Below, piece by piece: positions 1-64,000 of a DNA stretch of 64,000 bases. Each line of letters begins with the position of its first letter. Position 1 is the first letter of the stretch. The stretch comes from a virus (taxonomy: Duplodnaviria; Caudoviricetes), in the IMG/VR virus record IMGVR_UViG_3300021387_000034, positions 18,011 to 82,010 of that record; one strand, 5' to 3'. The notes below the pieces were generated by a model. It was given only the letters and a program-made list of their open reading frames with translations. It was not told the origin of the DNA and searched no databases. A program made the position numbers and the translations under genes.

Positions 1-66
1 TTTTGTACTTACTCTTCGCCAACTAACATACTTTTTCATACTACTATTATTCATATTTGGGTTGTT

Positions 67-336
67 TTATTTTTTAAATCGGTTCAAATAATCTTCGCGC
101 CCACATTCCCACATATCGCCATCAAACCATACCATAGACTCTCCTTTAATGGCTCGTTTGGCATCCGCTATGCTGCAATACGGAAACTCGTTCACTTGCA
201 TCAACGCTGGTGCGTTTTCGACTTTATTACTTGGATTGTCAATTAAGACAAACTCGTTTCCGAACTCATCCTCCACACGACGTATAAAGTGATTCTTATA
301 CGTGATGGTGTTTCTTGTATGAACTTTTACTTTCAT
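67..336 (-). CDS. early-region hypothetical protein
   Basis: ATG ORF in tightly packed minus-strand run with AT-rich leader. Confidence 0.7.
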   Translation of the reverse strand: MKVKVHTRNTITYKNHFIRRVEDEFGNEFVLIDNPSNKVENAPALMQVNEFPYCSIADAKRAIKGESMVWFDGDMWECGREDYLNRFKK

Positions 337-373
337 AGTTTTGTTTTATTTTAAGTTACTATGCCATGATTGT

Positions 374-673
374 TTAATCAACATAATAAGTTCTAAACAT
401 ATACGAACTTGTACAGGGCTTTCTTCGTTTGTCCGTTTCTTCTTCGTAATCAACTTGGAATGTTTCTCCTGATTTATTACTTCGTATCGCTTCATCAAGA
501 CAATAGAATGCGTTTATTCTATTCAAGTAATCAATTTGACTGTTGGTTAAACCATCAGCTTTTGCACCACGAATAGCTTTTTTGACACTTGAATACAAAC
601 CAACAACATCTTCATACTTTTTTTGGTAGTAGTTGTCTTCACCGTAAGCAGTGACAATGATAATTGTTTTCAT
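374..673 (-). CDS. early-region hypothetical protein
   Basis: ATG ORF, co-oriented with neighbours. Confidence 0.7.
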   Translation of the reverse strand: MKTIIIVTAYGEDNYYQKKYEDVVGLYSSVKKAIRGAKADGLTNSQIDYLNRINAFYCLDEAIRSNKSGETFQVDYEEETDKRRKPCTSSYMFRTYYVD

Positions 674-703
674 AATCGTTTTGTTTTAGTTAATAAAAAA
701 TGT

Positions 704-753
704 GGCGGTAGCCGTTTCCTCCACGACTACAAAGGTTTATATTTCATACCGCC
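704..753 (-). terminator. GC-rich intergenic hairpin followed by U-rich tract (terminator/attenuator-like)
   Basis: GGCGGTA/TACCGCC and GTAGTCGT/ACGGCTAC arms, then ATTTTTTATT on minus strand. Confidence 0.35.
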
Positions 754-770
754 TCCGTTTTTTATGTTGG

Positions 771-848
771 TTACTTATTACCGCCCATTTTGAATATATC
801 ACCCGTAAGAATCATGCCAAGAACACCAACGATTAAAATAAATTCCAT
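771..848 (-). CDS. 25-aa putative membrane peptide (MEFILIVGVLGMILTGDIFKMGGNK)
   Basis: translated by hand, below ORF-track cutoff; hydrophobic N-half; fills gap in operon. Confidence 0.5.
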   Translation of the reverse strand: MEFILIVGVLGMILTGDIFKMGGNK

Positions 849-871
849 AACTTAAAACAACTCATTTCTGT

Positions 872-994
872 TTAGTCATTCAATTCATAATGATAACCAC
901 CAGCAAGGCGGCAACCGCCAAAATCACACGTTTGCGCAAAATAACATTCTTTACAGTCGTTATTGCCTTTCGTCTTAACTTCTATATATTTCAT
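872..994 (-). CDS. 40-aa Cys-rich small protein (CxxC...C...C)
   Basis: translated by hand: MKYIEVKTKGNNDCKECYFAQTCDFGGCRLAGGYHYELND. Confidence 0.55.
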   Translation of the reverse strand: MKYIEVKTKGNNDCKECYFAQTCDFGGCRLAGGYHYELND

Positions 995-1088
995 ATCACA
1001 CTTCACTTTCTTGTAAATAGAATACGTTTTATTATTTATATATAATAATTATTATATGTTATTCAAAATTAAGTGTAAAAATGCCACC

Positions 1089-1298
1089 TTACAGGCAATC
1101 GAAATACGAAAGTATTCTAATATTCGAAACCCAGAAAGATTTCCAAAATTTAGGATATAATTCACCCGAAAGATAAAGCACACCACACCAACACAACCCA
1201 ATAAGCGACCACCAACCGCCGCTTAAAGTAAGCACGATGGCCACAAATAAAGCCACCGTGCAAACGAGATAGTTAATTACACTTTTCATAAATTCCAA
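1089..1298 (-). CDS. small membrane protein
   Basis: two hydrophobic segments; overlaps upstream gene. Confidence 0.6.
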   Translation of the reverse strand: MEFMKSVINYLVCTVALFVAIVLTLSGGWWSLIGLCWCGVLYLSGELYPKFWKSFWVSNIRILSYFDCL

Positions 1299-1483
1299 TT
1301 TAAAACTTCATTTTCAGTCGGTTTAATTCTCCATAAAACACCAGAGTATTTGTTCTGCCTTGTCATTACATCTATCGCAACGTCAATGTTTGCACAAAAC
1401 GTACTCGGAATACCTTTTGTTTTTGCTTTTTCTTCCTCGTCCTTATCAAAAGGAACGACCATATATGGATAGTCTTCTTTCAT
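1286..1483 (-). CDS. hypothetical protein
   Basis: coupled overlap with neighbours. Confidence 0.6.
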   Translation of the reverse strand: MKEDYPYMVVPFDKDEEEKAKTKGIPSTFCANIDVAIDVMTRQNKYSGVLWRIKPTENEVLNWNL

Positions 1484-1665
1484 AAAACATATATTGCATT
1501 AACTTTTGTTAGACGCTCGAAAGCAACATCATACATAAATCCTCTAACTTGATTCTTTCCGTCATTATAAACGTGCCAGAAACCTTTGTTCTCGCTGCAT
1601 ATCTCTACGACCTCATGCATACCGCTATAAGCGTTATAGAACTTCATTCCTACTTCTGCCTTCAT
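1480..1665 (-). CDS. hypothetical protein
   Basis: 4-bp overlap with downstream gene. Confidence 0.6.
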   Translation of the reverse strand: MKAEVGMKFYNAYSGMHEVVEICSENKGFWHVYNDGKNQVRGFMYDVAFERLTKVNAIYVL

Positions 1666-1671
1666 ATCAGT

Positions 1672-1827
1672 TCACATGTTTCTTATATCATTTAAAACCT
1701 TTTTAGCATCGTTAGTATAGTTATCGTAATTGTCGCCAGCGATGAGTTCTAAAACTAACTGCTTTAAAATATAAAGTTCTTGTTTGGAAAACTCAACCAA
1801 GACTTTTTCGTCAAATATCCGTTTCAT
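1672..1827 (-). CDS. 51-aa hypothetical protein
   Basis: translated by hand: MKRIFDEKVLVEFSKQELYILKQLVLEL...; fills gap. Confidence 0.55.
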   Translation of the reverse strand: MKRIFDEKVLVEFSKQELYILKQLVLELIAGDNYDNYTNDAKKVLNDIRNM

Positions 1828-1841
1828 GTTGTTTTTAATTT

Positions 1842-2321
1842 TTAATCCACATAATCGTAATAATACCTAATGGTATCGTCGTGCTGCTTGTTGTCGCTGT
1901 CGAACCATTCAAAGTACAAGTCTTTCGTCATAAGATATAGTTCGGAATACATTTCTGCATACTGACGATTGCCTCGTGCTGCATGTTCACAAGCCTTCAT
2001 GTTTAGCACAATGATAATTTCGGCAAAGAATTCGATGTCGTCACGCCAATTCGTCAAAGCATTGTTCAATGTGCTTGCGATGGCAGACATACCTTCCATA
2101 GGAACACACCACTCGGCAATCGAGAAGTCACTGGTGTATGTGGTCTTTCGCTTGTAATCTTCACGCAGGTTTGCTTCAAAGTTTTTCTCGCACCATGTCG
2201 CGTATGTAAACGGGTTACGGATATTGCGCTGAATTAAATCATCACACATGTCATCGTACTCGTGCGACTTTACAAAATCGCACATTTCTTTCACTCGTTG
2301 ATTAAAATCTTTCTTTGTCAT
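1842..2321 (-). CDS. conserved phage hypothetical protein
   Basis: 159-aa ORF; TYTSDFSIAEW...IIVLNMK pattern recalled from gut-phage hypotheticals. Confidence 0.7.
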   Translation of the reverse strand: MTKKDFNQRVKEMCDFVKSHEYDDMCDDLIQRNIRNPFTYATWCEKNFEANLREDYKRKTTYTSDFSIAEWCVPMEGMSAIASTLNNALTNWRDDIEFFAEIIIVLNMKACEHAARGNRQYAEMYSELYLMTKDLYFEWFDSDNKQHDDTIRYYYDYVD

Positions 2322-2342
2322 ACTCGTATTTGTTTTAATTAT

Positions 2343-2603
2343 TCATTCATCAACTTTACACCATACAGCCAACAAATAATTACGATTGCTACCATCGTAG
2401 GAAACGTATTGACAATAAGTAGTACCTTTTACGTCATCGCCATCGTCAAACGTCCAATCCCTATAAGGCATTGTACCCATACACATACCGAACACAGGGC
2501 CGTCCTCTGCAAAACTTGTCTTATTAAAGAAAAAGTCACGCGAATAAATAACCATCATGTCGTTACCAACATGAGCCGTGATTGAAAAATTGAACTTTGC
2601 CAT
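2343..2603 (-). CDS. hypothetical protein
   Basis: ATG ORF in operon. Confidence 0.65.
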   Translation of the reverse strand: MAKFNFSITAHVGNDMMVIYSRDFFFNKTSFAEDGPVFGMCMGTMPYRDWTFDDGDDVKGTTYCQYVSYDGSNRNYLLAVWCKVDE

Positions 2604-2635
2604 AACTCATAATCTTTAAAAGTTAAACATGTGTT

Positions 2636-2842
2636 TTAAATTTCGTAACCTAATTTTACATCTATCCACCGATGACATTCATTAAAGTCTGATGATTCAA
2701 AAACAACATCAAAATCTTCAATGTTGTAACCTTCATTGTTGTTAAGAAGATAATTCCCGTCCTCGTCAAAATCGTCATAAGAAAACACGTTAAAAACGTC
2801 CGTATCTTCCTGCGCTACAAAGAATTGCTTTTCTTGTTTCAT
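2636..2842 (-). CDS. small acidic protein (possible DNA-mimic-like)
   Basis: very Asp/Glu-rich 68 aa. Confidence 0.6.
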   Translation of the reverse strand: MKQEKQFFVAQEDTDVFNVFSYDDFDEDGNYLLNNNEGYNIEDFDVVFESSDFNECHRWIDVKLGYEI

Positions 2843-2860
2843 AACATGATTGTATTTCGT

Positions 2861-3190
2861 TTATAAGTTGATAATCTCGATATTGTTTTCTTTGGCGTAT
2901 GCCATGCCGTCCGTGATAGCATTTTTCATGCTTTGCAAACGATAGTGAGCAGAACCTTCTAAGTCTATGTCATTACACAAGGCATTAACGAGATTTTTTG
3001 TTGCCCCAACCGTCTGAGAAATAATGACATTCTTCCAACAAGTATTGAAAAACGTTTTACCTTTCCATATTGTATAATCACCTTGGCGATATACGAGCTT
3101 CCATCCCAAAATGTTTTCAATTTCATTGTACGTTTTTCTGCCGCGCGCAATATTTAAGCGGACAGCAAAAGAATTTATAATTTTTTCCAT
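2861..3190 (-). CDS. hypothetical protein
   Basis: ATG ORF in operon. Confidence 0.65.
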   Translation of the reverse strand: MEKIINSFAVRLNIARGRKTYNEIENILGWKLVYRQGDYTIWKGKTFFNTCWKNVIISQTVGATKNLVNALCNDIDLEGSAHYRLQSMKNAITDGMAYAKENNIEIINL

Positions 3191-3234
3191 AACTTTACCT
3201 CCTATATTTTAAATATATCACATTTTTCTTTGCT

Positions 3235-3543
3235 TTATATAGACCACCCGCAAAAATCGTCCTTTTCGTATTTCACGATATCTGCTGCGGTTTGATACAC
3301 TTCCGAAGAATAATGGCCTGCACAATCAAACAACTCACAACCATCTGGCAAGTCAAGTGACAAGCCACAACATTTAATACCGCTGTTCAAAACAAGAAAT
3401 TCGCAAACGTGAGTATCTCCGAGTGCGTCATAGTAACTAACATATCCAGAAGAACTATTTTTTAAAACGTCACGAGCATCACTGAACTCGTTGTACGTCT
3501 TATACTCTTTTACCGTATTATTGCAAAATGTTATCGTATTCAT
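3235..3543 (-). CDS. hypothetical protein
   Basis: ATG ORF in operon. Confidence 0.65.
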   Translation of the reverse strand: MNTITFCNNTVKEYKTYNEFSDARDVLKNSSSGYVSYYDALGDTHVCEFLVLNSGIKCCGLSLDLPDGCELFDCAGHYSSEVYQTAADIVKYEKDDFCGWSI

Positions 3544-3656
3544 AATTTTAAATCGTTTTAAAGTGTTTATTTCTCACTACCTTATAAAGTGCCCACCGAC
3601 GCAAAATAAATGCACCAGTGGGCACAAAAACATGTTTAAAATTAAGATAGGATATT

Positions 3657-3830
3657 TTACAGCTTGCCGCAAACATTATGCCACCAGCATGATAACTCAA
3701 AACGAGCTGCCATCTTATAATTCCATGTGTGCCAGTGGTACATATCAACCGCCGCAAACAATGTCGGAAAAAGCGGGAAGCAAATAAAATTAACAAGCAC
3801 CCGCGCAAAGATTCTGATGTTTCTTTTCAT
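3657..3830 (-). CDS. 57-aa putative membrane protein
   Basis: translated by hand: MKRNIRIFARVLVNFICFPLFPTLFAAVDMYHWHTW... Confidence 0.5.
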   Translation of the reverse strand: MKRNIRIFARVLVNFICFPLFPTLFAAVDMYHWHTWNYKMAARFELSCWWHNVCGKL

Positions 3831-4079
3831 AACTTTTGTCCTCTTATCTTTTAGTGTTAAACATTATATTATTATTTCTTTTCTTTGTACGTTTATTTTG
3901 TCGATATGCGCTTATTTTTACCTTTGTGGATAAATTACAAAGGTGTGCAAATAAATGCCTTAAAACGCTTAAAAACGTGTTTCGTTTATTATATTTCGCG
4001 GGTGTAAAGGTCTTGCTCCTTTGTGCTGCATCTTAAAATACATTTGCACCCTATTTATAAAGTTAGTGAAGGGCTTTTG

Positions 4080-4895
4080 CTATTTGCCCTCCACTATCTT
4101 TTTTGCTATATTCTCAGCCGTTAGGTGTGCGCAATCATAATAACAAAGAATTGAGTTGAAATTCTTTGCATCTTCACAAAGGGCATCTTTCATTGCATCT
4201 TTTTTGTCAATTGCACGGCCGTATGTTCCAACAAAACCAGCGGGTATGCCTTCTGTTACTTCAATCGCTTTAAAGAAATGCCGCCGCAACATTGAGGGGT
4301 GAGCCAACGGATAACACATTTTTAGAACATCAAAAGGTTGGGCTGCACTTTTGATGCGTACCAAAAAAGCGGAAGTCGTTTTGCTCATTTCGCTTATTTC
4401 TGACAAATAAATATTTAATCTGATTCCTGATGCTTCAATAAGCATGCATGCCGAAATAAAATTTGCGGCCGTGTTAATTATGCTTTCGGCTGATATGCCA
4501 CCGCCACAGCTGCAATTATAGCAAATGTTTAAAACTTTTTGCTTTTGTCTTATTTCGCGCACGTTTATCATTGCCGTTGGTATGCATGCAATTGCATTTG
4601 GTACATTTGGAGCAACACCACACACACAACTGAAGATTTGCCGTTTTGATTGCATATTCTTTAATTTTAGACGTGTTGTAGAAACGCCAGCTGCTTCAAT
4701 TTTCTTTTGTAACTTTCTATCACCGTACAAAAGCAAATCATTTGCTTCTTGATATGTTCTTGTTTTACAACAACTCGTTTTTCTTTCTGATTCTACGATG
4801 CTGGACTGCTCATCAATAAAGTTATCCTGCACCTTTCTTTGTAGGTAGTTACTAAATTCGCCCAATGAATTGAATTTTTTATATATATGTTTCAT
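4080..4895 (-). CDS. vWA-like partner of AAA+ ATPase (CobT/ViaA-like, degenerate MIDAS)
   Basis: KVLNICYNCSCGGG strand/loop, GIRLNI, HPSMLRRHFF; directly downstream of MoxR-type ATPase. Confidence 0.5.
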   Translation of the reverse strand: MKHIYKKFNSLGEFSNYLQRKVQDNFIDEQSSIVESERKTSCCKTRTYQEANDLLLYGDRKLQKKIEAAGVSTTRLKLKNMQSKRQIFSCVCGVAPNVPNAIACIPTAMINVREIRQKQKVLNICYNCSCGGGISAESIINTAANFISACMLIEASGIRLNIYLSEISEMSKTTSAFLVRIKSAAQPFDVLKMCYPLAHPSMLRRHFFKAIEVTEGIPAGFVGTYGRAIDKKDAMKDALCEDAKNFNSILCYYDCAHLTAENIAKKIVEGK

Positions 4896-4983
4896 TGCTA
4901 TTTGTTTTTTTTGTTTTAAGCGTGTTTTAGGTGTGCAAGTATATACTTTATTACCTGCACACCTTTTTAATACCTTATGGCTT

Positions 4984-6234
4984 TTATTTTATCAATTCTG
5001 ACATTGCTTTTGCCCAAACGTTGTCTTTATTTTTAAGTGCACCGTAAATGATGCGCACATCATCGGTATCACGCCCGCCAAAGACATTTCTTTTTAACGC
5101 TTTCGCCTTACCATATTTCTGTGCCAAATCACTTGCAAGTATTGAGGTTTGGCGGTACGATACGCACAACTGAATGCCAGCCGTTTTGATTGCGTTCCGC
5201 AAATCGACTATAAAGTTATACAGAACTTCGTCACCTTTCGCCATTACATTAAATTCAACGTTTTTCTCATAGTGCATCTCGAAAAATGCAAAGCGGTTAA
5301 TTGTGCTTGCGTCTTGAACGCTTCTTGCTGTATATTCAACGTCTGCACCCGTTAACGCTGTGTTACCTGCGGCAATTATGCGAAAATTGGGATGAGCTTC
5401 AACACAACCGATAATCGGAAAATCATATCTGCGGTTAGCTATTGCCGTGTTTAAAACTACAAGTGCTTCGGGTGCGCTTGCATCCATTTCATCAATGAAA
5501 AACAACCCTCCCTTTGTAAAAGCTTTGAAAAACGGCGTATCTTGATAATTGCCGTTAGCATCTCCGTACCCCTTTACATCATGCGCAAATAGCACCTGTG
5601 ATTGTGTGTAATAATCGAGGTTAAGAGTCGATGCAATTTGTTCTGCTGTGTGCGATTTGCCGCAACCTGCTGCACCATACATATAAACGGGTTGCCCATG
5701 TGCTATATAGTCGGCAATCTCTTCAAAATCACTGCACCTATACTCGTTGGGTTTAACGCCAGCCCTTTTGATTATTGCCTTCACCTTTGCGGGTTCTGCT
5801 GTTGCAAGCTTGGTTAATTCTTCGCGCACTATTTCGCGTACCTTTGCAATATCCACATCACCGCCACGAAGATTTTTAATAGCTGCAATAAGAGCCTGTT
5901 CGTTAACGTCTTCGGTTGGTTCGTTATTATTTATACCTTCGTTAACTACTTCTTCAACTTCTTCAACGACCTCGGTCGGTTCGTTGACTGGTGCTGTTGT
6001 TGGTTTCGGCCGTGGTGTGCATGTGCTTTTCTTTTTCTTGATTGCCTCCCAGCCTTCGGCCGTTTTTAGGTATGTACCGTCTTCAACATGCTCATCGAGG
6101 ACGAGGCATGTATTACGATTTAAGAAACGCTGACCACAACCTTTTCCGCGTACCGAAAAAAAGATGCGGTCGTTTTTGATTGTTAAATTGCTAACATTAA
6201 CCTCTTCACCAGTGATTTGATTTTTGAATAACAT
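4984..6234 (-). CDS. MoxR/CbbQ/CobS-like AAA+ ATPase
   Basis: Walker A GAAGCGKS, Walker B FFIDEMD, sensor AAGNT, Arg finger DASTINRF. Confidence 0.85.
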   Translation of the reverse strand: MLFKNQITGEEVNVSNLTIKNDRIFFSVRGKGCGQRFLNRNTCLVLDEHVEDGTYLKTAEGWEAIKKKKSTCTPRPKPTTAPVNEPTEVVEEVEEVVNEGINNNEPTEDVNEQALIAAIKNLRGGDVDIAKVREIVREELTKLATAEPAKVKAIIKRAGVKPNEYRCSDFEEIADYIAHGQPVYMYGAAGCGKSHTAEQIASTLNLDYYTQSQVLFAHDVKGYGDANGNYQDTPFFKAFTKGGLFFIDEMDASAPEALVVLNTAIANRRYDFPIIGCVEAHPNFRIIAAGNTALTGADVEYTARSVQDASTINRFAFFEMHYEKNVEFNVMAKGDEVLYNFIVDLRNAIKTAGIQLCVSYRQTSILASDLAQKYGKAKALKRNVFGGRDTDDVRIIYGALKNKDNVWAKAMSELIK

Positions 6235-6296
6235 AATAAATTCTCCTATCTTTTAAAAGTTAAACATTAAATAATTATATCTTCGTGGGTTATTAA

Positions 6297-6629
6297 TTAC
6301 TTTATATTTAGTAGATTAATCATGTTTTCGTACTTAAAACGAGTGCGGCTTTCGTTAACAAAGCGAAATGAATTTTGTTTTGGCATTACACCAAGAAAAA
6401 ACATTGCTTTATACAAAAAACTGCCACTAAATTTTCTGTATTCGTACATGATATGATATGCTTTTTCATCAAGAGAAAGTAACTTTTTCCAAGAGTTTTT
6501 ATACTCCGCAAATGTTCTATCTGAACACGAGTGCATTACAGCCAAAGAAAGGCGGTTGTAATTCTTTGCTTCTGCTTTCATTTCCTTAGCAATACTCTTG
6601 TATTCGCTTAAAAGATTCTTAATTTTCAT
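6297..6629 (-). CDS. hypothetical protein
   Basis: ATG ORF in operon. Confidence 0.65.
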   Translation of the reverse strand: MKIKNLLSEYKSIAKEMKAEAKNYNRLSLAVMHSCSDRTFAEYKNSWKKLLSLDEKAYHIMYEYRKFSGSFLYKAMFFLGVMPKQNSFRFVNESRTRFKYENMINLLNIK

Positions 6630-6652
6630 AATAAAATACCATATAATTTAAA

Positions 6653-7000
6653 TTAAACGAATTTAACTTGCCCATTCACCTCAAGTGTAACAGCTTCCTG
6701 CTGCATTTCGTTTTTGATACGCTCTGCAATTGCATAAACCTTTGCAAAGTTTTCCTGCAATTGTGCAGAACTGCAAAATGAATAAACTATTGTAACCTCT
6801 TCTAATACGGTCTCCCCGTTTGCACACACCCAGCCACCGACGGCCTTCGATGCGGTTGCACCGCCAAACATTTGCGCCAACTCTGTTATTGTGCGCTTCA
6901 CCTGCTCGCTGTTGTCTGTTTGCTCGTTAACGTTCACGGTTGAAGGTACATAAATACTAACTTTGCAGTCCAAATCGAATTTAAATTTTAAAGTTTTCAT
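6653..7000 (-). CDS. GlnB/PII-like fold protein (DUF3574-like)
   Basis: FGGAT...GGW...G..V.EE...I....QQEAV pattern recalled from DUF3574. Confidence 0.5.
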   Translation of the reverse strand: MKTLKFKFDLDCKVSIYVPSTVNVNEQTDNSEQVKRTITELAQMFGGATASKAVGGWVCANGETVLEEVTIVYSFCSSAQLQENFAKVYAIAERIKNEMQQEAVTLEVNGQVKFV

Positions 7001-7445
7001 AATTATATCTTTTAATAAACATAAATAAAATTGTGAGCTGGTATAAATTCACTAAACTCCCAGCCCGTGAAAATCATTTGTTCTGTTACTTTGTACATGT
7101 ATATTCATTGCATTTTTTCGTGCATTGTTCCCAGTGCTAACTATCTTTGCAAATTACATGAAAACATGAGGCAAACGATATATTTTCGTTTTATTTTGCT
7201 TTTCTTTTGTTTTTGTTAGATGCTCTTTTTGCTACTCATTTATTTATACTTTTCGCTTCCCTCGCTCATATCATCGCGTTTTCGCTAAAGCCTTCAACGT
7301 TTCACCGCCTTTTAACTTTCGCTCGTGGCAGGCACCGCCACACCTTATTTATAGTCGGCTGTTCACCGACTCCCATTTGCACGACTGTCACCCGCGTAAA
7401 CGTTGTTTCAGCATGTCAAAAAACGCTTGTGTTATAAACACATTG

Positions 7446-7476
7446 CAAAGGTACAACAAGTTTTCAATATATCAAA
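7446..7476 (-). promoter_or_regulatory. Bacteroidetes sigma-A promoter for early leftward operon
   Basis: TTTG-N19-TACCTTTG on minus strand. Confidence 0.75.
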
Positions 7477-8273
7477 CAAATCGGCCAAAAATGTTATTTA
7501 TTTAAATCTTTTATATATTTAGAAACACTTTTTCACATTTACACTTTTAGTCTTTTTCGCATCTTTGCACCCGCCTTTCAATTATGCGCGTACCTATTAT
7601 ATATAATAAATAAGCTTATAGCGCGTATCTTTACCCGCTGTGCGCTTTTCATGCTTTATAAGTGTATTATTATCGGTGTGATTGTTTTGTGTGCTTAAAC
7701 AAAGTTTTTAAATGTTTGCTTGTTGTCTTGTTCCTAATTTCTCTGGTAACAAAACAAGCATCTTTTTTCGCCCCCGTTTTGATAGTGTTATCTCAACACT
7801 TATTGCATGCTTTTATACCTAATTTTTAAGGTAAGAACGTTCAAAATGCAACTAATTAATAATCAATAAGTTAATATTTATTAACAATGAATAATGTTTA
7901 CATTATATTGTAACTAAATACTACCTAAATACCTATAAATAAAGGCTTTATGAACGATTATTGTATAATGTTATTTATGATTTTTTTGTACAAAAGACCC
8001 CAATTTTGCCACCGTCGCGTTATCTCGCGTTTCGTGGGGAACTATTCCACACCCTATTTTTTCGCCGTTTTGTGTGCGCACACACACACCTTTTTTTATT
8101 TAGAATTGTATAAATAATTCCGTTAATTCCGTGAAACACCCATAAACAAAGACTTTTTAACCTCTTTACACTTTTTAAATATAAACCTTTCATTATGTTA
8201 AAACCCTTTATTCATGGGCATCTGCAAAGGTTTTAACGTGCATGATACACAATACAAAAATATAGCAATTAAC

Positions 8274-8293
8274 AATTGTGTGCGCACACAATT
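8274..8293. repeat. perfect 20-bp palindrome AATTGTGTGCGCACACAATT; 14-bp core also at 8071-8084
   Basis: read directly. Confidence 0.9.
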
Positions 8294-9280
8294 CTAAATA
8301 AGCGTGAAACATTATTTGGACAGACTTTCGCTATTAGTGTATATTACACACATACACGAAACACCAACCAATTATATAGTCACTTTTAGTTACTAACTTG
8401 TGGTACGGTTACTCACTTTCTTTCTTTTATATTTCTTTCTTATATTATATATATACTTATATATACTTAATTATATAATCTTATTTTCTTTTATGTGCCT
8501 TTTCTTTTTCTATAATCAAACATCGTTTGCCATGCCCTTATATAGACAAATTGTTGCTTGCTATATCATGAAACACAACAACGCAATTTTGCCCATTTAT
8601 TTGCCCTTATTCGCACATCGCTTTATTTAGACAAATAATATAAAACCATGTTCGTTTTGTGCCGTTTCCCGTTTTTTTCTCGTGCTTTATTGCATCATTC
8701 TTTTATTCTTGGCTGCAAAGTGTTGAAAAACAAGCGGTCAGGCATGTTTTTGTACTTGTGCAACGAACATTTAGGAAACGCAACGGCTTGAAAATCAATA
8801 CTTTATAAGTTTTAGACGGGGGTGGGGGGGGCGTGTGTGCTTTTCTTTCGTGTGGTGCAAACAGTTTATTTCTGAAAAAAATAAATTTTCCGAAAAAGAA
8901 AAATTTTCAAAAATCGAAAAATTGAAATTTTGAAAAAAGAAAAAATTGTTGGTTATGTATCTTGTATTTGTGTTGTATGGTGGTAAAATAGTCAAATAAG
9001 CATGATTAAACCGTCTTATTTTGCTACTTTTGTACATATTAAGCGAAAATCGGGTAAAAATCATGCTTATTTTGTCGAATTACGCGTGTGTGTACGTGTG
9101 CGTATATATAGATAAACTTATTATTATATAGTGTTATTCTTTATATATAGATATTATCTTACATGCGCGTAATAAGGATATTATTATATATAGTATATCT
9201 TAATATATAAAGTAACCTTTATAAATGTGAATAATATATAAAATAAGGAACTAATATTGTAATATTTAAAATAAAGTTAT

Positions 9281-9288
9281 TATATTTG
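9281..9288 (+). promoter_or_regulatory. Bacteroidetes -7 promoter box for rightward operon
   Basis: TATATTTG about 50 bp upstream of ATG 9337. Confidence 0.6.
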
Positions 9289-9336
9289 CACCGTGAATTT
9301 TATATTTATTATTTAATTTATGATTTTGTATAGTAT

Positions 9337-9741
9337 ATGAAAGCAAACGAATTGATGATTGGCGATTGGGTGATGAATACCCATAATCAAAAGCCCGAAC
9401 AGGTTTGTGAAATTCGTGAGAGTATGGTGATGTTGGATTACAATGACTTGTATGACTTTGATGAAATAGAGCCAATCCCTATCATTCAAGAGATTCTTGA
9501 AAAGAATGGGTTTGTTGCCAAAAAGTATGTTTATCCATACCCATATTATGAATACGAGGTTAAAGAAATCAAAGTAAAAGTCGGATTTGCATTTCCGCAA
9601 GGAAATAGAACATCACACAAAGAACCTTGGGTTTATATTGATACGGAAAATGTTTTTGTTGAGCATTTACCTTGTACGTTTGTTCACCAACTACAGCACG
9701 CATTAAGACTTTGTGGAATTGAAAAAGAAATAGTGTTATGA
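9337..9741 (+). CDS. hypothetical protein (paralog of 62271-62660)
   Basis: MKAxELMIGDWV.NTHNQ N-terminus and C-terminal HxLQHAL...IEKEIVL shared. Confidence 0.75.
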   Translation: MKANELMIGDWVMNTHNQKPEQVCEIRESMVMLDYNDLYDFDEIEPIPIIQEILEKNGFVAKKYVYPYPYYEYEVKEIKVKVGFAFPQGNRTSHKEPWVYIDTENVFVEHLPCTFVHQLQHALRLCGIEKEIVL

Positions 9742-10178
9742 CAAGGGAAATTGAATTTCGTGGTTTTGATGGTACAAAATGGTACTATGGAAACTTGAAA
9801 TACAACAGAAAGGTTGATGTTGCAATGATTCACGTATACGAGAAAGATGGTTATTATTACCGTCAATACTCCGTTGACCCAGACACTATAGGTCAGTTTA
9901 CGGGTTTGCGTGACAAGAACGGAAAGAAAGTGTTTGAAGGTGACATACTATTGTGGACACGGAAGAATGTCCATATAGAAGGCCGTCAAATACAAGATTT
10001 TTCGGACAAGTGTATAATCTACTATGACAATGATAAGTGTGGTTTTAGATTTAGATGCAAACTTGATTGCGGTTCTTGCGTGGGCAATCTTGATTTTAGT
10101 GATGATAGAGCAAAAGAGTCATACATTGAAGTCATCGGCAACATTTACGACAATCCAGACTTGCTATCATTCAAATAA
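9738..10178 (+). CDS. YopX family protein
   Basis: REIEFRGF, GQFTGLRDKNGKKVFEGDIL, EVIGNIYDNPDLL. Confidence 0.9.
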   Translation: MTREIEFRGFDGTKWYYGNLKYNRKVDVAMIHVYEKDGYYYRQYSVDPDTIGQFTGLRDKNGKKVFEGDILLWTRKNVHIEGRQIQDFSDKCIIYYDNDKCGFRFRCKLDCGSCVGNLDFSDDRAKESYIEVIGNIYDNPDLLSFK

Positions 10179-10236
10179 ACACAATGAACTATTATTAAAC
10201 AAGTAACAAACAAAAATATATTATTTTATTAGATTT

Positions 10237-10815
10237 ATGATTAAGCGAATAGATGAATTTATTGGTCGTGCTTATGAAACGGCTAAGAAACACGGTTTTC
10301 ACGATGAAAAGACGAGTGTTGAGCATCAGTTGATGTTAGTTATTAGTGAAATTTCGGAGGCGGTAGAGGCAGACCGTAAGAATCTTCATGCCAATCTTGA
10401 CGGTTTTGAAATTTGCAAGGACTTGACGTACAATGACCGTTTCAAGAACTATGTGAAAGATAGCGTCGAGGACGAAATGGCTGATGTGTGCATACGAATT
10501 TTCGATATGTGCGGTTATTTCGGTGTCAAGCCTTACCGTTCGATGGAGGAAATTTTAACGTTGCGTGATGATTGGCGACAGGAAATTGGGAAGATGCGTT
10601 TTTCTGAGCAGGCTTATGCGTTGGTACAATTGCTTACTTCGTGGCCACCTACGGAAGTTAATCAAGTTGGTGGTGTATTAAGTCATGTGTTCGGTGCTGC
10701 ATTGTTTTTCATACATTATTGGTCGTTGGAAATGGGCATTGATTTGGCGCGTCATATTGAATTAAAGATGGAATACAACGAATCGCGTGGTTACAAGCAC
10801 GGCAAGAAATATTAG
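10237..10815 (+). CDS. MazG-like NTP pyrophosphohydrolase
   Basis: LVISEISEAVEADRK...EDEMADVCIRIFD; KMEYNESRGYKHGKKY. Confidence 0.75.
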   Translation: MIKRIDEFIGRAYETAKKHGFHDEKTSVEHQLMLVISEISEAVEADRKNLHANLDGFEICKDLTYNDRFKNYVKDSVEDEMADVCIRIFDMCGYFGVKPYRSMEEILTLRDDWRQEIGKMRFSEQAYALVQLLTSWPPTEVNQVGGVLSHVFGAALFFIHYWSLEMGIDLARHIELKMEYNESRGYKHGKKY

Positions 10816-10949
10816 AAAACGTATTTTAAAGCCTTTTAGCGGCATTTTTTCTTTCGGTGTGTAATTTATCCACCAACGGCAAAAAAGGCCGCCTGCGGGC
10901 TTAAAAAGTGACAAAAACAAGATTATTTGATATTAAATAAGATAAGATT

Positions 10950-11156
10950 ATGGGAGAAAAGTATGTAAACACATTCAAGATTAGTATTTCTTACCAAGGT
11001 CGTGCGGTAACAGTTGATTTGCGTAAGATAGTCGCAATAAATCATCCGAAAGTAAACGACAAGTATTTTTGCGTTTATTTCGACAATATGATTTGGAAAG
11101 TGGCGGTTAGTGAACATGACAGCTTGTACAAGTCATGGATGAACGTTGTTGTATGA
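10950..11156 (+). CDS. hypothetical protein
   Basis: ATG ORF in operon. Confidence 0.6.
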   Translation: MGEKYVNTFKISISYQGRAVTVDLRKIVAINHPKVNDKYFCVYFDNMIWKVAVSEHDSLYKSWMNVVV

Positions 11157-11323
11157 AATGCAAGAATTGTTGCTTTTGGAAAGGTATTCGTGGTGACAAG
11201 CATTGTGTTTGCGTGGAAAGCGCGAAGCCGTGTGAATTGGAACGTAACGGACGTAAGAAGAAAGCGCGTAACAAGAAAAAGCTTGAAATGTATGGCAAAG
11301 GTGCTAAGAAAATGCGGTTTTAG
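11153..11323 (+). CDS. small Cys-rich basic protein
   Basis: ATG overlapping upstream stop; CKNCCFW...CVC...C. Confidence 0.5.
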   Translation: MKCKNCCFWKGIRGDKHCVCVESAKPCELERNGRKKKARNKKKLEMYGKGAKKMRF

Positions 11324-11435
11324 CGGATTTAACGGCCAATCGTGGTACACATATCTACTTTTCGGGTGTCTATGGGTACACATCAACAAACATTTCCGTT
11401 GGCCGTTGGTAAGTTTTACGAAATTACCGTTTTGA
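11292..11435 (+). CDS. small hypothetical protein
   Basis: ATG 11292 in ORF 11190-11435, ends just before MTase start. Confidence 0.4.
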   Translation: MAKVLRKCGFSGFNGQSWYTYLLFGCLWVHINKHFRWPLVSFTKLPF

Positions 11436-11437
11436 TT

Positions 11438-12250
11438 ATGATTGAACTCGACAAGATTTACAACATGGACTGCCTCGAAGGTATGAAGATGATTCCGAAT
11501 AGGAGTATCGACTGCATCATCACGGATTTGCCTTATGGGACAACATATTCAGACTTTGACAAAATGCTGCGAAACAACAAAAGAATCCGCCAATACGACA
11601 TTATTTCCATGCCCCTTTTGTGGGAACAATATACGCGAATTATCAAGCCTGATGGTGCTATCTGTTTATTTGCATGTCAACCGTTTACATCTACGCTTGT
11701 GGCTTCCAACGTCGAGTGGTATAAGTATTCGTGGATATGGATAAAGAACAAAGCAGCAAATCATGTCGCCATCAAATACCAGCCGTTAAAGATTACCGAA
11801 GAGATTTGCGTATTCTCTAACGCAGGTGTTAATACAAGAAGTCTCTGCCCCATTAAATACAACCCGCAGGGTGTTATCTGGAATAGACAGACAAAAACAA
11901 GAAAAAATGACATTGTCAAACGTGGTGTGTATAAGTATAATAACCTTAAAGCTGGGATTTACGAGGTTAAAGGAAACAATTATCCTACGAATATGCTTTA
12001 CTACCCTGTTCCTTCTGGCAAAGAGCGAGTCCATCCCACCCAAAAGCCCGTCGAACTCATCCGCTATCTTATTCGGACGTACTCCAATCCTGACGACACC
12101 ATACTTGATTCGTGCATGGGTTCAGGTACAACAGCAATCGCAGCACTGCGTGAAGACAGACATTTTGTCGGCTTTGAGTTGAATAAGGAATACTACGACA
12201 AGGCAAACAAAAGGATAAAGTTAGAACAACAACAATTAAGTTTATTTTAA
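11438..12250 (+). CDS. beta-class N6A/N4C DNA methyltransferase (MTase 1)
   Basis: DLPYG motif IV, HPTQKP, ILDSCMGSGTT motif I; start MIELDKIY. Confidence 0.92.
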   Translation: MIELDKIYNMDCLEGMKMIPNRSIDCIITDLPYGTTYSDFDKMLRNNKRIRQYDIISMPLLWEQYTRIIKPDGAICLFACQPFTSTLVASNVEWYKYSWIWIKNKAANHVAIKYQPLKITEEICVFSNAGVNTRSLCPIKYNPQGVIWNRQTKTRKNDIVKRGVYKYNNLKAGIYEVKGNNYPTNMLYYPVPSGKERVHPTQKPVELIRYLIRTYSNPDDTILDSCMGSGTTAIAALREDRHFVGFELNKEYYDKANKRIKLEQQQLSLF

Positions 12251-12262
12251 AATATTATAATC

Positions 12263-12613
12263 ATGGAAATTCAAGGTAGAGTAATTGCAATTTTAGAGCC
12301 ACAAAGATTCGTTTCGCAAAAGAACGGAAACGAATATGTGACTACCGTGTTTGTCATCGAAACCCCTGGCCAGTATCCTAAGAAAGTGGCCATGAAAGTA
12401 ATGGGTGAGGATAAGTTCAAGCAAATGGGTATCGTTATCGGTGGTACTTATAACGTGTCGTTTGATGTGGAAAGCCGTGAATGGAAAGGTAAATGGTTCA
12501 CAGAAGCGTCGGCTTGGCGTGCGCAACGTATTGATGGTGTTCAACAACAACCTGCTAACAATAATAACGTGAATGAGCAACCGCAAAAAGCAAACGATGA
12601 TGTACCTTTCTAA
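12263..12613 (+). CDS. DUF3127 SSB-like OB-fold protein
   Basis: QYPKKV, FDVESREWKGKWFT, Q/N linker, acidic tail DDVPF. Confidence 0.8.
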   Translation: MEIQGRVIAILEPQRFVSQKNGNEYVTTVFVIETPGQYPKKVAMKVMGEDKFKQMGIVIGGTYNVSFDVESREWKGKWFTEASAWRAQRIDGVQQQPANNNNVNEQPQKANDDVPF

Positions 12614-12639
12614 GCGTATCTAAAGAATACACATCTACT

Positions 12640-12981
12640 ATGGCGAATAAGAAAGCAAGATTGCAAGAACTTTGCCGTGAATATCTTTCACGCTTACGTT
12701 ACATGGGTAAGAAACACGGCATTGATGTTGATGCGATTATCCGTGCCAACAAGAGGCATGAATGCGAGGCAACGGAGAAAGAGGTTTCTATGCTTTCACG
12801 ACTTGTCGATGATGAACGTGTTAGCCGCAAGGATATACCAGAAATTGTCGGCAAGTCATATCGCCAATGTTGTGATGACGGTACGTTTGACAAGATAAAG
12901 ACGTTGAAACGTGTCGGTATTTATTCTAAAGTTAGTGCATTGTTGTATAAAAGCAAAATAAATGAAAGAACCGAGAAGTAA
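12640..12981 (+). CDS. hypothetical protein
   Basis: ATG ORF in operon. Confidence 0.7.
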   Translation: MANKKARLQELCREYLSRLRYMGKKHGIDVDAIIRANKRHECEATEKEVSMLSRLVDDERVSRKDIPEIVGKSYRQCCDDGTFDKIKTLKRVGIYSKVSALLYKSKINERTEK

Positions 12982-13606
12982 TGTTTTTAATGTTGATTGC
13001 GTAGAATATATGCGCACATTGCCAAATAATTATTTCGACCTTTGTATTGCCGACCCCAATTACGGGATAGGCATAGCAGCCAATCCTGTACGGCAAGCGC
13101 ATGAAAGAAAAGACTGGGACAATAAAACACCAGACAAAGAGTTCTTTGATGAACTATTCCGTGTGTCAAGGAATCAGATTATATGGGGCGGTAATTATTT
13201 TGACCTACCACCAACGAAAGGCTTTATCGTGTGGGATAAAAAACAGCCGATAGATTTCACGCTTTCTATGTGCGAATACGCTTGGACGAGTTTTAATAAG
13301 CCTGCAAAGATGTTTAGGGAGCACGTTCCGTCTAATGGAGAGGTAAAAATCCACCCAACGCAGAAAAGCGTAAACTTATATGCTTGGATATTGCGCAACT
13401 ATGCCAAAGACGGTGACTTGATATTTGACCCTATGATGGGTAGCCAGTCGAGCCGTATAGCAGCATACAAGATGGGCTTTGATTATGTAGGGTGCGAGGT
13501 TGAGCCTTTATACTTTAACAAAGGGAACGAACGCTTTAACAAGATATGTAACGGAGTAGTAAAACAATCCGATGGAACTGAAATTAAACAATTAACTTTG
13601 TTTTAG
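12962..13606 (+). CDS. beta-class DNA methyltransferase (MTase 2)
   Basis: DPNYG (variant motif IV), HPTQK, IFDPMMGSQSS. Confidence 0.85.
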   Translation: MKEPRSNVFNVDCVEYMRTLPNNYFDLCIADPNYGIGIAANPVRQAHERKDWDNKTPDKEFFDELFRVSRNQIIWGGNYFDLPPTKGFIVWDKKQPIDFTLSMCEYAWTSFNKPAKMFREHVPSNGEVKIHPTQKSVNLYAWILRNYAKDGDLIFDPMMGSQSSRIAAYKMGFDYVGCEVEPLYFNKGNERFNKICNGVVKQSDGTEIKQLTLF

Positions 13607-13624
13607 TTAAATAACATTAAATTA

Positions 13625-13656
13625 TTTGGAAATATGAAATAAAAGTAGTATCTTTG
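13625..13656 (+). promoter_or_regulatory. Bacteroidetes sigma-A promoter
   Basis: TTTG-N20-TATCTTTG. Confidence 0.8.
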
Positions 13657-13659
13657 CAC

Positions 13660-13904
13660 CAACCTATCAACCATGCGTTGAAAAGGTAACGGTGGCGTAG
13701 TTCCCGAAAGGGTGGTATCTTTTTAGGTATTATTGGTTAATTGCGCCACTTGTTAAGAAAGAATCGTTGATGCGTTGCCTATCACTTTAGACGCAAAAAC
13801 GTAGAGATATAAGTAATTACTATTTTCGCCAAAACGGGTGATAAGAAATTGGAGTGATAGCCAAGAGTATTATCGCCCGTTGGCTTTTAAAACTATCACA
13901 AATT
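13660..13904 (+). ncRNA. structured 5' leader / candidate cis-regulatory RNA
   Basis: two multi-helix domains between promoter and HNH start (see findings). Confidence 0.5.
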
Positions 13905-14309
13905 ATGAAAAAAGAGTATTTAGCGGCACTTGCCAGCCCACAATGGCAAAAGAAACGTCTTGAAATCATGCAAAGAGACAATTTTACTTGCCAATTTTGC
14001 GGTTGTAAGGATAGAACGTTGCACATTCATCACAAAGTGTACGAAAAAGGAAAGAAACCTTGGGAATACGAAGACAAGGATTTGATTACTTTGTGCGATA
14101 GGTGTCACGAATACATAACCGATGAAAAAAACAGTCTTTACGAAAATTTTACCAATGCACGAGATTGTTTTAGAAAGTTTGGTTTTAGTGATTCGATTTT
14201 TAATGCAATTTTGTGTGGCTTTTGTTCTTTTTTCGAAAGCATAAAAGAACAAGAAAAACATTGGAATTTTGATATAACAAAGCAAAAAACATCCATGATG
14301 CTGTTATGA
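13905..14309 (+). CDS. HNH endonuclease
   Basis: WQKKRLEIMQRDNFTCQFCG...LHIHH...LITLCDRCH. Confidence 0.85.
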   Translation: MKKEYLAALASPQWQKKRLEIMQRDNFTCQFCGCKDRTLHIHHKVYEKGKKPWEYEDKDLITLCDRCHEYITDEKNSLYENFTNARDCFRKFGFSDSIFNAILCGFCSFFESIKEQEKHWNFDITKQKTSMMLL

Positions 14310-14451
14310 GCACCCAAAATTATGACGATGTTAAAACCCTCGTTAAATTGGGGATTAAAGAAAAAGAATTGGTGAATTTCAATTATCCTATTTTTCTTGA
14401 AGACTATGATAATGCTAAAATAGATAAAAACGTATCTTTACTTCTTAATGA

Positions 14452-15324
14452 TTGATTGCTAATATGGAAAGAAACGATTATATTACCATCCAATCCTACA
14501 TGGTAACGGAACTTGGATTGAGCGGAAACAATTTGATTATCTATGCCCTTATACATGGTTTTTGTAAAGATGGAATACACGAATTTAAGGGTAGTATAAA
14601 TTATATTTGTGAATGGACTAACCTTACACGAAACACCGTGATAGCTATTCTAAAGCAATTAGTTGAAAGTGAATTACTCGTAAAGAGAACATACAAGGAA
14701 AATAATGTTACTTTTTGCGCTTATTCATTGGGTAGTGCAAAAATTGTACCACCAGTGCAAAATATAGATGAGGGTAGTGCAAAAATTTCACCCAATAATA
14801 ATATAGATAATACTAAATTGAAAAAAGATAAAGAAGAATCTTTATCTAAAAGTGCAAGCGATGTGGAACTTTTTGAAAAATGTTGGATTGAATATAGGAG
14901 AAAAGGGAAAAAGGGCAAATCCTTACCATATTGGAAAAAACTAACTGAAAGTGAGAAGCAAATGGTACTTCCACATATCAAGGCTTATGTAACAAGTCGT
15001 GAATTACAATTCCAACAGGATTTTGAACGATACCTACGCGATAAAACATTTACCACAATCGTATTTTCAAAAAACAAGGTAATATATGACCCTACAAGGT
15101 TAGACAAGAAAGACAAAGCCAATGAGGTATATATGCCGCTAACGGACGGTGCATTATCATGGAGCAACGATTTAAATTGTTATGTTTACGTAGGAATGTA
15201 CTACGGTCATGTTTCCGATGGATATACCGATGAAAACCGTCCTAACGGCGCAAAGGTGTTTCTTGGTAATGGTGGCGGTTATATTGTTTGGAATAGCGAA
15301 ACTAAAACTTGGGATAAGATATGA
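14452..15324 (+). CDS. replication initiator-like HTH protein
   Basis: N-terminal wHTH (GSINYICEWTNLTRNTVIAILKQL), low-complexity linker with DNA repeats, C-terminal FEKCWIEYRRKGKK domain; upstream of primase-helicase. Confidence 0.65.
   Translation: MIANMERNDYITIQSYMVTELGLSGNNLIIYALIHGFCKDGIHEFKGSINYICEWTNLTRNTVIAILKQLVESELLVKRTYKENNVTFCAYSLGSAKIVPPVQNIDEGSAKISPNNNIDNTKLKKDKEESLSKSASDVELFEKCWIEYRRKGKKGKSLPYWKKLTESEKQMVLPHIKAYVTSRELQFQQDFERYLRDKTFTTIVFSKNKVIYDPTRLDKKDKANEVYMPLTDGALSWSNDLNCYVYVGMYYGHVSDGYTDENRPNGAKVFLGNGGGYIVWNSETKTWDKI
14730..14787 (+). repeat. iteron-like direct repeats inside initiator gene
   Basis: GGGTAGTGCAAAAATT at 14730 and 14772; AGTGCAAAA core at 14734, 14754, 14776. 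Confidence 0.6.
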
Positions 15325-16130
15325 TAGAACTCGATAAAATATACAACATGGACTGCCTCGAAGGGATGAAGATGATTCCAGACGGGATGGTGGATGCCAT
15401 CATCTGCGACTTGCCATACGAGGTTCTGCACAAGAACAACCCCAACGCACAATGGGACAGACTCATTCCGATGGAACCGCTATGGGAGCAGTACAAGCGC
15501 GTCATCAAGGACAATGGGGCCATCCTGCTGTTCTGTCAGGGAATGTTCACGGCACAGCTGATGATGTCGCAGCCGAAACTCTGGCGATACAACCTTGTCT
15601 GGGACAAGTGTCGCTCGACAGGCTTCCTCAATGCCAACCGCATGCCGCTGCGCTGTCATGAGGATATCGCCGTGTTCTACAAGTCGCTGCCCGTCTATCA
15701 TCCGCAGATGACCGTCGGCACACCAAGTCATCCGCGTCATCCGCAGGGGAACGGCAAGCACAAGGAAACCAACAACTGCTACGGCAAGTTTAAAAGCGGG
15801 CGAACCTACGACTACGACAAGCAGATACGCAAGGTAGAGCCGACACGGCCTGGCGAGAAGTTTCCCACGAGTATCATTCGCATCAAGAAAGAACATGAAA
15901 CCACCGTGCTCCATCCCACGCAGAAGCCCGTCGAGCTTATCCGCTATCTTATCCGCACTTACAGCGAAACGGGTGGGGTAATTCTCGACAACTGCATGGG
16001 CAGTGGCACGACGGCTATAGCGTGTATTAAAGAAAAGCGTAATTTTGTAGGGTTTGAATTGGATAAGAACTATTACGAGATTGCAAAAAAAAGAATAGAA
16101 AAAGAACAATCACAATTAAGTTTGTTTTAG
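15321..16130 (+). CDS. beta-class DNA methyltransferase (MTase 3)
   Basis: DLPYE, HPTQKPVEL, ILDNCMGSGTT. Confidence 0.92.
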   Translation: MIELDKIYNMDCLEGMKMIPDGMVDAIICDLPYEVLHKNNPNAQWDRLIPMEPLWEQYKRVIKDNGAILLFCQGMFTAQLMMSQPKLWRYNLVWDKCRSTGFLNANRMPLRCHEDIAVFYKSLPVYHPQMTVGTPSHPRHPQGNGKHKETNNCYGKFKSGRTYDYDKQIRKVEPTRPGEKFPTSIIRIKKEHETTVLHPTQKPVELIRYLIRTYSETGGVILDNCMGSGTTAIACIKEKRNFVGFELDKNYYEIAKKRIEKEQSQLSLF

Positions 16131-16134
16131 TAAC

Positions 16135-18294
16135 ATGTACGAAATAGACGAATCGCAAATAAGGCTTTGGTGGAGCGTATTCAACCCACAAAACAAGTTG
16201 GTAGAGATACGCTTGTTAGGAAAGAATACGTATAGTGGGTATTTCAAGGATATTGATACTCTTATTGCCCAAATACGTCCTTTGCTTGACCATAACAACA
16301 TGCAATACTATGGTGCTATGCAAGCGTATTTCACGTTGAACGAAATCAACGAGGATTTGTATAGCCGCGAGCAACACGACGTATTTGTAAAGAAGCCGAA
16401 GTCAACGACCGCCGACGGAGACGTAATACGCAGGCGTTTTGTTCTTGTTGATTTAGACCCGTCGCGTGCGGCAGGGATAAGTGCAAGTGATGCGGAATTT
16501 GAAAAGGCACATTTAAAGGCTGTTGATATTTATAGGTATCTGATAAAAGCAGGTTTTAAAGAGCCGATGATAACAACATCTGGTAATGGCTATCATGTTT
16601 ATCTTCCTTGCGACATGCCAAATGATGATGTTCACACAGAAATAATAAAGCGTTTCTTGAAATCTTTATCAAAGATGTTCTCCGACGAAAACGTTGAAAT
16701 AGACGAAAAAGTCTTCAACCCTGCGAGAATAGATAAACTTATTGGAACATGGGCTAAGAAAGGAAGTGACACACAAGAAAGGAAATGGCGTATTTCGCGC
16801 ATATTGAAAGTTCCGTCAGATATGACTCCCAATGATGCCGCTTTGTTCCAAAAGATAGCGGACTTATTGCCAAAGGAAGAACCAAAGAACGTACCTAATC
16901 AAAATTATAGAAATCAATTAAGTACCAATTTCGATTTACGAACATGGCTAAAAACATATAACATAGAATATAAAGAAACAACGCAAGGTAATAGTACAAA
17001 GTTTGTTTTGCGTCATTGCCCTTGGGAAGATACACATAGCAGTAAAAAGGAATGGGAAAGCGCATTGTTTTTGGCACAAGACGGACAAATCACGTTTTCT
17101 TGTTTCCATAATCATTGTAAATCAAGGACATGGTTTGATTTTCGCCAATTCTATGAACCCGATGCGTATAATAAGCCAGTATATCAAACACAAATGTATG
17201 CACCACGTCAATATGCGCCGCAAAAGCCAAAGTACGAAATAAAGGACGTATTGCCAGAACTTGGAGAAAAGTGGCTTTCCATGTCATCTATACAAAAAGT
17301 GGATTTGTCAAAGTTGGAACATTATGCTACTGGTTTTGCCGAACTCGACAAGAATATAATCGGTCTTTATATGTCCGAAGTAACCATATTATCTGGTAGT
17401 AACGCAAGTGGTAAATCATCGTGGTTGAATACATTATTGCTAAATATAATACAACAAGGCGCAAAGGTTGCGCTATGGTCGGGAGAATTACGGCCAGACA
17501 TTCTTAAAACGTGGGTGCAAATGGTTGCGGCAGGTAAGAATAACCTACGGCAATCAACGTATGATGACGGGAAATATTATGTGCCGAATAATATAGCCGA
17601 ACGTATAGACCAATGGTTAGATGGAAAGTTTTTCTTGTATAACAACGATTACGGTGCAAAATGGCAGCAAATCTTTCACGACATGGAATTACTCTTAAAG
17701 GCTGGTGTAAAAGTGTTTGCTTTGGATAACTTGTTTAGCCTTGATATTGACATTCTTGATGGTGACAAGAACAGTAAACAACGTGAATTGATTTTACAAA
17801 TAAAGGACTTTGCTAAAAAGAACCAAGTCCACATTATATTGGTTGCACACCCGAGGAAAGTGACCACATTCCTTAGAAAGAACGATATAAGCGGAACTTC
17901 GGATTTGCAAAATGCGGTTGATAAAATATTCATAATCCATCGTGTGAATAATGACTTTTTCCGTGCAGGAGCTGAGTTTTTTGGGCAAGGTGAAATCCAA
18001 CGTTTCCAAGGTTTTGGAAATGTTGTTGAAGTGTGTAAAGAAAGACTTTATGGTGTCGTTGACCTTATGGTAGGTATGCAATATGAAATCGAAAGTCGGC
18101 GTTTCAAGAATACGATAGATGAAAATGTACAATATGGTTGGGAATTGCCACCCGCACAAAGCGCGATTTCGTTTGATGATAGGCAAGTGTATAGCCAACC
18201 ACAAGAAAACGCAACACAAGCAAAGGAAACGGCAAATAACGCAAACAACGACATGCCGTTTGAACCTTGCTATGACGATAATGCGCCTTTTTAG
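16135..18294 (+). CDS. primase-helicase fusion (AEP-like primase, Zn module, SF4 helicase)
   Basis: VLVDLDP and SGNGYHVY primase motifs; CPW..H..CFHNHC; Walker A GSNASGKS; HIILVAHPRK. Confidence 0.85.
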   Translation: MYEIDESQIRLWWSVFNPQNKLVEIRLLGKNTYSGYFKDIDTLIAQIRPLLDHNNMQYYGAMQAYFTLNEINEDLYSREQHDVFVKKPKSTTADGDVIRRRFVLVDLDPSRAAGISASDAEFEKAHLKAVDIYRYLIKAGFKEPMITTSGNGYHVYLPCDMPNDDVHTEIIKRFLKSLSKMFSDENVEIDEKVFNPARIDKLIGTWAKKGSDTQERKWRISRILKVPSDMTPNDAALFQKIADLLPKEEPKNVPNQNYRNQLSTNFDLRTWLKTYNIEYKETTQGNSTKFVLRHCPWEDTHSSKKEWESALFLAQDGQITFSCFHNHCKSRTWFDFRQFYEPDAYNKPVYQTQMYAPRQYAPQKPKYEIKDVLPELGEKWLSMSSIQKVDLSKLEHYATGFAELDKNIIGLYMSEVTILSGSNASGKSSWLNTLLLNIIQQGAKVALWSGELRPDILKTWVQMVAAGKNNLRQSTYDDGKYYVPNNIAERIDQWLDGKFFLYNNDYGAKWQQIFHDMELLLKAGVKVFALDNLFSLDIDILDGDKNSKQRELILQIKDFAKKNQVHIILVAHPRKVTTFLRKNDISGTSDLQNAVDKIFIIHRVNNDFFRAGAEFFGQGEIQRFQGFGNVVEVCKERLYGVVDLMVGMQYEIESRRFKNTIDENVQYGWELPPAQSAISFDDRQVYSQPQENATQAKETANNANNDMPFEPCYDDNAPF

Positions 18295-18312
18295 TTAAAA
18301 AAGATATAAAAA

Positions 18313-18344
18313 TTTGGCATATTCAAAACAAAACATTATATTTG
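18313..18344 (+). promoter_or_regulatory. Bacteroidetes sigma-A promoter
   Basis: TTTG-N20-TATATTTG. Confidence 0.8.
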
Positions 18345-18363
18345 CAACAAAATTAAAGAAAAA

Positions 18364-18783
18364 ATGGAGAAACAAAAACTTTACGTAAAAAACGAAAAAG
18401 GTCGTTACGAACCTTACCGTGAACCCGAGCCGCCATTTGACAACGTGCTTTACCGAAAGGTGATGCGTGGAAAGAAAGTCATGTATGAACCACAATCCAT
18501 GTGCATTGACAAAGGGTTAGAGGAAGGCGTTTGGGTAGTCGTAAAGCACATGTACGGCAAATCCTATTCAACGGGTAAGTACCTTAATGATTGTTTCATG
18601 CTTTTAAAGGCGTGTGACATTCAAGAAACGCCACTTTCTCAATTAGGCGGTATGGATAAGTTGGCCGATTGGCTTTGCTTCAATTGGGATAGATTACCAC
18701 AAAATACATCAAGATACGACATTTGCCGTGCTATTGTAGGAATATTATTTGAATACGAAAAAGATAATAAAAATGGAAAGTAG
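18364..18783 (+). CDS. hypothetical protein
   Basis: ATG right after promoter. Confidence 0.75.
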   Translation: MEKQKLYVKNEKGRYEPYREPEPPFDNVLYRKVMRGKKVMYEPQSMCIDKGLEEGVWVVVKHMYGKSYSTGKYLNDCFMLLKACDIQETPLSQLGGMDKLADWLCFNWDRLPQNTSRYDICRAIVGILFEYEKDNKNGK

Positions 18784-19063
18784 TAATGTTGACAAGTTTA
18801 GCGAAATCCTTTGGGAAATGAGCGAAACGTATAAAAAGAAAAATGCTGACTATGGAAATAGTTTTGGCGATACGATAAAAGAGTTCGGTTTTATACCTGC
18901 CGTTGCGCGTATCAACGATAAACTTAACCGTATCAAGAAAATGGTTAAGGGCGAAAAGATGAATATTGAAGAAAGTATGCAAGACAATTTGATTGATATT
19001 GCCGTATATAGTATATTGACAGTTTTAGAATTAGACAATCAAGAAAATGGGAAAAATACATGA
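18773..19063 (+). CDS. DUF1599 (nucleotide-modification-associated domain 1) protein
   Basis: YKKKNADYGNSF...RINDKLNRI...DNLIDIAVYSIL. Confidence 0.75.
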   Translation: MESSNVDKFSEILWEMSETYKKKNADYGNSFGDTIKEFGFIPAVARINDKLNRIKKMVKGEKMNIEESMQDNLIDIAVYSILTVLELDNQENGKNT

Positions 19064-19703
19064 CTTAAAATGTCAACGTTTTGGCCGGCTAATTGTGAAA
19101 GATTTTGTTGGACTAAATAAAAATAGAAAGGCGACATGGGATTGCTTGTGTGATTGTGGTAAAAAAGTTACCGTTGTGGGGACATCTTTAATTAATGGCT
19201 CAACAACATCTTGTGGATGCTACGCTTTGAAATCAAAACAAGAAAGATTTAAAAAGCACGGTTTAAGGAATCACGATTTGTACAAAACGTGGCTTAACAT
19301 AAAAGCGCGTTGTTATAATCCTAAAAATAATCATTACAAATACTACGGCGAACGTGGGATTAAAATGTGTGATGAGTGGAAAGATAATTTTGATAACTTT
19401 TTTAATTGGGCAATTAATAACGGATGGAAACGTGGACTGTCAATAGAAAGGATTGACAACAACAAACAATATGAGCCACAAAACTGCAAATGGATAGACA
19501 TTGGTAAGCAGTCTCAAAATAGAACAACAAACCATTATGTTGCTGACAAAAACGGAAACGTTTATACTATTGCAGAAATTTCTCGAAAAACAAATATCAA
19601 TGCGCACACATTATATTCTTGTTATAATAAACATAAAAGCATTTTGCCAACATTATATTTGCGAGGTATATATGATTATGTTGAAACAGATAACCAAAAA
19701 TAA
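19047..19703 (+). CDS. HNH homing endonuclease-like protein
   Basis: RFGRLIV, CLCDCG, SCGC, KARCYN...YGERGI, IERIDNN..YEPQNCKW. Confidence 0.85.
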   Translation: MGKIHDLKCQRFGRLIVKDFVGLNKNRKATWDCLCDCGKKVTVVGTSLINGSTTSCGCYALKSKQERFKKHGLRNHDLYKTWLNIKARCYNPKNNHYKYYGERGIKMCDEWKDNFDNFFNWAINNGWKRGLSIERIDNNKQYEPQNCKWIDIGKQSQNRTTNHYVADKNGNVYTIAEISRKTNINAHTLYSCYNKHKSILPTLYLRGIYDYVETDNQK

Positions 19704-19809
19704 AGCCCTACAAGCGCATTTTATTGCATCGGTAGTCAACTACACCGCAGTTGCATAGAAATGTGCTTAAAACGGCTAAAAAGTGGCTTAAATCGAAAAA
19801 TGAATAACC

Positions 19810-20211
19810 ATGAATAGATTTATATTACAAGGTTTTATAAATACAATCAAATATTTGCCTGATGCTTGTTTGATTTTTATTGACGATTACGAAGCAGGAT
19901 TTAAACGTCCAAACGGAGAAATCGTTGATGATAAATATATGTCATGGAAAGTGATTTTCCCAAACGGAATGAAATCCTTTATAAACAAATATTTTGGTAA
20001 CGGGATGTTAGTGGATATAGTTGCCAAGATGAAGCCCTATGAAATAGAACAAGAAAAAATAGTAGAAGGGTATAGTTGTTTGGGGTTAAGCATACAAAAA
20101 GCAAGTTATCCAAGGTCATCTGTGAAACAAGAACGTAAGATGGTTAAGGAAAGCCTATTACATTCCACAGGGACACCCGATTTGGACGCTTACAATGAAC
20201 CCGATTTCTAA
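19810..20211 (+). CDS. SSB-like OB-fold protein
   Basis: beta-rich core, acidic aromatic tail DAYNEPDF. Confidence 0.45.
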   Translation: MNRFILQGFINTIKYLPDACLIFIDDYEAGFKRPNGEIVDDKYMSWKVIFPNGMKSFINKYFGNGMLVDIVAKMKPYEIEQEKIVEGYSCLGLSIQKASYPRSSVKQERKMVKESLLHSTGTPDLDAYNEPDF

Positions 20212-20266
20212 ATTGTTTATAAACAAGAATATGTTATCATTTACAAATTAAAAAAATCGCGTAATT

Positions 20267-20785
20267 ATGGAAAAAGAACAAGACATGAAAAAGACCATCT
20301 ACGTTCTAAATAAAGAAAACGTAGAAATGAGGCGTGAGATTATTTCGTTGAAACGTCAAATCGGTGGTTACAAGGCTGCTAATGAACGTTACCGTAAAGA
20401 CCTTGAAAAGTGCAAGAAAGAAGCACAGAAAGAGGTTTCACGCTTGCATGCTGAACTTAAAAACGCAAAAGCATACACAAATGAAGCGGTCGAATTGAAC
20501 GAAAAGAAAGCCTTGCGTATCAACACGCTTGAAAAAGCACTCGATGACATGACTGAACAAAGAGGTGTGGCAATCAAAGATGTTGAAAAGGTCAATGAAA
20601 TTAATGCTGAACTTTCCAAAAAACTTGCCGACAAAGACGATGCGCTTACGACCGCAAATGAGAAAGTTGATTTGGTATCGCAAAACAACAAGGATTTGGC
20701 CGACAAGATTTGCGCTTTGCAAGCGCAAATTGATTGGTACAACAACTTGCCTTGGTACAAGAAAATCTTTGTAAAGACGATATGA
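20267..20785 (+). CDS. coiled-coil protein
   Basis: continuous heptads, C-terminal LPWYKKIF. Confidence 0.75.
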   Translation: MEKEQDMKKTIYVLNKENVEMRREIISLKRQIGGYKAANERYRKDLEKCKKEAQKEVSRLHAELKNAKAYTNEAVELNEKKALRINTLEKALDDMTEQRGVAIKDVEKVNEINAELSKKLADKDDALTTANEKVDLVSQNNKDLADKICALQAQIDWYNNLPWYKKIFVKTI

Positions 20786-20819
20786 GTGCAAACAATTTCC
20801 CAGATGTGTTGCTTAAAAT

Positions 20820-20853
20820 GAAAGGTCGCTATCCTCACGGACTGCGGCCTTTC
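20820..20853. terminator. hairpin between convergent transcription units
   Basis: GAAAGGTCGC-14nt-GCGGCCTTTC. Confidence 0.6.
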
Positions 20854-20917
20854 TCAACTTCAACAACAAAGTTTTCTTTCTTTGTCTATGTTAGCATGAA
20901 AAACGTAATCATATCTT

Positions 20918-21403
20918 TTATTGCGTCGGTGCATCAAGTGTGTGTAAGGTCAAAGTACCCATTACCCATGATGCGTTTCCTCGTTGCAGTTTTACAGTCG
21001 TAGGTTTGTATTCTTTCAAGCATACACAATGCACATAACGATTGTTTACATAAGAGGATTGTACCCACACGTCACTATTCGTCATATAGTCAACAAAAGC
21101 ATTGTGTTGTGTCATAACGTCAATATTATGGTTGGTGGTATACTTGCTATGAACGATGAACGTTATTTCCAAATCAACGTTTTCACGGATAACTATTGGG
21201 ACGTTTTCGTGTTCGGTGGTTATCAAAAAATCCTCTTCTTGCTCGTTTATCCATTGTGCCGTATAGATGTTCACTGGCTTTCCCTTGGAAAGAAAACCAT
21301 CAACTTTTAACACACGTACACCATCAAACAATGTAGTAACGTCCGCAAAAGTACCGTTTTCGGTGTTCTTTACGAAATATTTGTTTCTTAAATCTTGTGC
21401 CAT
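20918..21403 (-). CDS. distal tail (Dit)-like protein
   Basis: position after tape measure, beta-rich, size. Confidence 0.45.
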   Translation of the reverse strand: MAQDLRNKYFVKNTENGTFADVTTLFDGVRVLKVDGFLSKGKPVNIYTAQWINEQEEDFLITTEHENVPIVIRENVDLEITFIVHSKYTTNHNIDVMTQHNAFVDYMTNSDVWVQSSYVNNRYVHCVCLKEYKPTTVKLQRGNASWVMGTLTLHTLDAPTQ

Positions 21404-21415
21404 AATCTTCGTTTC

Positions 21416-22018
21416 CTATAATCTAAGTTCCTTATCAAATGTTTTTACATCTGCAAGACAATACTTGCTAATTTCCACTTGCGCATCTTTTGAATATTTG
21501 TAAATGAAAACTTTGGTCGTTTCATCACCACAATCATCAATCACAATCTTGCTATCATCAAACAAGTAAACGCAAATGGAATTGTACCCTTCTGGTGAAA
21601 TCTTAACCGTTGACCCACAACCAATATATATGATAGGACACTTTGTTTCACCTATGCGCAACGTTACATCCTTAACCCACATATACGCAGTAACATCTGC
21701 GCATGGTTTAAGAAAATAATCGTTCTCTCCGACCCACATTTCATAAGTGTACCCATGTTCTCCGTCACAATCTTTAAGCGTTTTGCTACCATTGATATAA
21801 TTGCTAAAGACGTTAAGAATGTATTCCTTGCTTACTCCCTTGCCTTGATAGCAATGCGTGATAATGTATGGCAGTGATTGTTGACGTAACGCAAGGCTAA
21901 TAAGCTTCTCTTTATCATCACCACACGCTCTCCATTCATTCTTATATTCCGCACAAAGCGGGGTCGTTATTGCCCCACTAAGTGCGTTTTTGTAGAAAGA
22001 AAACATTTCCTTTTCCAT
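21416..22018 (-). CDS. hypothetical protein in tail operon
   Basis: between TMP and Dit-like gene; beta-repeat-like C-half. Confidence 0.65.
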   Translation of the reverse strand: MEKEMFSFYKNALSGAITTPLCAEYKNEWRACGDDKEKLISLALRQQSLPYIITHCYQGKGVSKEYILNVFSNYINGSKTLKDCDGEHGYTYEMWVGENDYFLKPCADVTAYMWVKDVTLRIGETKCPIIYIGCGSTVKISPEGYNSICVYLFDDSKIVIDDCGDETTKVFIYKYSKDAQVEISKYCLADVKTFDKELRL

Positions 22019-22038
22019 ATCAATTTCCTTTTTTTTGT

Positions 22039-25000
22039 TTAACTTACTAATTCAACCATAAATGCACGTCCGCTTGGATTGATGACGTTTTGCAATAGGT
22101 TTTCGATGTTTTGCTGTACAACATACGATTGTTGTAATTGCAAAAGCATTTGCGACAACGTAGCCACTTGTGCGTCAAGTTCAAATCCAAGGATAGTATC
22201 ACGAATTTGGGTAAGAATATCGCTTTGCAGATAGACTTGCTGCGATACACTATTCATGTAAGCCTCAATAGCCCCAGCCGTATCTTCGCTTACGCTGGCA
22301 ATGCCTTGTTGTAATTTGCTAAGTGCTTGTTCGCTTGTAGCGTCTTTGATAAGCCCCATTTCATGCAAGATATTTTCAAGTTCACTGATATATCCTTCAA
22401 GTTCGGGCGAAACATCACGCAAGTCACCTGCCCAACGGCGAATATCATCCGTTGTCGGTGTGGTAGCTTCCTCTAATGCTTTTTGCGCTTGGTTTATGTA
22501 GCCTTCCATCATGGCTTTCCATTCTTCGTATGTTATTTTTTGCCAGCCTTTTGTAAGGTAATCATAATAAGCCGTTCCCCAATCTGTTGTGTAAGCCCAA
22601 CCTCCATCTTTGTTTTTTAATAAATAGTAACCTTCGCCAGTATCGTTTGTGATGGTTTTTATGTGGTCATAGGCGTTTCGCATTTTAACCAAAATATCAT
22701 CCCAACCCTTACCACGTTCTTGAATATCTTTGTCAATATTTTCCCAAATATTATTAATCATTGGGCCAAGTATTCTTGCAGCGAACACTTGTTTAATCAT
22801 GTTAGCAATCATATCATCAATGCTACCATTGAAAACTTGCATAGCGTCTTCCCCGTTGCGTAAAGCGTTCACAATATCATCCATCATGGCTTTTACGGCA
22901 TCGGAAACACTTGAAATACCTAAGAACGAATTTGTTATGTCATTACGCATATCCTTTAGTTCGTTCTCTAATTCGATAATTTGTCCTTCTAAGTCGGCAA
23001 TACGTCCCGCATCGCGTTTCTTGCTTGACTTCCCCCTTTCAAGTTGCAATTGGCGTTGTAATTCCGCAAGTTGTAATTCCTTGTTGACAATAGCTGCCTT
23101 ACGTGCTCCGATTTGTTGCGCACCGAAAGCTTCTTCTATCGCACGTTGCAAGTTCTTGTAGGCGTTTTCAAGTCGTTTAACGGCAAGTTCCGAGTTTTTA
23201 ATTTCTCTATCTATCTTTTTGTCGCGATTGTCCATCCAAGTTCCAATAACGCTTGTAACACCGCTTAAAACGCTTGCAGCACCGCCTATGTAGTCGCCGC
23301 TTGCTATCTGTCCTATTCCTTGTGCGGCTGTAGCAACGCCTCCTATTGATGTTGCAATGTCGTTAATTGTCTCCACAGTATTTTCATCAGCGCCAAGTGC
23401 TTCTGCAAAGCTGCCAATTTCCTTTGTTATGTTTGCCACCTTTTGCATTTCACCACCGATAGCATCCATCCCAGATGCGAAGTTTTTCAAACCGCCACCT
23501 TCTTTCTTTGAGAAACTATCCTTTATCTTTTCCCAAGGGCTGCTTTCAGCTATCTTTTGCTGAACGCCATCAATTTGCTTGTTTATCTTAATGTATTCTT
23601 CAAGAGAAATTGTAGTCTTTTTAATTTGCCCTTGTTTGTCTTTGGCAAATATATCATACACGACTTTTCCCTTGTTGTCAGTCCTTTGTGTGTATCCAAC
23701 TCCGCTGTTACCTTGTCTTGGAGACATTACTTCCTTTGCTACTTTGGCAATCTCTTTTAGTTTTCTTACACTAACATTATACATGTCGCCGAATAAGTTC
23801 TCATAGAATGGAAGCAATTTTACGCTTTCCATCTTCAACTTTTCTATTGCCTCTTTTTGTTCTTGTATGCGAAGTTCTAACAAATGTTTCAGCCTTGCAT
23901 TTGTTTCATTTGCAGCTTGGTCTTCAAGTTTTTTTAACTTGGCGTTTTCTATTTCTATCTTTTTGTTTATGTCACCGAGTTTGTATTCAAGGTCTTGTAT
24001 TGATTTAACCGTATCTTGCGCCCACTTCTTAGCAACACCTTGTGCTTCTTTGAACTTTGGCGTTATCTTGTCGAGCGCATCCGTGTTTTTGCCAATAACA
24101 TTTCCGTTCTCGTCAAGTACATCAACGACAAGACCGACTTGTTTACCCCATTCTTCCCATTCTTTGGCACCAGCCTTGAAAATATTGAGAGGAACATCGA
24201 GGTTTAGTTTCTTTCTTGCGTTATCAAATTCTTGTTGTACGCGTGACATGTATTCGTCAATCGTTTTTGGAAAATCTGATGCGTCAATATTGAACATGTC
24301 AAGAAACATATTACCCAATTCTGGATTAGCATCCAACTCGACTGCCAACTCGTATTCATCTTTCAATTTTCCAAGTTCGCTATTCAAGCCGTCTGTAATC
24401 ATTTTCATGTCGTAGGTCTTTGCATCAATCGTAAGTTTTTGGATTTCCACTTCCAAATCCTTTAGGCTCGATGTCTTGACCTTACCGCTTGCAATAAGCG
24501 TATCGCGTTGCTTTGTAAGGCTATCAAGCAGTTGTCTAACGTTCTTACCCGCGAAGTCACTTGCGTTAAACTTGCTAATGCCAAATTTTTGCAATACGTT
24601 GTTAACACGTTCAAGCGTCAATTCGTAGCCTTGTGCGGAAAGTTTAAGTGCATCGGTATCTCTTATGCCTGCCTTGCGTAACTTGTCGTAGTTGCTACGC
24701 ATTTCCTTGATGATAGACAATTCTTGTTTTATTGCTTCGGCAACGTAATCCGTACTTGTCTTACCCTTTGTCTTTTTCTCTTTTTCGTAAGATTGATTAA
24801 AGAGGTCGAGTAAGTTCTTGCGTTGTTGAATTTCATCATTGTTAGCTTTAATTTGGGCTTTTGACCATTTGGAACTATCTTTTGCATACAACTTGTTCTG
24901 TTCTCGTAAAGCTTTGATAGCATCTTGTTGAGTCTTAACCCATGTTTGTAAGTTGTCGTTTTGCGTTGGCAACATAGAATCATTACCAAAATCAAGTACC

Positions 25001-27855
25001 TTTGGTGCTTTCCCGATACGCTCTTGTACTTGCTTTTGGAAGTCGGTTAATTGTTGAGCGTTGAAAGCGATGCCAATTTGTATTCTTAATTGACTTGCGT
25101 CGTCAACCATTTTCTTGATGGCATCATAATACAAAGGCATTGCATCTTTAAAATGTTCTAAGTTTTGGTCAATAGCCTTTTGCTGCTCGTCTATTTGTGC
25201 ATCCGAAAGCCCTTTACCTGTTTTAATCCATTCATCAGTAATATCTTCAAAAGCATGATGGTAGTTATGTTTTAACCGTTCCATGAACATAGCCCACAAA
25301 GACGCATTTTTATCAACTGCTCCGTTGGTGAGTGCGGACATACGTTCGTCTAACGACACGTCAAACAATGTAGCCAATTCGCCCTTGATTTCAGGGTTAC
25401 GTGTTTTGATTTGCGCCCTTACACGTGAAAGTATTTCGTTGATTTGCAATGGGTCTGTAATGTTATATGCCGTTATGAAATTATTGATGCTTTCGGCAGT
25501 TGTTTCAATCTCTTCAAGAAATTCTTCTCTGTCGTTTTTGTATTCACCAATCTTTCCCATCCATTCCATTGCAGCCTGCATATCCTTGTTGTTTTTGCGT
25601 GCAATTTCAAGATATTTGTTTGTTGTGTCTGCGTAATCTTTAAGGTCGCTTACCAACCCTTCGCCAAACACACCCCACCATCCCTTGTCGGAAGTAAGCT
25701 CTATTGTATCGTCTCGTAAGTCTTGTAGTGCTGCTTGAGCCTTTTGTATTTTTTCTACATAGTCAAATCCTTTTGCGACACGTTCATTTACGTTATTTAT
25801 TTGCCAAAGTTCACCGATTAAAGCGTTTGCAGACGATGCGGATTGGTTAAGTTGTTGTTCTACACTTTCCCACGCTTTTGCGGCTTGTTCTGCGGAAAGT
25901 TTGCCTTCTTTTGCCGCCTCGCGTATCGCTTTGTTGCCCTTGTTATTCAGCCAATCAATATTAGAATTGGATGCTTCGGTAGCATTTTTACGTATTTCAT
26001 CATTAAGTTTTTCCAATTCAATACGTGCCGCACGGAATTGTCCTATAAGGTCTGTAACGGCTAATAATCCCAAGAATACCCATGTCCAAGGATTTGCAGC
26101 CATTGCACCAATTGACTTGCCAAGTCCTTTTATGGTGTTTGCAAGAAAGCCCATTTGTTTTGCTGTGCTTCCTGCTGACGCAGCCCATGCCATGTTGTTA
26201 CGGATGGCAATCATTTGGGCAACTTTCAAAAAACCAAGCGAAAGTATAACGTTCTCTAAGACGCGATTAACCGAAGACCAATTTTGCAGCAACGCTTTCA
26301 ATCCTTGTATTGGTAACGAAAGCAATGCTTGATTATTCTCACCCATTTCGTTAAGCATATTGTTATATGCAAGGGTAAGATTAGCCATTTGCACACGTAA
26401 CGTTTCGGCTTGCTTGGCTTGGAACTCAAAGAACTTTCCGCCTTGGTCGGTTATCTTGTTTAATACCGCCATAACATCGGTGTAGGAAACCATCTTATTT
26501 TTCATTCTGTCAAACACATCTCCCGTGCTGACCACTTTACCTTCAAGTTCGGTGTAGTAGTTGGCAAGCATAGGAACGATAGCCAAACCTGCATTGGCAA
26601 AGTCACGCGCATCACGTGCTGTAAGAACCGTTTGCGCACGTATCTGACCAAGGTTGTAAACCAATCGTTCCATAGGCACACCCAAAGCCGCGCTAATATC
26701 CGCAAGCCTACGTGTAGTGTCAACAACCTCGTTAGCTTCAAAGTTATATGCTGTAAGTTGTTTTGCAGCACCAGCAAGTTCCATAAGCGTGAATGGCGAC
26801 TCAATAGCCATTGTATTCAACTCTTGGAATATCTGTGAACCTTTCTCAAAAGAATTAACCAACACACCTAACGAACGCTCTAATAATTCGTATTGCCCAC
26901 GAATTTCATAGATTTGCTTAGTAAAATTGGTTATCGCACCAAGTGTAAGCGCATAGACGACGCGATTACGTATATATCCAAAAGATTGTGCCAACATATT
27001 GTTTGAATGTGTGGCTTGTATGTTTCTACCAAGCAATTCGGATTGCAAACGTGAAAGCCTTTGGTATTCATCTCCTAATCTTTTTACTTGTGTAGCATTA
27101 TTTGGGTTAATGGAAACTCGTTTTAAAGCAGCCATCTTTTTTGCGATAGCATCAACGCTTGATTCGTCCATGCCAAGAACGTCACGCATCTTCAAAGGTT
27201 GCTTGCTACGTATCTTGTCTATCTTATCGCGTAACTTGTCGATTTCCCTTGAAACGGATTGGATTTCCGAAGGCTTGAAAAAACCTGCATTGCGCATACT
27301 ATTGCGAATACGTTCAAGGGCTTGTATTTGTTTTTCTATTTGTGCTACATCGTTGTTGGGAAGCAACTTTGCCGATTTTAGACTTTCTTTTATTCTTGCG
27401 CGTGTTATTTCTTCTGTTGTCCTAAGTTCATCTCTAAGATTGCTTCTTAATTTCCCATGTATGTTAACTTGTTCTTGTAACGCAATCGTTCCACGTTGTT
27501 GTTGGTTTACAATTTCCGCTTGTTCTTTTATTCTTGCCCTTAATTCCGCAATGGTGTTAGGTTGTGCGCTTGAACCACCACCACTTGTACCACCACGGCT
27601 GCCAACAGCGGATTGTGCCGCTACCATTGCATCAAAAGAACTTGACATATTGCGCCAAGCCTCTTTCATCAAGTCAACACTAACCTTTTGCGTAACGGCA
27701 AAATCTTTCATGGCAAGTTTCATCTTGTCAAGACCTTTGGTGAACTTGTCCGCCATATCGTTAGTTTTATTGCCGACAAATTTAACAAGTTCATTAATCG
27801 AATTACGCAATTCCTTGTCGTTAAGACTACCGACTATTATAACATCGTCATTCAT
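22039..27855 (-). CDS. tail tape measure protein
   Basis: 1938 aa helical; tape-measure domain ESPFTLMELAGAAKQLTAYNF...LGQIRAQ; follows chaperone genes. Confidence 0.92.
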   Translation of the reverse strand: MNDDVIIVGSLNDKELRNSINELVKFVGNKTNDMADKFTKGLDKMKLAMKDFAVTQKVSVDLMKEAWRNMSSSFDAMVAAQSAVGSRGGTSGGGSSAQPNTIAELRARIKEQAEIVNQQQRGTIALQEQVNIHGKLRSNLRDELRTTEEITRARIKESLKSAKLLPNNDVAQIEKQIQALERIRNSMRNAGFFKPSEIQSVSREIDKLRDKIDKIRSKQPLKMRDVLGMDESSVDAIAKKMAALKRVSINPNNATQVKRLGDEYQRLSRLQSELLGRNIQATHSNNMLAQSFGYIRNRVVYALTLGAITNFTKQIYEIRGQYELLERSLGVLVNSFEKGSQIFQELNTMAIESPFTLMELAGAAKQLTAYNFEANEVVDTTRRLADISAALGVPMERLVYNLGQIRAQTVLTARDARDFANAGLAIVPMLANYYTELEGKVVSTGDVFDRMKNKMVSYTDVMAVLNKITDQGGKFFEFQAKQAETLRVQMANLTLAYNNMLNEMGENNQALLSLPIQGLKALLQNWSSVNRVLENVILSLGFLKVAQMIAIRNNMAWAASAGSTAKQMGFLANTIKGLGKSIGAMAANPWTWVFLGLLAVTDLIGQFRAARIELEKLNDEIRKNATEASNSNIDWLNNKGNKAIREAAKEGKLSAEQAAKAWESVEQQLNQSASSANALIGELWQINNVNERVAKGFDYVEKIQKAQAALQDLRDDTIELTSDKGWWGVFGEGLVSDLKDYADTTNKYLEIARKNNKDMQAAMEWMGKIGEYKNDREEFLEEIETTAESINNFITAYNITDPLQINEILSRVRAQIKTRNPEIKGELATLFDVSLDERMSALTNGAVDKNASLWAMFMERLKHNYHHAFEDITDEWIKTGKGLSDAQIDEQQKAIDQNLEHFKDAMPLYYDAIKKMVDDASQLRIQIGIAFNAQQLTDFQKQVQERIGKAPKVLDFGNDSMLPTQNDNLQTWVKTQQDAIKALREQNKLYAKDSSKWSKAQIKANNDEIQQRKNLLDLFNQSYEKEKKTKGKTSTDYVAEAIKQELSIIKEMRSNYDKLRKAGIRDTDALKLSAQGYELTLERVNNVLQKFGISKFNASDFAGKNVRQLLDSLTKQRDTLIASGKVKTSSLKDLEVEIQKLTIDAKTYDMKMITDGLNSELGKLKDEYELAVELDANPELGNMFLDMFNIDASDFPKTIDEYMSRVQQEFDNARKKLNLDVPLNIFKAGAKEWEEWGKQVGLVVDVLDENGNVIGKNTDALDKITPKFKEAQGVAKKWAQDTVKSIQDLEYKLGDINKKIEIENAKLKKLEDQAANETNARLKHLLELRIQEQKEAIEKLKMESVKLLPFYENLFGDMYNVSVRKLKEIAKVAKEVMSPRQGNSGVGYTQRTDNKGKVVYDIFAKDKQGQIKKTTISLEEYIKINKQIDGVQQKIAESSPWEKIKDSFSKKEGGGLKNFASGMDAIGGEMQKVANITKEIGSFAEALGADENTVETINDIATSIGGVATAAQGIGQIASGDYIGGAASVLSGVTSVIGTWMDNRDKKIDREIKNSELAVKRLENAYKNLQRAIEEAFGAQQIGARKAAIVNKELQLAELQRQLQLERGKSSKKRDAGRIADLEGQIIELENELKDMRNDITNSFLGISSVSDAVKAMMDDIVNALRNGEDAMQVFNGSIDDMIANMIKQVFAARILGPMINNIWENIDKDIQERGKGWDDILVKMRNAYDHIKTITNDTGEGYYLLKNKDGGWAYTTDWGTAYYDYLTKGWQKITYEEWKAMMEGYINQAQKALEEATTPTTDDIRRWAGDLRDVSPELEGYISELENILHEMGLIKDATSEQALSKLQQGIASVSEDTAGAIEAYMNSVSQQVYLQSDILTQIRDTILGFELDAQVATLSQMLLQLQQSYVVQQNIENLLQNVINPSGRAFMVELVS

Positions 27856-27863
27856 ATATATAG

Positions 27864-28271
27864 TTATTTGTTTTCTTTCTTATCAATAATCATTTTGCTG
27901 TTTTGCGGCCTAACGGGTATATCGATTTCTTCGCCTTCTTTCAAGTCATCAAACTTGCCCAACCCTGCCATGAAATTATCCAATTTCCTTTGCGATTCCA
28001 AAGCCTCCTTATAGTTCGTCCAAACCTTTTTGTCGTGACCGTGCAAATATTTCGTATGCGTATTGTCAACCGCCATGAATTGTATTTGGGCTATGCTAAG
28101 ACGGAAAAGATAATCGTCTAATCGGTACTGTGGAAACGCTCGAAGGAAGTCGCTTGCGTCTGCAAGGATTGTGCTTCCATAAATTGTGATGCTGTCTCCA
28201 CTGATTTCTTCTTCCTCGTCAGTAGAGAATTGGTAAGCGTACTCACCGATTTTTTGAGTAAAAAAAAACCC
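27864..28271 (-). CDS. tail assembly chaperone, -1 frameshift (GT-like) extension
   Basis: open -1 frame starting at slippery G GGT TTT TTT; no independent start needed. Confidence 0.75.
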   Translation of the reverse strand, partial: GFFFTQKIGEYAYQFSTDEEEEISGDSITIYGSTILADASDFLRAFPQYRLDDYLFRLSIAQIQFMAVDNTHTKYLHGHDKKVWTNYKEALESQRKLDNFMAGLGKFDDLKEGEEIDIPVRPQNSKMIIDKKENK

Positions 28272-28801
28272 GACAAGTCGATAGACTTTATAGCCCCCAA
28301 TATGATAGCCGCCCATTGGTTAGGTTCATAAGTGCTTTGCATAACCACGCCTTTCATAACGCTAATATAATAGTCGTTCTTTGTTCGTATCTGCTCGAAC
28401 GTTTCTATCCTATTTCCTTCAGGTGTAAACAAGTGGTTGCATAACACAATGCCGACAATTTCACACATTGCGTCAAGGTCTGTGCATAAAGCCGTTATAA
28501 TCTTGTTGTCATCATCTAAAGACTCGTCAGCCTTGTACATATCCATGACAAGCCTGCAAATGCGATATAGCGAATAATAACGCATGTTTTCAACCCTATA
28601 TTCTTTCGTTCCCAAGCGTACAAGTGACGGACAATCATTTATAATGTCAATCAACGTCCGCTTAACATCAATAGGGAAATCTTGCAATTCATTTTCCGAT
28701 TGTTCGCTTTTTGCCTTATCCGTATTATCTTTCATGCTTTGTAAATCGTAAATTCTTTGTTGTTTTCGTAAACGCTTTTGTTGTTGTGTGTATGCTTTCA
28801 A
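28118..28801 (-). CDS. tail assembly chaperone (G-like)
   Basis: between major tail and TMP, contains slippery site. Confidence 0.75.
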   Translation of the reverse strand: MKAYTQQQKRLRKQQRIYDLQSMKDNTDKAKSEQSENELQDFPIDVKRTLIDIINDCPSLVRLGTKEYRVENMRYYSLYRICRLVMDMYKADESLDDDNKIITALCTDLDAMCEIVGIVLCNHLFTPEGNRIETFEQIRTKNDYYISVMKGVVMQSTYEPNQWAAIILGAIKSIDLSGFFLLKKSVSTLTNSLLTRKKKSVETASQFMEAQSLQTQATSFERFHSTD

Positions 28802-28809
28802 ATAAACAA

Positions 28810-28845
28810 GGGGTGCATATAAGGGATGAACCCTTAACGCACCCC
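28810..28845 (-). terminator. intrinsic terminator after major tail gene
   Basis: GGGGTGC..TAAGGG-loop-CCCTTA..GCACCCC then TTGTTTATTTT. Confidence 0.6.
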
Positions 28846-28885
28846 CATGTTTACGAAAGCATAGTGTTGCCTACATGTCTAATGG

Positions 28886-29407
28886 CTAAGGATTGGTAGT
28901 AGTACCACCACCACTATTGGTAGTAGCACGACCCTTAATCTTATACATGTGGTCTTTCTCATTTTCGTCGGTGTGAACCAATGCCGTAATGGTTACGGAA
29001 TAGTTCAACGCGCCGTCTGCATCCTTCTTGATAGTACCGATGGTAAGACCCTTGTAGATGTACAAAGAGGCGTGACCACGTTGGAACTCAAGTTCCCAAG
29101 AGTGCTCGCTGGTGAAAGCGTTAGCAGCACCCTCGTATGTGTTGGTTTCCGCATCGTAAGTACCACCGAAAAGTGCAGGCAGTTCGGAAAGTTCGTAGTT
29201 AGCCAGTTCAAACGTCATCGTAACGGGGTTGCCGTCGTAGAAAATGTCGAAAGGCGAATCATAGAACTCGGCTTCAATTTCGGTGCTTTCGGGCTCATCC
29301 TGACCAATAGCAAGACCTTTCAAAACACCCATCAACTTGGTTGCGGGAGCAGCGGCGGCAGTGTCACCGTACTTGAGGGCAATTGCCTTAACAGTTGTTT
29401 TTCCCAT
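28886..29407 (-). CDS. major tail tube protein
   Basis: position, size, beta-rich, highly-expressed codon usage. Confidence 0.75.
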   Translation of the reverse strand: MGKTTVKAIALKYGDTAAAAPATKLMGVLKGLAIGQDEPESTEIEAEFYDSPFDIFYDGNPVTMTFELANYELSELPALFGGTYDAETNTYEGAANAFTSEHSWELEFQRGHASLYIYKGLTIGTIKKDADGALNYSVTITALVHTDENEKDHMYKIKGRATTNSGGGTTTNP

Positions 29408-29472
29408 AATCTTTTCCCTTTCTTTATTTAGTTTAACTTGTTTTTTATAATCTCTTTTTCTTGTTCTTTTCG

Positions 29473-29913
29473 TTATTCTTGTTTGTAATCTGTTCCTACG
29501 ATGAATGATTTGGTGAACACGTGGAATTGGTTTCCCTTTTGTGCCGTTTCGTCATCGTCCATAGATATTGTCGTATCTGGAACAATGAAATATTGTCCGT
29601 CATGGTTTTCGCTTTGTTCGGTATTGATAATGGTATTGATACCGTTTTCAAATGCCCTATAAAGCGTTTTATTTAGCCGTCCACGTGTCTTTTTAGGAAC
29701 ATAAGCGGTAACGTAACAACGCGCACAAAGATAAGTTTCGCAAGAAAATTCCGAATCATCGTTTAATGTGCCTACACGGATAACGATAAAGCCGTCATCA
29801 ACGTCACTTTCCGTTGTTTCCGTAGGTTCTCCCATAGTGTACACATTTTCCGAAACTTGTTTCATCAAGTCCGAAAGATAGTTGTATATGTCTATTCGTG
29901 AATCGTTAATCAT
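29473..29913 (-). CDS. tail terminator-like protein
   Basis: synteny just upstream of major tail. Confidence 0.5.
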   Translation of the reverse strand: MINDSRIDIYNYLSDLMKQVSENVYTMGEPTETTESDVDDGFIVIRVGTLNDDSEFSCETYLCARCYVTAYVPKKTRGRLNKTLYRAFENGINTIINTEQSENHDGQYFIVPDTTISMDDDETAQKGNQFHVFTKSFIVGTDYKQE

Positions 29914-29934
29914 CTTTACCTACACTTATTATTT

Positions 29935-30480
29935 TTAATACTTCGGTACTTTTATTTCTATTGTTACGTTTACCTTAGAGCCAAGTTCTTGCTTGATGTG
30001 GTCATACCGTTGGGTCATCATGTCAAACTTCACAAATTTCCCGTAGAAAATATTGTCGTGACCTTGCTCCCAATATGCGTAATACGGTGCAAGTACGCCC
30101 CAAACGATTTCCCACCCATTCGTTTCCCTTGGTTGATACGTCGCCAAGAATTGCTTTGCAAGATTGCGTCCATTTACTGGTATAGGATTGTCGCCCAATT
30201 CATGCAAGAATGCCTTTCCTTTCGTTGTAGCGGACTTACGGTAGTAGCCATGCTTTGCCTCTTTCCCGTCATAATATACCGCCCACACAAGGCTATTCAA
30301 CATGTTATGCGTTCGGTCGCTTGGCTTGCCACGCATCTTTTCAATCAATTTGTCACCCATTTGGGAAATTTGGCTTTCGGCATAAGCAATAAGACGTTCT
30401 GCTTGCGTTTTAGAAACTTTCTTAAGCATATCCTCACGCAATTTCCTTATGTTAATCTTAACTTTCGTCTTTGTTGCCAT
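29935..30480 (-). CDS. neck/tail completion protein (HK97 gp10-like)
   Basis: DRTHNMLNSL, APYYAYWEQGH; synteny. Confidence 0.55.
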   Translation of the reverse strand: MATKTKVKINIRKLREDMLKKVSKTQAERLIAYAESQISQMGDKLIEKMRGKPSDRTHNMLNSLVWAVYYDGKEAKHGYYRKSATTKGKAFLHELGDNPIPVNGRNLAKQFLATYQPRETNGWEIVWGVLAPYYAYWEQGHDNIFYGKFVKFDMMTQRYDHIKQELGSKVNVTIEIKVPKY

Positions 30481-30489
30481 AATCGTTGC

Positions 30490-30825
30490 CTATTTCCACT
30501 TGTTACGTGTACAATATACACTTACTCCCATTAGTTGTGACGGTTCGGCATTATCTACCGTGAACAAAAGCGTTTCTCCGAAACGTACTAATTCCACCGT
30601 ATCACCCTTTCTTGGTATAATAGAATTGCCATCACTATCTTGTGTCAAAGGCATTGATATAACGTAGGATGACGTTTGCAATACACGTCCTTCATCGTCC
30701 GTTTGCATCGTTTCGTCCATAACACCATTGTATATCTCAACAACGGTATCGTCATCGTTGCCCTTTCCCGAAATAGTGCGCTTGACTATTCCTTGGTACG
30801 GATATTCGGATATTTCGTTACGCAT
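30490..30825 (-). CDS. head closure protein
   Basis: size and synteny; IPRKGDTVEL. Confidence 0.5.
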   Translation of the reverse strand: MRNEISEYPYQGIVKRTISGKGNDDDTVVEIYNGVMDETMQTDDEGRVLQTSSYVISMPLTQDSDGNSIIPRKGDTVELVRFGETLLFTVDNAEPSQLMGVSVYCTRNKWK

Positions 30826-31228
30826 CGTATGTTGGATTAACTTGTATTACGTCCTCGATAGGCACGAACTTGATTTTGCGATTTTTCAAATATTCCTCAA
30901 GTTCCTTTCCCTTTGGGTCATCGTAGTTCTTGTATATGCGAATGGCATACTTGATTTTTTCGTCTTGATAGAAATCTTGCTCCTGCCCTACGGTCTTTTG
31001 GTAGCCGTTGTGGGATTGTTGTAAAGATGCGGTATTGGACGGCCTAAGCAATACTGCCATGAATATAAGGTCAGCGGTCAAGAGGTCGCGTTCCTTTTGC
31101 GTGACGGTGATGTTGTTGTAAGCGTCTGCCGACGGGTCAATACCACGGTCAAGGGCTATCTTAATGAAATTCTTCGTTGTAAACGATGAATACATTGTCG
31201 ATGATTCAAGCCATTCAAGTACTGTCAT
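30818..31228 (-). CDS. head-tail adaptor
   Basis: directly downstream of capsid gene. Confidence 0.5.
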   Translation of the reverse strand: MTVLEWLESSTMYSSFTTKNFIKIALDRGIDPSADAYNNITVTQKERDLLTADLIFMAVLLRPSNTASLQQSHNGYQKTVGQEQDFYQDEKIKYAIRIYKNYDDPKGKELEEYLKNRKIKFVPIEDVIQVNPTYDA

Positions 31229-31282
31229 CTTTCTTTTTCCTTTCTTAACTAATTAAACCATAGTGTGCCATTCGCATAGCGT

Positions 31283-32563
31283 TTAGGAGTCGGCTGTTGT
31301 GGTGTCAACAACAACGTGGTACATGCTTTCATCAAGCACTGTAGCATAACGTCCGATAACATCCGTGTGGTAAGACTTGAGCATGCCGTTCGGAGTAACC
31401 TTGTTGATGACGTTCAAGAAACCTTGTATCTTTGCCAGTGAGAAATCAATCCCCTTGTTTACCTCACCGCTACGCATCAACTCTACGTCGGCAACCTTTG
31501 CGTGTACAAGTACACCTGCATAGCCCAACGGACGCAATACTGCAACACCTTGTTTCCAACCCTTTACGGTGGTGTATGTGGTGATACCTTGTACGGTTTG
31601 CTGTTCGCGCACAATGCGGATAGGCGCAATCTTGGAAAGTTCCCAACGGCTATAAGCGATGAGTTGGTCAACGGTGATAGAATCAACATTTGTCGTGCTT
31701 GTGCCGTTATTGACGATAATCACCTTGTCGGGAGCACCAAGGGCAAGATAGCGGTTTACCTCCTTAATAAACGCAGGGTTCTTGATGAGAACCGTAACGA
31801 GCATATCCCAAGGAATATCCCACTCAAACGGCATGCTGTCTGGCAGTTGGTTGGCTTGCTTGAAATCGTATTCGATTTTGTGCATCTGCTCTGGCAGGTC
31901 TGCTGTTGTGTCCGTCCATACCTTTGCACCAGCCTTCTTGTAGTTGGTGATGGGGATATAAGCCGATTGGTTGGCGACAACACCGCTAAAGCCTTGTGTG
32001 GTAGCAGTACCGCCAGCGACGTTAGTAACGGCAATAGTATTGCCATATTGACCGCCACGGGAAAGCGTCATAGCAGCCATGTGCGAAACACGCAGGTTGT
32101 GGGTCTTTACAAGGTCGGCAACACCACGAACAAATCCTTCAACAAGGCTTTGGTCTGGGCCAAGTTCTTGGAGGCGGGCTTTCAACTCTTCTTTAGACAT
32201 AGAGGTTTCAAAAAGACCTTTACCATATTGGTAAATCGAACCAGTCCTTTCCTCAAAGCCTTCGGCATCAAGTTGCATGGTTTCCGTTAGCGGAGCCATT
32301 GCATCGGCCATAGGCACGGTGCGTGAGACACGTTGGCGAACAGTCCAAGCGGGGTTCTTTTTGAGGTTCGACTTGTCAATGTCGTACTCGTTACCCTCGA
32401 CACGGAAATGCTCTTGCCAAAAGAAAGCGTTTTCGTCGATTTCAATTGAGTTGTCTATAAGTGTTTGGAGGAAGCCTGCGTTAGCCCCGTCCATAAAACC
32501 CCTTTGATACAATTTTTCAATTGCCTCATCGGGTGTAAAGTGGAATTTCAATGCGTTTGCCAT
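31283..32563 (-). CDS. major capsid protein
   Basis: 426 aa, strong expression codon bias, synteny with scaffold and adaptor. Confidence 0.75.
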   Translation of the reverse strand: MANALKFHFTPDEAIEKLYQRGFMDGANAGFLQTLIDNSIEIDENAFFWQEHFRVEGNEYDIDKSNLKKNPAWTVRQRVSRTVPMADAMAPLTETMQLDAEGFEERTGSIYQYGKGLFETSMSKEELKARLQELGPDQSLVEGFVRGVADLVKTHNLRVSHMAAMTLSRGGQYGNTIAVTNVAGGTATTQGFSGVVANQSAYIPITNYKKAGAKVWTDTTADLPEQMHKIEYDFKQANQLPDSMPFEWDIPWDMLVTVLIKNPAFIKEVNRYLALGAPDKVIIVNNGTSTTNVDSITVDQLIAYSRWELSKIAPIRIVREQQTVQGITTYTTVKGWKQGVAVLRPLGYAGVLVHAKVADVELMRSGEVNKGIDFSLAKIQGFLNVINKVTPNGMLKSYHTDVIGRYATVLDESMYHVVVDTTTADS

Positions 32564-32612
32564 ATCTTATTTCCTTTCTTTTATTACGTTATTAAATTAG
32601 GCGACGTGTGGC

Positions 32613-33284
32613 TTAAATCCAAAATATGCCGTCAATATAAGAACGGTTCATGGCAAGTACATACTTGGGCAGCGGCTGCATCTTTGCAATCCACGCTTGC
32701 TTGTCGTACACACCAGAAACGCTATAATTGGCATTTTGGAAACCGTAGCCTTCGGTGGGCAGCATTTCACGGTCGGCTTCGTTGAAGATGTTTGGTTTCG
32801 GACAAAGAACCTCTGCTTCGGCACTTGCGGCACTTCCCTTTGCCTCAACGATAATCGAATCGGTAGTGAGTGCGCCAATTGCGGTGTCGATGGTTACGGT
32901 AAATTCTTCGTTGGTTTCGTTATAAGCCACGGCGGTAATCTTTGCCGATTGCCCCGTAGTAGTTGCATCGTCGGGGGCAATCATAATGACTTGACCAACC
33001 TCGGGAGCGTCCGAATATCCGTCACCCTTGATGTAGATAGTAGTTGCGTTGGCCGCGGAAGCCTTAGAAACCGCAAACGAACGGAAAATAAGGATAGGCT
33101 GGCCTGGGGTGTACTGCATCAGTTGTGCAGCCCAAAGATAACCAAATCCCTTATTCGGGTTAGCGATAGTACCGCCAAGAAGGATATTCCTACGGTCTTC
33201 ACCATTGCCATCCTTGACCCAAACCCACTTGCCGCCACGTACTTTCTTAGCGGTTTCAAAAAAGTAAGCAAGATTTGTAATCAT
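32613..33284 (-). CDS. capsid decoration/cement protein
   Basis: between scaffold and capsid, Ala/Thr beta-rich. Confidence 0.5.
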   Translation of the reverse strand: MITNLAYFFETAKKVRGGKWVWVKDGNGEDRRNILLGGTIANPNKGFGYLWAAQLMQYTPGQPILIFRSFAVSKASAANATTIYIKGDGYSDAPEVGQVIMIAPDDATTTGQSAKITAVAYNETNEEFTVTIDTAIGALTTDSIIVEAKGSAASAEAEVLCPKPNIFNEADREMLPTEGYGFQNANYSVSGVYDKQAWIAKMQPLPKYVLAMNRSYIDGIFWI

Positions 33285-33321
33285 ATCTTTTTCGTTTTAA
33301 TTTGTTAATTGTTCCTTTTTT

Positions 33322-33957
33322 TTATTGTACCTTAATCTTTTTAAGGGATTTAAAGAATTCTTCGTCACGTTTCTGCGTAACTTGCGGTGCAAGTGGCTTT
33401 ATATTTCCAATAGATGGTTTCATAACTTCTTGAAACTTTTCTACCCACTTGTCGGCTTGTTCTTTGTCATCCTTTTCGAGGTCAACGTCAAAGTCCTTAA
33501 CGAAAATCGTAAAACCTGTCATTAAATCTTCTCTGACACCCTTTTTCGCGATTTCCATGATTGCGGAATACTTGGTACGCTTGTTTTCGGCAATCTTGAA
33601 TTGTTTCAACTCGTCAAGTTGGTCTTGAACTTCTTTCGGAATTTCTTTCGTAGGTGTTGGTTCGACTTTGCCCCCAATTTTTTTGTTCAACTCAGCGATT
33701 TGGTTCTTGTAGTCGTTTTCTTTCGACGTAAAGGCATTAGTCTTTTCGGTGATGATAAGGCTTGCTCCACTAAAAGCGGAATTAAGCGCAAATCGCATAT
33801 CACCAAGCGCGGTTTCGTCATCTGCGGTAGCGTCTGGATAACGCTTTGCAAGATGTTCCGCAAATTTGTCTTTAAAACCATCGGTGAGTGTTGCATTTGT
33901 GTAACTTTTCTCGTTACAATAATCGTTTACTTTCTGTAAAGCTTCTTCTTTTGTCAT
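33322..33957 (-). CDS. capsid scaffolding protein
   Basis: helical charged protein heading capsid operon. Confidence 0.55.
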   Translation of the reverse strand: MTKEEALQKVNDYCNEKSYTNATLTDGFKDKFAEHLAKRYPDATADDETALGDMRFALNSAFSGASLIITEKTNAFTSKENDYKNQIAELNKKIGGKVEPTPTKEIPKEVQDQLDELKQFKIAENKRTKYSAIMEIAKKGVREDLMTGFTIFVKDFDVDLEKDDKEQADKWVEKFQEVMKPSIGNIKPLAPQVTQKRDEEFFKSLKKIKVQ

Positions 33958-34015
33958 AGTTTTCTACTATTTTAAATTGTTGTTGTAAACAAAACAAATT
34001 TCTTATTGTTTGATG

Positions 34016-34140
34016 CAAAAGTACAAATAAAGTAAAAGTTGAAAAATACAAAAGCGATGAAAAGGTGATTAAAAAACGTTGTTTTAATCAATATTTAATC
34101 AGTATTGTAATTTTTTGTATATTTCCACTATATACCTTTG
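34016..34140. promoter_or_regulatory. divergent promoter pair (capsid operon leftward, terminase rightward)
   Basis: TACTTTTG on minus near 34016-34023; TACCTTTG at 34133-34140 on plus. Confidence 0.65.
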
Positions 34141-34184
34141 CAAAAAGAAATTTCTTATTTGTACAAATTGTAATTTATGGTCAC

Positions 34185-35957
34185 ATGGCACGAAAGCGTA
34201 ATGATATAGTATTAGCACCATTGGAGGATGGCAACCAAAAGTTTGCTATTCGTTCAAATGCCGATATTGTATGCTTTACGGGAGGTACTGGAGGTGGTAA
34301 GTCCGTTGCTTTGTATTATGCACCTATTGAATATCTTGCCATGAATGACAATGCGAAAATCGTTTGCTTTATGCGTAATGTTAGTGACTTTTGGGGCGCA
34401 GGAAAGGTGAACGATACGCTTAAAAAGATGTACCCTTTGATTGACCGTACCATCAAACGACAACCACATGACCCGATAGGTGAAATCATACGCAACCAAA
34501 CGGATATGGGTTTGAAATTGTATAATGGTTCGGAAATGAAGTTCCAACAACTCGACAACGAAAACCCTATTGTCATTGATAAGATTGCAAAAGGATTGCA
34601 AGCAAAGAAACTTATCTTTGACGAATGTAATAAATTCCTTTGGCGTACCATATCATCGTTCTTTCCTCGTTTGCGTAGTGATTCAAACGGCAAGGCACAA
34701 ATATTCTTGGCACAAAACCCAGAGCGCGAGTGTTTTATGCGTAAGATGTGCGGAAAGGGAGAACATGGCGGTGGTTGGATAAACAATGACGGCACGGTTG
34801 ACAGGTCAATGGACGGTGTTGTTATGTTCTTTTGTATGCCTAACGGTGATTATGAAAAAGCCGTATGGGGTCGAACAAAGAAAGAGGTTTATGAAAAGTG
34901 CAAAGAACATATAGATTCACTTTTAGCCGTTGACCCAGATATGTCATACGAGGATTTTATACTTTCGATGACATTTTTTACTTTTGATGTGCGTGACAAT
35001 AAGAAAATGTTGGCAAAGAATAAGGGCTATCGTGGATTAGCCGCCAATGCCGCAACCGCTGCATCAGCATATCAAGTGAATTGGAACTATTCAATCGAAG
35101 ACGAAAAAGAAGAAGAAGATTTATCCAACGTTGAACTTTCACATATAGACATAGAACGTATGTTCCGTCCAAACGAAATTCCGCAAGGTAGCCAATTATT
35201 GAAACGCTTTATGACGATGGATATGGCCTCTACTGGCTTTGACAACCTAATATTCAAGTATTGGGAACTTTGGTCGGGCTACGGGTTCGTTTGCCGCGAC
35301 ATTAAATATTCGATGCACAATAGCAACCGTGAGGCGGTTATTATGGCTATCCAATTCCGTGACAAGCATAAGTTACAAGAAAAGGAAATGGTATTGGACG
35401 TGCAAGGATTTGGATTCTTGCGTGATTGCTTCCCAAGAGCTATGCAATTCAGCGGAGCGAGCACACCGTCTAATCGTGGTAAGTCGCAATTTAAGACGAT
35501 GAAAGACGAGGCAGGCCACGTTGCGATGGAAATGATGCAAGCGGGATTGATACACTATGATTCACGTCTTGCCGAAACGCACTACAACCACAAGAATATG
35601 AAACGGCAAGGAGGTACAACAATATTGCGGCACATGTTGTTTGAAAGTAAGATATTCCAATTCATAAAAACACCGAACGGGCGCCTTGAAATGATGTCTA
35701 AGGAAAAGATGAAGCAACTTTTGAAAGGTATGTCGCCAGACCTTATGGATAACGTCATTTTGGCGTGCGGCGGTTTTATCTATGATTGTTACCGAATGTT
35801 GAAAGAAGACGCTGGAATAATGCGTAAGCGCGTGCAAGCGGATGATATGCTTGCTTTGCTTAACGTGAACGGACAAGATATTGTTGACACAAGAATACAC
35901 CGTGTAAGAAAGATACGGAACGCAAGCGAGGTATTAAACATATTAAGTAATATATAG
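34185..35957 (+). CDS. terL: terminase large subunit
   Basis: Walker A GGTGGGKS, Walker B LIFDEC, nuclease MTMDMA...PDLMDNV; followed by portal. Confidence 0.9.
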   Translation: MARKRNDIVLAPLEDGNQKFAIRSNADIVCFTGGTGGGKSVALYYAPIEYLAMNDNAKIVCFMRNVSDFWGAGKVNDTLKKMYPLIDRTIKRQPHDPIGEIIRNQTDMGLKLYNGSEMKFQQLDNENPIVIDKIAKGLQAKKLIFDECNKFLWRTISSFFPRLRSDSNGKAQIFLAQNPERECFMRKMCGKGEHGGGWINNDGTVDRSMDGVVMFFCMPNGDYEKAVWGRTKKEVYEKCKEHIDSLLAVDPDMSYEDFILSMTFFTFDVRDNKKMLAKNKGYRGLAANAATAASAYQVNWNYSIEDEKEEEDLSNVELSHIDIERMFRPNEIPQGSQLLKRFMTMDMASTGFDNLIFKYWELWSGYGFVCRDIKYSMHNSNREAVIMAIQFRDKHKLQEKEMVLDVQGFGFLRDCFPRAMQFSGASTPSNRGKSQFKTMKDEAGHVAMEMMQAGLIHYDSRLAETHYNHKNMKRQGGTTILRHMLFESKIFQFIKTPNGRLEMMSKEKMKQLLKGMSPDLMDNVILACGGFIYDCYRMLKEDAGIMRKRVQADDMLALLNVNGQDIVDTRIHRVRKIRNASEVLNILSNI

Positions 35958-35965
35958 AAAAGGAC

Positions 35966-37486
35966 ATGATAAGAATTAAAAACATAAATTGGTATCTTAG
36001 CGAACCGTTAAGGTTATTGCAAATGAAGCCTTTCACACGCGGAGGTCACACGAATGGTCACGGGTGGGAAATGCAAGATGTATTGTGCAACACTACACTT
36101 GACGTTGGCTTTACCAATTTGACATTAAAGCCTATTTCACAAGACACGTATCTTACGGAATATAACCCGTCGTTGCACCATATAATTATGAACAAGGCAA
36201 TACCGCATATCAAGGTTTGCTTTGATGGTTGCGAAATGCCATCGGGTATGATTAACTTGACACAAACAGCATCGTTTCAAAAGTTGATTCATTCGGCACA
36301 CGTGCGGTCGTTGACCAATAATCCGTTGGAGTTCAATCTTTGTATGCCAGATGTCGAGCAAGGAGGTTTGGACTCTTTCGAAGAAGCAAAATCAGCTTGG
36401 GCTTGGCGCAACATGGATTATTGGCTTGCACGCGCCATAAACGCTTGTAAGCAAGTCGGCAATTGTGGTATATTGTTTAGTTACGACAAAGACATCAATC
36501 AATGCGTGGTTTCAAGTTATAACTACGAAGACGGCTATCAAGTCATTCCGAACTACGATGAATACGGAATAGAAATTGCTCGTTCACTTGTCTATCAAGT
36601 TGACGATAAGACTGTTATTGACACATACGACAATCAAAAGCATTATCGTATCATGGAGAGCACTACCGCAAGTGGTGGGTGGGAAATAACAAGTGAATTG
36701 CACGGCTTTTCACGTTGTCCGTTACTAACCAAACGTGGCAAAGTAGCGTGGGAATATGCCGAAACGTCTATTGAAATGTGGGAACTCATGGCTAATATTG
36801 CCGCTATTGCCTTGAAACGATTTGGTACGTTTGCCCTTGCATTTTGGGGGGAAATGGACGGTGATAGTTTTAAGCGTGATAGTTCTACACTTATCATAAA
36901 TCTTTCAAGTGACACTACGAATGGTAAACAAGACGCAAAGGTATTGCAATTTCCCGAGCCGCAAACAATGGACGGGTATCTTAAAACGTTGGAAGAAAAG
37001 ATTTCTTTATTCAGTTCTACATCGTTCATCACACCGAAAGACATAACAACGTCTAATAGCGGAGGTAACGGTATTGCTCTTGCAATGTCTAACGATTACG
37101 CTTTGGCAACGCAATCGGCTATGGATTGGAAGAAATTTGTCAACGATATGTTCTATTTATTCCAAGAGGGTCTTGACCTTGAAACCAATGGTGTTGACAA
37201 GTACGCTAAATTGCGTATCGGTGCAAAGATTGTTCCTTGGTCGTTGGAAACCAACAATACCAAGATTACGAACTTGCAAATGGAAGCAAAGTGGTTGTCG
37301 ATGAAAACGATTATTGAGAAATCTCCTGATGCTGCTCCCGACGAAGTGGAACGCATTATATCCGAACGTGGGTCGCTTATTCCGCAAGATGCAATATCCG
37401 ATGCGGATAGCAACAAAGCGGCAAGAATTTCCAAAAACAATTCAAACGAAATAATCGACAATCAAGCAAAAACTGGTATGAACTAA
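35966..37486 (+). CDS. portal protein (SPP1 gp6-like)
   Basis: 506 aa after terL; SGGNGIAL...F pattern. Confidence 0.8.
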   Translation: MIRIKNINWYLSEPLRLLQMKPFTRGGHTNGHGWEMQDVLCNTTLDVGFTNLTLKPISQDTYLTEYNPSLHHIIMNKAIPHIKVCFDGCEMPSGMINLTQTASFQKLIHSAHVRSLTNNPLEFNLCMPDVEQGGLDSFEEAKSAWAWRNMDYWLARAINACKQVGNCGILFSYDKDINQCVVSSYNYEDGYQVIPNYDEYGIEIARSLVYQVDDKTVIDTYDNQKHYRIMESTTASGGWEITSELHGFSRCPLLTKRGKVAWEYAETSIEMWELMANIAAIALKRFGTFALAFWGEMDGDSFKRDSSTLIINLSSDTTNGKQDAKVLQFPEPQTMDGYLKTLEEKISLFSSTSFITPKDITTSNSGGNGIALAMSNDYALATQSAMDWKKFVNDMFYLFQEGLDLETNGVDKYAKLRIGAKIVPWSLETNNTKITNLQMEAKWLSMKTIIEKSPDAAPDEVERIISERGSLIPQDAISDADSNKAARISKNNSNEIIDNQAKTGMN

Positions 37487-37501
37487 AAACACTTTACGAT
37501 T

Positions 37502-37939
37502 ATGGATATGGAACTTTATAACATAATAAACACCGTTGTTTCTGCATTGTTGGCAGGTGGTTGGTTTATCTACTACCGTGCAAACAAGCGAAAGGCAAAC
37601 GGTGAAGCAACACAAGCCGAAGCCGACGGGTGGGCACGTCAACAAGAGGTGTATCAAAAAACGATTGATGACCTTGATAAGATTTGCGACAAGATACGCG
37701 ATGATAGGAATCACTTACAAACGGCAAACGAAACGCTACGAAAGGAAAACGAGGAAGTACGTGCCAAGCAAGTAAAGATGGAAAATGAAATGCTTGACAT
37801 TAAGCGTGTACAAGCCCGTCAAGGCATGAAATTACAAGCACTTTCCCCTTTTCTTTGCGGTGTAGCGGGGTGTCTGCACCGCAAGAAAGTGACGCTAATT
37901 GATGATGAAATCAAAAACGACATCAACACCCTACAATGA
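37502..37939 (+). CDS. holin/antiholin-like membrane protein
   Basis: N-terminal TM plus coiled coil, upstream of endolysin. Confidence 0.5.
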   Translation: MDMELYNIINTVVSALLAGGWFIYYRANKRKANGEATQAEADGWARQQEVYQKTIDDLDKICDKIRDDRNHLQTANETLRKENEEVRAKQVKMENEMLDIKRVQARQGMKLQALSPFLCGVAGCLHRKKVTLIDDEIKNDINTLQ

Positions 37940-37976
37940 ACATCAATAGTAACCAAAATGGAAAAACCGAATAACG

Positions 37977-38594
37977 ATGCAAACGATTAAGAAAGGGAGT
38001 AGAGGGAACGATGTAAAGGTGTTGCAAAAGTTATTACACCTTTATGAAGATGGCATCTTTGGTACGATAACCAAGGAAGCAGTGTGTGATTTTCAACGTA
38101 AGAACGGCTTAAAGGCAGATGGTATCGTTGGCGATGTAACTTGGGCTAAGTTGCTTAGTAATATTGACAAACTTAAAAAGTCTTCACGCCGCATCAATGA
38201 AATTATCGTACATTGTAGTGCAACTCGTGAAGGTTGTGACTATACTGTTGCTGACATCACGAAATGGCACAAACAACGTGGCTTTAATGATATTGGCTAT
38301 CACTATGTGATTTATCGTGACGGCAGCATACATAATGGCCGCGACGTTAATTTGGTGGGCGCACATTGCACGAACCATAACGCACATTCCATTGGTGTGT
38401 GCTATATCGGTGGTTGTAAGACAGACGGCACGTCGCCAAAGGACACACGAACAGATGCACAAAAGGCCGCTTTGCTTTCTTTGTTAAAGGATTTGCGCAA
38501 GAAATATCCCTATGCAAAGATACATGGCCATCGTGACTTCGCTAACAAGGCTTGCCCGTCATTCGATGCTACTAACGAATATAAAGATATTTAG
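37977..38594 (+). CDS. endolysin: PG-binding domain + N-acetylmuramoyl-L-alanine amidase (Amidase_2)
   Basis: DGIFG/DGIVG repeats; IIVHCSA, IGYHYVI, GHRD...KACPSF. Confidence 0.92.
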   Translation: MQTIKKGSRGNDVKVLQKLLHLYEDGIFGTITKEAVCDFQRKNGLKADGIVGDVTWAKLLSNIDKLKKSSRRINEIIVHCSATREGCDYTVADITKWHKQRGFNDIGYHYVIYRDGSIHNGRDVNLVGAHCTNHNAHSIGVCYIGGCKTDGTSPKDTRTDAQKAALLSLLKDLRKKYPYAKIHGHRDFANKACPSFDATNEYKDI

Positions 38595-38596
38595 TT

Positions 38597-39208
38597 ATGG
38601 AAACACGCGAGGACAAAGAGTTCTATGCCCGCATGTGGGAGAAGAACCAAATGCTTAACAACGGACGCGGTACACCGTTCTATATCGCGTTAATCATTGG
38701 TGTTGTGCTGCTGTTTTCATCTTGCGCCACAAAGAAACATATTGTTGAAAACGACCATCAGAAAACCGAGGTTAAAGTTGATTCTACAGATGTTCAAAGC
38801 GTAAAGGTGGATTCAACAGATACGGAGCATAAGACCGAGATAAAGGAAACCGAGAAAGTCGAAACAGAAACAAAGGTCGAGAAATCAGACTCCACTGTTA
38901 TGACTGTTGATGCGCAAGGCAATGTTATCAAGCAAGAAACGTGGCACAAAGAAAAGGCAACCGTGTCACGTAACCGTGAATATGAAAAACAATTGCTTGA
39001 TTCAATCGCACATTTTCGACTTGCACGTGACTCGCTGAGACAATACATAGCAAAGTGCGATTCTTTGACCGAAATGATAAACCACCAAGAGGTTAAGGTC
39101 GTTGAAAAAACAAAAATTCCTAAAATTTTTAAGGTTTCTTTGATTTTTTCGATTCTTTGTTGTATCTTTGCAATTATAAAAATAATACGGTACATTCAAA
39201 TACACTAA
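38597..39208 (+). CDS. spanin-like lipoprotein (u-spanin architecture)
   Basis: lipobox LFSSC and C-terminal TM helix; after endolysin. Confidence 0.6.
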   Translation: METREDKEFYARMWEKNQMLNNGRGTPFYIALIIGVVLLFSSCATKKHIVENDHQKTEVKVDSTDVQSVKVDSTDTEHKTEIKETEKVETETKVEKSDSTVMTVDAQGNVIKQETWHKEKATVSRNREYEKQLLDSIAHFRLARDSLRQYIAKCDSLTEMINHQEVKVVEKTKIPKIFKVSLIFSILCCIFAIIKIIRYIQIH

Positions 39209-39214
39209 GATGGT

Positions 39215-39829
39215 ATGGCCACAATAAAAATAAAACACGTCTATGGAAACCCTTTGAGTATCGCAATACCTTTGGATAAAATTGTTCATTCAATTATTGA
39301 TGGGCATGAAGTAGAAACAAGAAGCGAATTTTACCCAAATCCAAATTATGATGTTTTAGTCATATTAAAAGGAATCGGGCTGATTCGCTACGAATACGTT
39401 GCTAATGTTAATGGGAATGTTGTTTCAATTAAAGACTCGGGAGAAATACGTGTTGGGAAATATAGTGTTGAAGTGCTCGCTTACGATGAAAACAAAGAGA
39501 GAGTGCGATACAAAGTAAACTCAATAATTGAAATTGTTGACGCGACTATAGATGCTGGTATTGACCCAGATATTGAATTTGACATACAAGAATACATCCT
39601 TGATGGTGCTGTATATTTGTACGCAAAAGGCGACAAGGGAGACAAGGGCGATAAAGGCGATACTGGTGTTGGCATACAATCAGTAGAACAAATTCAAACG
39701 TCAGACGTTAGCGGTGGAACAAATGTCATTCGTGTAACTTTGACAAATGGTAACACAAGTGATTTTGAAGTTAAAAACGGCCAACCGCCGACAATGTATG
39801 TTGAAAATGAAACTTTATATATTAAATAA
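39215..39829 (+). CDS. tail/baseplate accessory protein with collagen-like repeat
   Basis: KGDKGDKGDKGDTG at 39626-39667. Confidence 0.6.
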   Translation: MATIKIKHVYGNPLSIAIPLDKIVHSIIDGHEVETRSEFYPNPNYDVLVILKGIGLIRYEYVANVNGNVVSIKDSGEIRVGKYSVEVLAYDENKERVRYKVNSIIEIVDATIDAGIDPDIEFDIQEYILDGAVYLYAKGDKGDKGDKGDTGVGIQSVEQIQTSDVSGGTNVIRVTLTNGNTSDFEVKNGQPPTMYVENETLYIK

Positions 39830-39837
39830 CAAAAGCT

Positions 39838-41799
39838 ATGAATGAAGAAATAAGCAGAATAGATATTAATAACGTAAACTACAAGCTAAAGGATGAAGAT
39901 ACCAGAGCACTTGGTGAAATGGGTAAACAAGCCTTGATAAAAGTAGGTTATTACGTTTGTAGCACACAGGGAAGTACTGCTGCAAAAACCATTAGTGCTG
40001 CGGATTACACCTTGTCTGCAGGTGGGTGTATCAAAGTAAAAATGGATAATGCAAACACTGTAAATAATGCCACACTGAATATTAATTCAACAGGCGCAAA
40101 GCCTCTTTACTATGCAGGCGAAAGAGCTTCTGCTACTAATAGTTGGGAAGCAGGAGAAACGGTTGAAGTTTACTACGATGGAACAAGTTACTATGCTAAT
40201 AATGTTGCTGGTAATTCTTCTGACGGTGTATTTGATGTAAGTAAAAAATATCCTACAAGTGGTGTAGAAGGAGGTAATACTTATACACTTGAAGGTGCGC
40301 TTTCTGTTCTTAATACTAATCTTCCTGCTAGTAAGAAAAGAGGTGGCATGAGCATTAAGTTCATACAGAGTTCTGACAATAACTATATACAAGCCCGTCT
40401 GATGGCTAATGCTTTCACCACTGATATTACTCAGTGGCAGGTAGTAGATGATACTCCAAAGAAGGGAAGCCACAATCTAATAGAGAGTGGGGGTGTGTAT
40501 GAAAAAACAAAAGGCATACAGCACGAGACTGATGAAACAGGAAATGAAGAGATATTGATTGAAAGCGAAGATAACGGACCTCTTGTTAAAGTAACAGAAG
40601 ATTATGTTGACTGTAAAAACCTTAGAAGTAATGGTGTAGATGTGCTTGATGAAATAGGTAGTATAGCCTCAAAATCTCCGACACCATCAGATACAGATGA
40701 AATACTTTTTACAGGAGATGATTATTCCGAAACACTTGGTGGCGAGGTACACGCGAAAGTAGGAAGTTATGGAGTAAAATCTAAAGGGTATCTTGATATG
40801 GAAGGCAACGATGCCATACAGCCATATATAAACAAAATCAAGAACAAGAACGCAAGATTTATATTCTTAGGCGATTTACATTATCCAGGCAATGATAGCA
40901 ATCTCGATAATGAAGTACCTGTAGAGGATTTGCCATCAAGTATGACAGAAGGACACAGTATTAGATATAAGTATCAGCATCTTGTAGATGCTCTTAATGC
41001 AGAACACCACAAGAGACCTATTGACCTTGTATTATGTACTGGTGATGTTATTGAAAATTATTCTTTTGAGTCTTTCATTAAAGAGTTTGCATGGCAGCTT
41101 GAAATGCCTATTGTATTTGGACCTGGTAATCATGATGTAGTAGCACAAAGTTATTGGATTGAATATTTCGGTAACAAATGGAGTTTTAATGTTGAAACTG
41201 ACGATTTCTTGTTTGTTTTCTTTGATGTGTGGGACCATATAAACATTCCTACAGGAGAACATTTCCCAACGTACCAAGAAATATATGACAGAATTGAAGA
41301 TGCTTGTAGTCATGGTAAAATCGTTATTTCTTTCTCACATTCTGAGGGTGGAGAATATCGTGAAAATATGATTTCTATAGCAAGTCATTTTCCTAACTAC
41401 ATAGCACATGTTGCTGGTCATACACATAGTATGAGACTTCTTCCTTATGGAAAGTTCACTGTTATTAATGACGGAAATTTTGCATATAACGGAGATGGTA
41501 TCTATAGGGAAGATGAAGTTCGAGGTCTTTTTGGGTTTAATAATATTGAAGTCGAAAACGGTTCTTTAAAGACTTGGTTTATTTGGCCTGAATACAATTA
41601 CAGGAAAGCTAATTTCACTTTCCCATTCTCAGAAGGAACTTTGCATAAAGTTGATGATACTCATTATACAGTTGAAAGTAATCAGAAGTTCACAATGATA
41701 GAAAACGCCAACTTGGAGAGCACAGCTGACACCTTGCAGTTATATAAACTGAAAGACATCTACCTAAAGAAAAAGATTGCGATTAACGAAAATAGATAA
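39838..41799 (+). CDS. tail-fibre-like protein with C-terminal calcineurin-like metallophosphoesterase
   Basis: GDLH, GDV, GNHD, SH, GHTH motifs in order. Confidence 0.75.
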   Translation: MNEEISRIDINNVNYKLKDEDTRALGEMGKQALIKVGYYVCSTQGSTAAKTISAADYTLSAGGCIKVKMDNANTVNNATLNINSTGAKPLYYAGERASATNSWEAGETVEVYYDGTSYYANNVAGNSSDGVFDVSKKYPTSGVEGGNTYTLEGALSVLNTNLPASKKRGGMSIKFIQSSDNNYIQARLMANAFTTDITQWQVVDDTPKKGSHNLIESGGVYEKTKGIQHETDETGNEEILIESEDNGPLVKVTEDYVDCKNLRSNGVDVLDEIGSIASKSPTPSDTDEILFTGDDYSETLGGEVHAKVGSYGVKSKGYLDMEGNDAIQPYINKIKNKNARFIFLGDLHYPGNDSNLDNEVPVEDLPSSMTEGHSIRYKYQHLVDALNAEHHKRPIDLVLCTGDVIENYSFESFIKEFAWQLEMPIVFGPGNHDVVAQSYWIEYFGNKWSFNVETDDFLFVFFDVWDHINIPTGEHFPTYQEIYDRIEDACSHGKIVISFSHSEGGEYRENMISIASHFPNYIAHVAGHTHSMRLLPYGKFTVINDGNFAYNGDGIYREDEVRGLFGFNNIEVENGSLKTWFIWPEYNYRKANFTFPFSEGTLHKVDDTHYTVESNQKFTMIENANLESTADTLQLYKLKDIYLKKKIAINENR

Positions 41800-41826
41800 T
41801 TAATTATTAATTAAAAAGGTATTATT

Positions 41827-42483
41827 ATGAAATTAGTTTTAAGAAATTCAAATATGGTGATTTCGTCAATTACATATTTTGTTGAAATCATAAGTGATAA
41901 TGAGATTGTACCTACCATCACACTAACTGGTAACGGAGAAATCCATTATACTCTTGATGGAACCACTCCAACAAGTCTAAGTCCTGTTTATACAGAGCCT
42001 TTCTATTTGTTACAAACCTCTACAATAAAAGCTGCTATAGTCAAAGATGGGAAAGTCGTTTCAGATATAGTTTCAGAGACTATTAATGTTGCATCTCCTG
42101 CAAATACTTATTGGAATGGTCAAACTTTAACAGCAGACTCATCTACACTAACTCCATCTCAATCAAATGGAGTTAATACTACTAATGTAAATAGTGGTGA
42201 TTATATGGTTATGAAGTTTACTATCACTTCAGCAAATGTTACTGGTGCTACATCTTATAATGTAAGACTTAGAACTTCCGACTTTATTGATGTAGTATTA
42301 AAGAGATTTGGTTATGGAGAGGGTCAGGAAAGACCAGTTCTGAACAAAGAATATGTTGTAATAAAAAAAGCAACTTCTTCCTGTATTCTAAAATATGCAG
42401 GATTGCAACTGACAGGTACTCCAACAAGTGGAAATTTTGTGGTTAATATAACAGGTTACATTTATTCAGGCAGTACTAACTAA
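41827..42483 (+). CDS. Fn3/chitobiase C-terminal-like (Ig-fold) domain protein
   Basis: IHYTLDGTTPT..SPVYTEPF....TIKA. Confidence 0.7.
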   Translation: MKLVLRNSNMVISSITYFVEIISDNEIVPTITLTGNGEIHYTLDGTTPTSLSPVYTEPFYLLQTSTIKAAIVKDGKVVSDIVSETINVASPANTYWNGQTLTADSSTLTPSQSNGVNTTNVNSGDYMVMKFTITSANVTGATSYNVRLRTSDFIDVVLKRFGYGEGQERPVLNKEYVVIKKATSSCILKYAGLQLTGTPTSGNFVVNITGYIYSGSTN

Positions 42484-42509
42484 TATAGTTCTTGTAATAA
42501 GTAGGTACA

Positions 42510-42538
42510 AAAGGCAGTCACTTCGGTGGCTGTCTTTA
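42510..42538 (+). terminator. intrinsic terminator
   Basis: AAAGGCAGTCAC-TTCG-GTGGCTGTCTTT. Confidence 0.75.
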
Positions 42539-42721
42539 CAAAGATTAAATAATAGAGATTATGGAAGTAAAGTTTAATGTAGAAGTACAAAGAAAAGATA
42601 AAGTGGCGTGACCGAATTATGGCGTGATTCCATTGTTACATACAAAAATGGAAACACCCCAAATGTTGTTAAATATCCCAAAAACATATTTGTGGTTACT
42701 TGGAATATCAATTATTAGTAT

Positions 42722-42729
42722 TATCTTTG
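42722..42729 (+). promoter_or_regulatory. -7 promoter box for tail tip gene
   Basis: TATCTTTG 20 bp before ATG 42749. Confidence 0.6.
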
Positions 42730-42748
42730 CAATTATAAAGTTAAAAAA

Positions 42749-45700
42749 ATGGCTCAAAATACTGGACGTAATATAACGTTTCCGATATATAATGCAGACG
42801 GAACTGCTTTTCACGGTTTGGAACTAAAAAAAGCAACAGTTGATAGCGTTGTTATGTCTCTTGGCGACAAGGTGACTGGTGACGTTTATTATATAGACAA
42901 CTACTTGGCCGTGACAATGCAAGAATACATCGTTGTTAATAGCGTAAAATATACACTTGTATCTCCACCTACAATTGTACGCGAGGGTATGGTTGCGGAT
43001 AACACCCAATTAAAGGGCATGACCAAATACTCGTTTACATTCTATCACCCCATGTACCAATTGGGCAACATTCCATTCACCGATATTGCTGTCACGCAAG
43101 GCCAAGAAAAATATCTTTCGCAAAACAAGACTTTTTCTTGGATTGGTAACTTGTTTGAATTTGTACAAAAATTAAGAGCTAACCTTAAAAACACGCAATG
43201 GGCTATTGACGTTGAAATTCCGCAATATGAGCAAGATGGTTCAACCATAACACCGCAATGGGGAAAAGCACTTAAACAAAGCGATGTTTTATCCTTTGAC
43301 AAGAACTTTATAAGCGATGCACTAAAGACGGCGTATGACACATGGGAGATACCTTTTGTGATAAGTCACTATGAAAGTGTACCGCCAAGCGGCTACACAC
43401 GTTTAAAATGGGTTAGAATTTCAGAAATACATCAAAGTGTCACAAACACAACAGCACCATTTTGGTTATTTATATACAATCTAAATTCAGTAAGCGCGGC
43501 GAATAAAAAAATACCTTATTGCAAGGTTTTTAATGAAGACATTTTGCTACTCGACCTTATTCCATGTAAAGATTCAAACAATAACGTTGGTTTGTATGAT
43601 GTTGTTGAGGGCGTGTTCTATGGTAGCAACCAAGAAGTGACTTTTGAAGCTGGCGGAGAAATAGGCAAGAACAAGAAGTTTAACATTACATTTGGATTGC
43701 CTACAAACAATATTTATGACGAGAATGGCAATGAATATGTCTTTAGGTTCGGAAAAGGTCTTGGTTTAAAGAACAATTCTCGTACACCACGAAACAATAA
43801 AATTGTTACACGTATTGTTGGATATGGTAGCGATAGAAACATTCCTTATGGCTATCCACAAATCCATTGGACAGGAAACCAATCGTGGGATTACACAATC
43901 AACAATAATCCAAATGCGGCCAATTCCTACCCTATCTATGATGGTATAGTAGCTGGCCAACGTGTGCGCCTTATCAAGCATCCGTTTACGCGCACAACAC
44001 TTATGCCGTCTATCTATTCGGAAACGGTAAACAAGAAAGTCAATCCAAATGCGACTGGCTATGACCCAGACATTGAGATAAAGGACTATTACGATGCGAT
44101 AGACGATGCTACACACGCTTACCCTAACAATATCAATGTACTTGCACCGTCGGTAGAGGTACACCAATTCGAGAAAGAATATCCACAATTGGGCGAGGCT
44201 GCTATCATTAGTGCAACACCATACGACGAGGACGGTGAATATTACACCTACACACAATGGTATAACTATTTGCAAGCTCGTATTGCAACGATGCGCGGCC
44301 AAGGCATTGACGGTTGGCAACTGCAACTTATCGTTAGTATGCGCGATAATACGTGCCACTATACGCCAGCAACCGCAGAATCTTTGCCGTCGGCATCTAT
44401 ACCTGCTGGGCATTGGGAATGGCGCACAGGTCAAGCAACGGCGACGTTGGATAGCGTTATAAAGGGTAATTTCGTGTATGTTACACTTGTGTCATCGTGG
44501 TACAACGAAACGCACAAGATATTACAAATACATGCCGACCCAACACCAGAATGGGATGATACGATGAATGACGATGGCGAGTATATTCAATCTTATTTCA
44601 AGATTAAACTACCGCAATTGACATTCGACCTTTACGCATGTGCTGCCGTTACGCAAGAAATGAACATCAATATGCGCAGCGGTTCGTGTATGGGTTGTAC
44701 TTTCCCCGTTCAAGTGGATTGGGAATTATACAAGGCCAACTTCTATGATTCCGATGGCAAATTTGCGCCAGACGGAGCACAACGTGACCTTGAAAAATTC
44801 CCGAAATCAAACCTTGGGTCAATAGATGTCATCGTTCAAAAGGATAATGACACATTCGGTACTCTTATGCCGAATCAATACCGTTATCCCGTTAATGGTG
44901 ACAAATTCGTTATCCTTGGTATTTCTTTGCCTACATCGTACATCACAACGGCAGAACAAAGCCTTGATGAAACGATGAAAGAATACATGTTGGAAAACAA
45001 TGTGCATTACTACGACTATCCACTAAAATTCGACGAGCGCTTCTTAGCTACACATCAAAATATATTGGCACAAATAAAGAACAACAATATTGTAAAGTTC
45101 CAATATGCAGGCACACAAATGGCGTTGTATATCAAGCAAATTACTATCAAGTATGGTGACAAGCCTTTGCCGCAATATGACATCACGCTTACCGATGACG
45201 TAGAAATTGTGCTTAACCAAATAGGCCAAGTAACCGATGACGTGAGCCGTATGCGTGTTCAAGTGTCGGAATTGCAAAAATACTATTCCGAAAACCTGAT
45301 ACAAGAAATAAACAGCAAGTTAAGCAAGATTGTTAATGATGTTTGCCAAGGCCGTATAACGTTCCAACAAGGATTAGATTCGTTAGGTAGCGTTATTTTC
45401 CATGATAAGATACAAAGCCCACAATTCGAGGAGGGTCTTTATACTGGTCGTGGGTGGCGAATTGATAACCTTGGTAACGCTGAATTTGAATCAGCACGTG
45501 TACGTTCTTTCTTGGAAATTGTCGAATTGATAGTAAACCGCTTGCAAGCACAAGAGGGTGATACGTTGTTTACCGATAATGACCAAATAGAAAAGGTTGA
45601 TGTTATTGAGGACGAAACCGACCACAGTATTTCGTATATCCTTACTTTGAAAGAAAAGTATCAAGGATATGTGACAGGACAAATGTATGGCAACGTCGTA

Positions 45701-48064
45701 AAAGGTGTCATCAACACGTTAGCGGCCAAACAAGCAGGTGTAAGCGACTACGAAAGCACAAGTGTTGAAGTTGATGGCTCAAACAAATACTACACGTCAT
45801 GGATGCGTGTAATAGACACACACAACACCAACGTAAATCTTGGAGTAAACCAAATCCAAGTTGTGCTTTATGGTGATAACTTTGTGCCTGCAGGACGCAA
45901 TTTTGCTCCATGTGAATTGATGACTATTGCCCGTTGGGGATGCGTGGACTATTCAGACCCCGAAGACCCAGATTATGAGGACATTAAAGCGTCGATTATT
46001 CGCCGTCAACGTATGTTTATGATAAGCACTACCGATGGCCGCGTAGTCAAATATACTGGCGTTGATAGTCCTATCCTAAAGAATGGCAACTATGGCGTTA
46101 CCATTGGTGAATTGCCCGAATTTGTAAAGAACTATCCAGACGTGCGGGCTATCTTGAATCAAGTTGGTGAACACACGGATTGGCTATATGCACAGGGAAT
46201 AGTTGTTGGTAATTTCATTAAGGTGGATATTGAAGGAAGGCCAGAAGTAAATATTATTGATTGTGGCAAATGGGTCGATGGAAGCAGTACGGCCAACCCA
46301 ACACCACGAAACGGTATCTATCTTTACAATGAATGGAACAGCACAACACAACAATATGAAACTCACGATGTATGGCACAATAATGCTAAGTGGCGATGTT
46401 TACAACACCAACCTGTAGTTATTGGTGGCGTAAGCACGTATTACGAACCTACGGATGCTAATTCGGCATATTGGCTTAAACTTGAATACGGTGTAGGAGG
46501 AGATAGTGCTCCCATCGCACTTGCTACACCTGACAAGATAACTATACCTTGCTATTCTAATGGAAACGTTAAAGAACAAAAGACCACAAGTGTCATTTTC
46601 TCGTTAAAAGTTGGTGCAAACACAGCAACCGTAACAAGTTTCGCAGACGGAACAAAGCCAACTGGCGTAACCGTGCAAGGCCAAGCAAACAATGCCGTTA
46701 CTATTACGGTAGGAACAACTGCGACTGCAAGCGGACTTTCGACTGGTGTAACATTTACCGTTACTGGCACTTACGATGGTAAAACGTATTCCGCTACCGT
46801 AACCGTTGCATTGATTGGCGCAACCCAAGGTGAAAGCATTACTGGTCCTCGAGGAAAAATTGGTCGTTTCTTTTATTATGCAGGCGAATGGAATGATTTT
46901 GCAAGTACGGATAGTTTCTTGGTAAACGACGCTCAAGCACCTTATTTCCATTACGACAACAACTATTGGGTATTTAACCCAACAACAAACGGAACGTACA
47001 CGATGTCTGAAATGGGAGCACCGTCATCGTCAAGTGCAAATTGGCAAATAATGACATCGGATTTCAAGTACATAATAACCGAGGCGATATTTGGTAATTA
47101 TGCTCACTTTGGCAGCGCAATCATAAACGGCGATTGGATGATTTCCACAAATGGTAAAATTGGAAACACAGAATACAACAACGGTGCATTATACAATGGT
47201 GTGCCTGCGTACACATTGTTTGACCCCGTACTATTGCATGGCACAAGCATGATACAGACAAACGTATCATCATCGACAACAAAGACATACACAAAAACAT
47301 TTGCATTGTCAGCAGGACGTGGGTATGCTTTCAAAGGGCTTGCTACACCGCCTTCGTCCACGTCAACGATATATATTGCGCTTTATAAAGGTTCAACAAA
47401 CATAAGACAAATAGGCGTTACGGGTTCGGGAATACAATCTTTCAGGTTGGAGGTTTCGGAAACCCTTGTTGTAGGAGGAGAAGACTACAAAATTTGCACT
47501 TGGACTTCAACGGGTAGTAGCACTTTGGGGTATGTTTATATAGACGCACTATCGGGCGTTATATTCTTTCCAAATTACGCTGTGGATATGCTTACTGGAA
47601 ACACATACCAAACAAATGCAATTATCAAGGGTAATATATATTGCAACCAATTCAAGATAACAAGCAATAACTATTCGACATATTGTTACTATTCTTCGTC
47701 AATGAGTGGGTATATAGTCGAAGCGTCTAAAGTTAATGCGGACATACAAATTGAATATGGTTCTGTAGTTGGTGTCAGGTTGCCTATTATAACAAAAAAG
47801 GACGTTGGGCGAGAAGTAAGAATTATAAACTTTTCGGGCAATAGCATTGCCATTGGTGTTGATTATGGCTTTGGCTTTGGTATTTCGGGGTATAATGCTT
47901 TGCTTTGGGATGGCAATAGCGGCTTTAAGAACGTAACACTCGCAACTTACGGAGAATGCTTGTTAAGAGCAATCGAACTACCAGATAGTAAAAAACAAAC
48001 AAGTGAAGACGCCGAATATGGTTGGTCATACGCTTGGGTGTGTGTTCGCTATGGTTCTTACTAA
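42749..48064 (+). CDS. large tail tip/central fibre protein (Tal-like, receptor binding)
   Basis: 1771 aa; tail-endopeptidase-like IVTRIVGYGSDRNIP; beta-rich C-terminal modules. Confidence 0.75.
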   Translation: MAQNTGRNITFPIYNADGTAFHGLELKKATVDSVVMSLGDKVTGDVYYIDNYLAVTMQEYIVVNSVKYTLVSPPTIVREGMVADNTQLKGMTKYSFTFYHPMYQLGNIPFTDIAVTQGQEKYLSQNKTFSWIGNLFEFVQKLRANLKNTQWAIDVEIPQYEQDGSTITPQWGKALKQSDVLSFDKNFISDALKTAYDTWEIPFVISHYESVPPSGYTRLKWVRISEIHQSVTNTTAPFWLFIYNLNSVSAANKKIPYCKVFNEDILLLDLIPCKDSNNNVGLYDVVEGVFYGSNQEVTFEAGGEIGKNKKFNITFGLPTNNIYDENGNEYVFRFGKGLGLKNNSRTPRNNKIVTRIVGYGSDRNIPYGYPQIHWTGNQSWDYTINNNPNAANSYPIYDGIVAGQRVRLIKHPFTRTTLMPSIYSETVNKKVNPNATGYDPDIEIKDYYDAIDDATHAYPNNINVLAPSVEVHQFEKEYPQLGEAAIISATPYDEDGEYYTYTQWYNYLQARIATMRGQGIDGWQLQLIVSMRDNTCHYTPATAESLPSASIPAGHWEWRTGQATATLDSVIKGNFVYVTLVSSWYNETHKILQIHADPTPEWDDTMNDDGEYIQSYFKIKLPQLTFDLYACAAVTQEMNINMRSGSCMGCTFPVQVDWELYKANFYDSDGKFAPDGAQRDLEKFPKSNLGSIDVIVQKDNDTFGTLMPNQYRYPVNGDKFVILGISLPTSYITTAEQSLDETMKEYMLENNVHYYDYPLKFDERFLATHQNILAQIKNNNIVKFQYAGTQMALYIKQITIKYGDKPLPQYDITLTDDVEIVLNQIGQVTDDVSRMRVQVSELQKYYSENLIQEINSKLSKIVNDVCQGRITFQQGLDSLGSVIFHDKIQSPQFEEGLYTGRGWRIDNLGNAEFESARVRSFLEIVELIVNRLQAQEGDTLFTDNDQIEKVDVIEDETDHSISYILTLKEKYQGYVTGQMYGNVVKGVINTLAAKQAGVSDYESTSVEVDGSNKYYTSWMRVIDTHNTNVNLGVNQIQVVLYGDNFVPAGRNFAPCELMTIARWGCVDYSDPEDPDYEDIKASIIRRQRMFMISTTDGRVVKYTGVDSPILKNGNYGVTIGELPEFVKNYPDVRAILNQVGEHTDWLYAQGIVVGNFIKVDIEGRPEVNIIDCGKWVDGSSTANPTPRNGIYLYNEWNSTTQQYETHDVWHNNAKWRCLQHQPVVIGGVSTYYEPTDANSAYWLKLEYGVGGDSAPIALATPDKITIPCYSNGNVKEQKTTSVIFSLKVGANTATVTSFADGTKPTGVTVQGQANNAVTITVGTTATASGLSTGVTFTVTGTYDGKTYSATVTVALIGATQGESITGPRGKIGRFFYYAGEWNDFASTDSFLVNDAQAPYFHYDNNYWVFNPTTNGTYTMSEMGAPSSSSANWQIMTSDFKYIITEAIFGNYAHFGSAIINGDWMISTNGKIGNTEYNNGALYNGVPAYTLFDPVLLHGTSMIQTNVSSSTTKTYTKTFALSAGRGYAFKGLATPPSSTSTIYIALYKGSTNIRQIGVTGSGIQSFRLEVSETLVVGGEDYKICTWTSTGSSTLGYVYIDALSGVIFFPNYAVDMLTGNTYQTNAIIKGNIYCNQFKITSNNYSTYCYYSSSMSGYIVEASKVNADIQIEYGSVVGVRLPIITKKDVGREVRIINFSGNSIAIGVDYGFGFGISGYNALLWDGNSGFKNVTLATYGECLLRAIELPDSKKQTSEDAEYGWSYAWVCVRYGSY

Positions 48065-48076
48065 CAAAGAAACGCT

Positions 48077-48517
48077 ATGTCAAAAATAATCTACAACGAC
48101 TACATACCCCTTAGTGGATTTAAGGCAATGACTTTGTGGCCTTGTGTATTCGTCCGTAATGAGTGCAAGGAACGATTTACGGCTATTGATTCCAACCACG
48201 AAAAGATACATGGTATGCAACAAATTGAAACGCATATCGTGGCATTGATATTGGCCGTTCTTTTGGCCGCAGTCGGTCTTTTTTCTTGGTGGTGGGTACT
48301 TGTAAGCCCTTTGGTGTATTTCGCGCTATATGGCCTTGAATACATCGTTAGGTGGGTTTGCTACGGATTTGATACACGCGAGGCATATCGGAATATAAGT
48401 TTTGAACAGGAGGCATACTTGAACGAAAACGATTTGACGTACATTAAAAACCGTCATTTGTTTGCATCGCGGAAGTATCTTTTTCAAAAACGTATCATCG
48501 CAAATAAACAAAGATGA
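48077..48517 (+). CDS. membrane protein with HExxH motif
   Basis: HEKIH, TM segment, AYRNISFEQEAY. Confidence 0.65.
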   Translation: MSKIIYNDYIPLSGFKAMTLWPCVFVRNECKERFTAIDSNHEKIHGMQQIETHIVALILAVLLAAVGLFSWWWVLVSPLVYFALYGLEYIVRWVCYGFDTREAYRNISFEQEAYLNENDLTYIKNRHLFASRKYLFQKRIIANKQR

Positions 48518-48661
48518 CAAAAGACTTCTATTCCGCAAGTTATTTATATGAAAAACCCCATAAATTACGAATTAGCGGAAATAAATATTTGCGAAGTGTT
48601 TGATAATCAAGATGTTAGCAAACAATAATTCGTAAAAAATTCCACATAAAAGAAAAATATT

Positions 48662-48700
48662 GCCCGTAAACGCCTTTGTTTATTGGGCTTTTTTATTTTG
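48662..48700 (+). terminator. hairpin plus T-tract ending tail operon
   Basis: GCCC..AAAC-loop-GTTT..GGGC then TTTTTTATTTT. Confidence 0.5.
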
Positions 48701-48746
48701 ATGCGGACTTTAAAAAGTACCGTATTGCCATGCTATGTTTTGTGCG

Positions 48747-48754
48747 TAATTTTG
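48747..48754 (+). promoter_or_regulatory. -7 promoter box for five-gene module
   Basis: TAATTTTG followed by hairpin and AT-rich leader. Confidence 0.6.
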
Positions 48755-48819
48755 CACTTGTAATCGGTTACACCCACAAGTGATAATTAACAAAATTCGT
48801 AATTCAAAAAACAAAAATC

Positions 48820-49797
48820 ATGGCAGAAATTTATCAATTACCAGACAACAACCAAGGTGGCAACAATAGCGGTCTTGGTAACATTCCATTCTCTATTCCT
48901 ATTGGAGGTTTTGGTGGAGGTCTTTTCGGTGGCGGAAACTACGGCATGAACGGGATTGCTGACCTGTTTGGACTTGCTATTATTGCTTCAATGTTCGGTT
49001 GGAACGGTAACAATGGCTTTGGTGGTTTTGGTGGTAACGGAAACGCAGCCGCAGGCTACCTTGCAAACCAACTTAACAACGATAGCGGACGTGAATTGAT
49101 TATGAACGCTATCACCAACCAAGGAGAAGCATCACGCACAGCAATCCAAACACTTTCGACAATGCTCGGACAAGACTTTAATCTCGTCAACAGTGCCGTT
49201 AGCAACGTTCAAAACGCTTTGCAGACATTGGCATTGCAGCAAGCCGTTAGTGTTCCGCAAATCATCAATTCTATCCAAAGTGGTGACGCAAACATCATTA
49301 GCACGTTCCAAAAGTGTTGCTGCGACCAACAGCTCGCTATGTGCCAGCAGACCAACACCTTGCAGAACGCCATCAACGGTGTAGGCAATCAAGTGCAAGC
49401 AAAAGCCGCTGCCGACCAGTTGGCAATGTGCCAGCAAACCTATGCTCTTACGGACACTATGAACCGCAACTTCCTTGCTATCGACAACAAACTTGATGCT
49501 ATGGAGTCTAACCGCAAAGACCGTGAGATTACCGCTTTGACAGCAGAGGTTGCATCGTTGAAGTCTCAAAACTTTACTACTGGTGTTGTTCAGCAGGCTG
49601 TTGCTCCTGTAATCGGTCAACTTTCAGCTCTAAGCCGTGAGGTTGATGACATCAAGTGTCGTATGCCAGAAACTGTCAACGTCCAGTGGCCGAATCTTGT
49701 GGCCGTCAATGCAAGCCCCTACGTTAGTGGTGGTTTCTACGGACAGCCTTGGGGTGGTTTCTACGGCAACGGCTTTGGTAACAACATCACGTTTTAA
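48820..49797 (+). CDS. Gly/Phe/Asn-rich low-complexity, Gln-rich coiled-coil protein with CCC motif
   Basis: GGFGGGLFGGGNYG..., KCCCDQQLAMCQQT, internal QLAMCQQT repeat. Confidence 0.85.
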   Translation: MAEIYQLPDNNQGGNNSGLGNIPFSIPIGGFGGGLFGGGNYGMNGIADLFGLAIIASMFGWNGNNGFGGFGGNGNAAAGYLANQLNNDSGRELIMNAITNQGEASRTAIQTLSTMLGQDFNLVNSAVSNVQNALQTLALQQAVSVPQIINSIQSGDANIISTFQKCCCDQQLAMCQQTNTLQNAINGVGNQVQAKAAADQLAMCQQTYALTDTMNRNFLAIDNKLDAMESNRKDREITALTAEVASLKSQNFTTGVVQQAVAPVIGQLSALSREVDDIKCRMPETVNVQWPNLVAVNASPYVSGGFYGQPWGGFYGNGFGNNITF

Positions 49798-49823
49798 TAA
49801 TTAGCGGATAGGAGGTACATAGC

Positions 49824-50159
49824 ATGAGTTGTTTTAATAACATCACAACAAACGCGGGCGGTATTCCGCTACTTATTTCTACGAAGACGACCGTAGGCAC
49901 AGAAACTATTGATATCGCAATGGGCTTTCGCAGGATTCAACCTGTAGGTTATTTCACTGTTCGTATTTCGGATGTGATACCTGCCGATGCCACAACAACA
50001 TTGCCTGTCACCTTAACGCTGAATGGTACTACACGCCAACTTACACTGCCTAATGGCGAAAATGCTACAGCGGCTGAGTTGCTTAACGTGGGTACTATTT
50101 TGGTTTGGAATGACAGATTCAACGGTTCGTTGTACTTGATGTCACGCACCGTAGTTTAA
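49824..50159 (+). CDS. small beta-rich protein (module gene 2)
   Basis: ATG ORF co-oriented. Confidence 0.8.
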   Translation: MSCFNNITTNAGGIPLLISTKTTVGTETIDIAMGFRRIQPVGYFTVRISDVIPADATTTLPVTLTLNGTTRQLTLPNGENATAAELLNVGTILVWNDRFNGSLYLMSRTVV

Positions 50160-50191
50160 TAAAAAGTGTTTAACAACAAAAGTAATTAACA

Positions 50192-50743
50192 ATGGAATTT
50201 TCAGCACTAACGAACGGAATGCCGTTCTATGTATTAAGAAAGAGTGACAAGCCTTTTTTGGAGGTTGGCGTGGTAAAGCAGAAATCACAGCCAAGGGCAC
50301 AATACCCTATGCAGACACCAAATGTCGGCATGGGCTTACAAATGCAGCAGGTTGTGGATATTACGGCTACCATCAACGGCAAGGATGAAACCTTTCCAAA
50401 TTTACCCGTGAATGTGGAAATAGCCCAAAAGGGCAATGATACGTTTAGTGGCAGCAGGGAAGCTATGTTGCAAGCCGTGGATGCTATGTTGCAGACATCA
50501 AAGAAAGCAATAGAGCAAGTTCCGTACCACAAATCGGTAATAACCGAAAGCGAGAAGATGCTTGAAACGCTTAATCCGCAGTATGCCGAAAACAAGCAAA
50601 ACGCAAGGGTTATCCAATCTTTGCAAGAAAAGCAGAAGATGCAAGAGCAACAACTTGCTGAGTTGAAGGCACAGAACACAGAGATGCTATCCATCTTACG
50701 ACAATTGAACGGCGGCCCGTCCGCTGGTGTTGTTAATCCTTAA
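50192..50743 (+). CDS. Gln-rich protein with C-terminal coiled coil (module gene 3)
   Basis: ATG ORF co-oriented. Confidence 0.8.
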   Translation: MEFSALTNGMPFYVLRKSDKPFLEVGVVKQKSQPRAQYPMQTPNVGMGLQMQQVVDITATINGKDETFPNLPVNVEIAQKGNDTFSGSREAMLQAVDAMLQTSKKAIEQVPYHKSVITESEKMLETLNPQYAENKQNARVIQSLQEKQKMQEQQLAELKAQNTEMLSILRQLNGGPSAGVVNP

Positions 50744-50757
50744 AACCGAGTAAAGAT

Positions 50758-50988
50758 ATGGGCTATATATTTATTGACCGTGAGGACGAACAGTCCAAAC
50801 AACAGATGCGTCAGAACATGCGCGACAATATGCGTCGTGGTTATCGTAGTGGCTCTGGTGGTAGTGGTAGCGGTAATTACCGAGAGGGCTATCGTCAGGG
50901 TTACAAAGAAGGATGGGAAGACCACGAAGATGAAATGAACGATGAAATGTATCGTCGTCAACGTGATTCCCGTGGCCGCTTTATGTAA
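50758..50988 (+). CDS. small Arg/Gly/Tyr-rich disordered protein (module gene 4)
   Basis: RRGYRSGSGG..YREGYRQGYKEG..RDSRGRFM. Confidence 0.8.
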   Translation: MGYIFIDREDEQSKQQMRQNMRDNMRRGYRSGSGGSGSGNYREGYRQGYKEGWEDHEDEMNDEMYRRQRDSRGRFM

Positions 50989-51104
50989 TTCGTAAACTTG
51001 GGGGATTGGGTGGGTATTTCCCATTCAATCCTTTCCAATGTTTAAAGAACTGGAAAGAATTGAAAAGAAATTTAGAAACAAAAACAAGAAAAAAGATAGA
51101 TGTT

Positions 51105-51530
51105 ATGGCAAACTTATTGAATTACTTAATTCCGCAAGATATGGAGCAATATCTTTCCTATTATGGCATGCACTTTAACAAGTTGTTGTGTGAATTTGCC
51201 GTTGGAAAGATGAAGCGTGAGGACAAGGCGACAGGAGTGTTGAAAAAGATAACACCGATGACGCTTGATGAACTAAAGACGTTGTTGGAAAAGCACAAAG
51301 TAACGGTAGATACAAACAACGTGTACGACGCTTTGTATTTGGCCAACATGGTAAAAGCGGACTATTGGGGTAGTAGCATAGAGGATGAAGCACACATGGC
51401 ACGTTACATTGAAGATGTTTTGTGTGACCCAGACGGTTACGATGGCATAGCCTTTTGTCGATTCCTTGCGGATTGTAGCGCAAAAGGCGTTGTGATATTT
51501 TGGGAACAAATGATACATACGGCATGGTAG
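51105..51530 (+). CDS. helical hypothetical protein (module gene 5)
   Basis: start MANLLNYL after hairpin 51003-51031. Confidence 0.8.
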   Translation: MANLLNYLIPQDMEQYLSYYGMHFNKLLCEFAVGKMKREDKATGVLKKITPMTLDELKTLLEKHKVTVDTNNVYDALYLANMVKADYWGSSIEDEAHMARYIEDVLCDPDGYDGIAFCRFLADCSAKGVVIFWEQMIHTAW

Positions 51531-51910
51531 TACGGCATATAGACATAGACAACGGCAAATGGGGGATATTGTTCGTTTGTGACTTCGACCTTATGGATTG
51601 GGATAGATTGTCGGCAACCATGCAAACGTTCGGTATGAACGAAAGGAATATCAATAAATCATTAAAGATACTTTCGTCGTACAATAGCGGAATGTGCATT
51701 AGCCGTGACGACGTTCGTATGTCTGCTATCTTTATCGGTAAATCAACGTCCACAAGTCAATTTTGGTCAACAGTAAGCCATGAATTGTTTCATGTGGAAC
51801 AAGCGATATTAGACTATTACGGCACATCATGGGATGGTGAACCCGCTGCGTATCTTTCAGGCTATCTTTTGCAAAAGGTAGTGGAAGAAATAGCTGAACC
51901 TTGTTACTAA
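51524..51910 (+). CDS. HExxH metallopeptidase-like protein
   Basis: VSHELFH...EPAAYL. Confidence 0.6.
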   Translation: MVVRHIDIDNGKWGILFVCDFDLMDWDRLSATMQTFGMNERNINKSLKILSSYNSGMCISRDDVRMSAIFIGKSTSTSQFWSTVSHELFHVEQAILDYYGTSWDGEPAAYLSGYLLQKVVEEIAEPCY

Positions 51911-51944
51911 AAAACAAAAATTTGACAACAAAAAAATAACAACT

Positions 51945-52304
51945 ATGGAAAGAGAAAAACTTTTAGAGGAATACAAGGTAACACTTGAAAGCCTCGTTGA
52001 GAAGACAAAATTCGTGTACGGTGAAGAGTTTTACAAACTTGATGAGTTCGACAAGAAAAAGTATCAAAACGACAAGATGACAACAGAAGCGCACCTTGGC
52101 ACTTTGTGTAATTTGCTTTGGGGCGAAAAGTTTCAATTTGGAAATAACGGCTTGTTTGACTTGTTCGGCTTGGGCATTATCGGTTCTATGTTCAGCGGAG
52201 GTAGTTTTTTGGGTAGCACACCAAATATGGACTGCTTGAAGAAAACGATTGATGAGGGAGAAAACAAAGAAAAAGAACAAATGTTCGCTATTCCCACGAA
52301 ATAG
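51945..52304 (+). CDS. hypothetical protein (crAss001_48-like helical hairpin)
   Basis: F.KL...M..HL..L pattern recalled; unverified. Confidence 0.45.
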   Translation: MEREKLLEEYKVTLESLVEKTKFVYGEEFYKLDEFDKKKYQNDKMTTEAHLGTLCNLLWGEKFQFGNNGLFDLFGLGIIGSMFSGGSFLGSTPNMDCLKKTIDEGENKEKEQMFAIPTK

Positions 52305-52421
52305 AAAATAAAGCCGTTTAAGCGCATTTTATATTAGTTGTGGTAAACTACAAAGGAAAGCGCAAGAAAAGCCGTTATCGGGCTTAAAAACACCGTTAGC
52401 GGCTTTCTTTTACGAACTAAT

Positions 52422-52685
52422 CTACATATTATAACCCCAAAATTCAAGTATTTCATCGTAAATATATGGACTACAAGCATTATGTGTGTAAAGTTTCCAC
52501 ATCGTCGAACCAACTGGATATTTATTCCTAAGTCCGAAATAATGCTTACGTGTCATACGCATAATATAGTTGGTCTTTGCAGAATGGTTGGCCACCTTGT
52601 ATTTACAAACAGGAAAGCCCTCATTGTCAAACGTGACATGCTTGTGGAACAACTTTAGTTGCTTTGCTATTTTTCTTACTCTCAT
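52422..52685 (-). CDS. hypothetical basic protein
   Basis: ATG ORF. Confidence 0.6.
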   Translation of the reverse strand: MRVRKIAKQLKLFHKHVTFDNEGFPVCKYKVANHSAKTNYIMRMTRKHYFGLRNKYPVGSTMWKLYTHNACSPYIYDEILEFWGYNM

Positions 52686-52690
52686 AATTC

Positions 52691-53461
52691 TTAATATAGT
52701 GGGTCACATACATAGTTGTTTAACACATCAAAAACGTCTTTACTTATTTCATTTTTCCATTCATTTGCTAAAGACCTTGCACGTTTTTCTTTTGCTGCTT
52801 TGTATTCAAGGAATGCCGATTCTTTAGAATTAAAATACCCAAGATGTTTATATTCACCGTTTCCATTGTTTATACGTGCAACATATTTGCCATTTTTAAA
52901 CAAGTTTACACCGATTGGCATATCTTCACGTCTTGCATCGTTTCTTGTGAAAAATGCGTTAATTTCTTGTGGAACAAAACAACAAGTTTGTGGACTATAA
53001 ATCTTATTTCCTTTTACGATAATATCTTTATCAAGAGTAAAACCTTCAACATAATTATCGCACCACCAAGAGTAAAAGTTAGAAAAGTGTTTCCATTCAT
53101 CGCAAATAGTACACCCTTTGTACGATTTGTGCTTATAACGTAATTTTTCACTATAACACCGTTCTAATATCATAGTCCATACCCGATATGCTCTTAGAAC
53201 ATCACCTTGAAGATTCCCGTTGAAATCATTGATACCAACACCATATTTTAGGCGCTTCAATAAATTGTTTGCACATATAGGGCAACCGTGCCCTTTTAAA
53301 TGGCTGTGTGGTGTTTGTAGAAAATCGCCATGCAATCTACACGTAATAGTGATGTTTTTGTCTATACGTGTATAAATAGATTTGGAATAATCATACTTGT
53401 CACCATGCACTTGTTTGGCACGGTTTACAAATTCGTCTTGTGTAATTTGTTTACCTTTCAT
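52691..53461 (-). CDS. homing endonuclease-like protein (DUF723 + HNH + AP2)
   Basis: HGDKYDYS..CRLHG..GHGCPIC; LDKDI..GNKIYSPQTC; AP2 GV..Y.ARI..HLGYF. Confidence 0.8.
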   Translation of the reverse strand: MKGKQITQDEFVNRAKQVHGDKYDYSKSIYTRIDKNITITCRLHGDFLQTPHSHLKGHGCPICANNLLKRLKYGVGINDFNGNLQGDVLRAYRVWTMILERCYSEKLRYKHKSYKGCTICDEWKHFSNFYSWWCDNYVEGFTLDKDIIVKGNKIYSPQTCCFVPQEINAFFTRNDARREDMPIGVNLFKNGKYVARINNGNGEYKHLGYFNSKESAFLEYKAAKEKRARSLANEWKNEISKDVFDVLNNYVCDPLY

Positions 53462-53558
53462 ATACTTTGTCGAAATTAATGATGCCGAAAAATTGCAAAG
53501 GTGGGAAAGGCTTTCGACATACCCTTTTCAATAGGACATGACCCCTATCTATCCCACG
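53462..53558 (-). ncRNA. three-helix junction leader with pseudoknot
   Basis: GTGGGA/TCCCAC closing helix, two internal hairpins, loop complementary to downstream leader. Confidence 0.55.
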
Positions 53559-53561
53559 ATG

Positions 53562-53593
53562 CAAAGGTACTAAAATAATCGCATATATACAAA
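53562..53593 (-). promoter_or_regulatory. Bacteroidetes sigma-A promoter
   Basis: TTTG-N20-TACCTTTG. Confidence 0.8.
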
Positions 53594-53606
53594 CATTTTG
53601 CAAAGA

Positions 53607-54296
53607 TTAACTACAAGGGTAAAAAGTCCAAATATTGTTAAAATGACTACGCACAAGTTCTATTGGATTTTCTCCAAACCAATTTGGAGTGTAGTTTGCT
53701 ATTGCAAAAGTTTTGTTTAAGTCAAGTTTAAGTTTTGGTAACATTTCTTTTATAAATTCACCAGCAGTCATTTCGTATCGCTCAGTACTATTTGCCTTAA
53801 AGTTTTCAAAGTGCCACCCATTGTTATCGTTTTTAAAAGGTTCTACGGCTATGTATTTGGAATGACTTTGAAACAAATAACTCTGCGCCCCATAACTTGC
53901 CCCAAAATCTATCACCGTCCATTCTTTCGGTATCATCTTTGAAAGGTAGTAATACGTTGAACCACCACACATTAGGTCGTTGCATGATATTTCGGCACTC
54001 GCATCGGATTTCATAACACGTTTCCATTCCTCGGTTGGTATCATATTATATACATAGTGCATATAGTCCGTGCAAACGGGCTTGTAAATCTTTTCAGGGT
54101 CAATAGGCTTTACGATAAGATTATTGATGTTCCTAACCCACCGCTTATGTTCCATAAAGATTTTCGGCTTTGCACTTTGGGCTTGCATTTCCGTTTCAAA
54201 TGTTCCAAATAGGTCTTGGTCTTCATTCTTGTCATTGATGAGCACGACCTTGTATTTCATTTCCTTTGTTTCCATAAGCGTTGTTATTTTATCCAA
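53607..54296 (-). CDS. class I SAM-dependent methyltransferase-like protein
   Basis: VIDFGASYGAQS motif I, IAVEP motif II. Confidence 0.55.
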   Translation of the reverse strand: MDKITTLMETKEMKYKVVLINDKNEDQDLFGTFETEMQAQSAKPKIFMEHKRWVRNINNLIVKPIDPEKIYKPVCTDYMHYVYNMIPTEEWKRVMKSDASAEISCNDLMCGGSTYYYLSKMIPKEWTVIDFGASYGAQSYLFQSHSKYIAVEPFKNDNNGWHFENFKANSTERYEMTAGEFIKEMLPKLKLDLNKTFAIANYTPNWFGENPIELVRSHFNNIWTFYPCS

Positions 54297-54613
54297 TAGA
54301 AAGTTCCCGTATAATTATACCGTAAGTGTTTTATATGACAATAAATATCGCCCCTCAGTCTTGCAAACCATTTCTTTGCCATTTTCTTTTTCTTGCGAGG
54401 TATTCTTTTATAGAACAACTTGCGAATGTTGCATTTGCCAACTGGCACATCAAATGAAAATGATTTTGTAAAATGAGTTGGGTCGCGCTTTACGTCTATT
54501 GGTTCTTCCAATGGTTCAAAATCAAAACCATTCGATTCAGCAACACATTCAAGCTCTTCCCATTCGCCACCGTCTTTTGGTTTCAAAAAGATTTTTACGT
54601 TCTTTTGTTCCAT
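54284..54613 (-). CDS. hypothetical protein
   Basis: contains IPRKKKK motif common in phage ORFs. Confidence 0.65.
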   Translation of the reverse strand: MEQKNVKIFLKPKDGGEWEELECVAESNGFDFEPLEEPIDVKRDPTHFTKSFSFDVPVGKCNIRKLFYKRIPRKKKKMAKKWFARLRGDIYCHIKHLRYNYTGTFYWIK

Positions 54614-54618
54614 AGGCG

Positions 54619-54858
54619 TTAGAGTTTACTATATTCTTCGTTAGTTAATACATGCCATTTGTTTTCTTCATCTTGGCAAAGCCATTCTGTAGGGCGTGCA
54701 TATTGCCATTTTGTATTATCGTGCATACATATCCAATACAACACGTAATATATTCCACAATTACCGCTTTTATGGCATGATTCAACGCAAGGCAAATCCA
54801 TTATTCCTTGGCTTACATGATTCGGCACTTGAATTGCAAACTTGAACTTTTTTCCCAT
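54619..54858 (-). CDS. hypothetical protein
   Basis: ATG ORF in operon. Confidence 0.6.
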   Translation of the reverse strand: MGKKFKFAIQVPNHVSQGIMDLPCVESCHKSGNCGIYYVLYWICMHDNTKWQYARPTEWLCQDEENKWHVLTNEEYSKL

Positions 54859-54876
54859 AACTACTTTCTTTTTTTA

Positions 54877-55506
54877 TTAAAGTTGATTTGGTTTCGGGTA
54901 GAAACGCTTTTCGTTTTCCGACCACTTAAACACTTGCTTACAACTCGGGCAAATACAATCCACTCCTGCCACAACATCGAACTCGTGATTACACGTCGGA
55001 CATAGTGCATTGAACTTTGGCATAACCGTAATAAAATGTTTCTGAAACGTATCTCCCGAGTCAAGCGCACCTTGTTCGTACATCATCTTGATTAGCGATA
55101 TTACGTCTTTCACACTTGCATCGTCAAGACTTTCATTGTCACCAACACGGTTATGCAAAAGGTTAGCCAAAAGTTGTTGAACGTCCGCACCGCTAAACTT
55201 ATAGTCTTTTAATGTGCTTGCGGCATTTTGCACGTCCATTTGGTAATTTTCCTCTAACAATTCCTTTAAGTGTTGACATTCCTGTTGTTGCAACATAACG
55301 TCCGCATCCTTTGTGAATTGTGCAAGGTATTCTTGTTCTTCTTCAGTTCCAGTTTCCCTTACAAAGTTTTCACGGTCGTACACCATAGCGTATGCCGTTG
55401 TTTTATCCTCACCTAACACCACTTGCATAACGAAAAGATATTGTTTCATATCAAACGTTATACCACGTGTAAAAAGGACATTTTTTGTATCAAGATAGTT
55501 TAGCAT
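54877..55506 (-). CDS. helical protein with C-terminal Zn ribbon (possible terminase small subunit)
   Basis: CPTC...CPSC; helical N-part; function inferred only. Confidence 0.4.
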   Translation of the reverse strand: MLNYLDTKNVLFTRGITFDMKQYLFVMQVVLGEDKTTAYAMVYDRENFVRETGTEEEQEYLAQFTKDADVMLQQQECQHLKELLEENYQMDVQNAASTLKDYKFSGADVQQLLANLLHNRVGDNESLDDASVKDVISLIKMMYEQGALDSGDTFQKHFITVMPKFNALCPTCNHEFDVVAGVDCICPSCKQVFKWSENEKRFYPKPNQL

Positions 55507-55512
55507 AAATCG

Positions 55513-55731
55513 TTAATCGTTATCTATTATTTCGCCCGTTTCAATCACATATCCTTGTTTGCCACATTTCGGACATTCAAGGTTTTTAAGAAGCGTTGAT
55601 ATAGGTCTTACAGCAATCCACCGCTTTAGACACCCAAGGCAAACAACCTCGGATGCCTTGTGCGGAAGATTTTCTTCGATGTAGTGTATCTTACTCATCT
55701 TTTTTGTTTGTAAAACTTTCTTGAACAACAA
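55513..55731 (-). CDS. small Zn-ribbon protein
   Basis: CLGC...CPKC. Confidence 0.55.
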   Translation of the reverse strand: MLFKKVLQTKKMSKIHYIEENLPHKASEVVCLGCLKRWIAVRPISTLLKNLECPKCGKQGYVIETGEIIDND

Positions 55732-55957
55732 TTCTTTCTTTGTTCACTGTCATATACAATGGTTGTAGTGGTTTACAAAATGTTTGTACTGAAAGATAAA
55801 TCTTCCTTGTAAACACAACCTTTAGCAACTCTTTCCAAGACAGTTTCCAGCACGTCATTACTTCACCATCTTGAAACACAAGTGCTGGCAACGGTTCGTA
55901 TTCCTTTTGGTCTTTACCAAAGACCACGTTTTGTTCCTTAAATTCTATCGGTTTCAT
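55691..55957 (-). CDS. conserved phage hypothetical protein
   Basis: MKPIEFKEQN...YEPLPA...TCWKLSWKE. Confidence 0.7.
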   Translation of the reverse strand: MKPIEFKEQNVVFGKDQKEYEPLPALVFQDGEVMTCWKLSWKELLKVVFTRKIYLSVQTFCKPLQPLYMTVNKERIVVQESFTNKKDE

Positions 55958-56421
55958 TATCTATCTTCTATTGTTATTTTCTTTTTATTGTAGTAAATTA
56001 CTTCGCGAAATACCCATTGCCCACGTCCTTTTGCATTGTGTTCATAGATTTTCTTGACCATAAGTTTGCGTCGTAGGATATAGTCGGCAAGTTTTGATGT
56101 CATTTGCGACTTAAATTCTTCACAAACGTATTTGCCGTTTTCAAAGTAAGTAAAGTCACAATGATAACCCGCTTCGTGTTCTATAACTTTCTTATCCCAC
56201 CTAACTTTTGTCTTTAGTTGCTTGGGTACTAACTTGGTGGTTTTCTTGATTAACAAGAATGGTGTTTGCAAACGTAATCCACTAATTTTTCCTTCCCTTT
56301 GTAGTTGGTAAAGATATATGTAGCGGTCACGTTCATAGGTGGAATCAAATTTTATGCCTTTGTATTCAACCTTGTTAGCACCAAACTTGTTATTCGTGGA
56401 TTTCCGTCCGTATCGTTTCAT
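55957..56421 (-). CDS. DUF1064 family PD-(D/E)XK nuclease-like protein
   Basis: NKFGA...GIKFDS.YE...LQTPF...Y.CDF.Y...EEFK. Confidence 0.8.
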   Translation of the reverse strand: MKRYGRKSTNNKFGANKVEYKGIKFDSTYERDRYIYLYQLQREGKISGLRLQTPFLLIKKTTKLVPKQLKTKVRWDKKVIEHEAGYHCDFTYFENGKYVCEEFKSQMTSKLADYILRRKLMVKKIYEHNAKGRGQWVFREVIYYNKKKITIEDR

Positions 56422-56828
56422 TAGATAACTTCTAATACCTTAGTCTTTTTAATTGCTAAGATAGTCATATCAAAGCCTTGTTCAAGATACTTTTTAACCT
56501 TTGCGTTAGCGTCATCCCATGATGTAGCGTAAAGTGCAACCTTATAGACGATTTCTACTTCCTCTCCGTCATCGTTTGTGCGAACGTCGGCAATATCAGC
56601 AACCCAAACCCTATCATCGTCTGTATTGCGCTTATTGATGATTTCACGAACCTTGGAACGCTTGATAGCTACAATTTCCAAGTCCTTTTCACCAGAGCAA
56701 TAGTCATATCCTTGTGTTTCCGCATCACCAAATGTTTCTGCGTTTTCCACCATGTATTTTTCCTTGATAACCTTTTCGTTCCCCTTGCTATCAATCCTTG
56801 TGAATTGTGCTTGAATTTCGTAAATCAT
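56421..56828 (-). CDS. DUF4494 family protein
   Basis: KEKYMVENAETFGDAE...ALYATSWDDA. Confidence 0.7.
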   Translation of the reverse strand: MIYEIQAQFTRIDSKGNEKVIKEKYMVENAETFGDAETQGYDYCSGEKDLEIVAIKRSKVREIINKRNTDDDRVWVADIADVRTNDDGEEVEIVYKVALYATSWDDANAKVKKYLEQGFDMTILAIKKTKVLEVI

Positions 56829-56840
56829 AATCTTTTTATA

Positions 56841-57320
56841 TTATTCTTCTTTAAGTTTTATTTCTACATTTTTCGGATGGTGAACAACTACTTTAATCAC
56901 ATCTTGTAAGTCGCTTTTTGCCGTTTTGTCGCGTAGTTTTATAATGCGCCTTATGATTGCCCACCGTTTAGTCCAAATGGTTTCGCTGGCTATCATATTG
57001 CCCATTTTGTTCACGCAATTTGCTATACTTTGCTCTGTGAATTTCTTTCCGTAGCGTAGAGTGATATTGGAAATACGTATAAACGGTTCGTTCGTCATAT
57101 ATCGGTAGGCATACCAAAACAACCACCGTGAATGAATGGTACTTAATTTGCTAACATTGTTCATCATATCGAACTTGTCAACGCCACATGTAGCGGCAAC
57201 GCAATCAACAAGATAGTCTTGTATTCGAAGTTCATGCAAGCGCAATAGGCTGCAAACTTCGTCAATATCGGCATTGTCTAACGTGTTCCAATCGTCAATT
57301 ATTTTCTCATCACTATCCAT
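56841..57320 (-). CDS. DnaA domain IV-like HTH protein
   Basis: V..TCGV....M......SRWLFWYAYR..T....I pattern. Confidence 0.5.
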   Translation of the reverse strand: MDSDEKIIDDWNTLDNADIDEVCSLLRLHELRIQDYLVDCVAATCGVDKFDMMNNVSKLSTIHSRWLFWYAYRYMTNEPFIRISNITLRYGKKFTEQSIANCVNKMGNMIASETIWTKRWAIIRRIIKLRDKTAKSDLQDVIKVVVHHPKNVEIKLKEE

Positions 57321-57335
57321 CGGTTTCTTGCTTAT

Positions 57336-57776
57336 TTAATGGTTCTTCTTTCTTTCGTTGATACCGTTCAATATCGTTTGGTCTTTCATCGGCAATCTTT
57401 CGACATATAGGTTAAGCCTTTGTAGGTCTTTGCCTAAAACCTTATCCCACACACCAACAACGGAATAGCGGAAACGTAGGAACGTAAACGTGCCTTTATA
57501 CGCTACAACATCACCGTCAACTTGCTTTTCAAGATAACATTCAAACGTAGGCTTGCGCTTCCGTGTTATGTATTGTTGTTGGTCAAAGTCATATTGCATG
57601 ATAGGATTGCGCTTTATCCAAAGATAATTCTTATGGCCTTGCGTGAAATACGTTGCTTCTATGCCGCCATCCAAGAAGACCCCATCTATTGTGAGGTCGC
57701 CTTGGTATTTGCCGCCAGCTTGCCGCTGAATAAACCCATTCACATAATCTTCGTAAATCATAGTGCAAATGTACAA
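57336..57776 (-). CDS. hypothetical protein
   Basis: ORF after promoter; true start probably the ATG of MIYEDY. Confidence 0.7.
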   Translation of the reverse strand: MYICTMIYEDYVNGFIQRQAGGKYQGDLTIDGVFLDGGIEATYFTQGHKNYLWIKRNPIMQYDFDQQQYITRKRKPTFECYLEKQVDGDVVAYKGTFTFLRFRYSVVGVWDKVLGKDLQRLNLYVERLPMKDQTILNGINERKKNH

Positions 57777-57797
57777 AAAAATAAATTACCAAATAAA
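57766..57797 (-). promoter_or_regulatory. Bacteroidetes sigma-A promoter
   Basis: TTTG upstream and TACATTTG at 57766-57773. Confidence 0.7.
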
Positions 57798-57804
57798 ATG
57801 GAAT

Positions 57805-58209
57805 TTATATTTCTTCTACGGATAATTCTTCAACCGTCCAACAGTCACATGCTTCAAGAATCGCCTTTAATTCCCTTGACTTGTGCCGTGCGTACTTGTA
57901 ACGTTCCAAGTCTTGCTTAATGTAGCCTTTCAATATTTCCAACAATTCGGGTATGGTGTAACACTTATTTTTGTATTCAACCGCCCATTCCGTATTTTCG
58001 GTGTTGGCATACATGTAACCATTTTCTTCGTCAAATTCTTGAGTATAGTTATTCGTAGTAATTTCAACGTCACGCGACAAAGTGACAACCACGTTAAGGC
58101 TAAAATTCATATCAGGAACTAATGGTTCGTTCCACGGGGCTGCATCCAATTGGCTTTGTGACATAGCGGGATAGTTGCTATTTGGACTTAAACTTTCATT
58201 GTAACTCAT
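57805..58209 (-). CDS. hypothetical protein
   Basis: SNYPAMSQSQ.D.APWNE motif. Confidence 0.7.
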   Translation of the reverse strand: MSYNESLSPNSNYPAMSQSQLDAAPWNEPLVPDMNFSLNVVVTLSRDVEITTNNYTQEFDEENGYMYANTENTEWAVEYKNKCYTIPELLEILKGYIKQDLERYKYARHKSRELKAILEACDCWTVEELSVEEI

Positions 58210-58220
58210 ACAATTTCACA

Positions 58221-59387
58221 TTAATCGGCTAAAAGCATTGGCATAAGTAACGACGTATATTCATAAACATTATTCGTTGTACCCTCGGTAATCAATCCAG
58301 CACGGCTTGGGTCGGCAAGAGCAATCTTTACCGTGTCGCCATCAACGTTTTGCAAAAGTTGCAACAATGCGCTACCCTTGAAACCAATAGAAATTGGGGC
58401 ACTTGTAGGAGAATAGTCGCAAGGGACATTCTCGCTTGCGGACTTGCTAAAATCAAAATCTTCTGCGGCTATCGTTAGCATACCATCGGCAAAAGTCAAA
58501 GAAACCAATTCGGACATTGAATTACCCATAGGTAGCACTCGTTTCATAGCCGAAATGAAAGCTGCCTTATCAACGTTAACAATCTTGTCGTTGGTCTTAG
58601 GAATGACTGAATCGTAGTTCGGATAGCGTCCTTCGATAAGTCTTGCGGTCAACTTGAATTGTGTGTTATTAACCGTAAAGCAACGGTCGTTGAATACCAC
58701 CTTGACATCACCCGCAATAGTGTTAGCTAACACGTTCATAAGTGTGTTACAAGGCTTTTTAGGCATTGTGAAACCGTATATCGTTTGGTCTTCGCTATTG
58801 TCGTAAGTGATAGTCAAATCCTTATACTTTGAAAGTTTGTGACCATCACTTGCAACGGCAACCATACCGTCCGCAAAGAACTCAAACCTTACACCGTTCA
58901 TCACTGGTCGTAATTCGTCATTTGCCGTAGCATATCCCGCACGTTCAATAGCCGTAAGAATTTTCTTGCCATCAATACGCTTTTCCTTGCCGTCATCAAC
59001 GGTAGCCATAGGCATAGGAAATTCGTTCGGTTCATCGTATGGTAACGAGAATTTGCCGTTGTCGTACTTGCACGTGATAATGTGCTTTTCGTCGTTGATT
59101 TCCATTGTCACGAATTTGCCACCAAGATTTCGTAGTGCTTGCAACAAAGCCTTTGCCTCGATACAAATAACGATACCAATCTCAGCTTCCGTAATGCTTG
59201 CTTTCCATTGTAACCACGTTTCGCTATCACTTGCCATAAGTTCGGCAATCACACCACCTTGACCGTCATCTTTCGTTTCTATGCGGACATCATTAAGAAT
59301 TGGTAATGCGTTTTTTGAAAGGACTACGGAATTAACCAACGCAAGTGCGGGTGTTAATTCGTCGGAATTGAATTTGATAATCTTCAT
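58221..59387 (-). CDS. dnaN: DNA polymerase III sliding clamp (beta subunit)
   Basis: LPILNDV, DELRPVMNGV, ASDGHKL, RLIEGRYPNY, IGF, LLMPM. Confidence 0.93.
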   Translation of the reverse strand: MKIIKFNSDELTPALALVNSVVLSKNALPILNDVRIETKDDGQGGVIAELMASDSETWLQWKASITEAEIGIVICIEAKALLQALRNLGGKFVTMEINDEKHIITCKYDNGKFSLPYDEPNEFPMPMATVDDGKEKRIDGKKILTAIERAGYATANDELRPVMNGVRFEFFADGMVAVASDGHKLSKYKDLTITYDNSEDQTIYGFTMPKKPCNTLMNVLANTIAGDVKVVFNDRCFTVNNTQFKLTARLIEGRYPNYDSVIPKTNDKIVNVDKAAFISAMKRVLPMGNSMSELVSLTFADGMLTIAAEDFDFSKSASENVPCDYSPTSAPISIGFKGSALLQLLQNVDGDTVKIALADPSRAGLITEGTTNNVYEYTSLLMPMLLAD

Positions 59388-59409
59388 AAGTTTCTCTTAT
59401 TAAATTTGT

Positions 59410-59910
59410 TTATCTATTATTTAAAATAAAATGTAATGTTCCTTTTGACGAAATACCGAAATGTTCCATTGTTTTTTTGTAAGACTTTGTTTTTGCGTGA
59501 AATTCTTTTATTTCTTTTACTCTTTCATCGTTATTGTAACCACTATAACATGATGCAGCATACCTTGCACTTTCGATACGTTTAAGTTTTGGTATATCAA
59601 GGCTATTGTCTTTCAAAGTGCCAATTTCTATATTGTCAAACGAATTATTCAAACAATCACCGTCCAAATGTCGGACGCATTCGCAAGAAAATATTATTTC
59701 TCCGTACTTTTGATACGCAACAAAACGGTGTGTTGGTATATTAAAAATTTGCCCTTTATAGCGAATAGTGAATTTTTTGTACCCATTATGTTGCAAATTT
59801 CCAACAATATTTCCTTTAGGTGAAATAATATCACCATTTTCTTTTGCCCGATAGCCAAGCGAAAAAGCCAGCATTATTGCCTTGTTTCTTTTAAATCCTT
59901 TTTCTTTCAT
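59410..59910 (-). CDS. HNH endonuclease
   Basis: THRFVA...VRHLDGDCLNNSFDNI. Confidence 0.8.
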   Translation of the reverse strand: MKEKGFKRNKAIMLAFSLGYRAKENGDIISPKGNIVGNLQHNGYKKFTIRYKGQIFNIPTHRFVAYQKYGEIIFSCECVRHLDGDCLNNSFDNIEIGTLKDNSLDIPKLKRIESARYAASCYSGYNNDERVKEIKEFHAKTKSYKKTMEHFGISSKGTLHFILNNR

Positions 59911-59931
59911 ATCACAAAAATAACAAAATAG

Positions 59932-60002
59932 TTAGGATAATGGGAGTCGAACCCATACTAAGGGAACCAAAATCCCTTGTGCTACCGCTACACCATACCC
60001 CG
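59932..60002 (-). tRNA. tRNA-Gln(UUG)
   Basis: cloverleaf: anticodon arm AGGGA-TTTTGGT-TCCCT, T-arm GGTTCGACTCC; no encoded CCA. Confidence 0.85.
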
Positions 60003-60012
60003 ATTTAATTAG

Positions 60013-60084
60013 TTGCGGTAGTGGAACTTGCATCCCACCACGATGGTTATGAGCCATGTATGCGACTATCACACTGCTACCGCG
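60013..60084 (-). tRNA. atypical tRNA with CAU anticodon (Met/fMet/Ile2)
   Basis: acceptor CGCGGTA/TACCGCA, loop CTCATAA, non-canonical T-loop TGCAAGT. Confidence 0.65.
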
Positions 60085-60147
60085 ATGTTAAATCCTACTG
60101 CCTTTCACAAGTTTTCGGATTTTAACAAATTCAAAGTTTTTGTAGTG

Positions 60148-60179
60148 CAAAGGTAGTGCTAATTTTTGAATATACCAAA
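60148..60179 (-). promoter_or_regulatory. Bacteroidetes sigma-A promoter for tRNA-HNH-dnaN unit
   Basis: TTTG-N20-TACCTTTG. Confidence 0.8.
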
Positions 60180-60209
60180 TCCTTCGATGGAAATTTTAAT
60201 AAATTAACA

Positions 60210-61115
60210 CTACACCAAGTTTAATTCCGTTTGTACAGCTTGTTTAAGTACACTTGGGCGTGTATAATACTTGCTTTCTTGCATAGCGAACATATCAGGA
60301 TGAACATTCTTTTTGATAGCGTCGCAAGCGTCAACGAAAAAACGCTTAGATATTTCAAATCCGTAAGCCTTACGTCCAAGATTAGCCGCCGCAATCAAAG
60401 TAGAACCGCTTCCTGCAAATGGGTCGATAACAACATCATCTGGGTCTGTGAAAAGTTCTATAAGCCGTTTTAACAGCGGTATGCTTTTTTGCGTTGGATG
60501 AATACGTTCCATACCCAAATCACGGGGATAGTCCATACAGTTGAATATCATTTGACCGTTATTATTGAACTTTGGTAATTTGTCACGGTATAGTATTAAG
60601 CCATATTCGCAATTACCGACAACTTTCATGTTTGCTTTTAATACTTGCGCTGAATAGTTCTTGCGGAATACAAGGTTGATATAGTGTTTAAACCCATATC
60701 GCTTTGCAAGTTCAATAAGGTAGAATTGTTGCATGAACTCACAAAAGACAATCATACACGGTGCGCTTGTCTTTGTGCGGTCGTTATCATCAACCTTTCC
60801 TTTGGGTTCTGGTTTAAGCATTTGTGATGCAAAGTGCATCATTTCCGCAGGCTTGAAATTTTCGTCCGTAGTAAAGAATGTTTCTCCCGCAAGTTCGCTT
60901 TCTCCGTTCTTATTGTCTCCGTCGATATACCAACTCGGGTTACTACCATAAGCGTTAGCACCAAGCGAATACGGAATATCCGTTAAGATAAGTTGTGCTT
61001 TTGGTATGCCATATCTCTTGTAATCCTGCATGGTAGAATTGAACAACCCAACACGATTATTAAGCATACGAAATTCTGGGTCAACCACAGTCACGTCACG
61101 TTTATCAAGTTTCAT
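60210..61115 (-). CDS. beta-class DNA methyltransferase (MTase 4)
   Basis: DIPYS, HPTQK, VIDPFAGSGST. Confidence 0.9.
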   Translation of the reverse strand: MKLDKRDVTVVDPEFRMLNNRVGLFNSTMQDYKRYGIPKAQLILTDIPYSLGANAYGSNPSWYIDGDNKNGESELAGETFFTTDENFKPAEMMHFASQMLKPEPKGKVDDNDRTKTSAPCMIVFCEFMQQFYLIELAKRYGFKHYINLVFRKNYSAQVLKANMKVVGNCEYGLILYRDKLPKFNNNGQMIFNCMDYPRDLGMERIHPTQKSIPLLKRLIELFTDPDDVVIDPFAGSGSTLIAAANLGRKAYGFEISKRFFVDACDAIKKNVHPDMFAMQESKYYTRPSVLKQAVQTELNLV

Positions 61116-61157
61116 ATTCCTATTTGTATTTTGCCAATCAAATAATGTTTTCGTATC

Positions 61158-61247
61158 TTACAATCTTTTGTTAGCCAAGTCAACGTTAGCTAAAAGTTTC
61201 ATGCCTTGCACGTTATCCATGCAATAGATTTTGTTCAATTCAATCAT
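61158..61247 (-). pseudogene. internally deleted DNA methyltransferase remnant
   Basis: MIELNKIYCMDNVQGMKLL fused to DLANKRL, i.e. MTase N- and C-termini only. Confidence 0.7.
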
Positions 61248-61465
61248 ATATCCGTATCTACTTTAAATAATTTCCAATAAGCTTCACTGTATTTATCATA
61301 CCATAGTTCATCGTTATCTACACAATCATGGTTTCCAAGCCCGATATGTAAAGATGGTATTTGAAACAAAAGTGTGAACACCATGACTGCTAACATCGAA
61401 AAGATGTAGAATATAAGAATGAAAGGTGCAATAATGAATTGAATGAGTAGTTTGTTAGGTTTCAT
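61244..61465 (-). CDS. small membrane protein
   Basis: TM segment. Confidence 0.6.
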   Translation of the reverse strand: MKPNKLLIQFIIAPFILIFYIFSMLAVMVFTLLFQIPSLHIGLGNHDCVDNDELWYDKYSEAYWKLFKVDTDI

Positions 61466-61521
61466 AATTTTTATATACTTTAAAAATTGCTATTTCTTAT
61501 GCGTTGTTTTTCAGTATTGTC

Positions 61522-61803
61522 CTACTTTGATTTAAGCCCAAGTTCAAAGAAATGTCTCGCAAACTTGTTCAGTTCTTCAAAATTAGGCACTGAATGTAAG
61601 TTTCTAACCCACAAATTTATTTCCATATCCAAGTCTACCTCTTTCACTTCAAGGGTGTCAAGGAAAGAAAGAATCTTACTATATGCAACTATTTGACCTC
61701 GTACAAATTCGCTATGTAAAGTTTCTCTTTCATAGGTTCTTTGAGGTATAATTTTCTCTACCTCAGCAACTACAGCGTCTTTATCTATCAGTTTCATAAT
61801 CAA
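61522..61803 (-). CDS. hypothetical protein
   Basis: IDKDAVVAEVEK...FLDTLEVKEVDL. Confidence 0.7.
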   Translation of the reverse strand: MIMKLIDKDAVVAEVEKIIPQRTYERETLHSEFVRGQIVAYSKILSFLDTLEVKEVDLDMEINLWVRNLHSVPNFEELNKFARHFFELGLKSK

Positions 61804-62009
61804 TCTTTTATATGTTTATCTACAAGCTCTATCCATTTTGTGAGCATTACTATCACAACAATAATGAGCATCACTGCGGCAAAAAACGTAAATACACCTT
61901 TCAATCCCCATGAAATCCACATAAGAACGAACAATAGCACACAAAGAGGAGCTATGATTATCAAAACTTTTTTCATATTAGTCCTCCATATACTTTTCGA
62001 AATCTTCAA
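61800..62009 (-). CDS. small membrane protein
   Basis: two hydrophobic segments. Confidence 0.6.
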   Translation of the reverse strand: MKISKSIWRTNMKKVLIIIAPLCVLLFVLMWISWGLKGVFTFFAAVMLIIVVIVMLTKWIELVDKHIKD

Positions 62010-62274
62010 GCATTTCTTCCATGCAATTAAAGGTATTATTTTCTACTGCATAATGCAAGTTGTTGAAATAAAACTTTTCATTTAAGTATGCCACAACCTT
62101 CTTTATAACGGCATCTTTGCGGACATATTCAGGGTCATGTTCGCTTAGACGTTCTTCCGACCAAGTTATTTCCCACGTCTTTGTTGCTTCGTGGAAATCT
62201 TGGTCTTTAGTTTCCATAACCTCTTGTGGTGTCATATTGAGGTTAAGATAGATTTTACTTGGTAAATTTTTCAT
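61978..62274 (-). CDS. hypothetical protein
   Basis: LPSKIYL...PEYVRKD. Confidence 0.7.
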   Translation of the reverse strand: MKNLPSKIYLNLNMTPQEVMETKDQDFHEATKTWEITWSEERLSEHDPEYVRKDAVIKKVVAYLNEKFYFNNLHYAVENNTFNCMEEMLEDFEKYMED

Positions 62275-62660
62275 AACACTATTTCTTTTTCAATTCTACG
62301 CAACATCAACGCATGTTGTAATTCGTGGACATATAAGATAATAAACGGAGTGTCATTGGTATCTTCGTCGTCATAGTCAGAAGTGACAACAATACAATAG
62401 CCACAATCATCTGAACCCTGTAGCATCAATCCACCACCAACCCACGTTTTTGGGAAAAACTTCTCATCTTCATTGTTGTAAACCCAACCATTCTTTTCAA
62501 GAATCTCTGTAGTTAATGGGATAGACTCTATTTCTTCGTATTCGTACAGGTCGTTGTAATTCAACATCACCAATCCGCTTCCTATCTCTTGAACACGCTC
62601 ATTCTGTTGGTTGTGGGTGTTATATACCCAATCCCCAATCATCAATTCTTTTGCTTTCAT
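62271..62660 (-). CDS. hypothetical protein (paralog of 9337-9741)
   Basis: shared N- and C-terminal motifs. Confidence 0.75.
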   Translation of the reverse strand: MKAKELMIGDWVYNTHNQQNERVQEIGSGLVMLNYNDLYEYEEIESIPLTTEILEKNGWVYNNEDEKFFPKTWVGGGLMLQGSDDCGYCIVVTSDYDDEDTNDTPFIILYVHELQHALMLRRIEKEIVL

Positions 62661-62662
62661 AA

Positions 62663-63784
62663 CTATTCCTCCCTTAGTTTCTTTAAATCATTATAAAGTA
62701 AAGTCAAGGTTCCACTTGGTGCAAAATTATCATTATACCAATCATATACCTGTTTAAAGGCATCAATCTGCTCATCACTCGGTTTCCACTGGTTCTGAGG
62801 TCTGAGGGATTTAAGCCAATCAACAAGTTCTTCTGTATGAATTGCTTCCATGTTTAAAGTATTCGCAGGATTAACTTTAAAATACCCATTAGGATGATTT
62901 ACGTTAAGAACATCTATTAAAAGATTTCTTTTCTTTTCATCCTCTTCACTCCACTCAGCAAGTTTCTGTGCATCTGCTTTTCCTCTCTCATGTTCAGCCT
63001 TGAAAAAATCTGATAGCAGAGGATTTTTATTCTCAGTCTTCTTCAACTCTTTCTTCACAAAGTCGAAAGTATATCCTGCATCAGTCATTGCTTTAAGTAA
63101 AGTATCACGCTGCTCTTTGGTGGCAGGATGAAGAATTTTGCTGTCAGCCCAACAACAAGTATGTTTTTCCCCAAGACAAAAACCATCCTCAGAATCATAA
63201 TCACAATAACATACTACTTTTTGTATAATTCCACGTTGTAATATCTCCTTAAATATGAAAATTCCATTGGAAGCAGAATCAGAATGAAAAAGCACATCCC
63301 CATCTTTTACGTCTTTGATAGACCAAAGGCGATAGTCTTCCTCTAAAATGTAATGAGGGACATGATAATCATTACCTTCAATATCGACTATTTCACAAGT
63401 ATTGGCAAGATTTTTTCTTATATAAAACGCTTCCTTGCTTTCCTTGTTAATAATCCAATCACCAATTTTAAACTTTGACTCAACCTTATTAGCATTATCA
63501 ACCTTTTCTTCCTTTATTGCTTCAAGTGCAGATTTACCTTGCGGTTTATTGCCTTGCTTTTCAAGCCAAGCAATTACATCTTCTTTACTTTTCCCATATA
63601 TAGAAAACATTTCTCTTGACGAAGGCGTGTCAATTGTGAGAAGATTATGAATCAATTCTTTTATCTTCTCATCTTCGGACTCTTTGAGTTCGGGAATGAT
63701 AGTATCTAAGGCTGTTCTTACTGAAAATAGTGCCGACTTATCATAAAAGTCTTTTAATATTTTCATCGCTTCTTTCTTTTCCAT
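62663..63784 (-). CDS. mosaic hypothetical protein
   Basis: short modules AWLEKQG, FKIGDWI, KDGDVL, WSEEDE, WKPSDEQ. Confidence 0.75.
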   Translation of the reverse strand: MEKKEAMKILKDFYDKSALFSVRTALDTIIPELKESEDEKIKELIHNLLTIDTPSSREMFSIYGKSKEDVIAWLEKQGNKPQGKSALEAIKEEKVDNANKVESKFKIGDWIINKESKEAFYIRKNLANTCEIVDIEGNDYHVPHYILEEDYRLWSIKDVKDGDVLFHSDSASNGIFIFKEILQRGIIQKVVCYCDYDSEDGFCLGEKHTCCWADSKILHPATKEQRDTLLKAMTDAGYTFDFVKKELKKTENKNPLLSDFFKAEHERGKADAQKLAEWSEEDEKKRNLLIDVLNVNHPNGYFKVNPANTLNMEAIHTEELVDWLKSLRPQNQWKPSDEQIDAFKQVYDWYNDNFAPSGTLTLLYNDLKKLREE

Positions 63785-63786
63785 AA

Positions 63787-64000
63787 TTATAACAAATTAA
63801 GTTCATGTAACTTCTCAATCATAACAACACAAGCATCAACTAAATTTTCATGTCGTTCAGTTGATAGATGTATCTCATTCTCAATACGTTTCATATATGA
63901 TTCCACATAATAGTATATTTTATTTCCATCCGTTTGTTTATGTGTCTCAATTTCTAAAGGCAAAGCATCAAGCAATGCAGCAAGAGACCAACAAGGAATA
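63787..64000 (-). CDS. hypothetical protein, 5' end outside window
   Basis: frame open to window edge (IPCWSLAALLDALP...). Confidence 0.6.
   Translation of the reverse strand, partial: IPCWSLAALLDALPLEIETHKQTDGNKIYYYVESYMKRIENEIHLSTERHENLVDACVVMIEKLHELNLL

Follow-up and report, generated by a model that had tools for sequence, protein, structure and literature searches.

Predicted clamp-binding tails on four phage DNA methyltransferases suggest a coupling of methylation to DNA replication

What use would a phage have for four DNA methyltransferases (MTases) that end in similar short motifs, alongside a sliding-clamp gene of its own? This question is raised by a window of 64,000 nucleotides, which spans positions 18,011 to 82,010 of the IMG/VR record IMGVR_UViG_3300021387_000034 (Duplodnaviria; Caudoviricetes). 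The record is that of a phage of 82 kb from the gut or rumen; it is 82,010 bp long, has terminal repeats, and carries a completeness rating of 100%. Restriction sites are avoided to an extreme degree in this genome. Family searches of the whole 82,010-bp record gave zero matches to the Pol III alpha, Pol A, and Pol B families; a preliminary description of the locus had reported that no DNA polymerase lies in the window, and for these families that statement extends to the entire record. A megablast comparison of the replication module with GenBank phages also gave zero matches.

The complete genome has exactly 4 PF01555 genes (Table 1). MTases 1-3 are encoded within the replication module, MTase 4 adjoins dnaN, and the MTase genes alternate with other replication genes. 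The stop of the initiator candidate overlaps the start of MTase 3, and the primase-polymerase/helicase fusion begins directly 3' of the same MTase gene. The HNH endonuclease gene is probably a homing-type insert. We liken the acidic end of the DUF3127 protein to the tip of SSB; any single-strand-binding role of this protein is our presumption.

Table 1. Positions, in the window, of the MTase genes, the segments encoding their tails, and neighboring genes.
Feature	Position	Strand	Basis
MTase 1, beta-class N6/N4 DNA methyltransferase, 270 aa	11438..12250	+	PF01555 E=4e-32
MTase 1 tail QLSLF (protein end QQQLSLF)	coding 12233-12247	+	translation
DUF3127 protein between MTase 1 and MTase 2; acidic end ...DDVPF	12263..12613	+	PF11325
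MTase 2, small beta-class DNA methyltransferase, 214 aa	12962..13606	+	PF01555
MTase 2 tail QLTLF (protein end KQLTLF), variable linker before it	coding 13589-13603	+	
DnaD/HTH-like replication initiator candidate	14452..15324	+	HTH_36; DnaD_N below its cut-off
MTase 3, beta-class N6/N4 DNA methyltransferase, 269 aa	15321..16130	+	PF01555 E=1e-32
MTase 3 tail QLSLF (protein end QSQLSLF)	coding 16113-16127	+	
Primase-polymerase/DnaB-like helicase fusion, 719 aa, end ...DDNAPF	16135..18294	+	AAA_25, DnaB_C above cut-offs; LigD_Prim-Pol below
Phage dnaN, beta sliding clamp, 388 aa	58221..59387	-	three DnaN Pfam domains
HNH endonuclease gene between MTase 4 and dnaN	59410..59910	-	PF13392 HNH_3
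MTase 4, beta-class DNA methyltransferase, 301 aa	60210..61115	-	PF01555 E=1e-23
MTase 4 tail QTELNLV, QxxLxL type	coding 60213-60233	-	

The PF01555 (N6_N4_Mtase) scores of MTases 1-4 are 112, 50, 114, and 84 bits, against a gathering cut-off of 26.7. Their catalytic motifs (DLPY, DPNY, DLPY, and DIPY, respectively) are located near the N-terminus, and the SAM motif (GSG/GSQ) near the C-terminus; that is, the motifs follow the beta order. Inactivation of MTase 2 by its DPNY and GSQSS variants was considered and ruled out, as both are frequent naturally among its homologues. MTases 1 and 3 are paralogues, with 44% identity and identical N-terminal 20 residues, and were therefore scored as a single case; to this pair MTase 2 is only distantly related.

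The ORFs and C-terminal ends given for the four MTases in the preliminary description agree with the translations. A C-terminal QLxLF is found in 3 of the 243 ORFs of at least 60 amino acids in the window, and all three encode MTases (1, 2, and 3). According to a rough estimate from amino-acid frequencies, chance would place this motif at the C-terminus of about 1 protein in 70,000, so that even two independent tailed cases are far above chance. The tails of MTases 1-3 are pentapeptides (QLSLF, QLTLF, and QLSLF) and that of MTase 4, QTELNL(V), is hexapeptide-like. The latter is a QxxLxL-type variant, degenerate in this phage, and is indeed the weaker match that it had been taken for. The relatives of MTase 4 end in QPTLF, QGQLF, QQKIF, or QQELALV. 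In MTases 1 and 3 the motif is not preceded by a flexible linker, which may constrain docking. One further QLxLF is present in the window, namely an internal QLKLF in an 87-aa ORF (52422-52685); by rough estimate this is within chance.

Might the tails nevertheless be inherited or chance sequence without a function? MTases 1 and 3 are paralogous and hold their tail in common by descent, as this explanation would have it. The homologues of MTase 2, however, tell against it. A C-terminal Qxx(L)F tail is kept in 108 of 119 of them, which is the unbiased figure, and in 0 of 120 DnaN homologues used as a control. In an alignment of a hand-picked subset of 62 MTase 2 sequences, Q is kept in 61, L in 59, and F in all 62 (Q210, L213, and F214 are near-invariant). 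Positions 2 and 3 of the motif vary (L/Q/T and S/T/N), and the linker before it has an entropy of 2-3 bits; that is, strong purifying conservation of the motif is seen beside a freely varying linker. The tail is moreover carried by three or four unrelated MTase lineages and by other enzymes, and the background among other ORFs is near zero. We consider a tail without function to be very unlikely. Relatives of the phage MTases also show both motif types at the same site, with QLSLF, QTSLF, and QPTLF on the one hand, and QMRLTL, QEVLSL, and QQVLAF on the other. Judged by sequence, the tails on all four MTases are conserved motifs of the clamp-binding type.

The tail is dispensable for the MTase fold. 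Among relatives of MTase 3, it is present at 33% identity and missing at 67-69% identity, and of the 50%-cluster representatives in this family a minority carry it. In the AF2 model of MTase 2 (pLDDT 87) the last five residues are coil, in a block with a pLDDT of about 60. From these two results, the possibility that the tail forms part of the fold was ruled out. Because its distribution in the MTase 1/3 family is patchy, the tail is not essential to such enzymes.

The same tail is also found on other proteins of related phages, namely a Mom-family protein, an HU-like protein, a gamma-class N6 MTase, and a half C5-MTase, as well as on a weak radical-SAM match that falls below the Pfam cut-off. 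It recurs in cultured phages of Bacteroides, Flavobacterium, and Streptococcus, and tailed homologues were found in bacterial genomes from several phyla.

The clamp gene of the phage had been described as a full dnaN, and this is borne out by PF00712, PF02767, and PF02768, all of which score above their cut-offs in one 388-aa chain. The best solved relative of the protein is the beta clamp 8dt6 (E=1e-38). A degenerate hydrophobic pocket in the phage DnaN, which the preliminary description had named, together with a lack of host-clamp binding, as an outcome that would count against its proposal, is not what we find; the cleft is canonical. Its motifs GH.L, P....V, and MPM align with those of solved clamps, and 17-18 of the 23 cleft-contact residues (74-78%) are identical to those of Bacteroides/Prevotella clamps, versus 36-38% identity overall. 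Thus, the cleft of the phage clamp hardly differs from those of host clamps, and gives no sign of a private specificity.

To this clamp we fitted the tail of MTase 2, by modeling the complex of a phage DnaN dimer with MTase 2 residues 171-214, alongside 3 controls. The complex scored 0.67 and the best of the controls 0.00; the mark that it passed is attained by 58 of 80 solved complexes and by 2 of 110 mismatched pairs, in a calibration that, unlike our run, did not use own alignments and two clamp copies. Contact agreement among the runs was at least 92%, with a pLDDT of at least 59 for the partner and of 90 for the clamp chains. In the model, MTase 2 residues 206-214 touch DnaN residues 180-185, 256, 261, 337, 361-363, and 380-387, which make up the canonical cleft. 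Models of this kind had been proposed in the preliminary description; the pass may reflect memory, because the pairing of a beta clamp with a peptide has many solved relatives.

These results bear on the idea that the tails are a different kind of short motif, clamp-like by resemblance only, for instance a degron recognized by a protease, or a peptide that docks on the primase-helicase or on the DUF3127 protein. Short hydrophobic C-termini can, as is generally known, act as degradation tags; the MTase genes are interspersed among other replication genes; and the clamp binding of the tails is a prediction. Still, we think this idea unlikely: the conservation of Q1, L4, and F5, together with the interchange with QxxLxL, fits both published types of clamp motif; the model favors the canonical cleft, with controls that score zero; and the tail is kept across phyla whose phages have no other replication proteins in common.

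If the tails do bind a clamp, to whom would that clamp belong? The preliminary description had the MTases loaded onto a clamp of either the phage or the host. The conserved motifs, the canonical cleft, and the model for MTase 2 speak for this proposal, but a need for a clamp of the phage's own finds no support. Among 10 viral records that are at least 90% complete and contain an MTase 2 homologue, dnaN is present in 2 and the tail in 9, and 7 of those 9 tails are at most 4 residues from the C-terminal end. In addition, dnaN is missing from five cultured phages with tailed homologues. The co-occurrence of tails with phage dnaN that had been envisaged was therefore ruled out, as tails persist in complete phages that lack this gene. 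The same data weigh against a closed system, in which the clamp encoded by the phage would serve the MTases as their dedicated platform and would be what the tails evolved to bind. In keeping with such a system, the MTase 2 tail docks on the phage clamp in the model, a homologue of MTase 4 is found within about 2-4 kb of dnaN in four related phages, and the phage carries a clamp with no Pol A, Pol B, or Pol III alpha match. Yet tails outnumber phage clamps in both sets of phages, tailed homologues occur across bacterial genomes of several phyla, and the phage cleft is nearly identical to host clefts, so that we deem a closed system improbable. Since tails are found in phages without dnaN and tailed homologues in several bacterial phyla, a host clamp is likely the general partner. 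That is, as far as the sequences tell, the usual partner of the tails is probably the clamp of the host, and the phage clamp is likely an addition in this lineage.

Our preferred reading, which we consider fairly likely, is that the four orphan beta-class MTases are tethered through their C-terminal motifs to a clamp of the host or the phage, in a manner that couples methylation to replication. Besides the motifs, the cleft, and the model, the context favors this reading, with MTases 1-3 encoded among replication genes, MTase 4 adjoining dnaN, and restriction sites strongly avoided, as does the recurrence of the tail on unrelated DNA-modifying proteins of related phages. A tail of either type, pentapeptide Qxx(L)F or hexapeptide QxxLxL, would insert into the hydrophobic cleft that separates domains II and III in a beta clamp loaded on DNA. 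The clamp used would be that of the host and, in this lineage, also the phage DnaN, whose cleft is of the same make-up and which, we assume, is loaded by the host clamp loader. Because clamps mark freshly copied DNA, we propose that such a tether would raise the concentration of MTases at nascent phage DNA. Methylation would then keep up with replication, ahead of packaging and of cutting by restriction enzymes. The extra phage clamp would enlarge the pool of clamps, which this polymerase-less phage presumably shares with host Pol III.

Clamp binding could also serve a takeover, in which abundant MTases displace host clients such as repair factors, Hda, and translesion polymerases. There is a precedent in MuC of phage Mu, which has a clamp-binding motif and uses the host clamp, and whose depletion of clamps is toxic to the host (bioRxiv 10.1101/2025.01.04.631326); four tailed proteins in one phage could likewise titrate clefts. 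We give a takeover only a small chance, however, because the tail is borne specifically by DNA-modifying enzymes, which have several unrelated folds, and not by arbitrary proteins, and because a phage without a polymerase needs free clefts for host Pol III.

Returning to the tether, if the tails bind, DNA methyltransferases would join the beta-clamp clients as a new class, and a very common one, and phage anti-restriction methylation would be coupled to replication rather than dependent on free diffusion. This would account for the ability of small orphan MTases to methylate all sites on genomes that replicate fast before these are packaged, and would suggest a reason for dnaN in some phages without a polymerase. 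The clamp 'tool-belt' would gain competitors, and a C-terminal Qxx(L)F would become a marker that tells replication-coupled orphan MTases from those linked to restriction-modification. A still wider reading, on which we are evenly divided, is that clamp tails serve mobile elements generally, in many bacterial phyla, by coupling beta-, gamma-, and C5-MTases, Mom-type enzymes, and possibly a radical-SAM-like protein to the clamp, such that DNA would receive its chemical mark during synthesis, as an undescribed counterpart of DNMT1-PCNA to which some polymerase-less phages add a clamp of their own.

How do these enzymes compare with known systems? A search of the full-text literature (open-access and bioRxiv only) found no paper on the binding of an MTase to a bacterial clamp. 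The catalytic domain (PF01555) is shared with orphan beta-class MTases, and the closest solved structures to all four are the CcrM, DpnA, M.RsrI, and M.MboIIA folds. We know of no description of a clamp-binding tail on enzymes of these types; relative to them, the phage tail is an add-on module, gained and lost within the family. With the beta-clamp clients (Pol II, Pol IV, Pol III alpha, delta, Hda, MutS/MutL, UmuC, and MuC) the phage MTases have both motif types in common, as well as the placement at an exposed terminus, and the same domain II/III cleft is predicted for the tail. Not all of these motifs are C-terminal: that of Hda is N-terminal, and Pol III alpha and MutL, for which the preliminary description had named the protein ends, carry their main clamp motifs internally. 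What differs here is the client: a DNA methyltransferase in this phage, and in relatives also other enzymes that modify DNA.

A further comparison is with M.EcoGIX and M.BceJIII, plasmid-encoded single-strand-specific MTases that associate with DNA polymerase I; their authors suggested a host intermediary, and pointed out that Pol I binds the sliding clamp (PMC7736820). These, too, are methyltransferases of mobile elements tied to replication proteins, but they are of another enzyme type, their partner is Pol I, and a clamp motif is unreported for them.

The same logic is found in animals, where DNMT1 carries a clamp-interaction peptide for PCNA and newly copied DNA is methylated preferentially (review PMC9690074). 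The likeness is an analogy of mechanism, without homology. DNMT1 is a C5 enzyme that uses a PIP box and trimeric PCNA, whereas the phage enzymes are small, of the beta-class N6/N4 type, with a motif of the bacterial type in place of a PIP box and with the dimeric DnaN as putative clamp. The purpose would also differ, being for the phage likely the protection of its DNA against restriction, unlike the epigenetic inheritance served by DNMT1. Nonetheless, the tails suggest that phages, comparably to animals with DNMT1-PCNA, link the methylation of DNA to its copying.

The four beta-class N6/N4 DNA methyltransferases of the phage (MTases 1-4, numbered by position) were translated, and their open reading frames and clamp-motif-like C-terminal tails match those of the preliminary description exactly. 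Each of the four exceeds the PF01555 cut-off, and the whole genome contains no further PF01555 genes. A terminal QLxLF is confined to MTases 1, 2 and 3 among the 243 ORFs of at least 60 residues surveyed. MTases 1 and 3 are paralogues (44% identity) with near-identical gene ends, and thus their tail is common by descent. The alignment of MTase 3 to MTases 2 and 4 is limited to the SAM-binding region; the tails of these two enzymes are therefore independent cases. The terminal motifs on the MTases are real and non-random. The matching stretches at the starts and ends of the MTase 1 and 3 genes suggest either gene conversion or strong constraint at both ends. An internal QLKLF also occurs in a small ORF directly downstream of an HNH endonuclease gene; this single occurrence is within chance by a rough estimate, and a Hda-like N-terminal clamp motif is possible.

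Features of the phage and tailed proteins of related loci and cultured phages (positions are those of the window unless a genome position or a related locus, L, is named)
Feature	Location	Strand	C-terminus or remark
MTase 1	11438-12250		QQQLSLF
MTase 2	12962-13606		KQLTLF
MTase 3	15321-16130		QSQLSLF
MTase 4	60210-61115	minus	QTELNLV
MTase 1/3 near-identical gene starts, ~58 nt	11438-11495 and 15321-15378
MTase 1/3 near-identical gene ends, ~25 nt	12226-12250 and 16106-16130
DUF3127 protein	12263-12613	plus	...DDVPF
Primase-helicase fusion	16135-18294	plus	...DDNAPF
HNH-type endonuclease	13854-14309	plus
HNH-type endonuclease	19047-19703	plus
HNH-type endonuclease	52691-53461	minus
HNH-type endonuclease	59410-59910	minus
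ORF of 87 aa	52422-52685	minus	QLKLF at residues 9-13
dnaN	58221-59387	minus	three DnaN domains
Sole GATC site	genome position 12167, outside window
Sole CCGG site	19085
Sole CTAG site	40328
Mom-family protein	L011:2609-3298		QQMTLF
HU-like DNA-binding protein	L011:2244-2612		QLKLFEG
Gamma-class N6 MTase	L009:9300-10145		QLTLFDL
Weak radical-SAM match, below Pfam cut-off	L024:1263-2450		QLSLF
Half C5 MTase	L029:5401-6042		QTTLF
Bacteroides phage BI-TP1, MTase 2 homologue	gp90		VQTNLFDK; no dnaN
Bacteroides phage, MTase 2 homologue	BF486P1_00059		VQTSLFGV; no dnaN
Flavobacterium phage stinky9-1, MTase 2 homologue	gp05		SQLRLF; no dnaN
Streptococcus prophage, MTase 2 homologue	Javan253_0028		MQVKLF; no dnaN
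Cellulophaga phage Nekkels, MTase 2 homologue	gp87		SQTTLF; no dnaN

The conservation of the tail was assessed by counting Qxx[LMI]F or QxxLx[LFIV] at most 4 residues from the end of a protein. By this measure, the tail is present in 108/119 homologues of MTase 2 (53-80% identity), and in 0/120 DnaN homologues used as a control. An alignment of 62 MTase 2 sequences, a hand-picked subset for which 108/119 is the unbiased figure, has Q210 in 61/62, L213 in 59/62 and F214 in 62/62 sequences; positions 211 (L/Q/T) and 212 (S/T/N) vary, and the 13-residue linker ahead of the motif shows an entropy of 2-3 bits. Q210, L213 and F214 are the anchors Q1, L4 and F5 of the published clamp motif. Across 35 viral contigs, the same position is occupied by the pentapeptides QLSLF, QTSLF, QTTLF and QMTLF, and by hexapeptides, among them QMRLTL, QEVLSL and QQVLAF. 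AlphaFold2 modelling of MTase 2 (pLDDT 87) gives a C-terminal helix followed by a small hairpin and then by five coil residues.

The ending of MTase 4, QTELNLV, is weak. Its relatives end in QPTLF, QGQLF, QQKIF, QLSFD.. and QQELALV; QTELNLV thus occupies the place at which they carry a clear motif, and it fits the QxxLxL type. In the MTase 1/3 family the tail is patchy. The strict pattern is found in 15/47 viral relatives, along with several near-matches; the tail is present at 33-34% identity and missing at 67-69% identity, and a minority of the 50%-cluster representatives carry it. Judged from this distribution, the MTase 1/3 tail is an add-on module outside the fold.

The phage dnaN gene is full-length, as had been claimed, and the best solved relative of its product is the beta clamp 8dt6 (E=1e-38). 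The motifs of the peptide-binding cleft align with those of solved clamps (VASDGHKL/VATDGHRL, GRYPNYDSVIP/GKFPDYERVLP and LLMPM/VVMPM). We compared the 23 DnaN residues in contact with the peptide in the complex model described below, and found 17-18/23 to be identical to the clamps of Bacteroides oleiciplenus, a Bacteroidaceae genome and a Prevotella genome, as against 36-38% identity overall. The aligned sequences thus indicate that the cleft is selectively conserved and resembles the clefts of likely host clamps. One Prevotella genome (G045) carries three dnaN-like genes, whose products share 37%, 33% and 32% identity with phage DnaN, on the contig with L195 and at two further places on it; the additional copies may be part of mobile elements.

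The complex was modelled from the phage DnaN alignment in two copies and the section of the MTase 2 alignment that spans residues 171-214. The complex scored 0.67 and the best of 3 controls 0.00, with a possible memory effect since many beta-clamp/peptide complexes have been solved. The score mark is reached by 58/80 solved complexes and 2/110 mismatched pairs, in a calibration unlike the present job, which used our own alignments. Contact agreement between runs was at least 92%, and partner pLDDT at least 59. In the model, the contacts of tail residues 206-214 are DnaN residues 180, 182-183, 185, 256, 261, 337, 361, 363, 380 and 382-387; i.e., the tail touches the canonical cleft. We read this model as likeness to clamp-peptide docking rather than as binding.

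The preliminary description emphasised the phage's own clamp and proposed a test of co-occurrence between tails and phage dnaN. This emphasis is unsupported. Among viral records at least 90% complete with an MTase 2 homologue, dnaN is present in 2/10 by protein search, in agreement with a profile search, and the tails are kept in dnaN-less records (e.g., QTTLFEL, QLTLFD, QTSLFDL, QLSLF and QLQLF). Nor was dnaN found in the five cultured phages with tailed MTase 2 homologues (see table). Such homologues in dnaN-less records and phages speak against the phage's own clamp as a required platform. Bacterial genomes also encode tailed homologues, from Bacteroidota, Clostridia, Erysipelotrichaceae, Mollicutes, Treponema, Sulfurovum and Methylotenera; the strict pattern is found in 44/77 complete ones, and in others the motif lies 5-13 residues before the C-terminus. 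Because the tails persist in dnaN-less phages and in bacterial genomes, their general partner is probably the host clamp, and the phage clamp is an extra in the present lineage. By their coordinates, the MTase 4 homologue lies within ~2-4 kb of dnaN in four related phages, and far from it in two others.

The tail is not restricted to MTases of this class. Five tailed proteins were found in the flanks of related viral loci (see table), and gp06 of Flavobacterium phage stinky9-1, a C5 MTase, ends in NQVSIFDAIG.

The window corresponds to positions 18011-82010 of an 82,010-bp IMG/VR virus record, which has 107-bp direct terminal repeats and is rated 100% complete. The G+C content is 38.8%, and genes for a terminase and a tape-measure protein identify the phage as tailed. 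The nearest relatives of MTase 2 among bacterial genomes are from rumen and gut Bacteroidales, Prevotellaceae and Bacteroides assemblies, and the phage DnaN is 36-38% identical to those of Bacteroides and Prevotella; the host is therefore likely to belong to the Bacteroidales. A search of the whole genome gave zero matches to the Pol A, Pol B and Pol III alpha families, and thus the phage presumably relies on host Pol III for replication. Pol III also needs clamp clefts. The genes of MTases 1-3 are interspersed with those of a DUF3127 protein, a DnaD/HTH-like protein and a primase-helicase fusion. The first and last of these have endings like the acidic C-terminal tip of SSB (D-D-D-I-P-F), and the replication module may therefore contain a second terminal-peptide interaction network. 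The four HNH genes, one of them between MTase 4 and dnaN and another within the replication module, look like homing-endonuclease inserts.

Restriction-type palindromes are avoided to an extreme degree. In the whole genome, GATC, CCGG and CTAG each occur once (~211, ~119 and ~106 expected, respectively), CCNGG 5 times and GGNCC 10 times (~110 expected for each), and GAATTC twice (~28 expected); many 6-bp palindromes, e.g., CATATG, CCATGG, GTCGAC and GACGTC, are missing. It follows that the phage experiences strong restriction pressure, in keeping with a protective role for the four MTases.

Taken together, the established part of this picture comprises the motif and its conservation, the conservation of the cleft, and docking at the level of a model. 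We consider it fairly probable that the tails function as clamp-binding motifs through which the MTases are recruited. Replisome tethering, as originally proposed, is plausible and now better founded. In the mechanism we envisage, the tail would bind DNA-loaded clamps, and clamps left behind the fork could provide landing pads for the MTases; DNA-bound clamps reportedly accumulate in live E. coli, going by the title of one study (PMC4284645). The MTases would thus be concentrated on nascent DNA, and methylation would be complete ahead of packaging or cleavage. More speculatively, the phage clamp may add clefts to the pool and keep four MTases from depriving host Pol III of them. In E. coli, titration of the clamp by the phage protein MuC is harmful (bioRxiv 10.1101/2025.01.04.631326).

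Searches of open full texts, which leave subscription journals mostly uncovered, revealed no account of beta-clamp binding by a DNA MTase from bacteria or phages, and an earlier description is possible. The tailed MTases would represent a new putative class of clients of a known clamp interaction. In mechanism, they stand closest to the classical beta-clamp clients; in logic, to DNMT1-PCNA (PMC9690074); and, among mobile elements, to a Pol I-linked MTase of a plasmid (PMC7736820).

What the first reader, a model, noticed from the sequence alone, without database searches (positions are those of the whole stretch)
48820..51530. Five-gene module with prion-like/FG low-complexity and RGY proteins under its own promoter
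Seen: a terminator and a new TAATTTTG promoter isolate an operon of five genes. Gene 1 has G/F/N-rich low-complexity ends (GGFGGGLFGGGNYG; GGFYGQPWGGFYGNGFG), a Q/N-rich coiled core, a CCC motif and a duplicated QLAMCQQT. It is followed by a small beta protein, a Q-rich coiled-coil protein, a disordered R/G/Y protein and a helical protein. Codon usage of gene 1 looks like the capsid gene, suggesting high expression. I recall similar uncharacterised clusters in gut phages but cannot verify this. Inference: a self-assembling structure, such as a condensate, amyloid-like coat or spore-coat-like shell, that could protect virions or phage DNA or remodel the host.
Basis: partly seen in the sequence, partly recalled or inferred. 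Interest (0 to 1): 0.72.

Follow-up and report, generated by a model that had tools for sequence, protein, structure and literature searches.

The report
Portable six-gene phage envelope-fibre operon
This is a real, separately transcribed operon of six (not five) genes that thousands of gut and rumen Bacteroidales phages of every tail type carry in the same order; it probably builds a membrane-associated coiled-coil stalk with a tail-fibre-like partner and a small protease, its function is still unknown, and a condensate or amyloid coat is not what the evidence favours.

Summary
The ORFs, the Gly/Phe/Asn-rich ends, the CCC motif, the duplicated QLAMCQQT, the upstream terminator-like hairpin and the TAATTTTG box are all present.

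The unit is larger than reported. A sixth gene, a zincin with invariant HExxH...E, belongs to it, and a variable seventh follows. The order g1-g2-g3-(g4)-g5-g6 is kept in about 80 IMG/VR loci, in 25 Bacteroidales MAG loci, in Crassvirales, and in the cultured B. uniformis phage C3_41T2LP.

A TAnnTTTG box lies 45-100 nt upstream of g1 in 53 of 75 loci. RNA-library contigs from the source sample match g1-g4 exactly.

- **g1:** a short Gly-zipper hydrophobic segment, a helical bundle and a helix of about 125 residues. Its rod region is swapped between otherwise near-identical cassettes.
- **g2:** folds like a trimeric tail-fibre bead (modest scores).
- **All six proteins:** none has a characterised relative.

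The phage's ordinary lysis cassette lies 10 kb upstream. In other phages lysis genes often abut the cassette.

Best reading, at about 0.35: an autonomous accessory operon that builds an envelope-associated fibrous complex acting late in infection.

This scan has already met the same cassette on other genomes, with similar verdicts.

The parts
48662..48700 (+). Terminator-like hairpin plus T-run. It closes the upstream tail-fibre/g0 transcription unit.
   Evidence: RNA fold dG -11.6, z -3.1 against shuffles, followed by TTTTTTATTTT.
48747..48754 (+). TAATTTTG, matching the Bacteroidetes -7 promoter consensus TAnnTTTG, 73 nt before the g1 start.
   Evidence: The position is conserved in 53 of 75 related loci, against 11% of control windows. 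The leftmost exact RNA-library contig starts at 48775, which is a weak hint only.
48755..48782 (+). 7-bp inverted repeat (CACTTGT...ACAAGTG) directly after the promoter box. It is either a 5' stem-loop of the mRNA or an operator.
   Evidence: dG -7.8, z -2.5 to -2.7. Repeats in the same position but with different sequences occur in many related loci.
48820..49797 (+). g1, 325 aa. Gly-rich N-terminus, short glycine-zipper hydrophobic segment (about residues 46-58), helical bundle 76-153, invariant CCC 166-168, one long helix 157-281, conserved P..TV..P motif, and a Gly/aromatic tail ending in F.
   Evidence: phrog_16490, function unknown, matched by all 69 members scanned. More than 5,700 clusters at 90% identity and 453 at 50%. 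The rod region is swapped between cassettes.
49824..50159 (+). g2, 111 aa, all-beta. It is the most conserved protein of the unit (mean column identity 64%) and has a tail-fibre 'bead'-like fold.
   Evidence: AF2 pLDDT 87, pTM 0.79. PDB best match is Pa193 tail fibre gp47 residues 246-336, Z 5.4, rmsd 3.1, 85 residues aligned, with the next hit at Z 3.3. BFVD gives domains of many phage tail fibres at E 1e-4 to 1e-3.
50192..50743 (+). g3, 183 aa. N-terminal beta-rich part, helical middle with a nearly invariant LNP motif, and a C-terminal coiled coil.
   Evidence: phrog_28898, function unknown. No PDB sequence match.
50758..50988 (+). g4, 76 aa, a disordered R/G/Y/M/D-rich protein with a conserved MGYIFID start and RRQRDSRGRF end. 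Other lineages carry an analogous small protein instead.
   Evidence: Detected in 43 of 84 loci by tblastn; a small ORF of similar composition holds the same slot in others.
51105..51530 (+). g5, 141 aa from the ATG at 51105 (the ORF is open from a TTG at 51006). Helical DUF7841 protein.
   Evidence: Pfam PF25223, E 1e-26, starting at residue 44 of the long ORF. phrog_38431. Family lengths are 130-150 aa.
51524..51910 (+). g6, 128 aa, a minimal zincin metallopeptidase. Its ATG overlaps the g5 stop (ATGGTAG).
   Evidence: Invariant H94, E95, H98, E114 and G121 in 36 members. Only weak Pfam hits to SprT-like and Peptidase_M78..
51945..52304 (+). g7, 119 aa, lineage-specific. N-terminal coiled coil plus a C-terminal hydrophobic segment that copies g1's.
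   Evidence: 13 of 19 residues identical to g1 residues 41-59, pairwise E 5e-6. Found in 7 of 84 loci, and only with the same g1 segment type.
52313..52372 (+). Imperfect hairpin element after g7, at the end of the rightward unit. Genes beyond it are on the minus strand.
   Evidence: Fold dG -18.7, z -1.6. Strand switch.

Best explanation
The region is an autonomous accessory operon of six conserved genes (g1-g6, 48820-51910) plus a lineage-specific seventh. A host-type Bacteroidetes promoter drives it, and phages exchange it as a unit.

Proposed mechanism, mostly inferred:
- g1 oligomerises through its ~125-residue helix into a coiled-coil stalk roughly 19 nm long.
- g1's short glycine-zipper hydrophobic segment holds it on, or inserts it in, a host membrane.
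- g2, a tail-fibre bead-like beta domain, and g3, a beta plus coiled-coil protein, join the stalk.
- g4 (disordered, basic tail) and g5 (DUF7841) act as partners or assembly factors.
- The g6 zincin processes one of the components.
- The complex acts at the cell envelope late in infection, in connection with lysis or egress. It is not a virion core part and not a condensate.

Shown: gene content, conserved order, conserved promoter position, presence in RNA libraries, predicted folds, catalytic motif, mosaic exchange.

Inferred: oligomeric state, membrane location, contacts between the partners, timing, role.
For: Unit and autonomy:
- The gene order is kept in 80 IMG/VR loci and 25 MAG loci.
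- It is also kept in Crassvirales cr272_1 and in the cultured phage C3_41T2LP.
- In C3_41T2LP (TerL 52% identical) the cassette sits at the same junction in the opposite orientation relative to the structural genes.
- The promoter box position is conserved, and a terminator lies upstream.
- Exact contigs from two RNA libraries lie on g1-g4, some bridging g1/g2 and g3/g4.

Membrane element:
- Every family member has a Gly-flanked hydrophobic stretch.
- g7 carries a copy of it.

Fibre-like parts:
- g1 is predicted as one long helix.
- g2 matches the tail-fibre bead fold.

Protease: the HExxH...E motif is invariant.

Link to lysis:
- Holin, endolysin or spanin-like genes lie within about 3.5 kb in roughly 25-36% of loci.
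- They lie directly after a reduced cassette in the cultured phages PD691P6 and BF486P2.

Not morphotype-bound: carriers include Crassvirales (podoviruses), a phage with a tape measure gene, and contigs labelled myo-, sipho- and podovirus. The g1 N-terminus stays conserved across them.
Against: - The hydrophobic segment is short. The best 19-residue hydropathy has a median of 1.43, only 17 of 69 members reach 1.6, there are almost no flanking K/R, and some members are barely hydrophobic. A true transmembrane anchor is therefore not established.
- g2-g6 have no export signals.
- In this window the lysis cassette is 10 kb away. Adjacency elsewhere may only reflect both units sitting at the end of late operons.
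- The g2 fold match is modest (Z 5.4), and the matched template region is itself an AlphaFold model fitted to a map.
- There are no expression-timing data and no protein-level data.
Confidence: 0.35

Rival explanations
1. Virion accessory fibre. g1 is the stalk and g2/g3 the distal or joining domains of a head, neck or side fibre. g4 and g5 are assembly chaperones and g6 is a maturation protease, by analogy with multi-gene tail-fibre modules.
For: - g2 has a tail-fibre bead fold.
- g1 has a long coiled coil.
- The cassette lies after tail-fibre genes here and in several loci.
- The g1 rod is exchanged like fibre or receptor-binding modules.
- g1 codon usage is close to the capsid gene's.
Against: - The cassette occurs in podo-, sipho- and myo-type genomes with a conserved g1 N-terminus and no variable adaptor domain.
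- g2 is far more conserved (64%) than receptor-binding tips usually are.
- In C3_41T2LP it sits downstream of recombination genes, away from virion genes.
- Cultured crassviruses with solved virions did not appear among the tblastn hits.
Confidence: 0.2
2. Superinfection exclusion or counter-defence device at the membrane. An abundant membrane-held rod blocks DNA entry by other phages or neutralises a membrane-bound host defence. The swapped rod alleles would reflect an arms race.
For: - It is an autonomous, moron-like unit with a host-type promoter.
- It also lies inside very long Bacteroidales MAG contigs, which suggests prophage carriers.
- Rod alleles at 12-28% identity sit in cassettes whose g2 and g3 are 91-99% identical.
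- It has a membrane-like segment.
Against: - Six co-conserved genes including a fibre-like domain and a protease are more than known exclusion systems need.
- There are no data on expression in lysogens.
Confidence: 0.15
3. g1's Gly/Phe/Asn/Tyr-rich ends drive a condensate, an amyloid-like coat or an intermediate-filament-like cytoplasmic network that protects virions or DNA or remodels the host.
For: - The composition of both g1 ends and the head-rod-tail layout are as described.
- g4 is disordered and R/G/Y-rich.
- g1 shows signs of high expression.
- No known fold matches g1.
Against: - The N-terminal region is strongly conserved (76-96% identity where the rod is 12-28%). It contains a hydrophobic glycine zipper with nearly invariant glycines, unlike drifting low-complexity domains.
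- The idea does not explain the fibre-like g2, the zincin or the association with lysis genes.
Confidence: 0.08
4. It is the phage's core lysis cassette in an unrecognised form, with g1 or g7 as holin or spanin and g6 as endolysin.
For: - g1 and g7 combine a hydrophobic segment with a coiled coil.
- g6 is a peptidase.
- The cassette is adjacent to lysis genes in other phages.
Against: - The window already encodes a complete candidate set at 37502-39208: a TM plus coiled-coil protein (weak LysB-like hit), a PG_binding_1 plus Amidase_2 endolysin, and a lipobox plus C-terminal-TM u-spanin-like protein.
- Many carriers have holin, DUF5675 endolysin and spanin-like genes as well as the cassette.
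- There is no lipobox in g1-g7.
Confidence: 0.03

Closest known systems
Phage morons: autonomous accessory transcription units inserted between conserved phage genes (from general knowledge: lambda bor and lom)
   Same: - Own promoter and flanking terminator or hairpin.
- Variable position and orientation between related phages.
- Carried as an optional extra by unrelated phage backbones.
   Different: - Six co-conserved genes that look like one assembly, not a single gene.
- Present in apparently virulent phages as well.
- No known lysogenic-conversion role.
Accessory and regulatory proteins of lysis cassettes: spanins Rz/Rz1 and T1 gp11, P2 LysB, PBSX XhlA, T4 RI/RIII (from general knowledge)
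   Same: - A hydrophobic segment plus coiled coil (g1, g7).
- Conserved cysteines.
- Frequent adjacency to holin, endolysin and spanin genes.
   Different: - No lipoprotein partner and no canonical transmembrane domain.
- g1 is two to three times longer than these proteins.
- Four further conserved proteins with no counterpart.
- The phage has its own spanin-like gene elsewhere.
Trimeric phage tail fibres with beta 'bead' domains, such as Pseudomonas phage Pa193 gp47 (PMC11456595), and multi-gene fibre modules with chaperones
   Same: The g2 fold resembles a fibre bead. A coiled-coil stalk protein sits next to it. Small partner genes follow.
   Different: - g2 is a free-standing 111-aa protein and is highly conserved.
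- No fused long forms were found.
- There is no virion evidence.
- g1's N-terminus is hydrophobic and Gly-rich rather than a virion-attachment domain.
Class I viral fusion proteins (influenza HA2, coronavirus S2 HR1)
   Same: A Gly-rich hydrophobic peptide is followed by a long Q/N-rich helix. This resemblance explains database labels such as 'spike protein/glycoprotein' and 'outer capsid protein/viral fiber' on homologues.
   Different: - Profile E-values are only 0.006-0.1.
- There is no C-terminal membrane anchor and no second heptad repeat.
- The resemblance is one of composition and layout, not demonstrated homology.
Zincin-like metallopeptidases of phage and conjugative-element proteins (MPTase of polyvalent proteins, PMC5512222; SprT-like; Peptidase_M78)
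   Same: g6 has HExxH plus a downstream Glu at the expected spacing and is the size of a minimal zincin core.
   Different: - It is stand-alone, not part of a polyvalent protein.
- It falls below the threshold of every Pfam model scanned.
- Its substrate is unknown.

Membership tests
Spanin (i-spanin / u-spanin) | N-terminal transmembrane domain anchoring the protein in the inner membrane | tested here: inconclusive
   The hydrophobic segment is present in all members but short. Best 19-residue hydropathy has a median of 1.43, 17 of 69 members reach 1.6, and there are few flanking K/R.
Spanin (i-spanin / u-spanin) | Outer-membrane lipoprotein partner or own lipobox | tested here: not met
   No lipobox in g1-g7. 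The window's lipobox plus C-terminal-TM protein is a different gene at 38597-39208.
Spanin (i-spanin / u-spanin) | Encoded within the lysis cassette | tested here: inconclusive
   The cassette is adjacent to lysis genes in about 25-36% of loci. It is 10 kb away in this window.
Class I viral fusion protein | Significant sequence or profile similarity to HA2 or S2 | tested here: not met
   Best PDB profile E-values are 0.006-0.1, limited to the Gly-rich peptide and first helices. Foldseek found nothing at E <= 0.001.
Class I viral fusion protein | C-terminal membrane anchor and a second heptad repeat packing on the first | tested here: not met
   The C-terminus is a disordered Gly/aromatic tail, and the model has a single long helix.
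Phage tail-fibre bead / knob domain (g2) | Fold similarity to beta domains of trimeric fibres | tested here: met
   Pa193 gp47 residues 246-336: Z 5.4, rmsd 3.1, 85 residues aligned, clearly above the next hit at Z 3.3. More than 20 BFVD tail-fibre or RBP proteins match at E 1e-4 to 1e-3, TMq 0.5-0.6. The scores are modest.
Phage tail-fibre bead / knob domain (g2) | Trimeric assembly as part of a virion fibre | not testable with these tools
   No multimer modelling or proteomics was available. No fused long forms were found by sequence, which is weak evidence.
Zincin metallopeptidase (g6) | HExxH helix plus a downstream third zinc ligand (Glu) | tested here: met
   H94, E95, H98 and E114 are invariant in 36 members.
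MPTase-PolyVal clade (the label on the C3_41T2LP homologue) | Match to the Pfam model at or above threshold | tested here: not met
   The window protein had no such hit at E <= 1. No member of 36 had one at E <= 0.05; only SprT-like (3 members) and Peptidase_M78 (2 members) appeared, weakly.
   The g1 ends and g4 have the composition described.
   This needs purified protein or live-cell imaging. The strong conservation of the N-terminal region is atypical for such domains.
Moron-type autonomous accessory unit | Own promoter and terminator, with variable position or orientation among related phages | tested here: met
   Promoter position is conserved. An upstream terminator is present. The orientation is opposite in C3_41T2LP. 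Neighbouring genes vary between loci.

The most novel reading that the evidence does not exclude
The cassette encodes a previously undescribed phage 'organelle'. This would be a membrane-anchored, fibre-like, protease-matured assembly that Bacteroidales phages of all morphotypes plug into their genomes to control what happens at the host envelope at the end of infection: timing or completeness of release, protection of progeny from debris, or exclusion of competitors. The exchangeable rod alleles would set its specificity.
Probability: 0.3. Interest if true: 0.8.

Novelty: categorically new. Interest (0 to 1): 0.6.

Why it matters
Gut and rumen Bacteroidales phages, crAss-like ones included, are among the most abundant viruses of mammals, and how they leave or manipulate their hosts is poorly known.

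A six-gene unit found in thousands of them, moved between unrelated backbones and apparently well expressed, must give a general advantage. Yet none of its proteins has a characterised relative.

Cultured carriers exist, so the question can be tested directly:
- C3_41T2LP on B. uniformis carries the full cassette.
- PD691P6 and BF486P2 carry reduced forms.

The work also corrects misleading database labels on g1 homologues ('spike protein/glycoprotein', 'outer capsid protein/viral fiber'). These labels rest on resemblance in composition to viral fusion proteins.

Tried and rejected
Searches that found nothing:
- Megablast of the region against GenBank phages: no match.
- Pfam, PHROGs and NCBIfam on all eight proteins: only unknown-function families, DUF7841, and sub-threshold coiled-coil hits.
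- PDB profile searches for g1, g2, g3, g5 and g6: nothing significant.
- Foldseek PDB for g1 and g2: no match at E <= 0.001.
- VIA wide search for g1: only generic coiled coils, Z <= 7.9.
- ESM Atlas for g1 and g2: only unnamed viral clusters and no structures held.
- Search for longer fused forms of g2 and g5: none found, which is weak evidence.
- Alignment-based locus search with the g1 family: failed for lack of conserved columns. A single-protein query was used instead.
- Literature searches for C3_41T2LP and DUF7841: no papers. The Benler 2021 paper does not mention the cassette.

Analyses that gave no clear answer:
- Heptad analysis of the g1 rod: weak, polar core with shifting register, so no oligomer call.
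- Covariation between the hydrophobic segments of g7 and g1: too little variation to test.

RNA evidence not used: contigs leave 44000-48754 and the region beyond 51290 uncovered in runs X16 and X19.

Ideas rejected:
- The core lysis cassette idea, because a complete candidate set lies at 37502-39208.
- A scaffolding-protein idea raised by a weak phrog_3017 hit. The hit is confined to the coiled-coil part of g1, and the capsid gene cluster lies elsewhere, at 31283-33957 on the minus strand.
Full report
**What the DNA is.** The window is bases 18011-82010 of an 82,010-bp single contig. The contig's last 107 bases repeat its first, so the assembly is circular or permuted.
- It is a tailed phage. 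It has a large terminase and an SPP1-type portal, a 1,938-aa ORF in the position of a tape measure, and a 1,771-aa fibre-like ORF directly before the region of interest.
- The closest cultured relative is Bacteroides phage C3_41T2LP, which infects B. uniformis (terminase 52% identical).
- DNA holders and relatives come from animal gut and rumen metagenomes and from Bacteroidales MAGs.

**The observation.**
- A hairpin with a T-run at 48662-48700 (dG -11.6, z -3.1) is followed by TAATTTTG at 48747-48754, 73 nt before the g1 ATG.
- The motif TAnnTTTG is not enriched in the window as a whole (87 found, 87.5 expected).
- Comparative data do support the promoter. Among 75 non-redundant related loci, 53 carry TAnnTTTG 45-100 nt upstream of g1. 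Only 11% of random 270-nt windows from the same loci hold the motif anywhere.
- Many loci have an inverted repeat starting 1-3 nt after the box, with different sequences in different loci.

**The unit is six genes, not five.** I fetched 80 IMG/VR loci that encode g1 relatives.
- tblastn finds g2, g3, g5 and g6 in the same order and strand in nearly every locus long enough to hold them: g2 in 78, g3 in 79, g5 in 76 and g6 in 72 of 84 loci.
- g4 is detected in 43. Elsewhere a small ORF of similar composition takes its slot.
- g6 starts at an ATG that overlaps the g5 stop.
- g7 occurs in 7 loci and the upstream gene g0 in 5, so both are variable neighbours.
- A homing-endonuclease-like gene on the opposite strand is sometimes inserted between g2 and g3.
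- The same order is found in 25 Bacteroidales MAG loci. Some lie inside contigs of 240-540 kb, which suggests prophage carriers.
- It is also found in Crassvirales genomes such as cr272_1 and in C3_41T2LP.
- The g1 family is large: more than 5,700 clusters at 90% identity and 453 at 50%.

**Autonomy.**
- In C3_41T2LP the cassette lies at the junction between the virion genes and the replication/recombination genes, but on the opposite strand relative to the virion genes. There it follows the recombination genes.
- Upstream neighbours vary between loci: tail fibres, lysis genes, tail-tube and chaperone-like genes. In 27 loci a small helix-turn-helix gene sits directly before g1.
- The cassette is mosaic. 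Loci whose g2 and g3 are 91-99% identical to the window's have a g1 with the first 125 residues at 76-96% identity, while residues about 175-275 fall to 12-28%. The rod is therefore exchanged as an allele.

**Expression.**
- One RNA library comes from the same sample as the probable source, and a second comes from another study. Contigs identical to the window lie at 48775-48956, 49231-49453, 49703-49933, 50222-50581 and 50557-51002, and at four similar places in the second run.
- Some contigs bridge g1/g2 and g3/g4. These are assembled contigs, which cannot give ends, strand or level, and DNA carry-over is not excluded. I take them only as a hint that g1-g4 are transcribed.
- With codon weights taken from the capsid gene, g1 scores 0.68. 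That is above the terminase, portal, fibre and replication genes at 0.53-0.63.

**The proteins.**
- **g1.**
  - AlphaFold with 69 sequences (mean pLDDT 67) gives disordered Gly-rich ends, a short helix at 46-58, a helical bundle at 76-153 and one helix at 157-281.
  - The family alignment shows a conserved N-terminal motif, a Gly-flanked hydrophobic stretch, a nearly invariant CCC, a conserved P..T motif after the helix, and a Gly/aromatic tail.
  - The hydrophobic stretch is short and often aromatic or glycine-zipper-like, with almost no flanking K/R. Best 19-residue hydropathy has a median of 1.43. It is membrane-active-looking but not a textbook anchor.
  - Profile search of the PDB gives only weak hits to influenza HA2 and coronavirus S2 HR1 (E 0.006-0.1), covering the Gly-rich peptide and first helices. 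This explains the labels 'spike protein/glycoprotein' and 'outer capsid protein/viral fiber' on homologues and is not evidence of homology.
  - Structure searches return nothing specific.
- **g2.**
  - It is the most conserved protein (64% mean column identity) and gives a confident all-beta model (pLDDT 87).
  - Its best solved match is residues 246-336 of the Pa193 tail fibre gp47: Z 5.4, rmsd 3.1, 85 residues aligned, with the next hit at Z 3.3.
  - That part of gp47 is a 'bead' of three four-stranded sheets in a trimeric shaft, built from an AlphaFold model fitted to the map (PMC11456595).
  - In BFVD, after family members, more than twenty tail-fibre or receptor-binding proteins match at E 1e-4 to 1e-3.
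- **g3** has a beta-rich N-terminal part, a conserved LNP motif and a terminal coiled coil.
- **g4** is disordered, with a conserved basic end.
- **g5** is Pfam DUF7841.
- **g6** has invariant HExxH and a Glu 16 residues after the second His but reaches no Pfam threshold. The 'PolyVal' label on its C3_41T2LP homologue is not reproduced.
- **g7** carries a copy of g1's hydrophobic segment, 13 of 19 residues identical.

**Relation to lysis.**
- The window has an ordinary candidate lysis set 10 kb upstream: a TM plus coiled-coil protein with a weak LysB-like hit (37502-37939), a PG_binding_1 plus Amidase_2 endolysin (37977-38594), and a protein with a lipobox and a C-terminal TM (38597-39208). 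The cassette is therefore not the core lysis system.
- In 13 of 80 IMG/VR loci a recognisable endolysin lies 1.2-2.2 kb directly upstream on the same strand, usually with holin-like and spanin-like genes. Further loci have only holin- or spanin-like neighbours.
- Among 25 MAG loci, about nine have lysis genes within 3.5 kb on either side.
- In the cultured phage PD691P6 a reduced version is followed directly by holin, endolysin and a spanin-like gene. The reduced version consists of a 226-aa g1-like protein with Gly-zipper and CCC, a g3-like protein, and a g4-like region fused to DUF7841.
- In BF486P2 the DUF7841 gene also precedes the holin.
- My set of lysis queries was incomplete, and both kinds of unit tend to sit at operon ends. 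The association is suggestive, not proven.

**Interpretation.**
- The conserved order, translational coupling and joint exchange point to one assembly.
- A stalk-forming helix, a fibre-bead protein and a second coiled-coil protein point to a fibrous complex.
- The cassette occurs in podo-, sipho- and myo-type genomes with a conserved g1 N-terminus. That favours a universal anchor such as a host membrane over a docking site on a particular virion.
- Neighbourhood data favour a role near lysis or egress.

I put this reading at about 0.35. The rest is unassigned. That the operon is real and autonomous I hold at above 0.9.

**Earlier notes of this scan.** The same cassette has been reported on other genomes.
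- Follow-ups there called it a portable 'membrane-rod' or 'fibre-like' operon that often sits beside lysis genes.
- I re-tested the claims about gene order, the g2 fibre-like fold, the zincin motif, lysis adjacency and the swapped rear half of g1, and they hold here.
- I did not test the claims about late timing or about occurrence in other phyla.

Noticed in passing
window 37502-39208: Candidate lysis cassette in three parts. A TM plus coiled-coil protein with a weak LysB-like hit (37502-37939). A PG_binding_1 plus Amidase_2 endolysin (37977-38594). A protein with a lipobox (LLFSSC) and a C-terminal TM, i.e. a unimolecular-spanin layout (38597-39208). No obvious holin lies beside them.
   Followed up: partly
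window 48077-48517: g0, 146 aa, with a strongly hydrophobic stretch and an HExxH-like HEKIH motif (phrog_15610, 'protease'). It lies directly before the cassette here but several kb away, or is absent, in related loci.
   Followed up: partly
window 48755-48782 and related loci: An inverted repeat begins 1-3 nt after the promoter box in many loci, with differing sequences. In 27 loci a small helix-turn-helix gene of about 80 aa sits directly upstream of g1. The repeat may be its operator or a 5' stem-loop of the mRNA.
   Followed up: partly
L012, L014, L020, L037, L059, L065 (between g2 and g3): A minus-strand gene of about 150-260 aa is inserted between g2 and g3 in several cassettes. In C3_41T2LP the member of this cluster is annotated DNA endonuclease I-HmuI.
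   Followed up: no
window 51945-52304: g7 carries a near copy of g1's hydrophobic segment (13 of 19 identical). It has a coiled-coil-plus-C-terminal-TM layout like small accessory lysis proteins. It is present only in cassettes with the same g1 segment type.
   Followed up: partly
BFVD hit A0A8S5LXP6 (row 6): A 294-aa DUF7841 protein of a crAss-like virus matches the g2 fold over about 106 columns. This may be a natural g2-g5 fusion, which would argue that the two proteins work together.
   Followed up: no
window 39838-42483: A 653-aa fibre-like protein carries a calcineurin-like phosphoesterase domain. A 218-aa protein carries Fn3_assoc and CHB_HEX_C domains. Both sit among the tail genes.
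   Followed up: no
genome contig ends (outside and inside the window): The last 107 bases of the 82,010-bp contig repeat its first 107. The assembly is therefore circular or terminally redundant, and the genome is probably complete.
   Followed up: partly
L017:7147-7683 and relatives (cluster c14): Proteins of about 180 aa with an N-terminal TM and a C-terminal DUF6808 ending in an OMP-like G/Y/F-rich stretch. They sit after the DUF5675 endolysin in many Bacteroidales phage loci and may be a spanin type of these phages.
   Followed up: no
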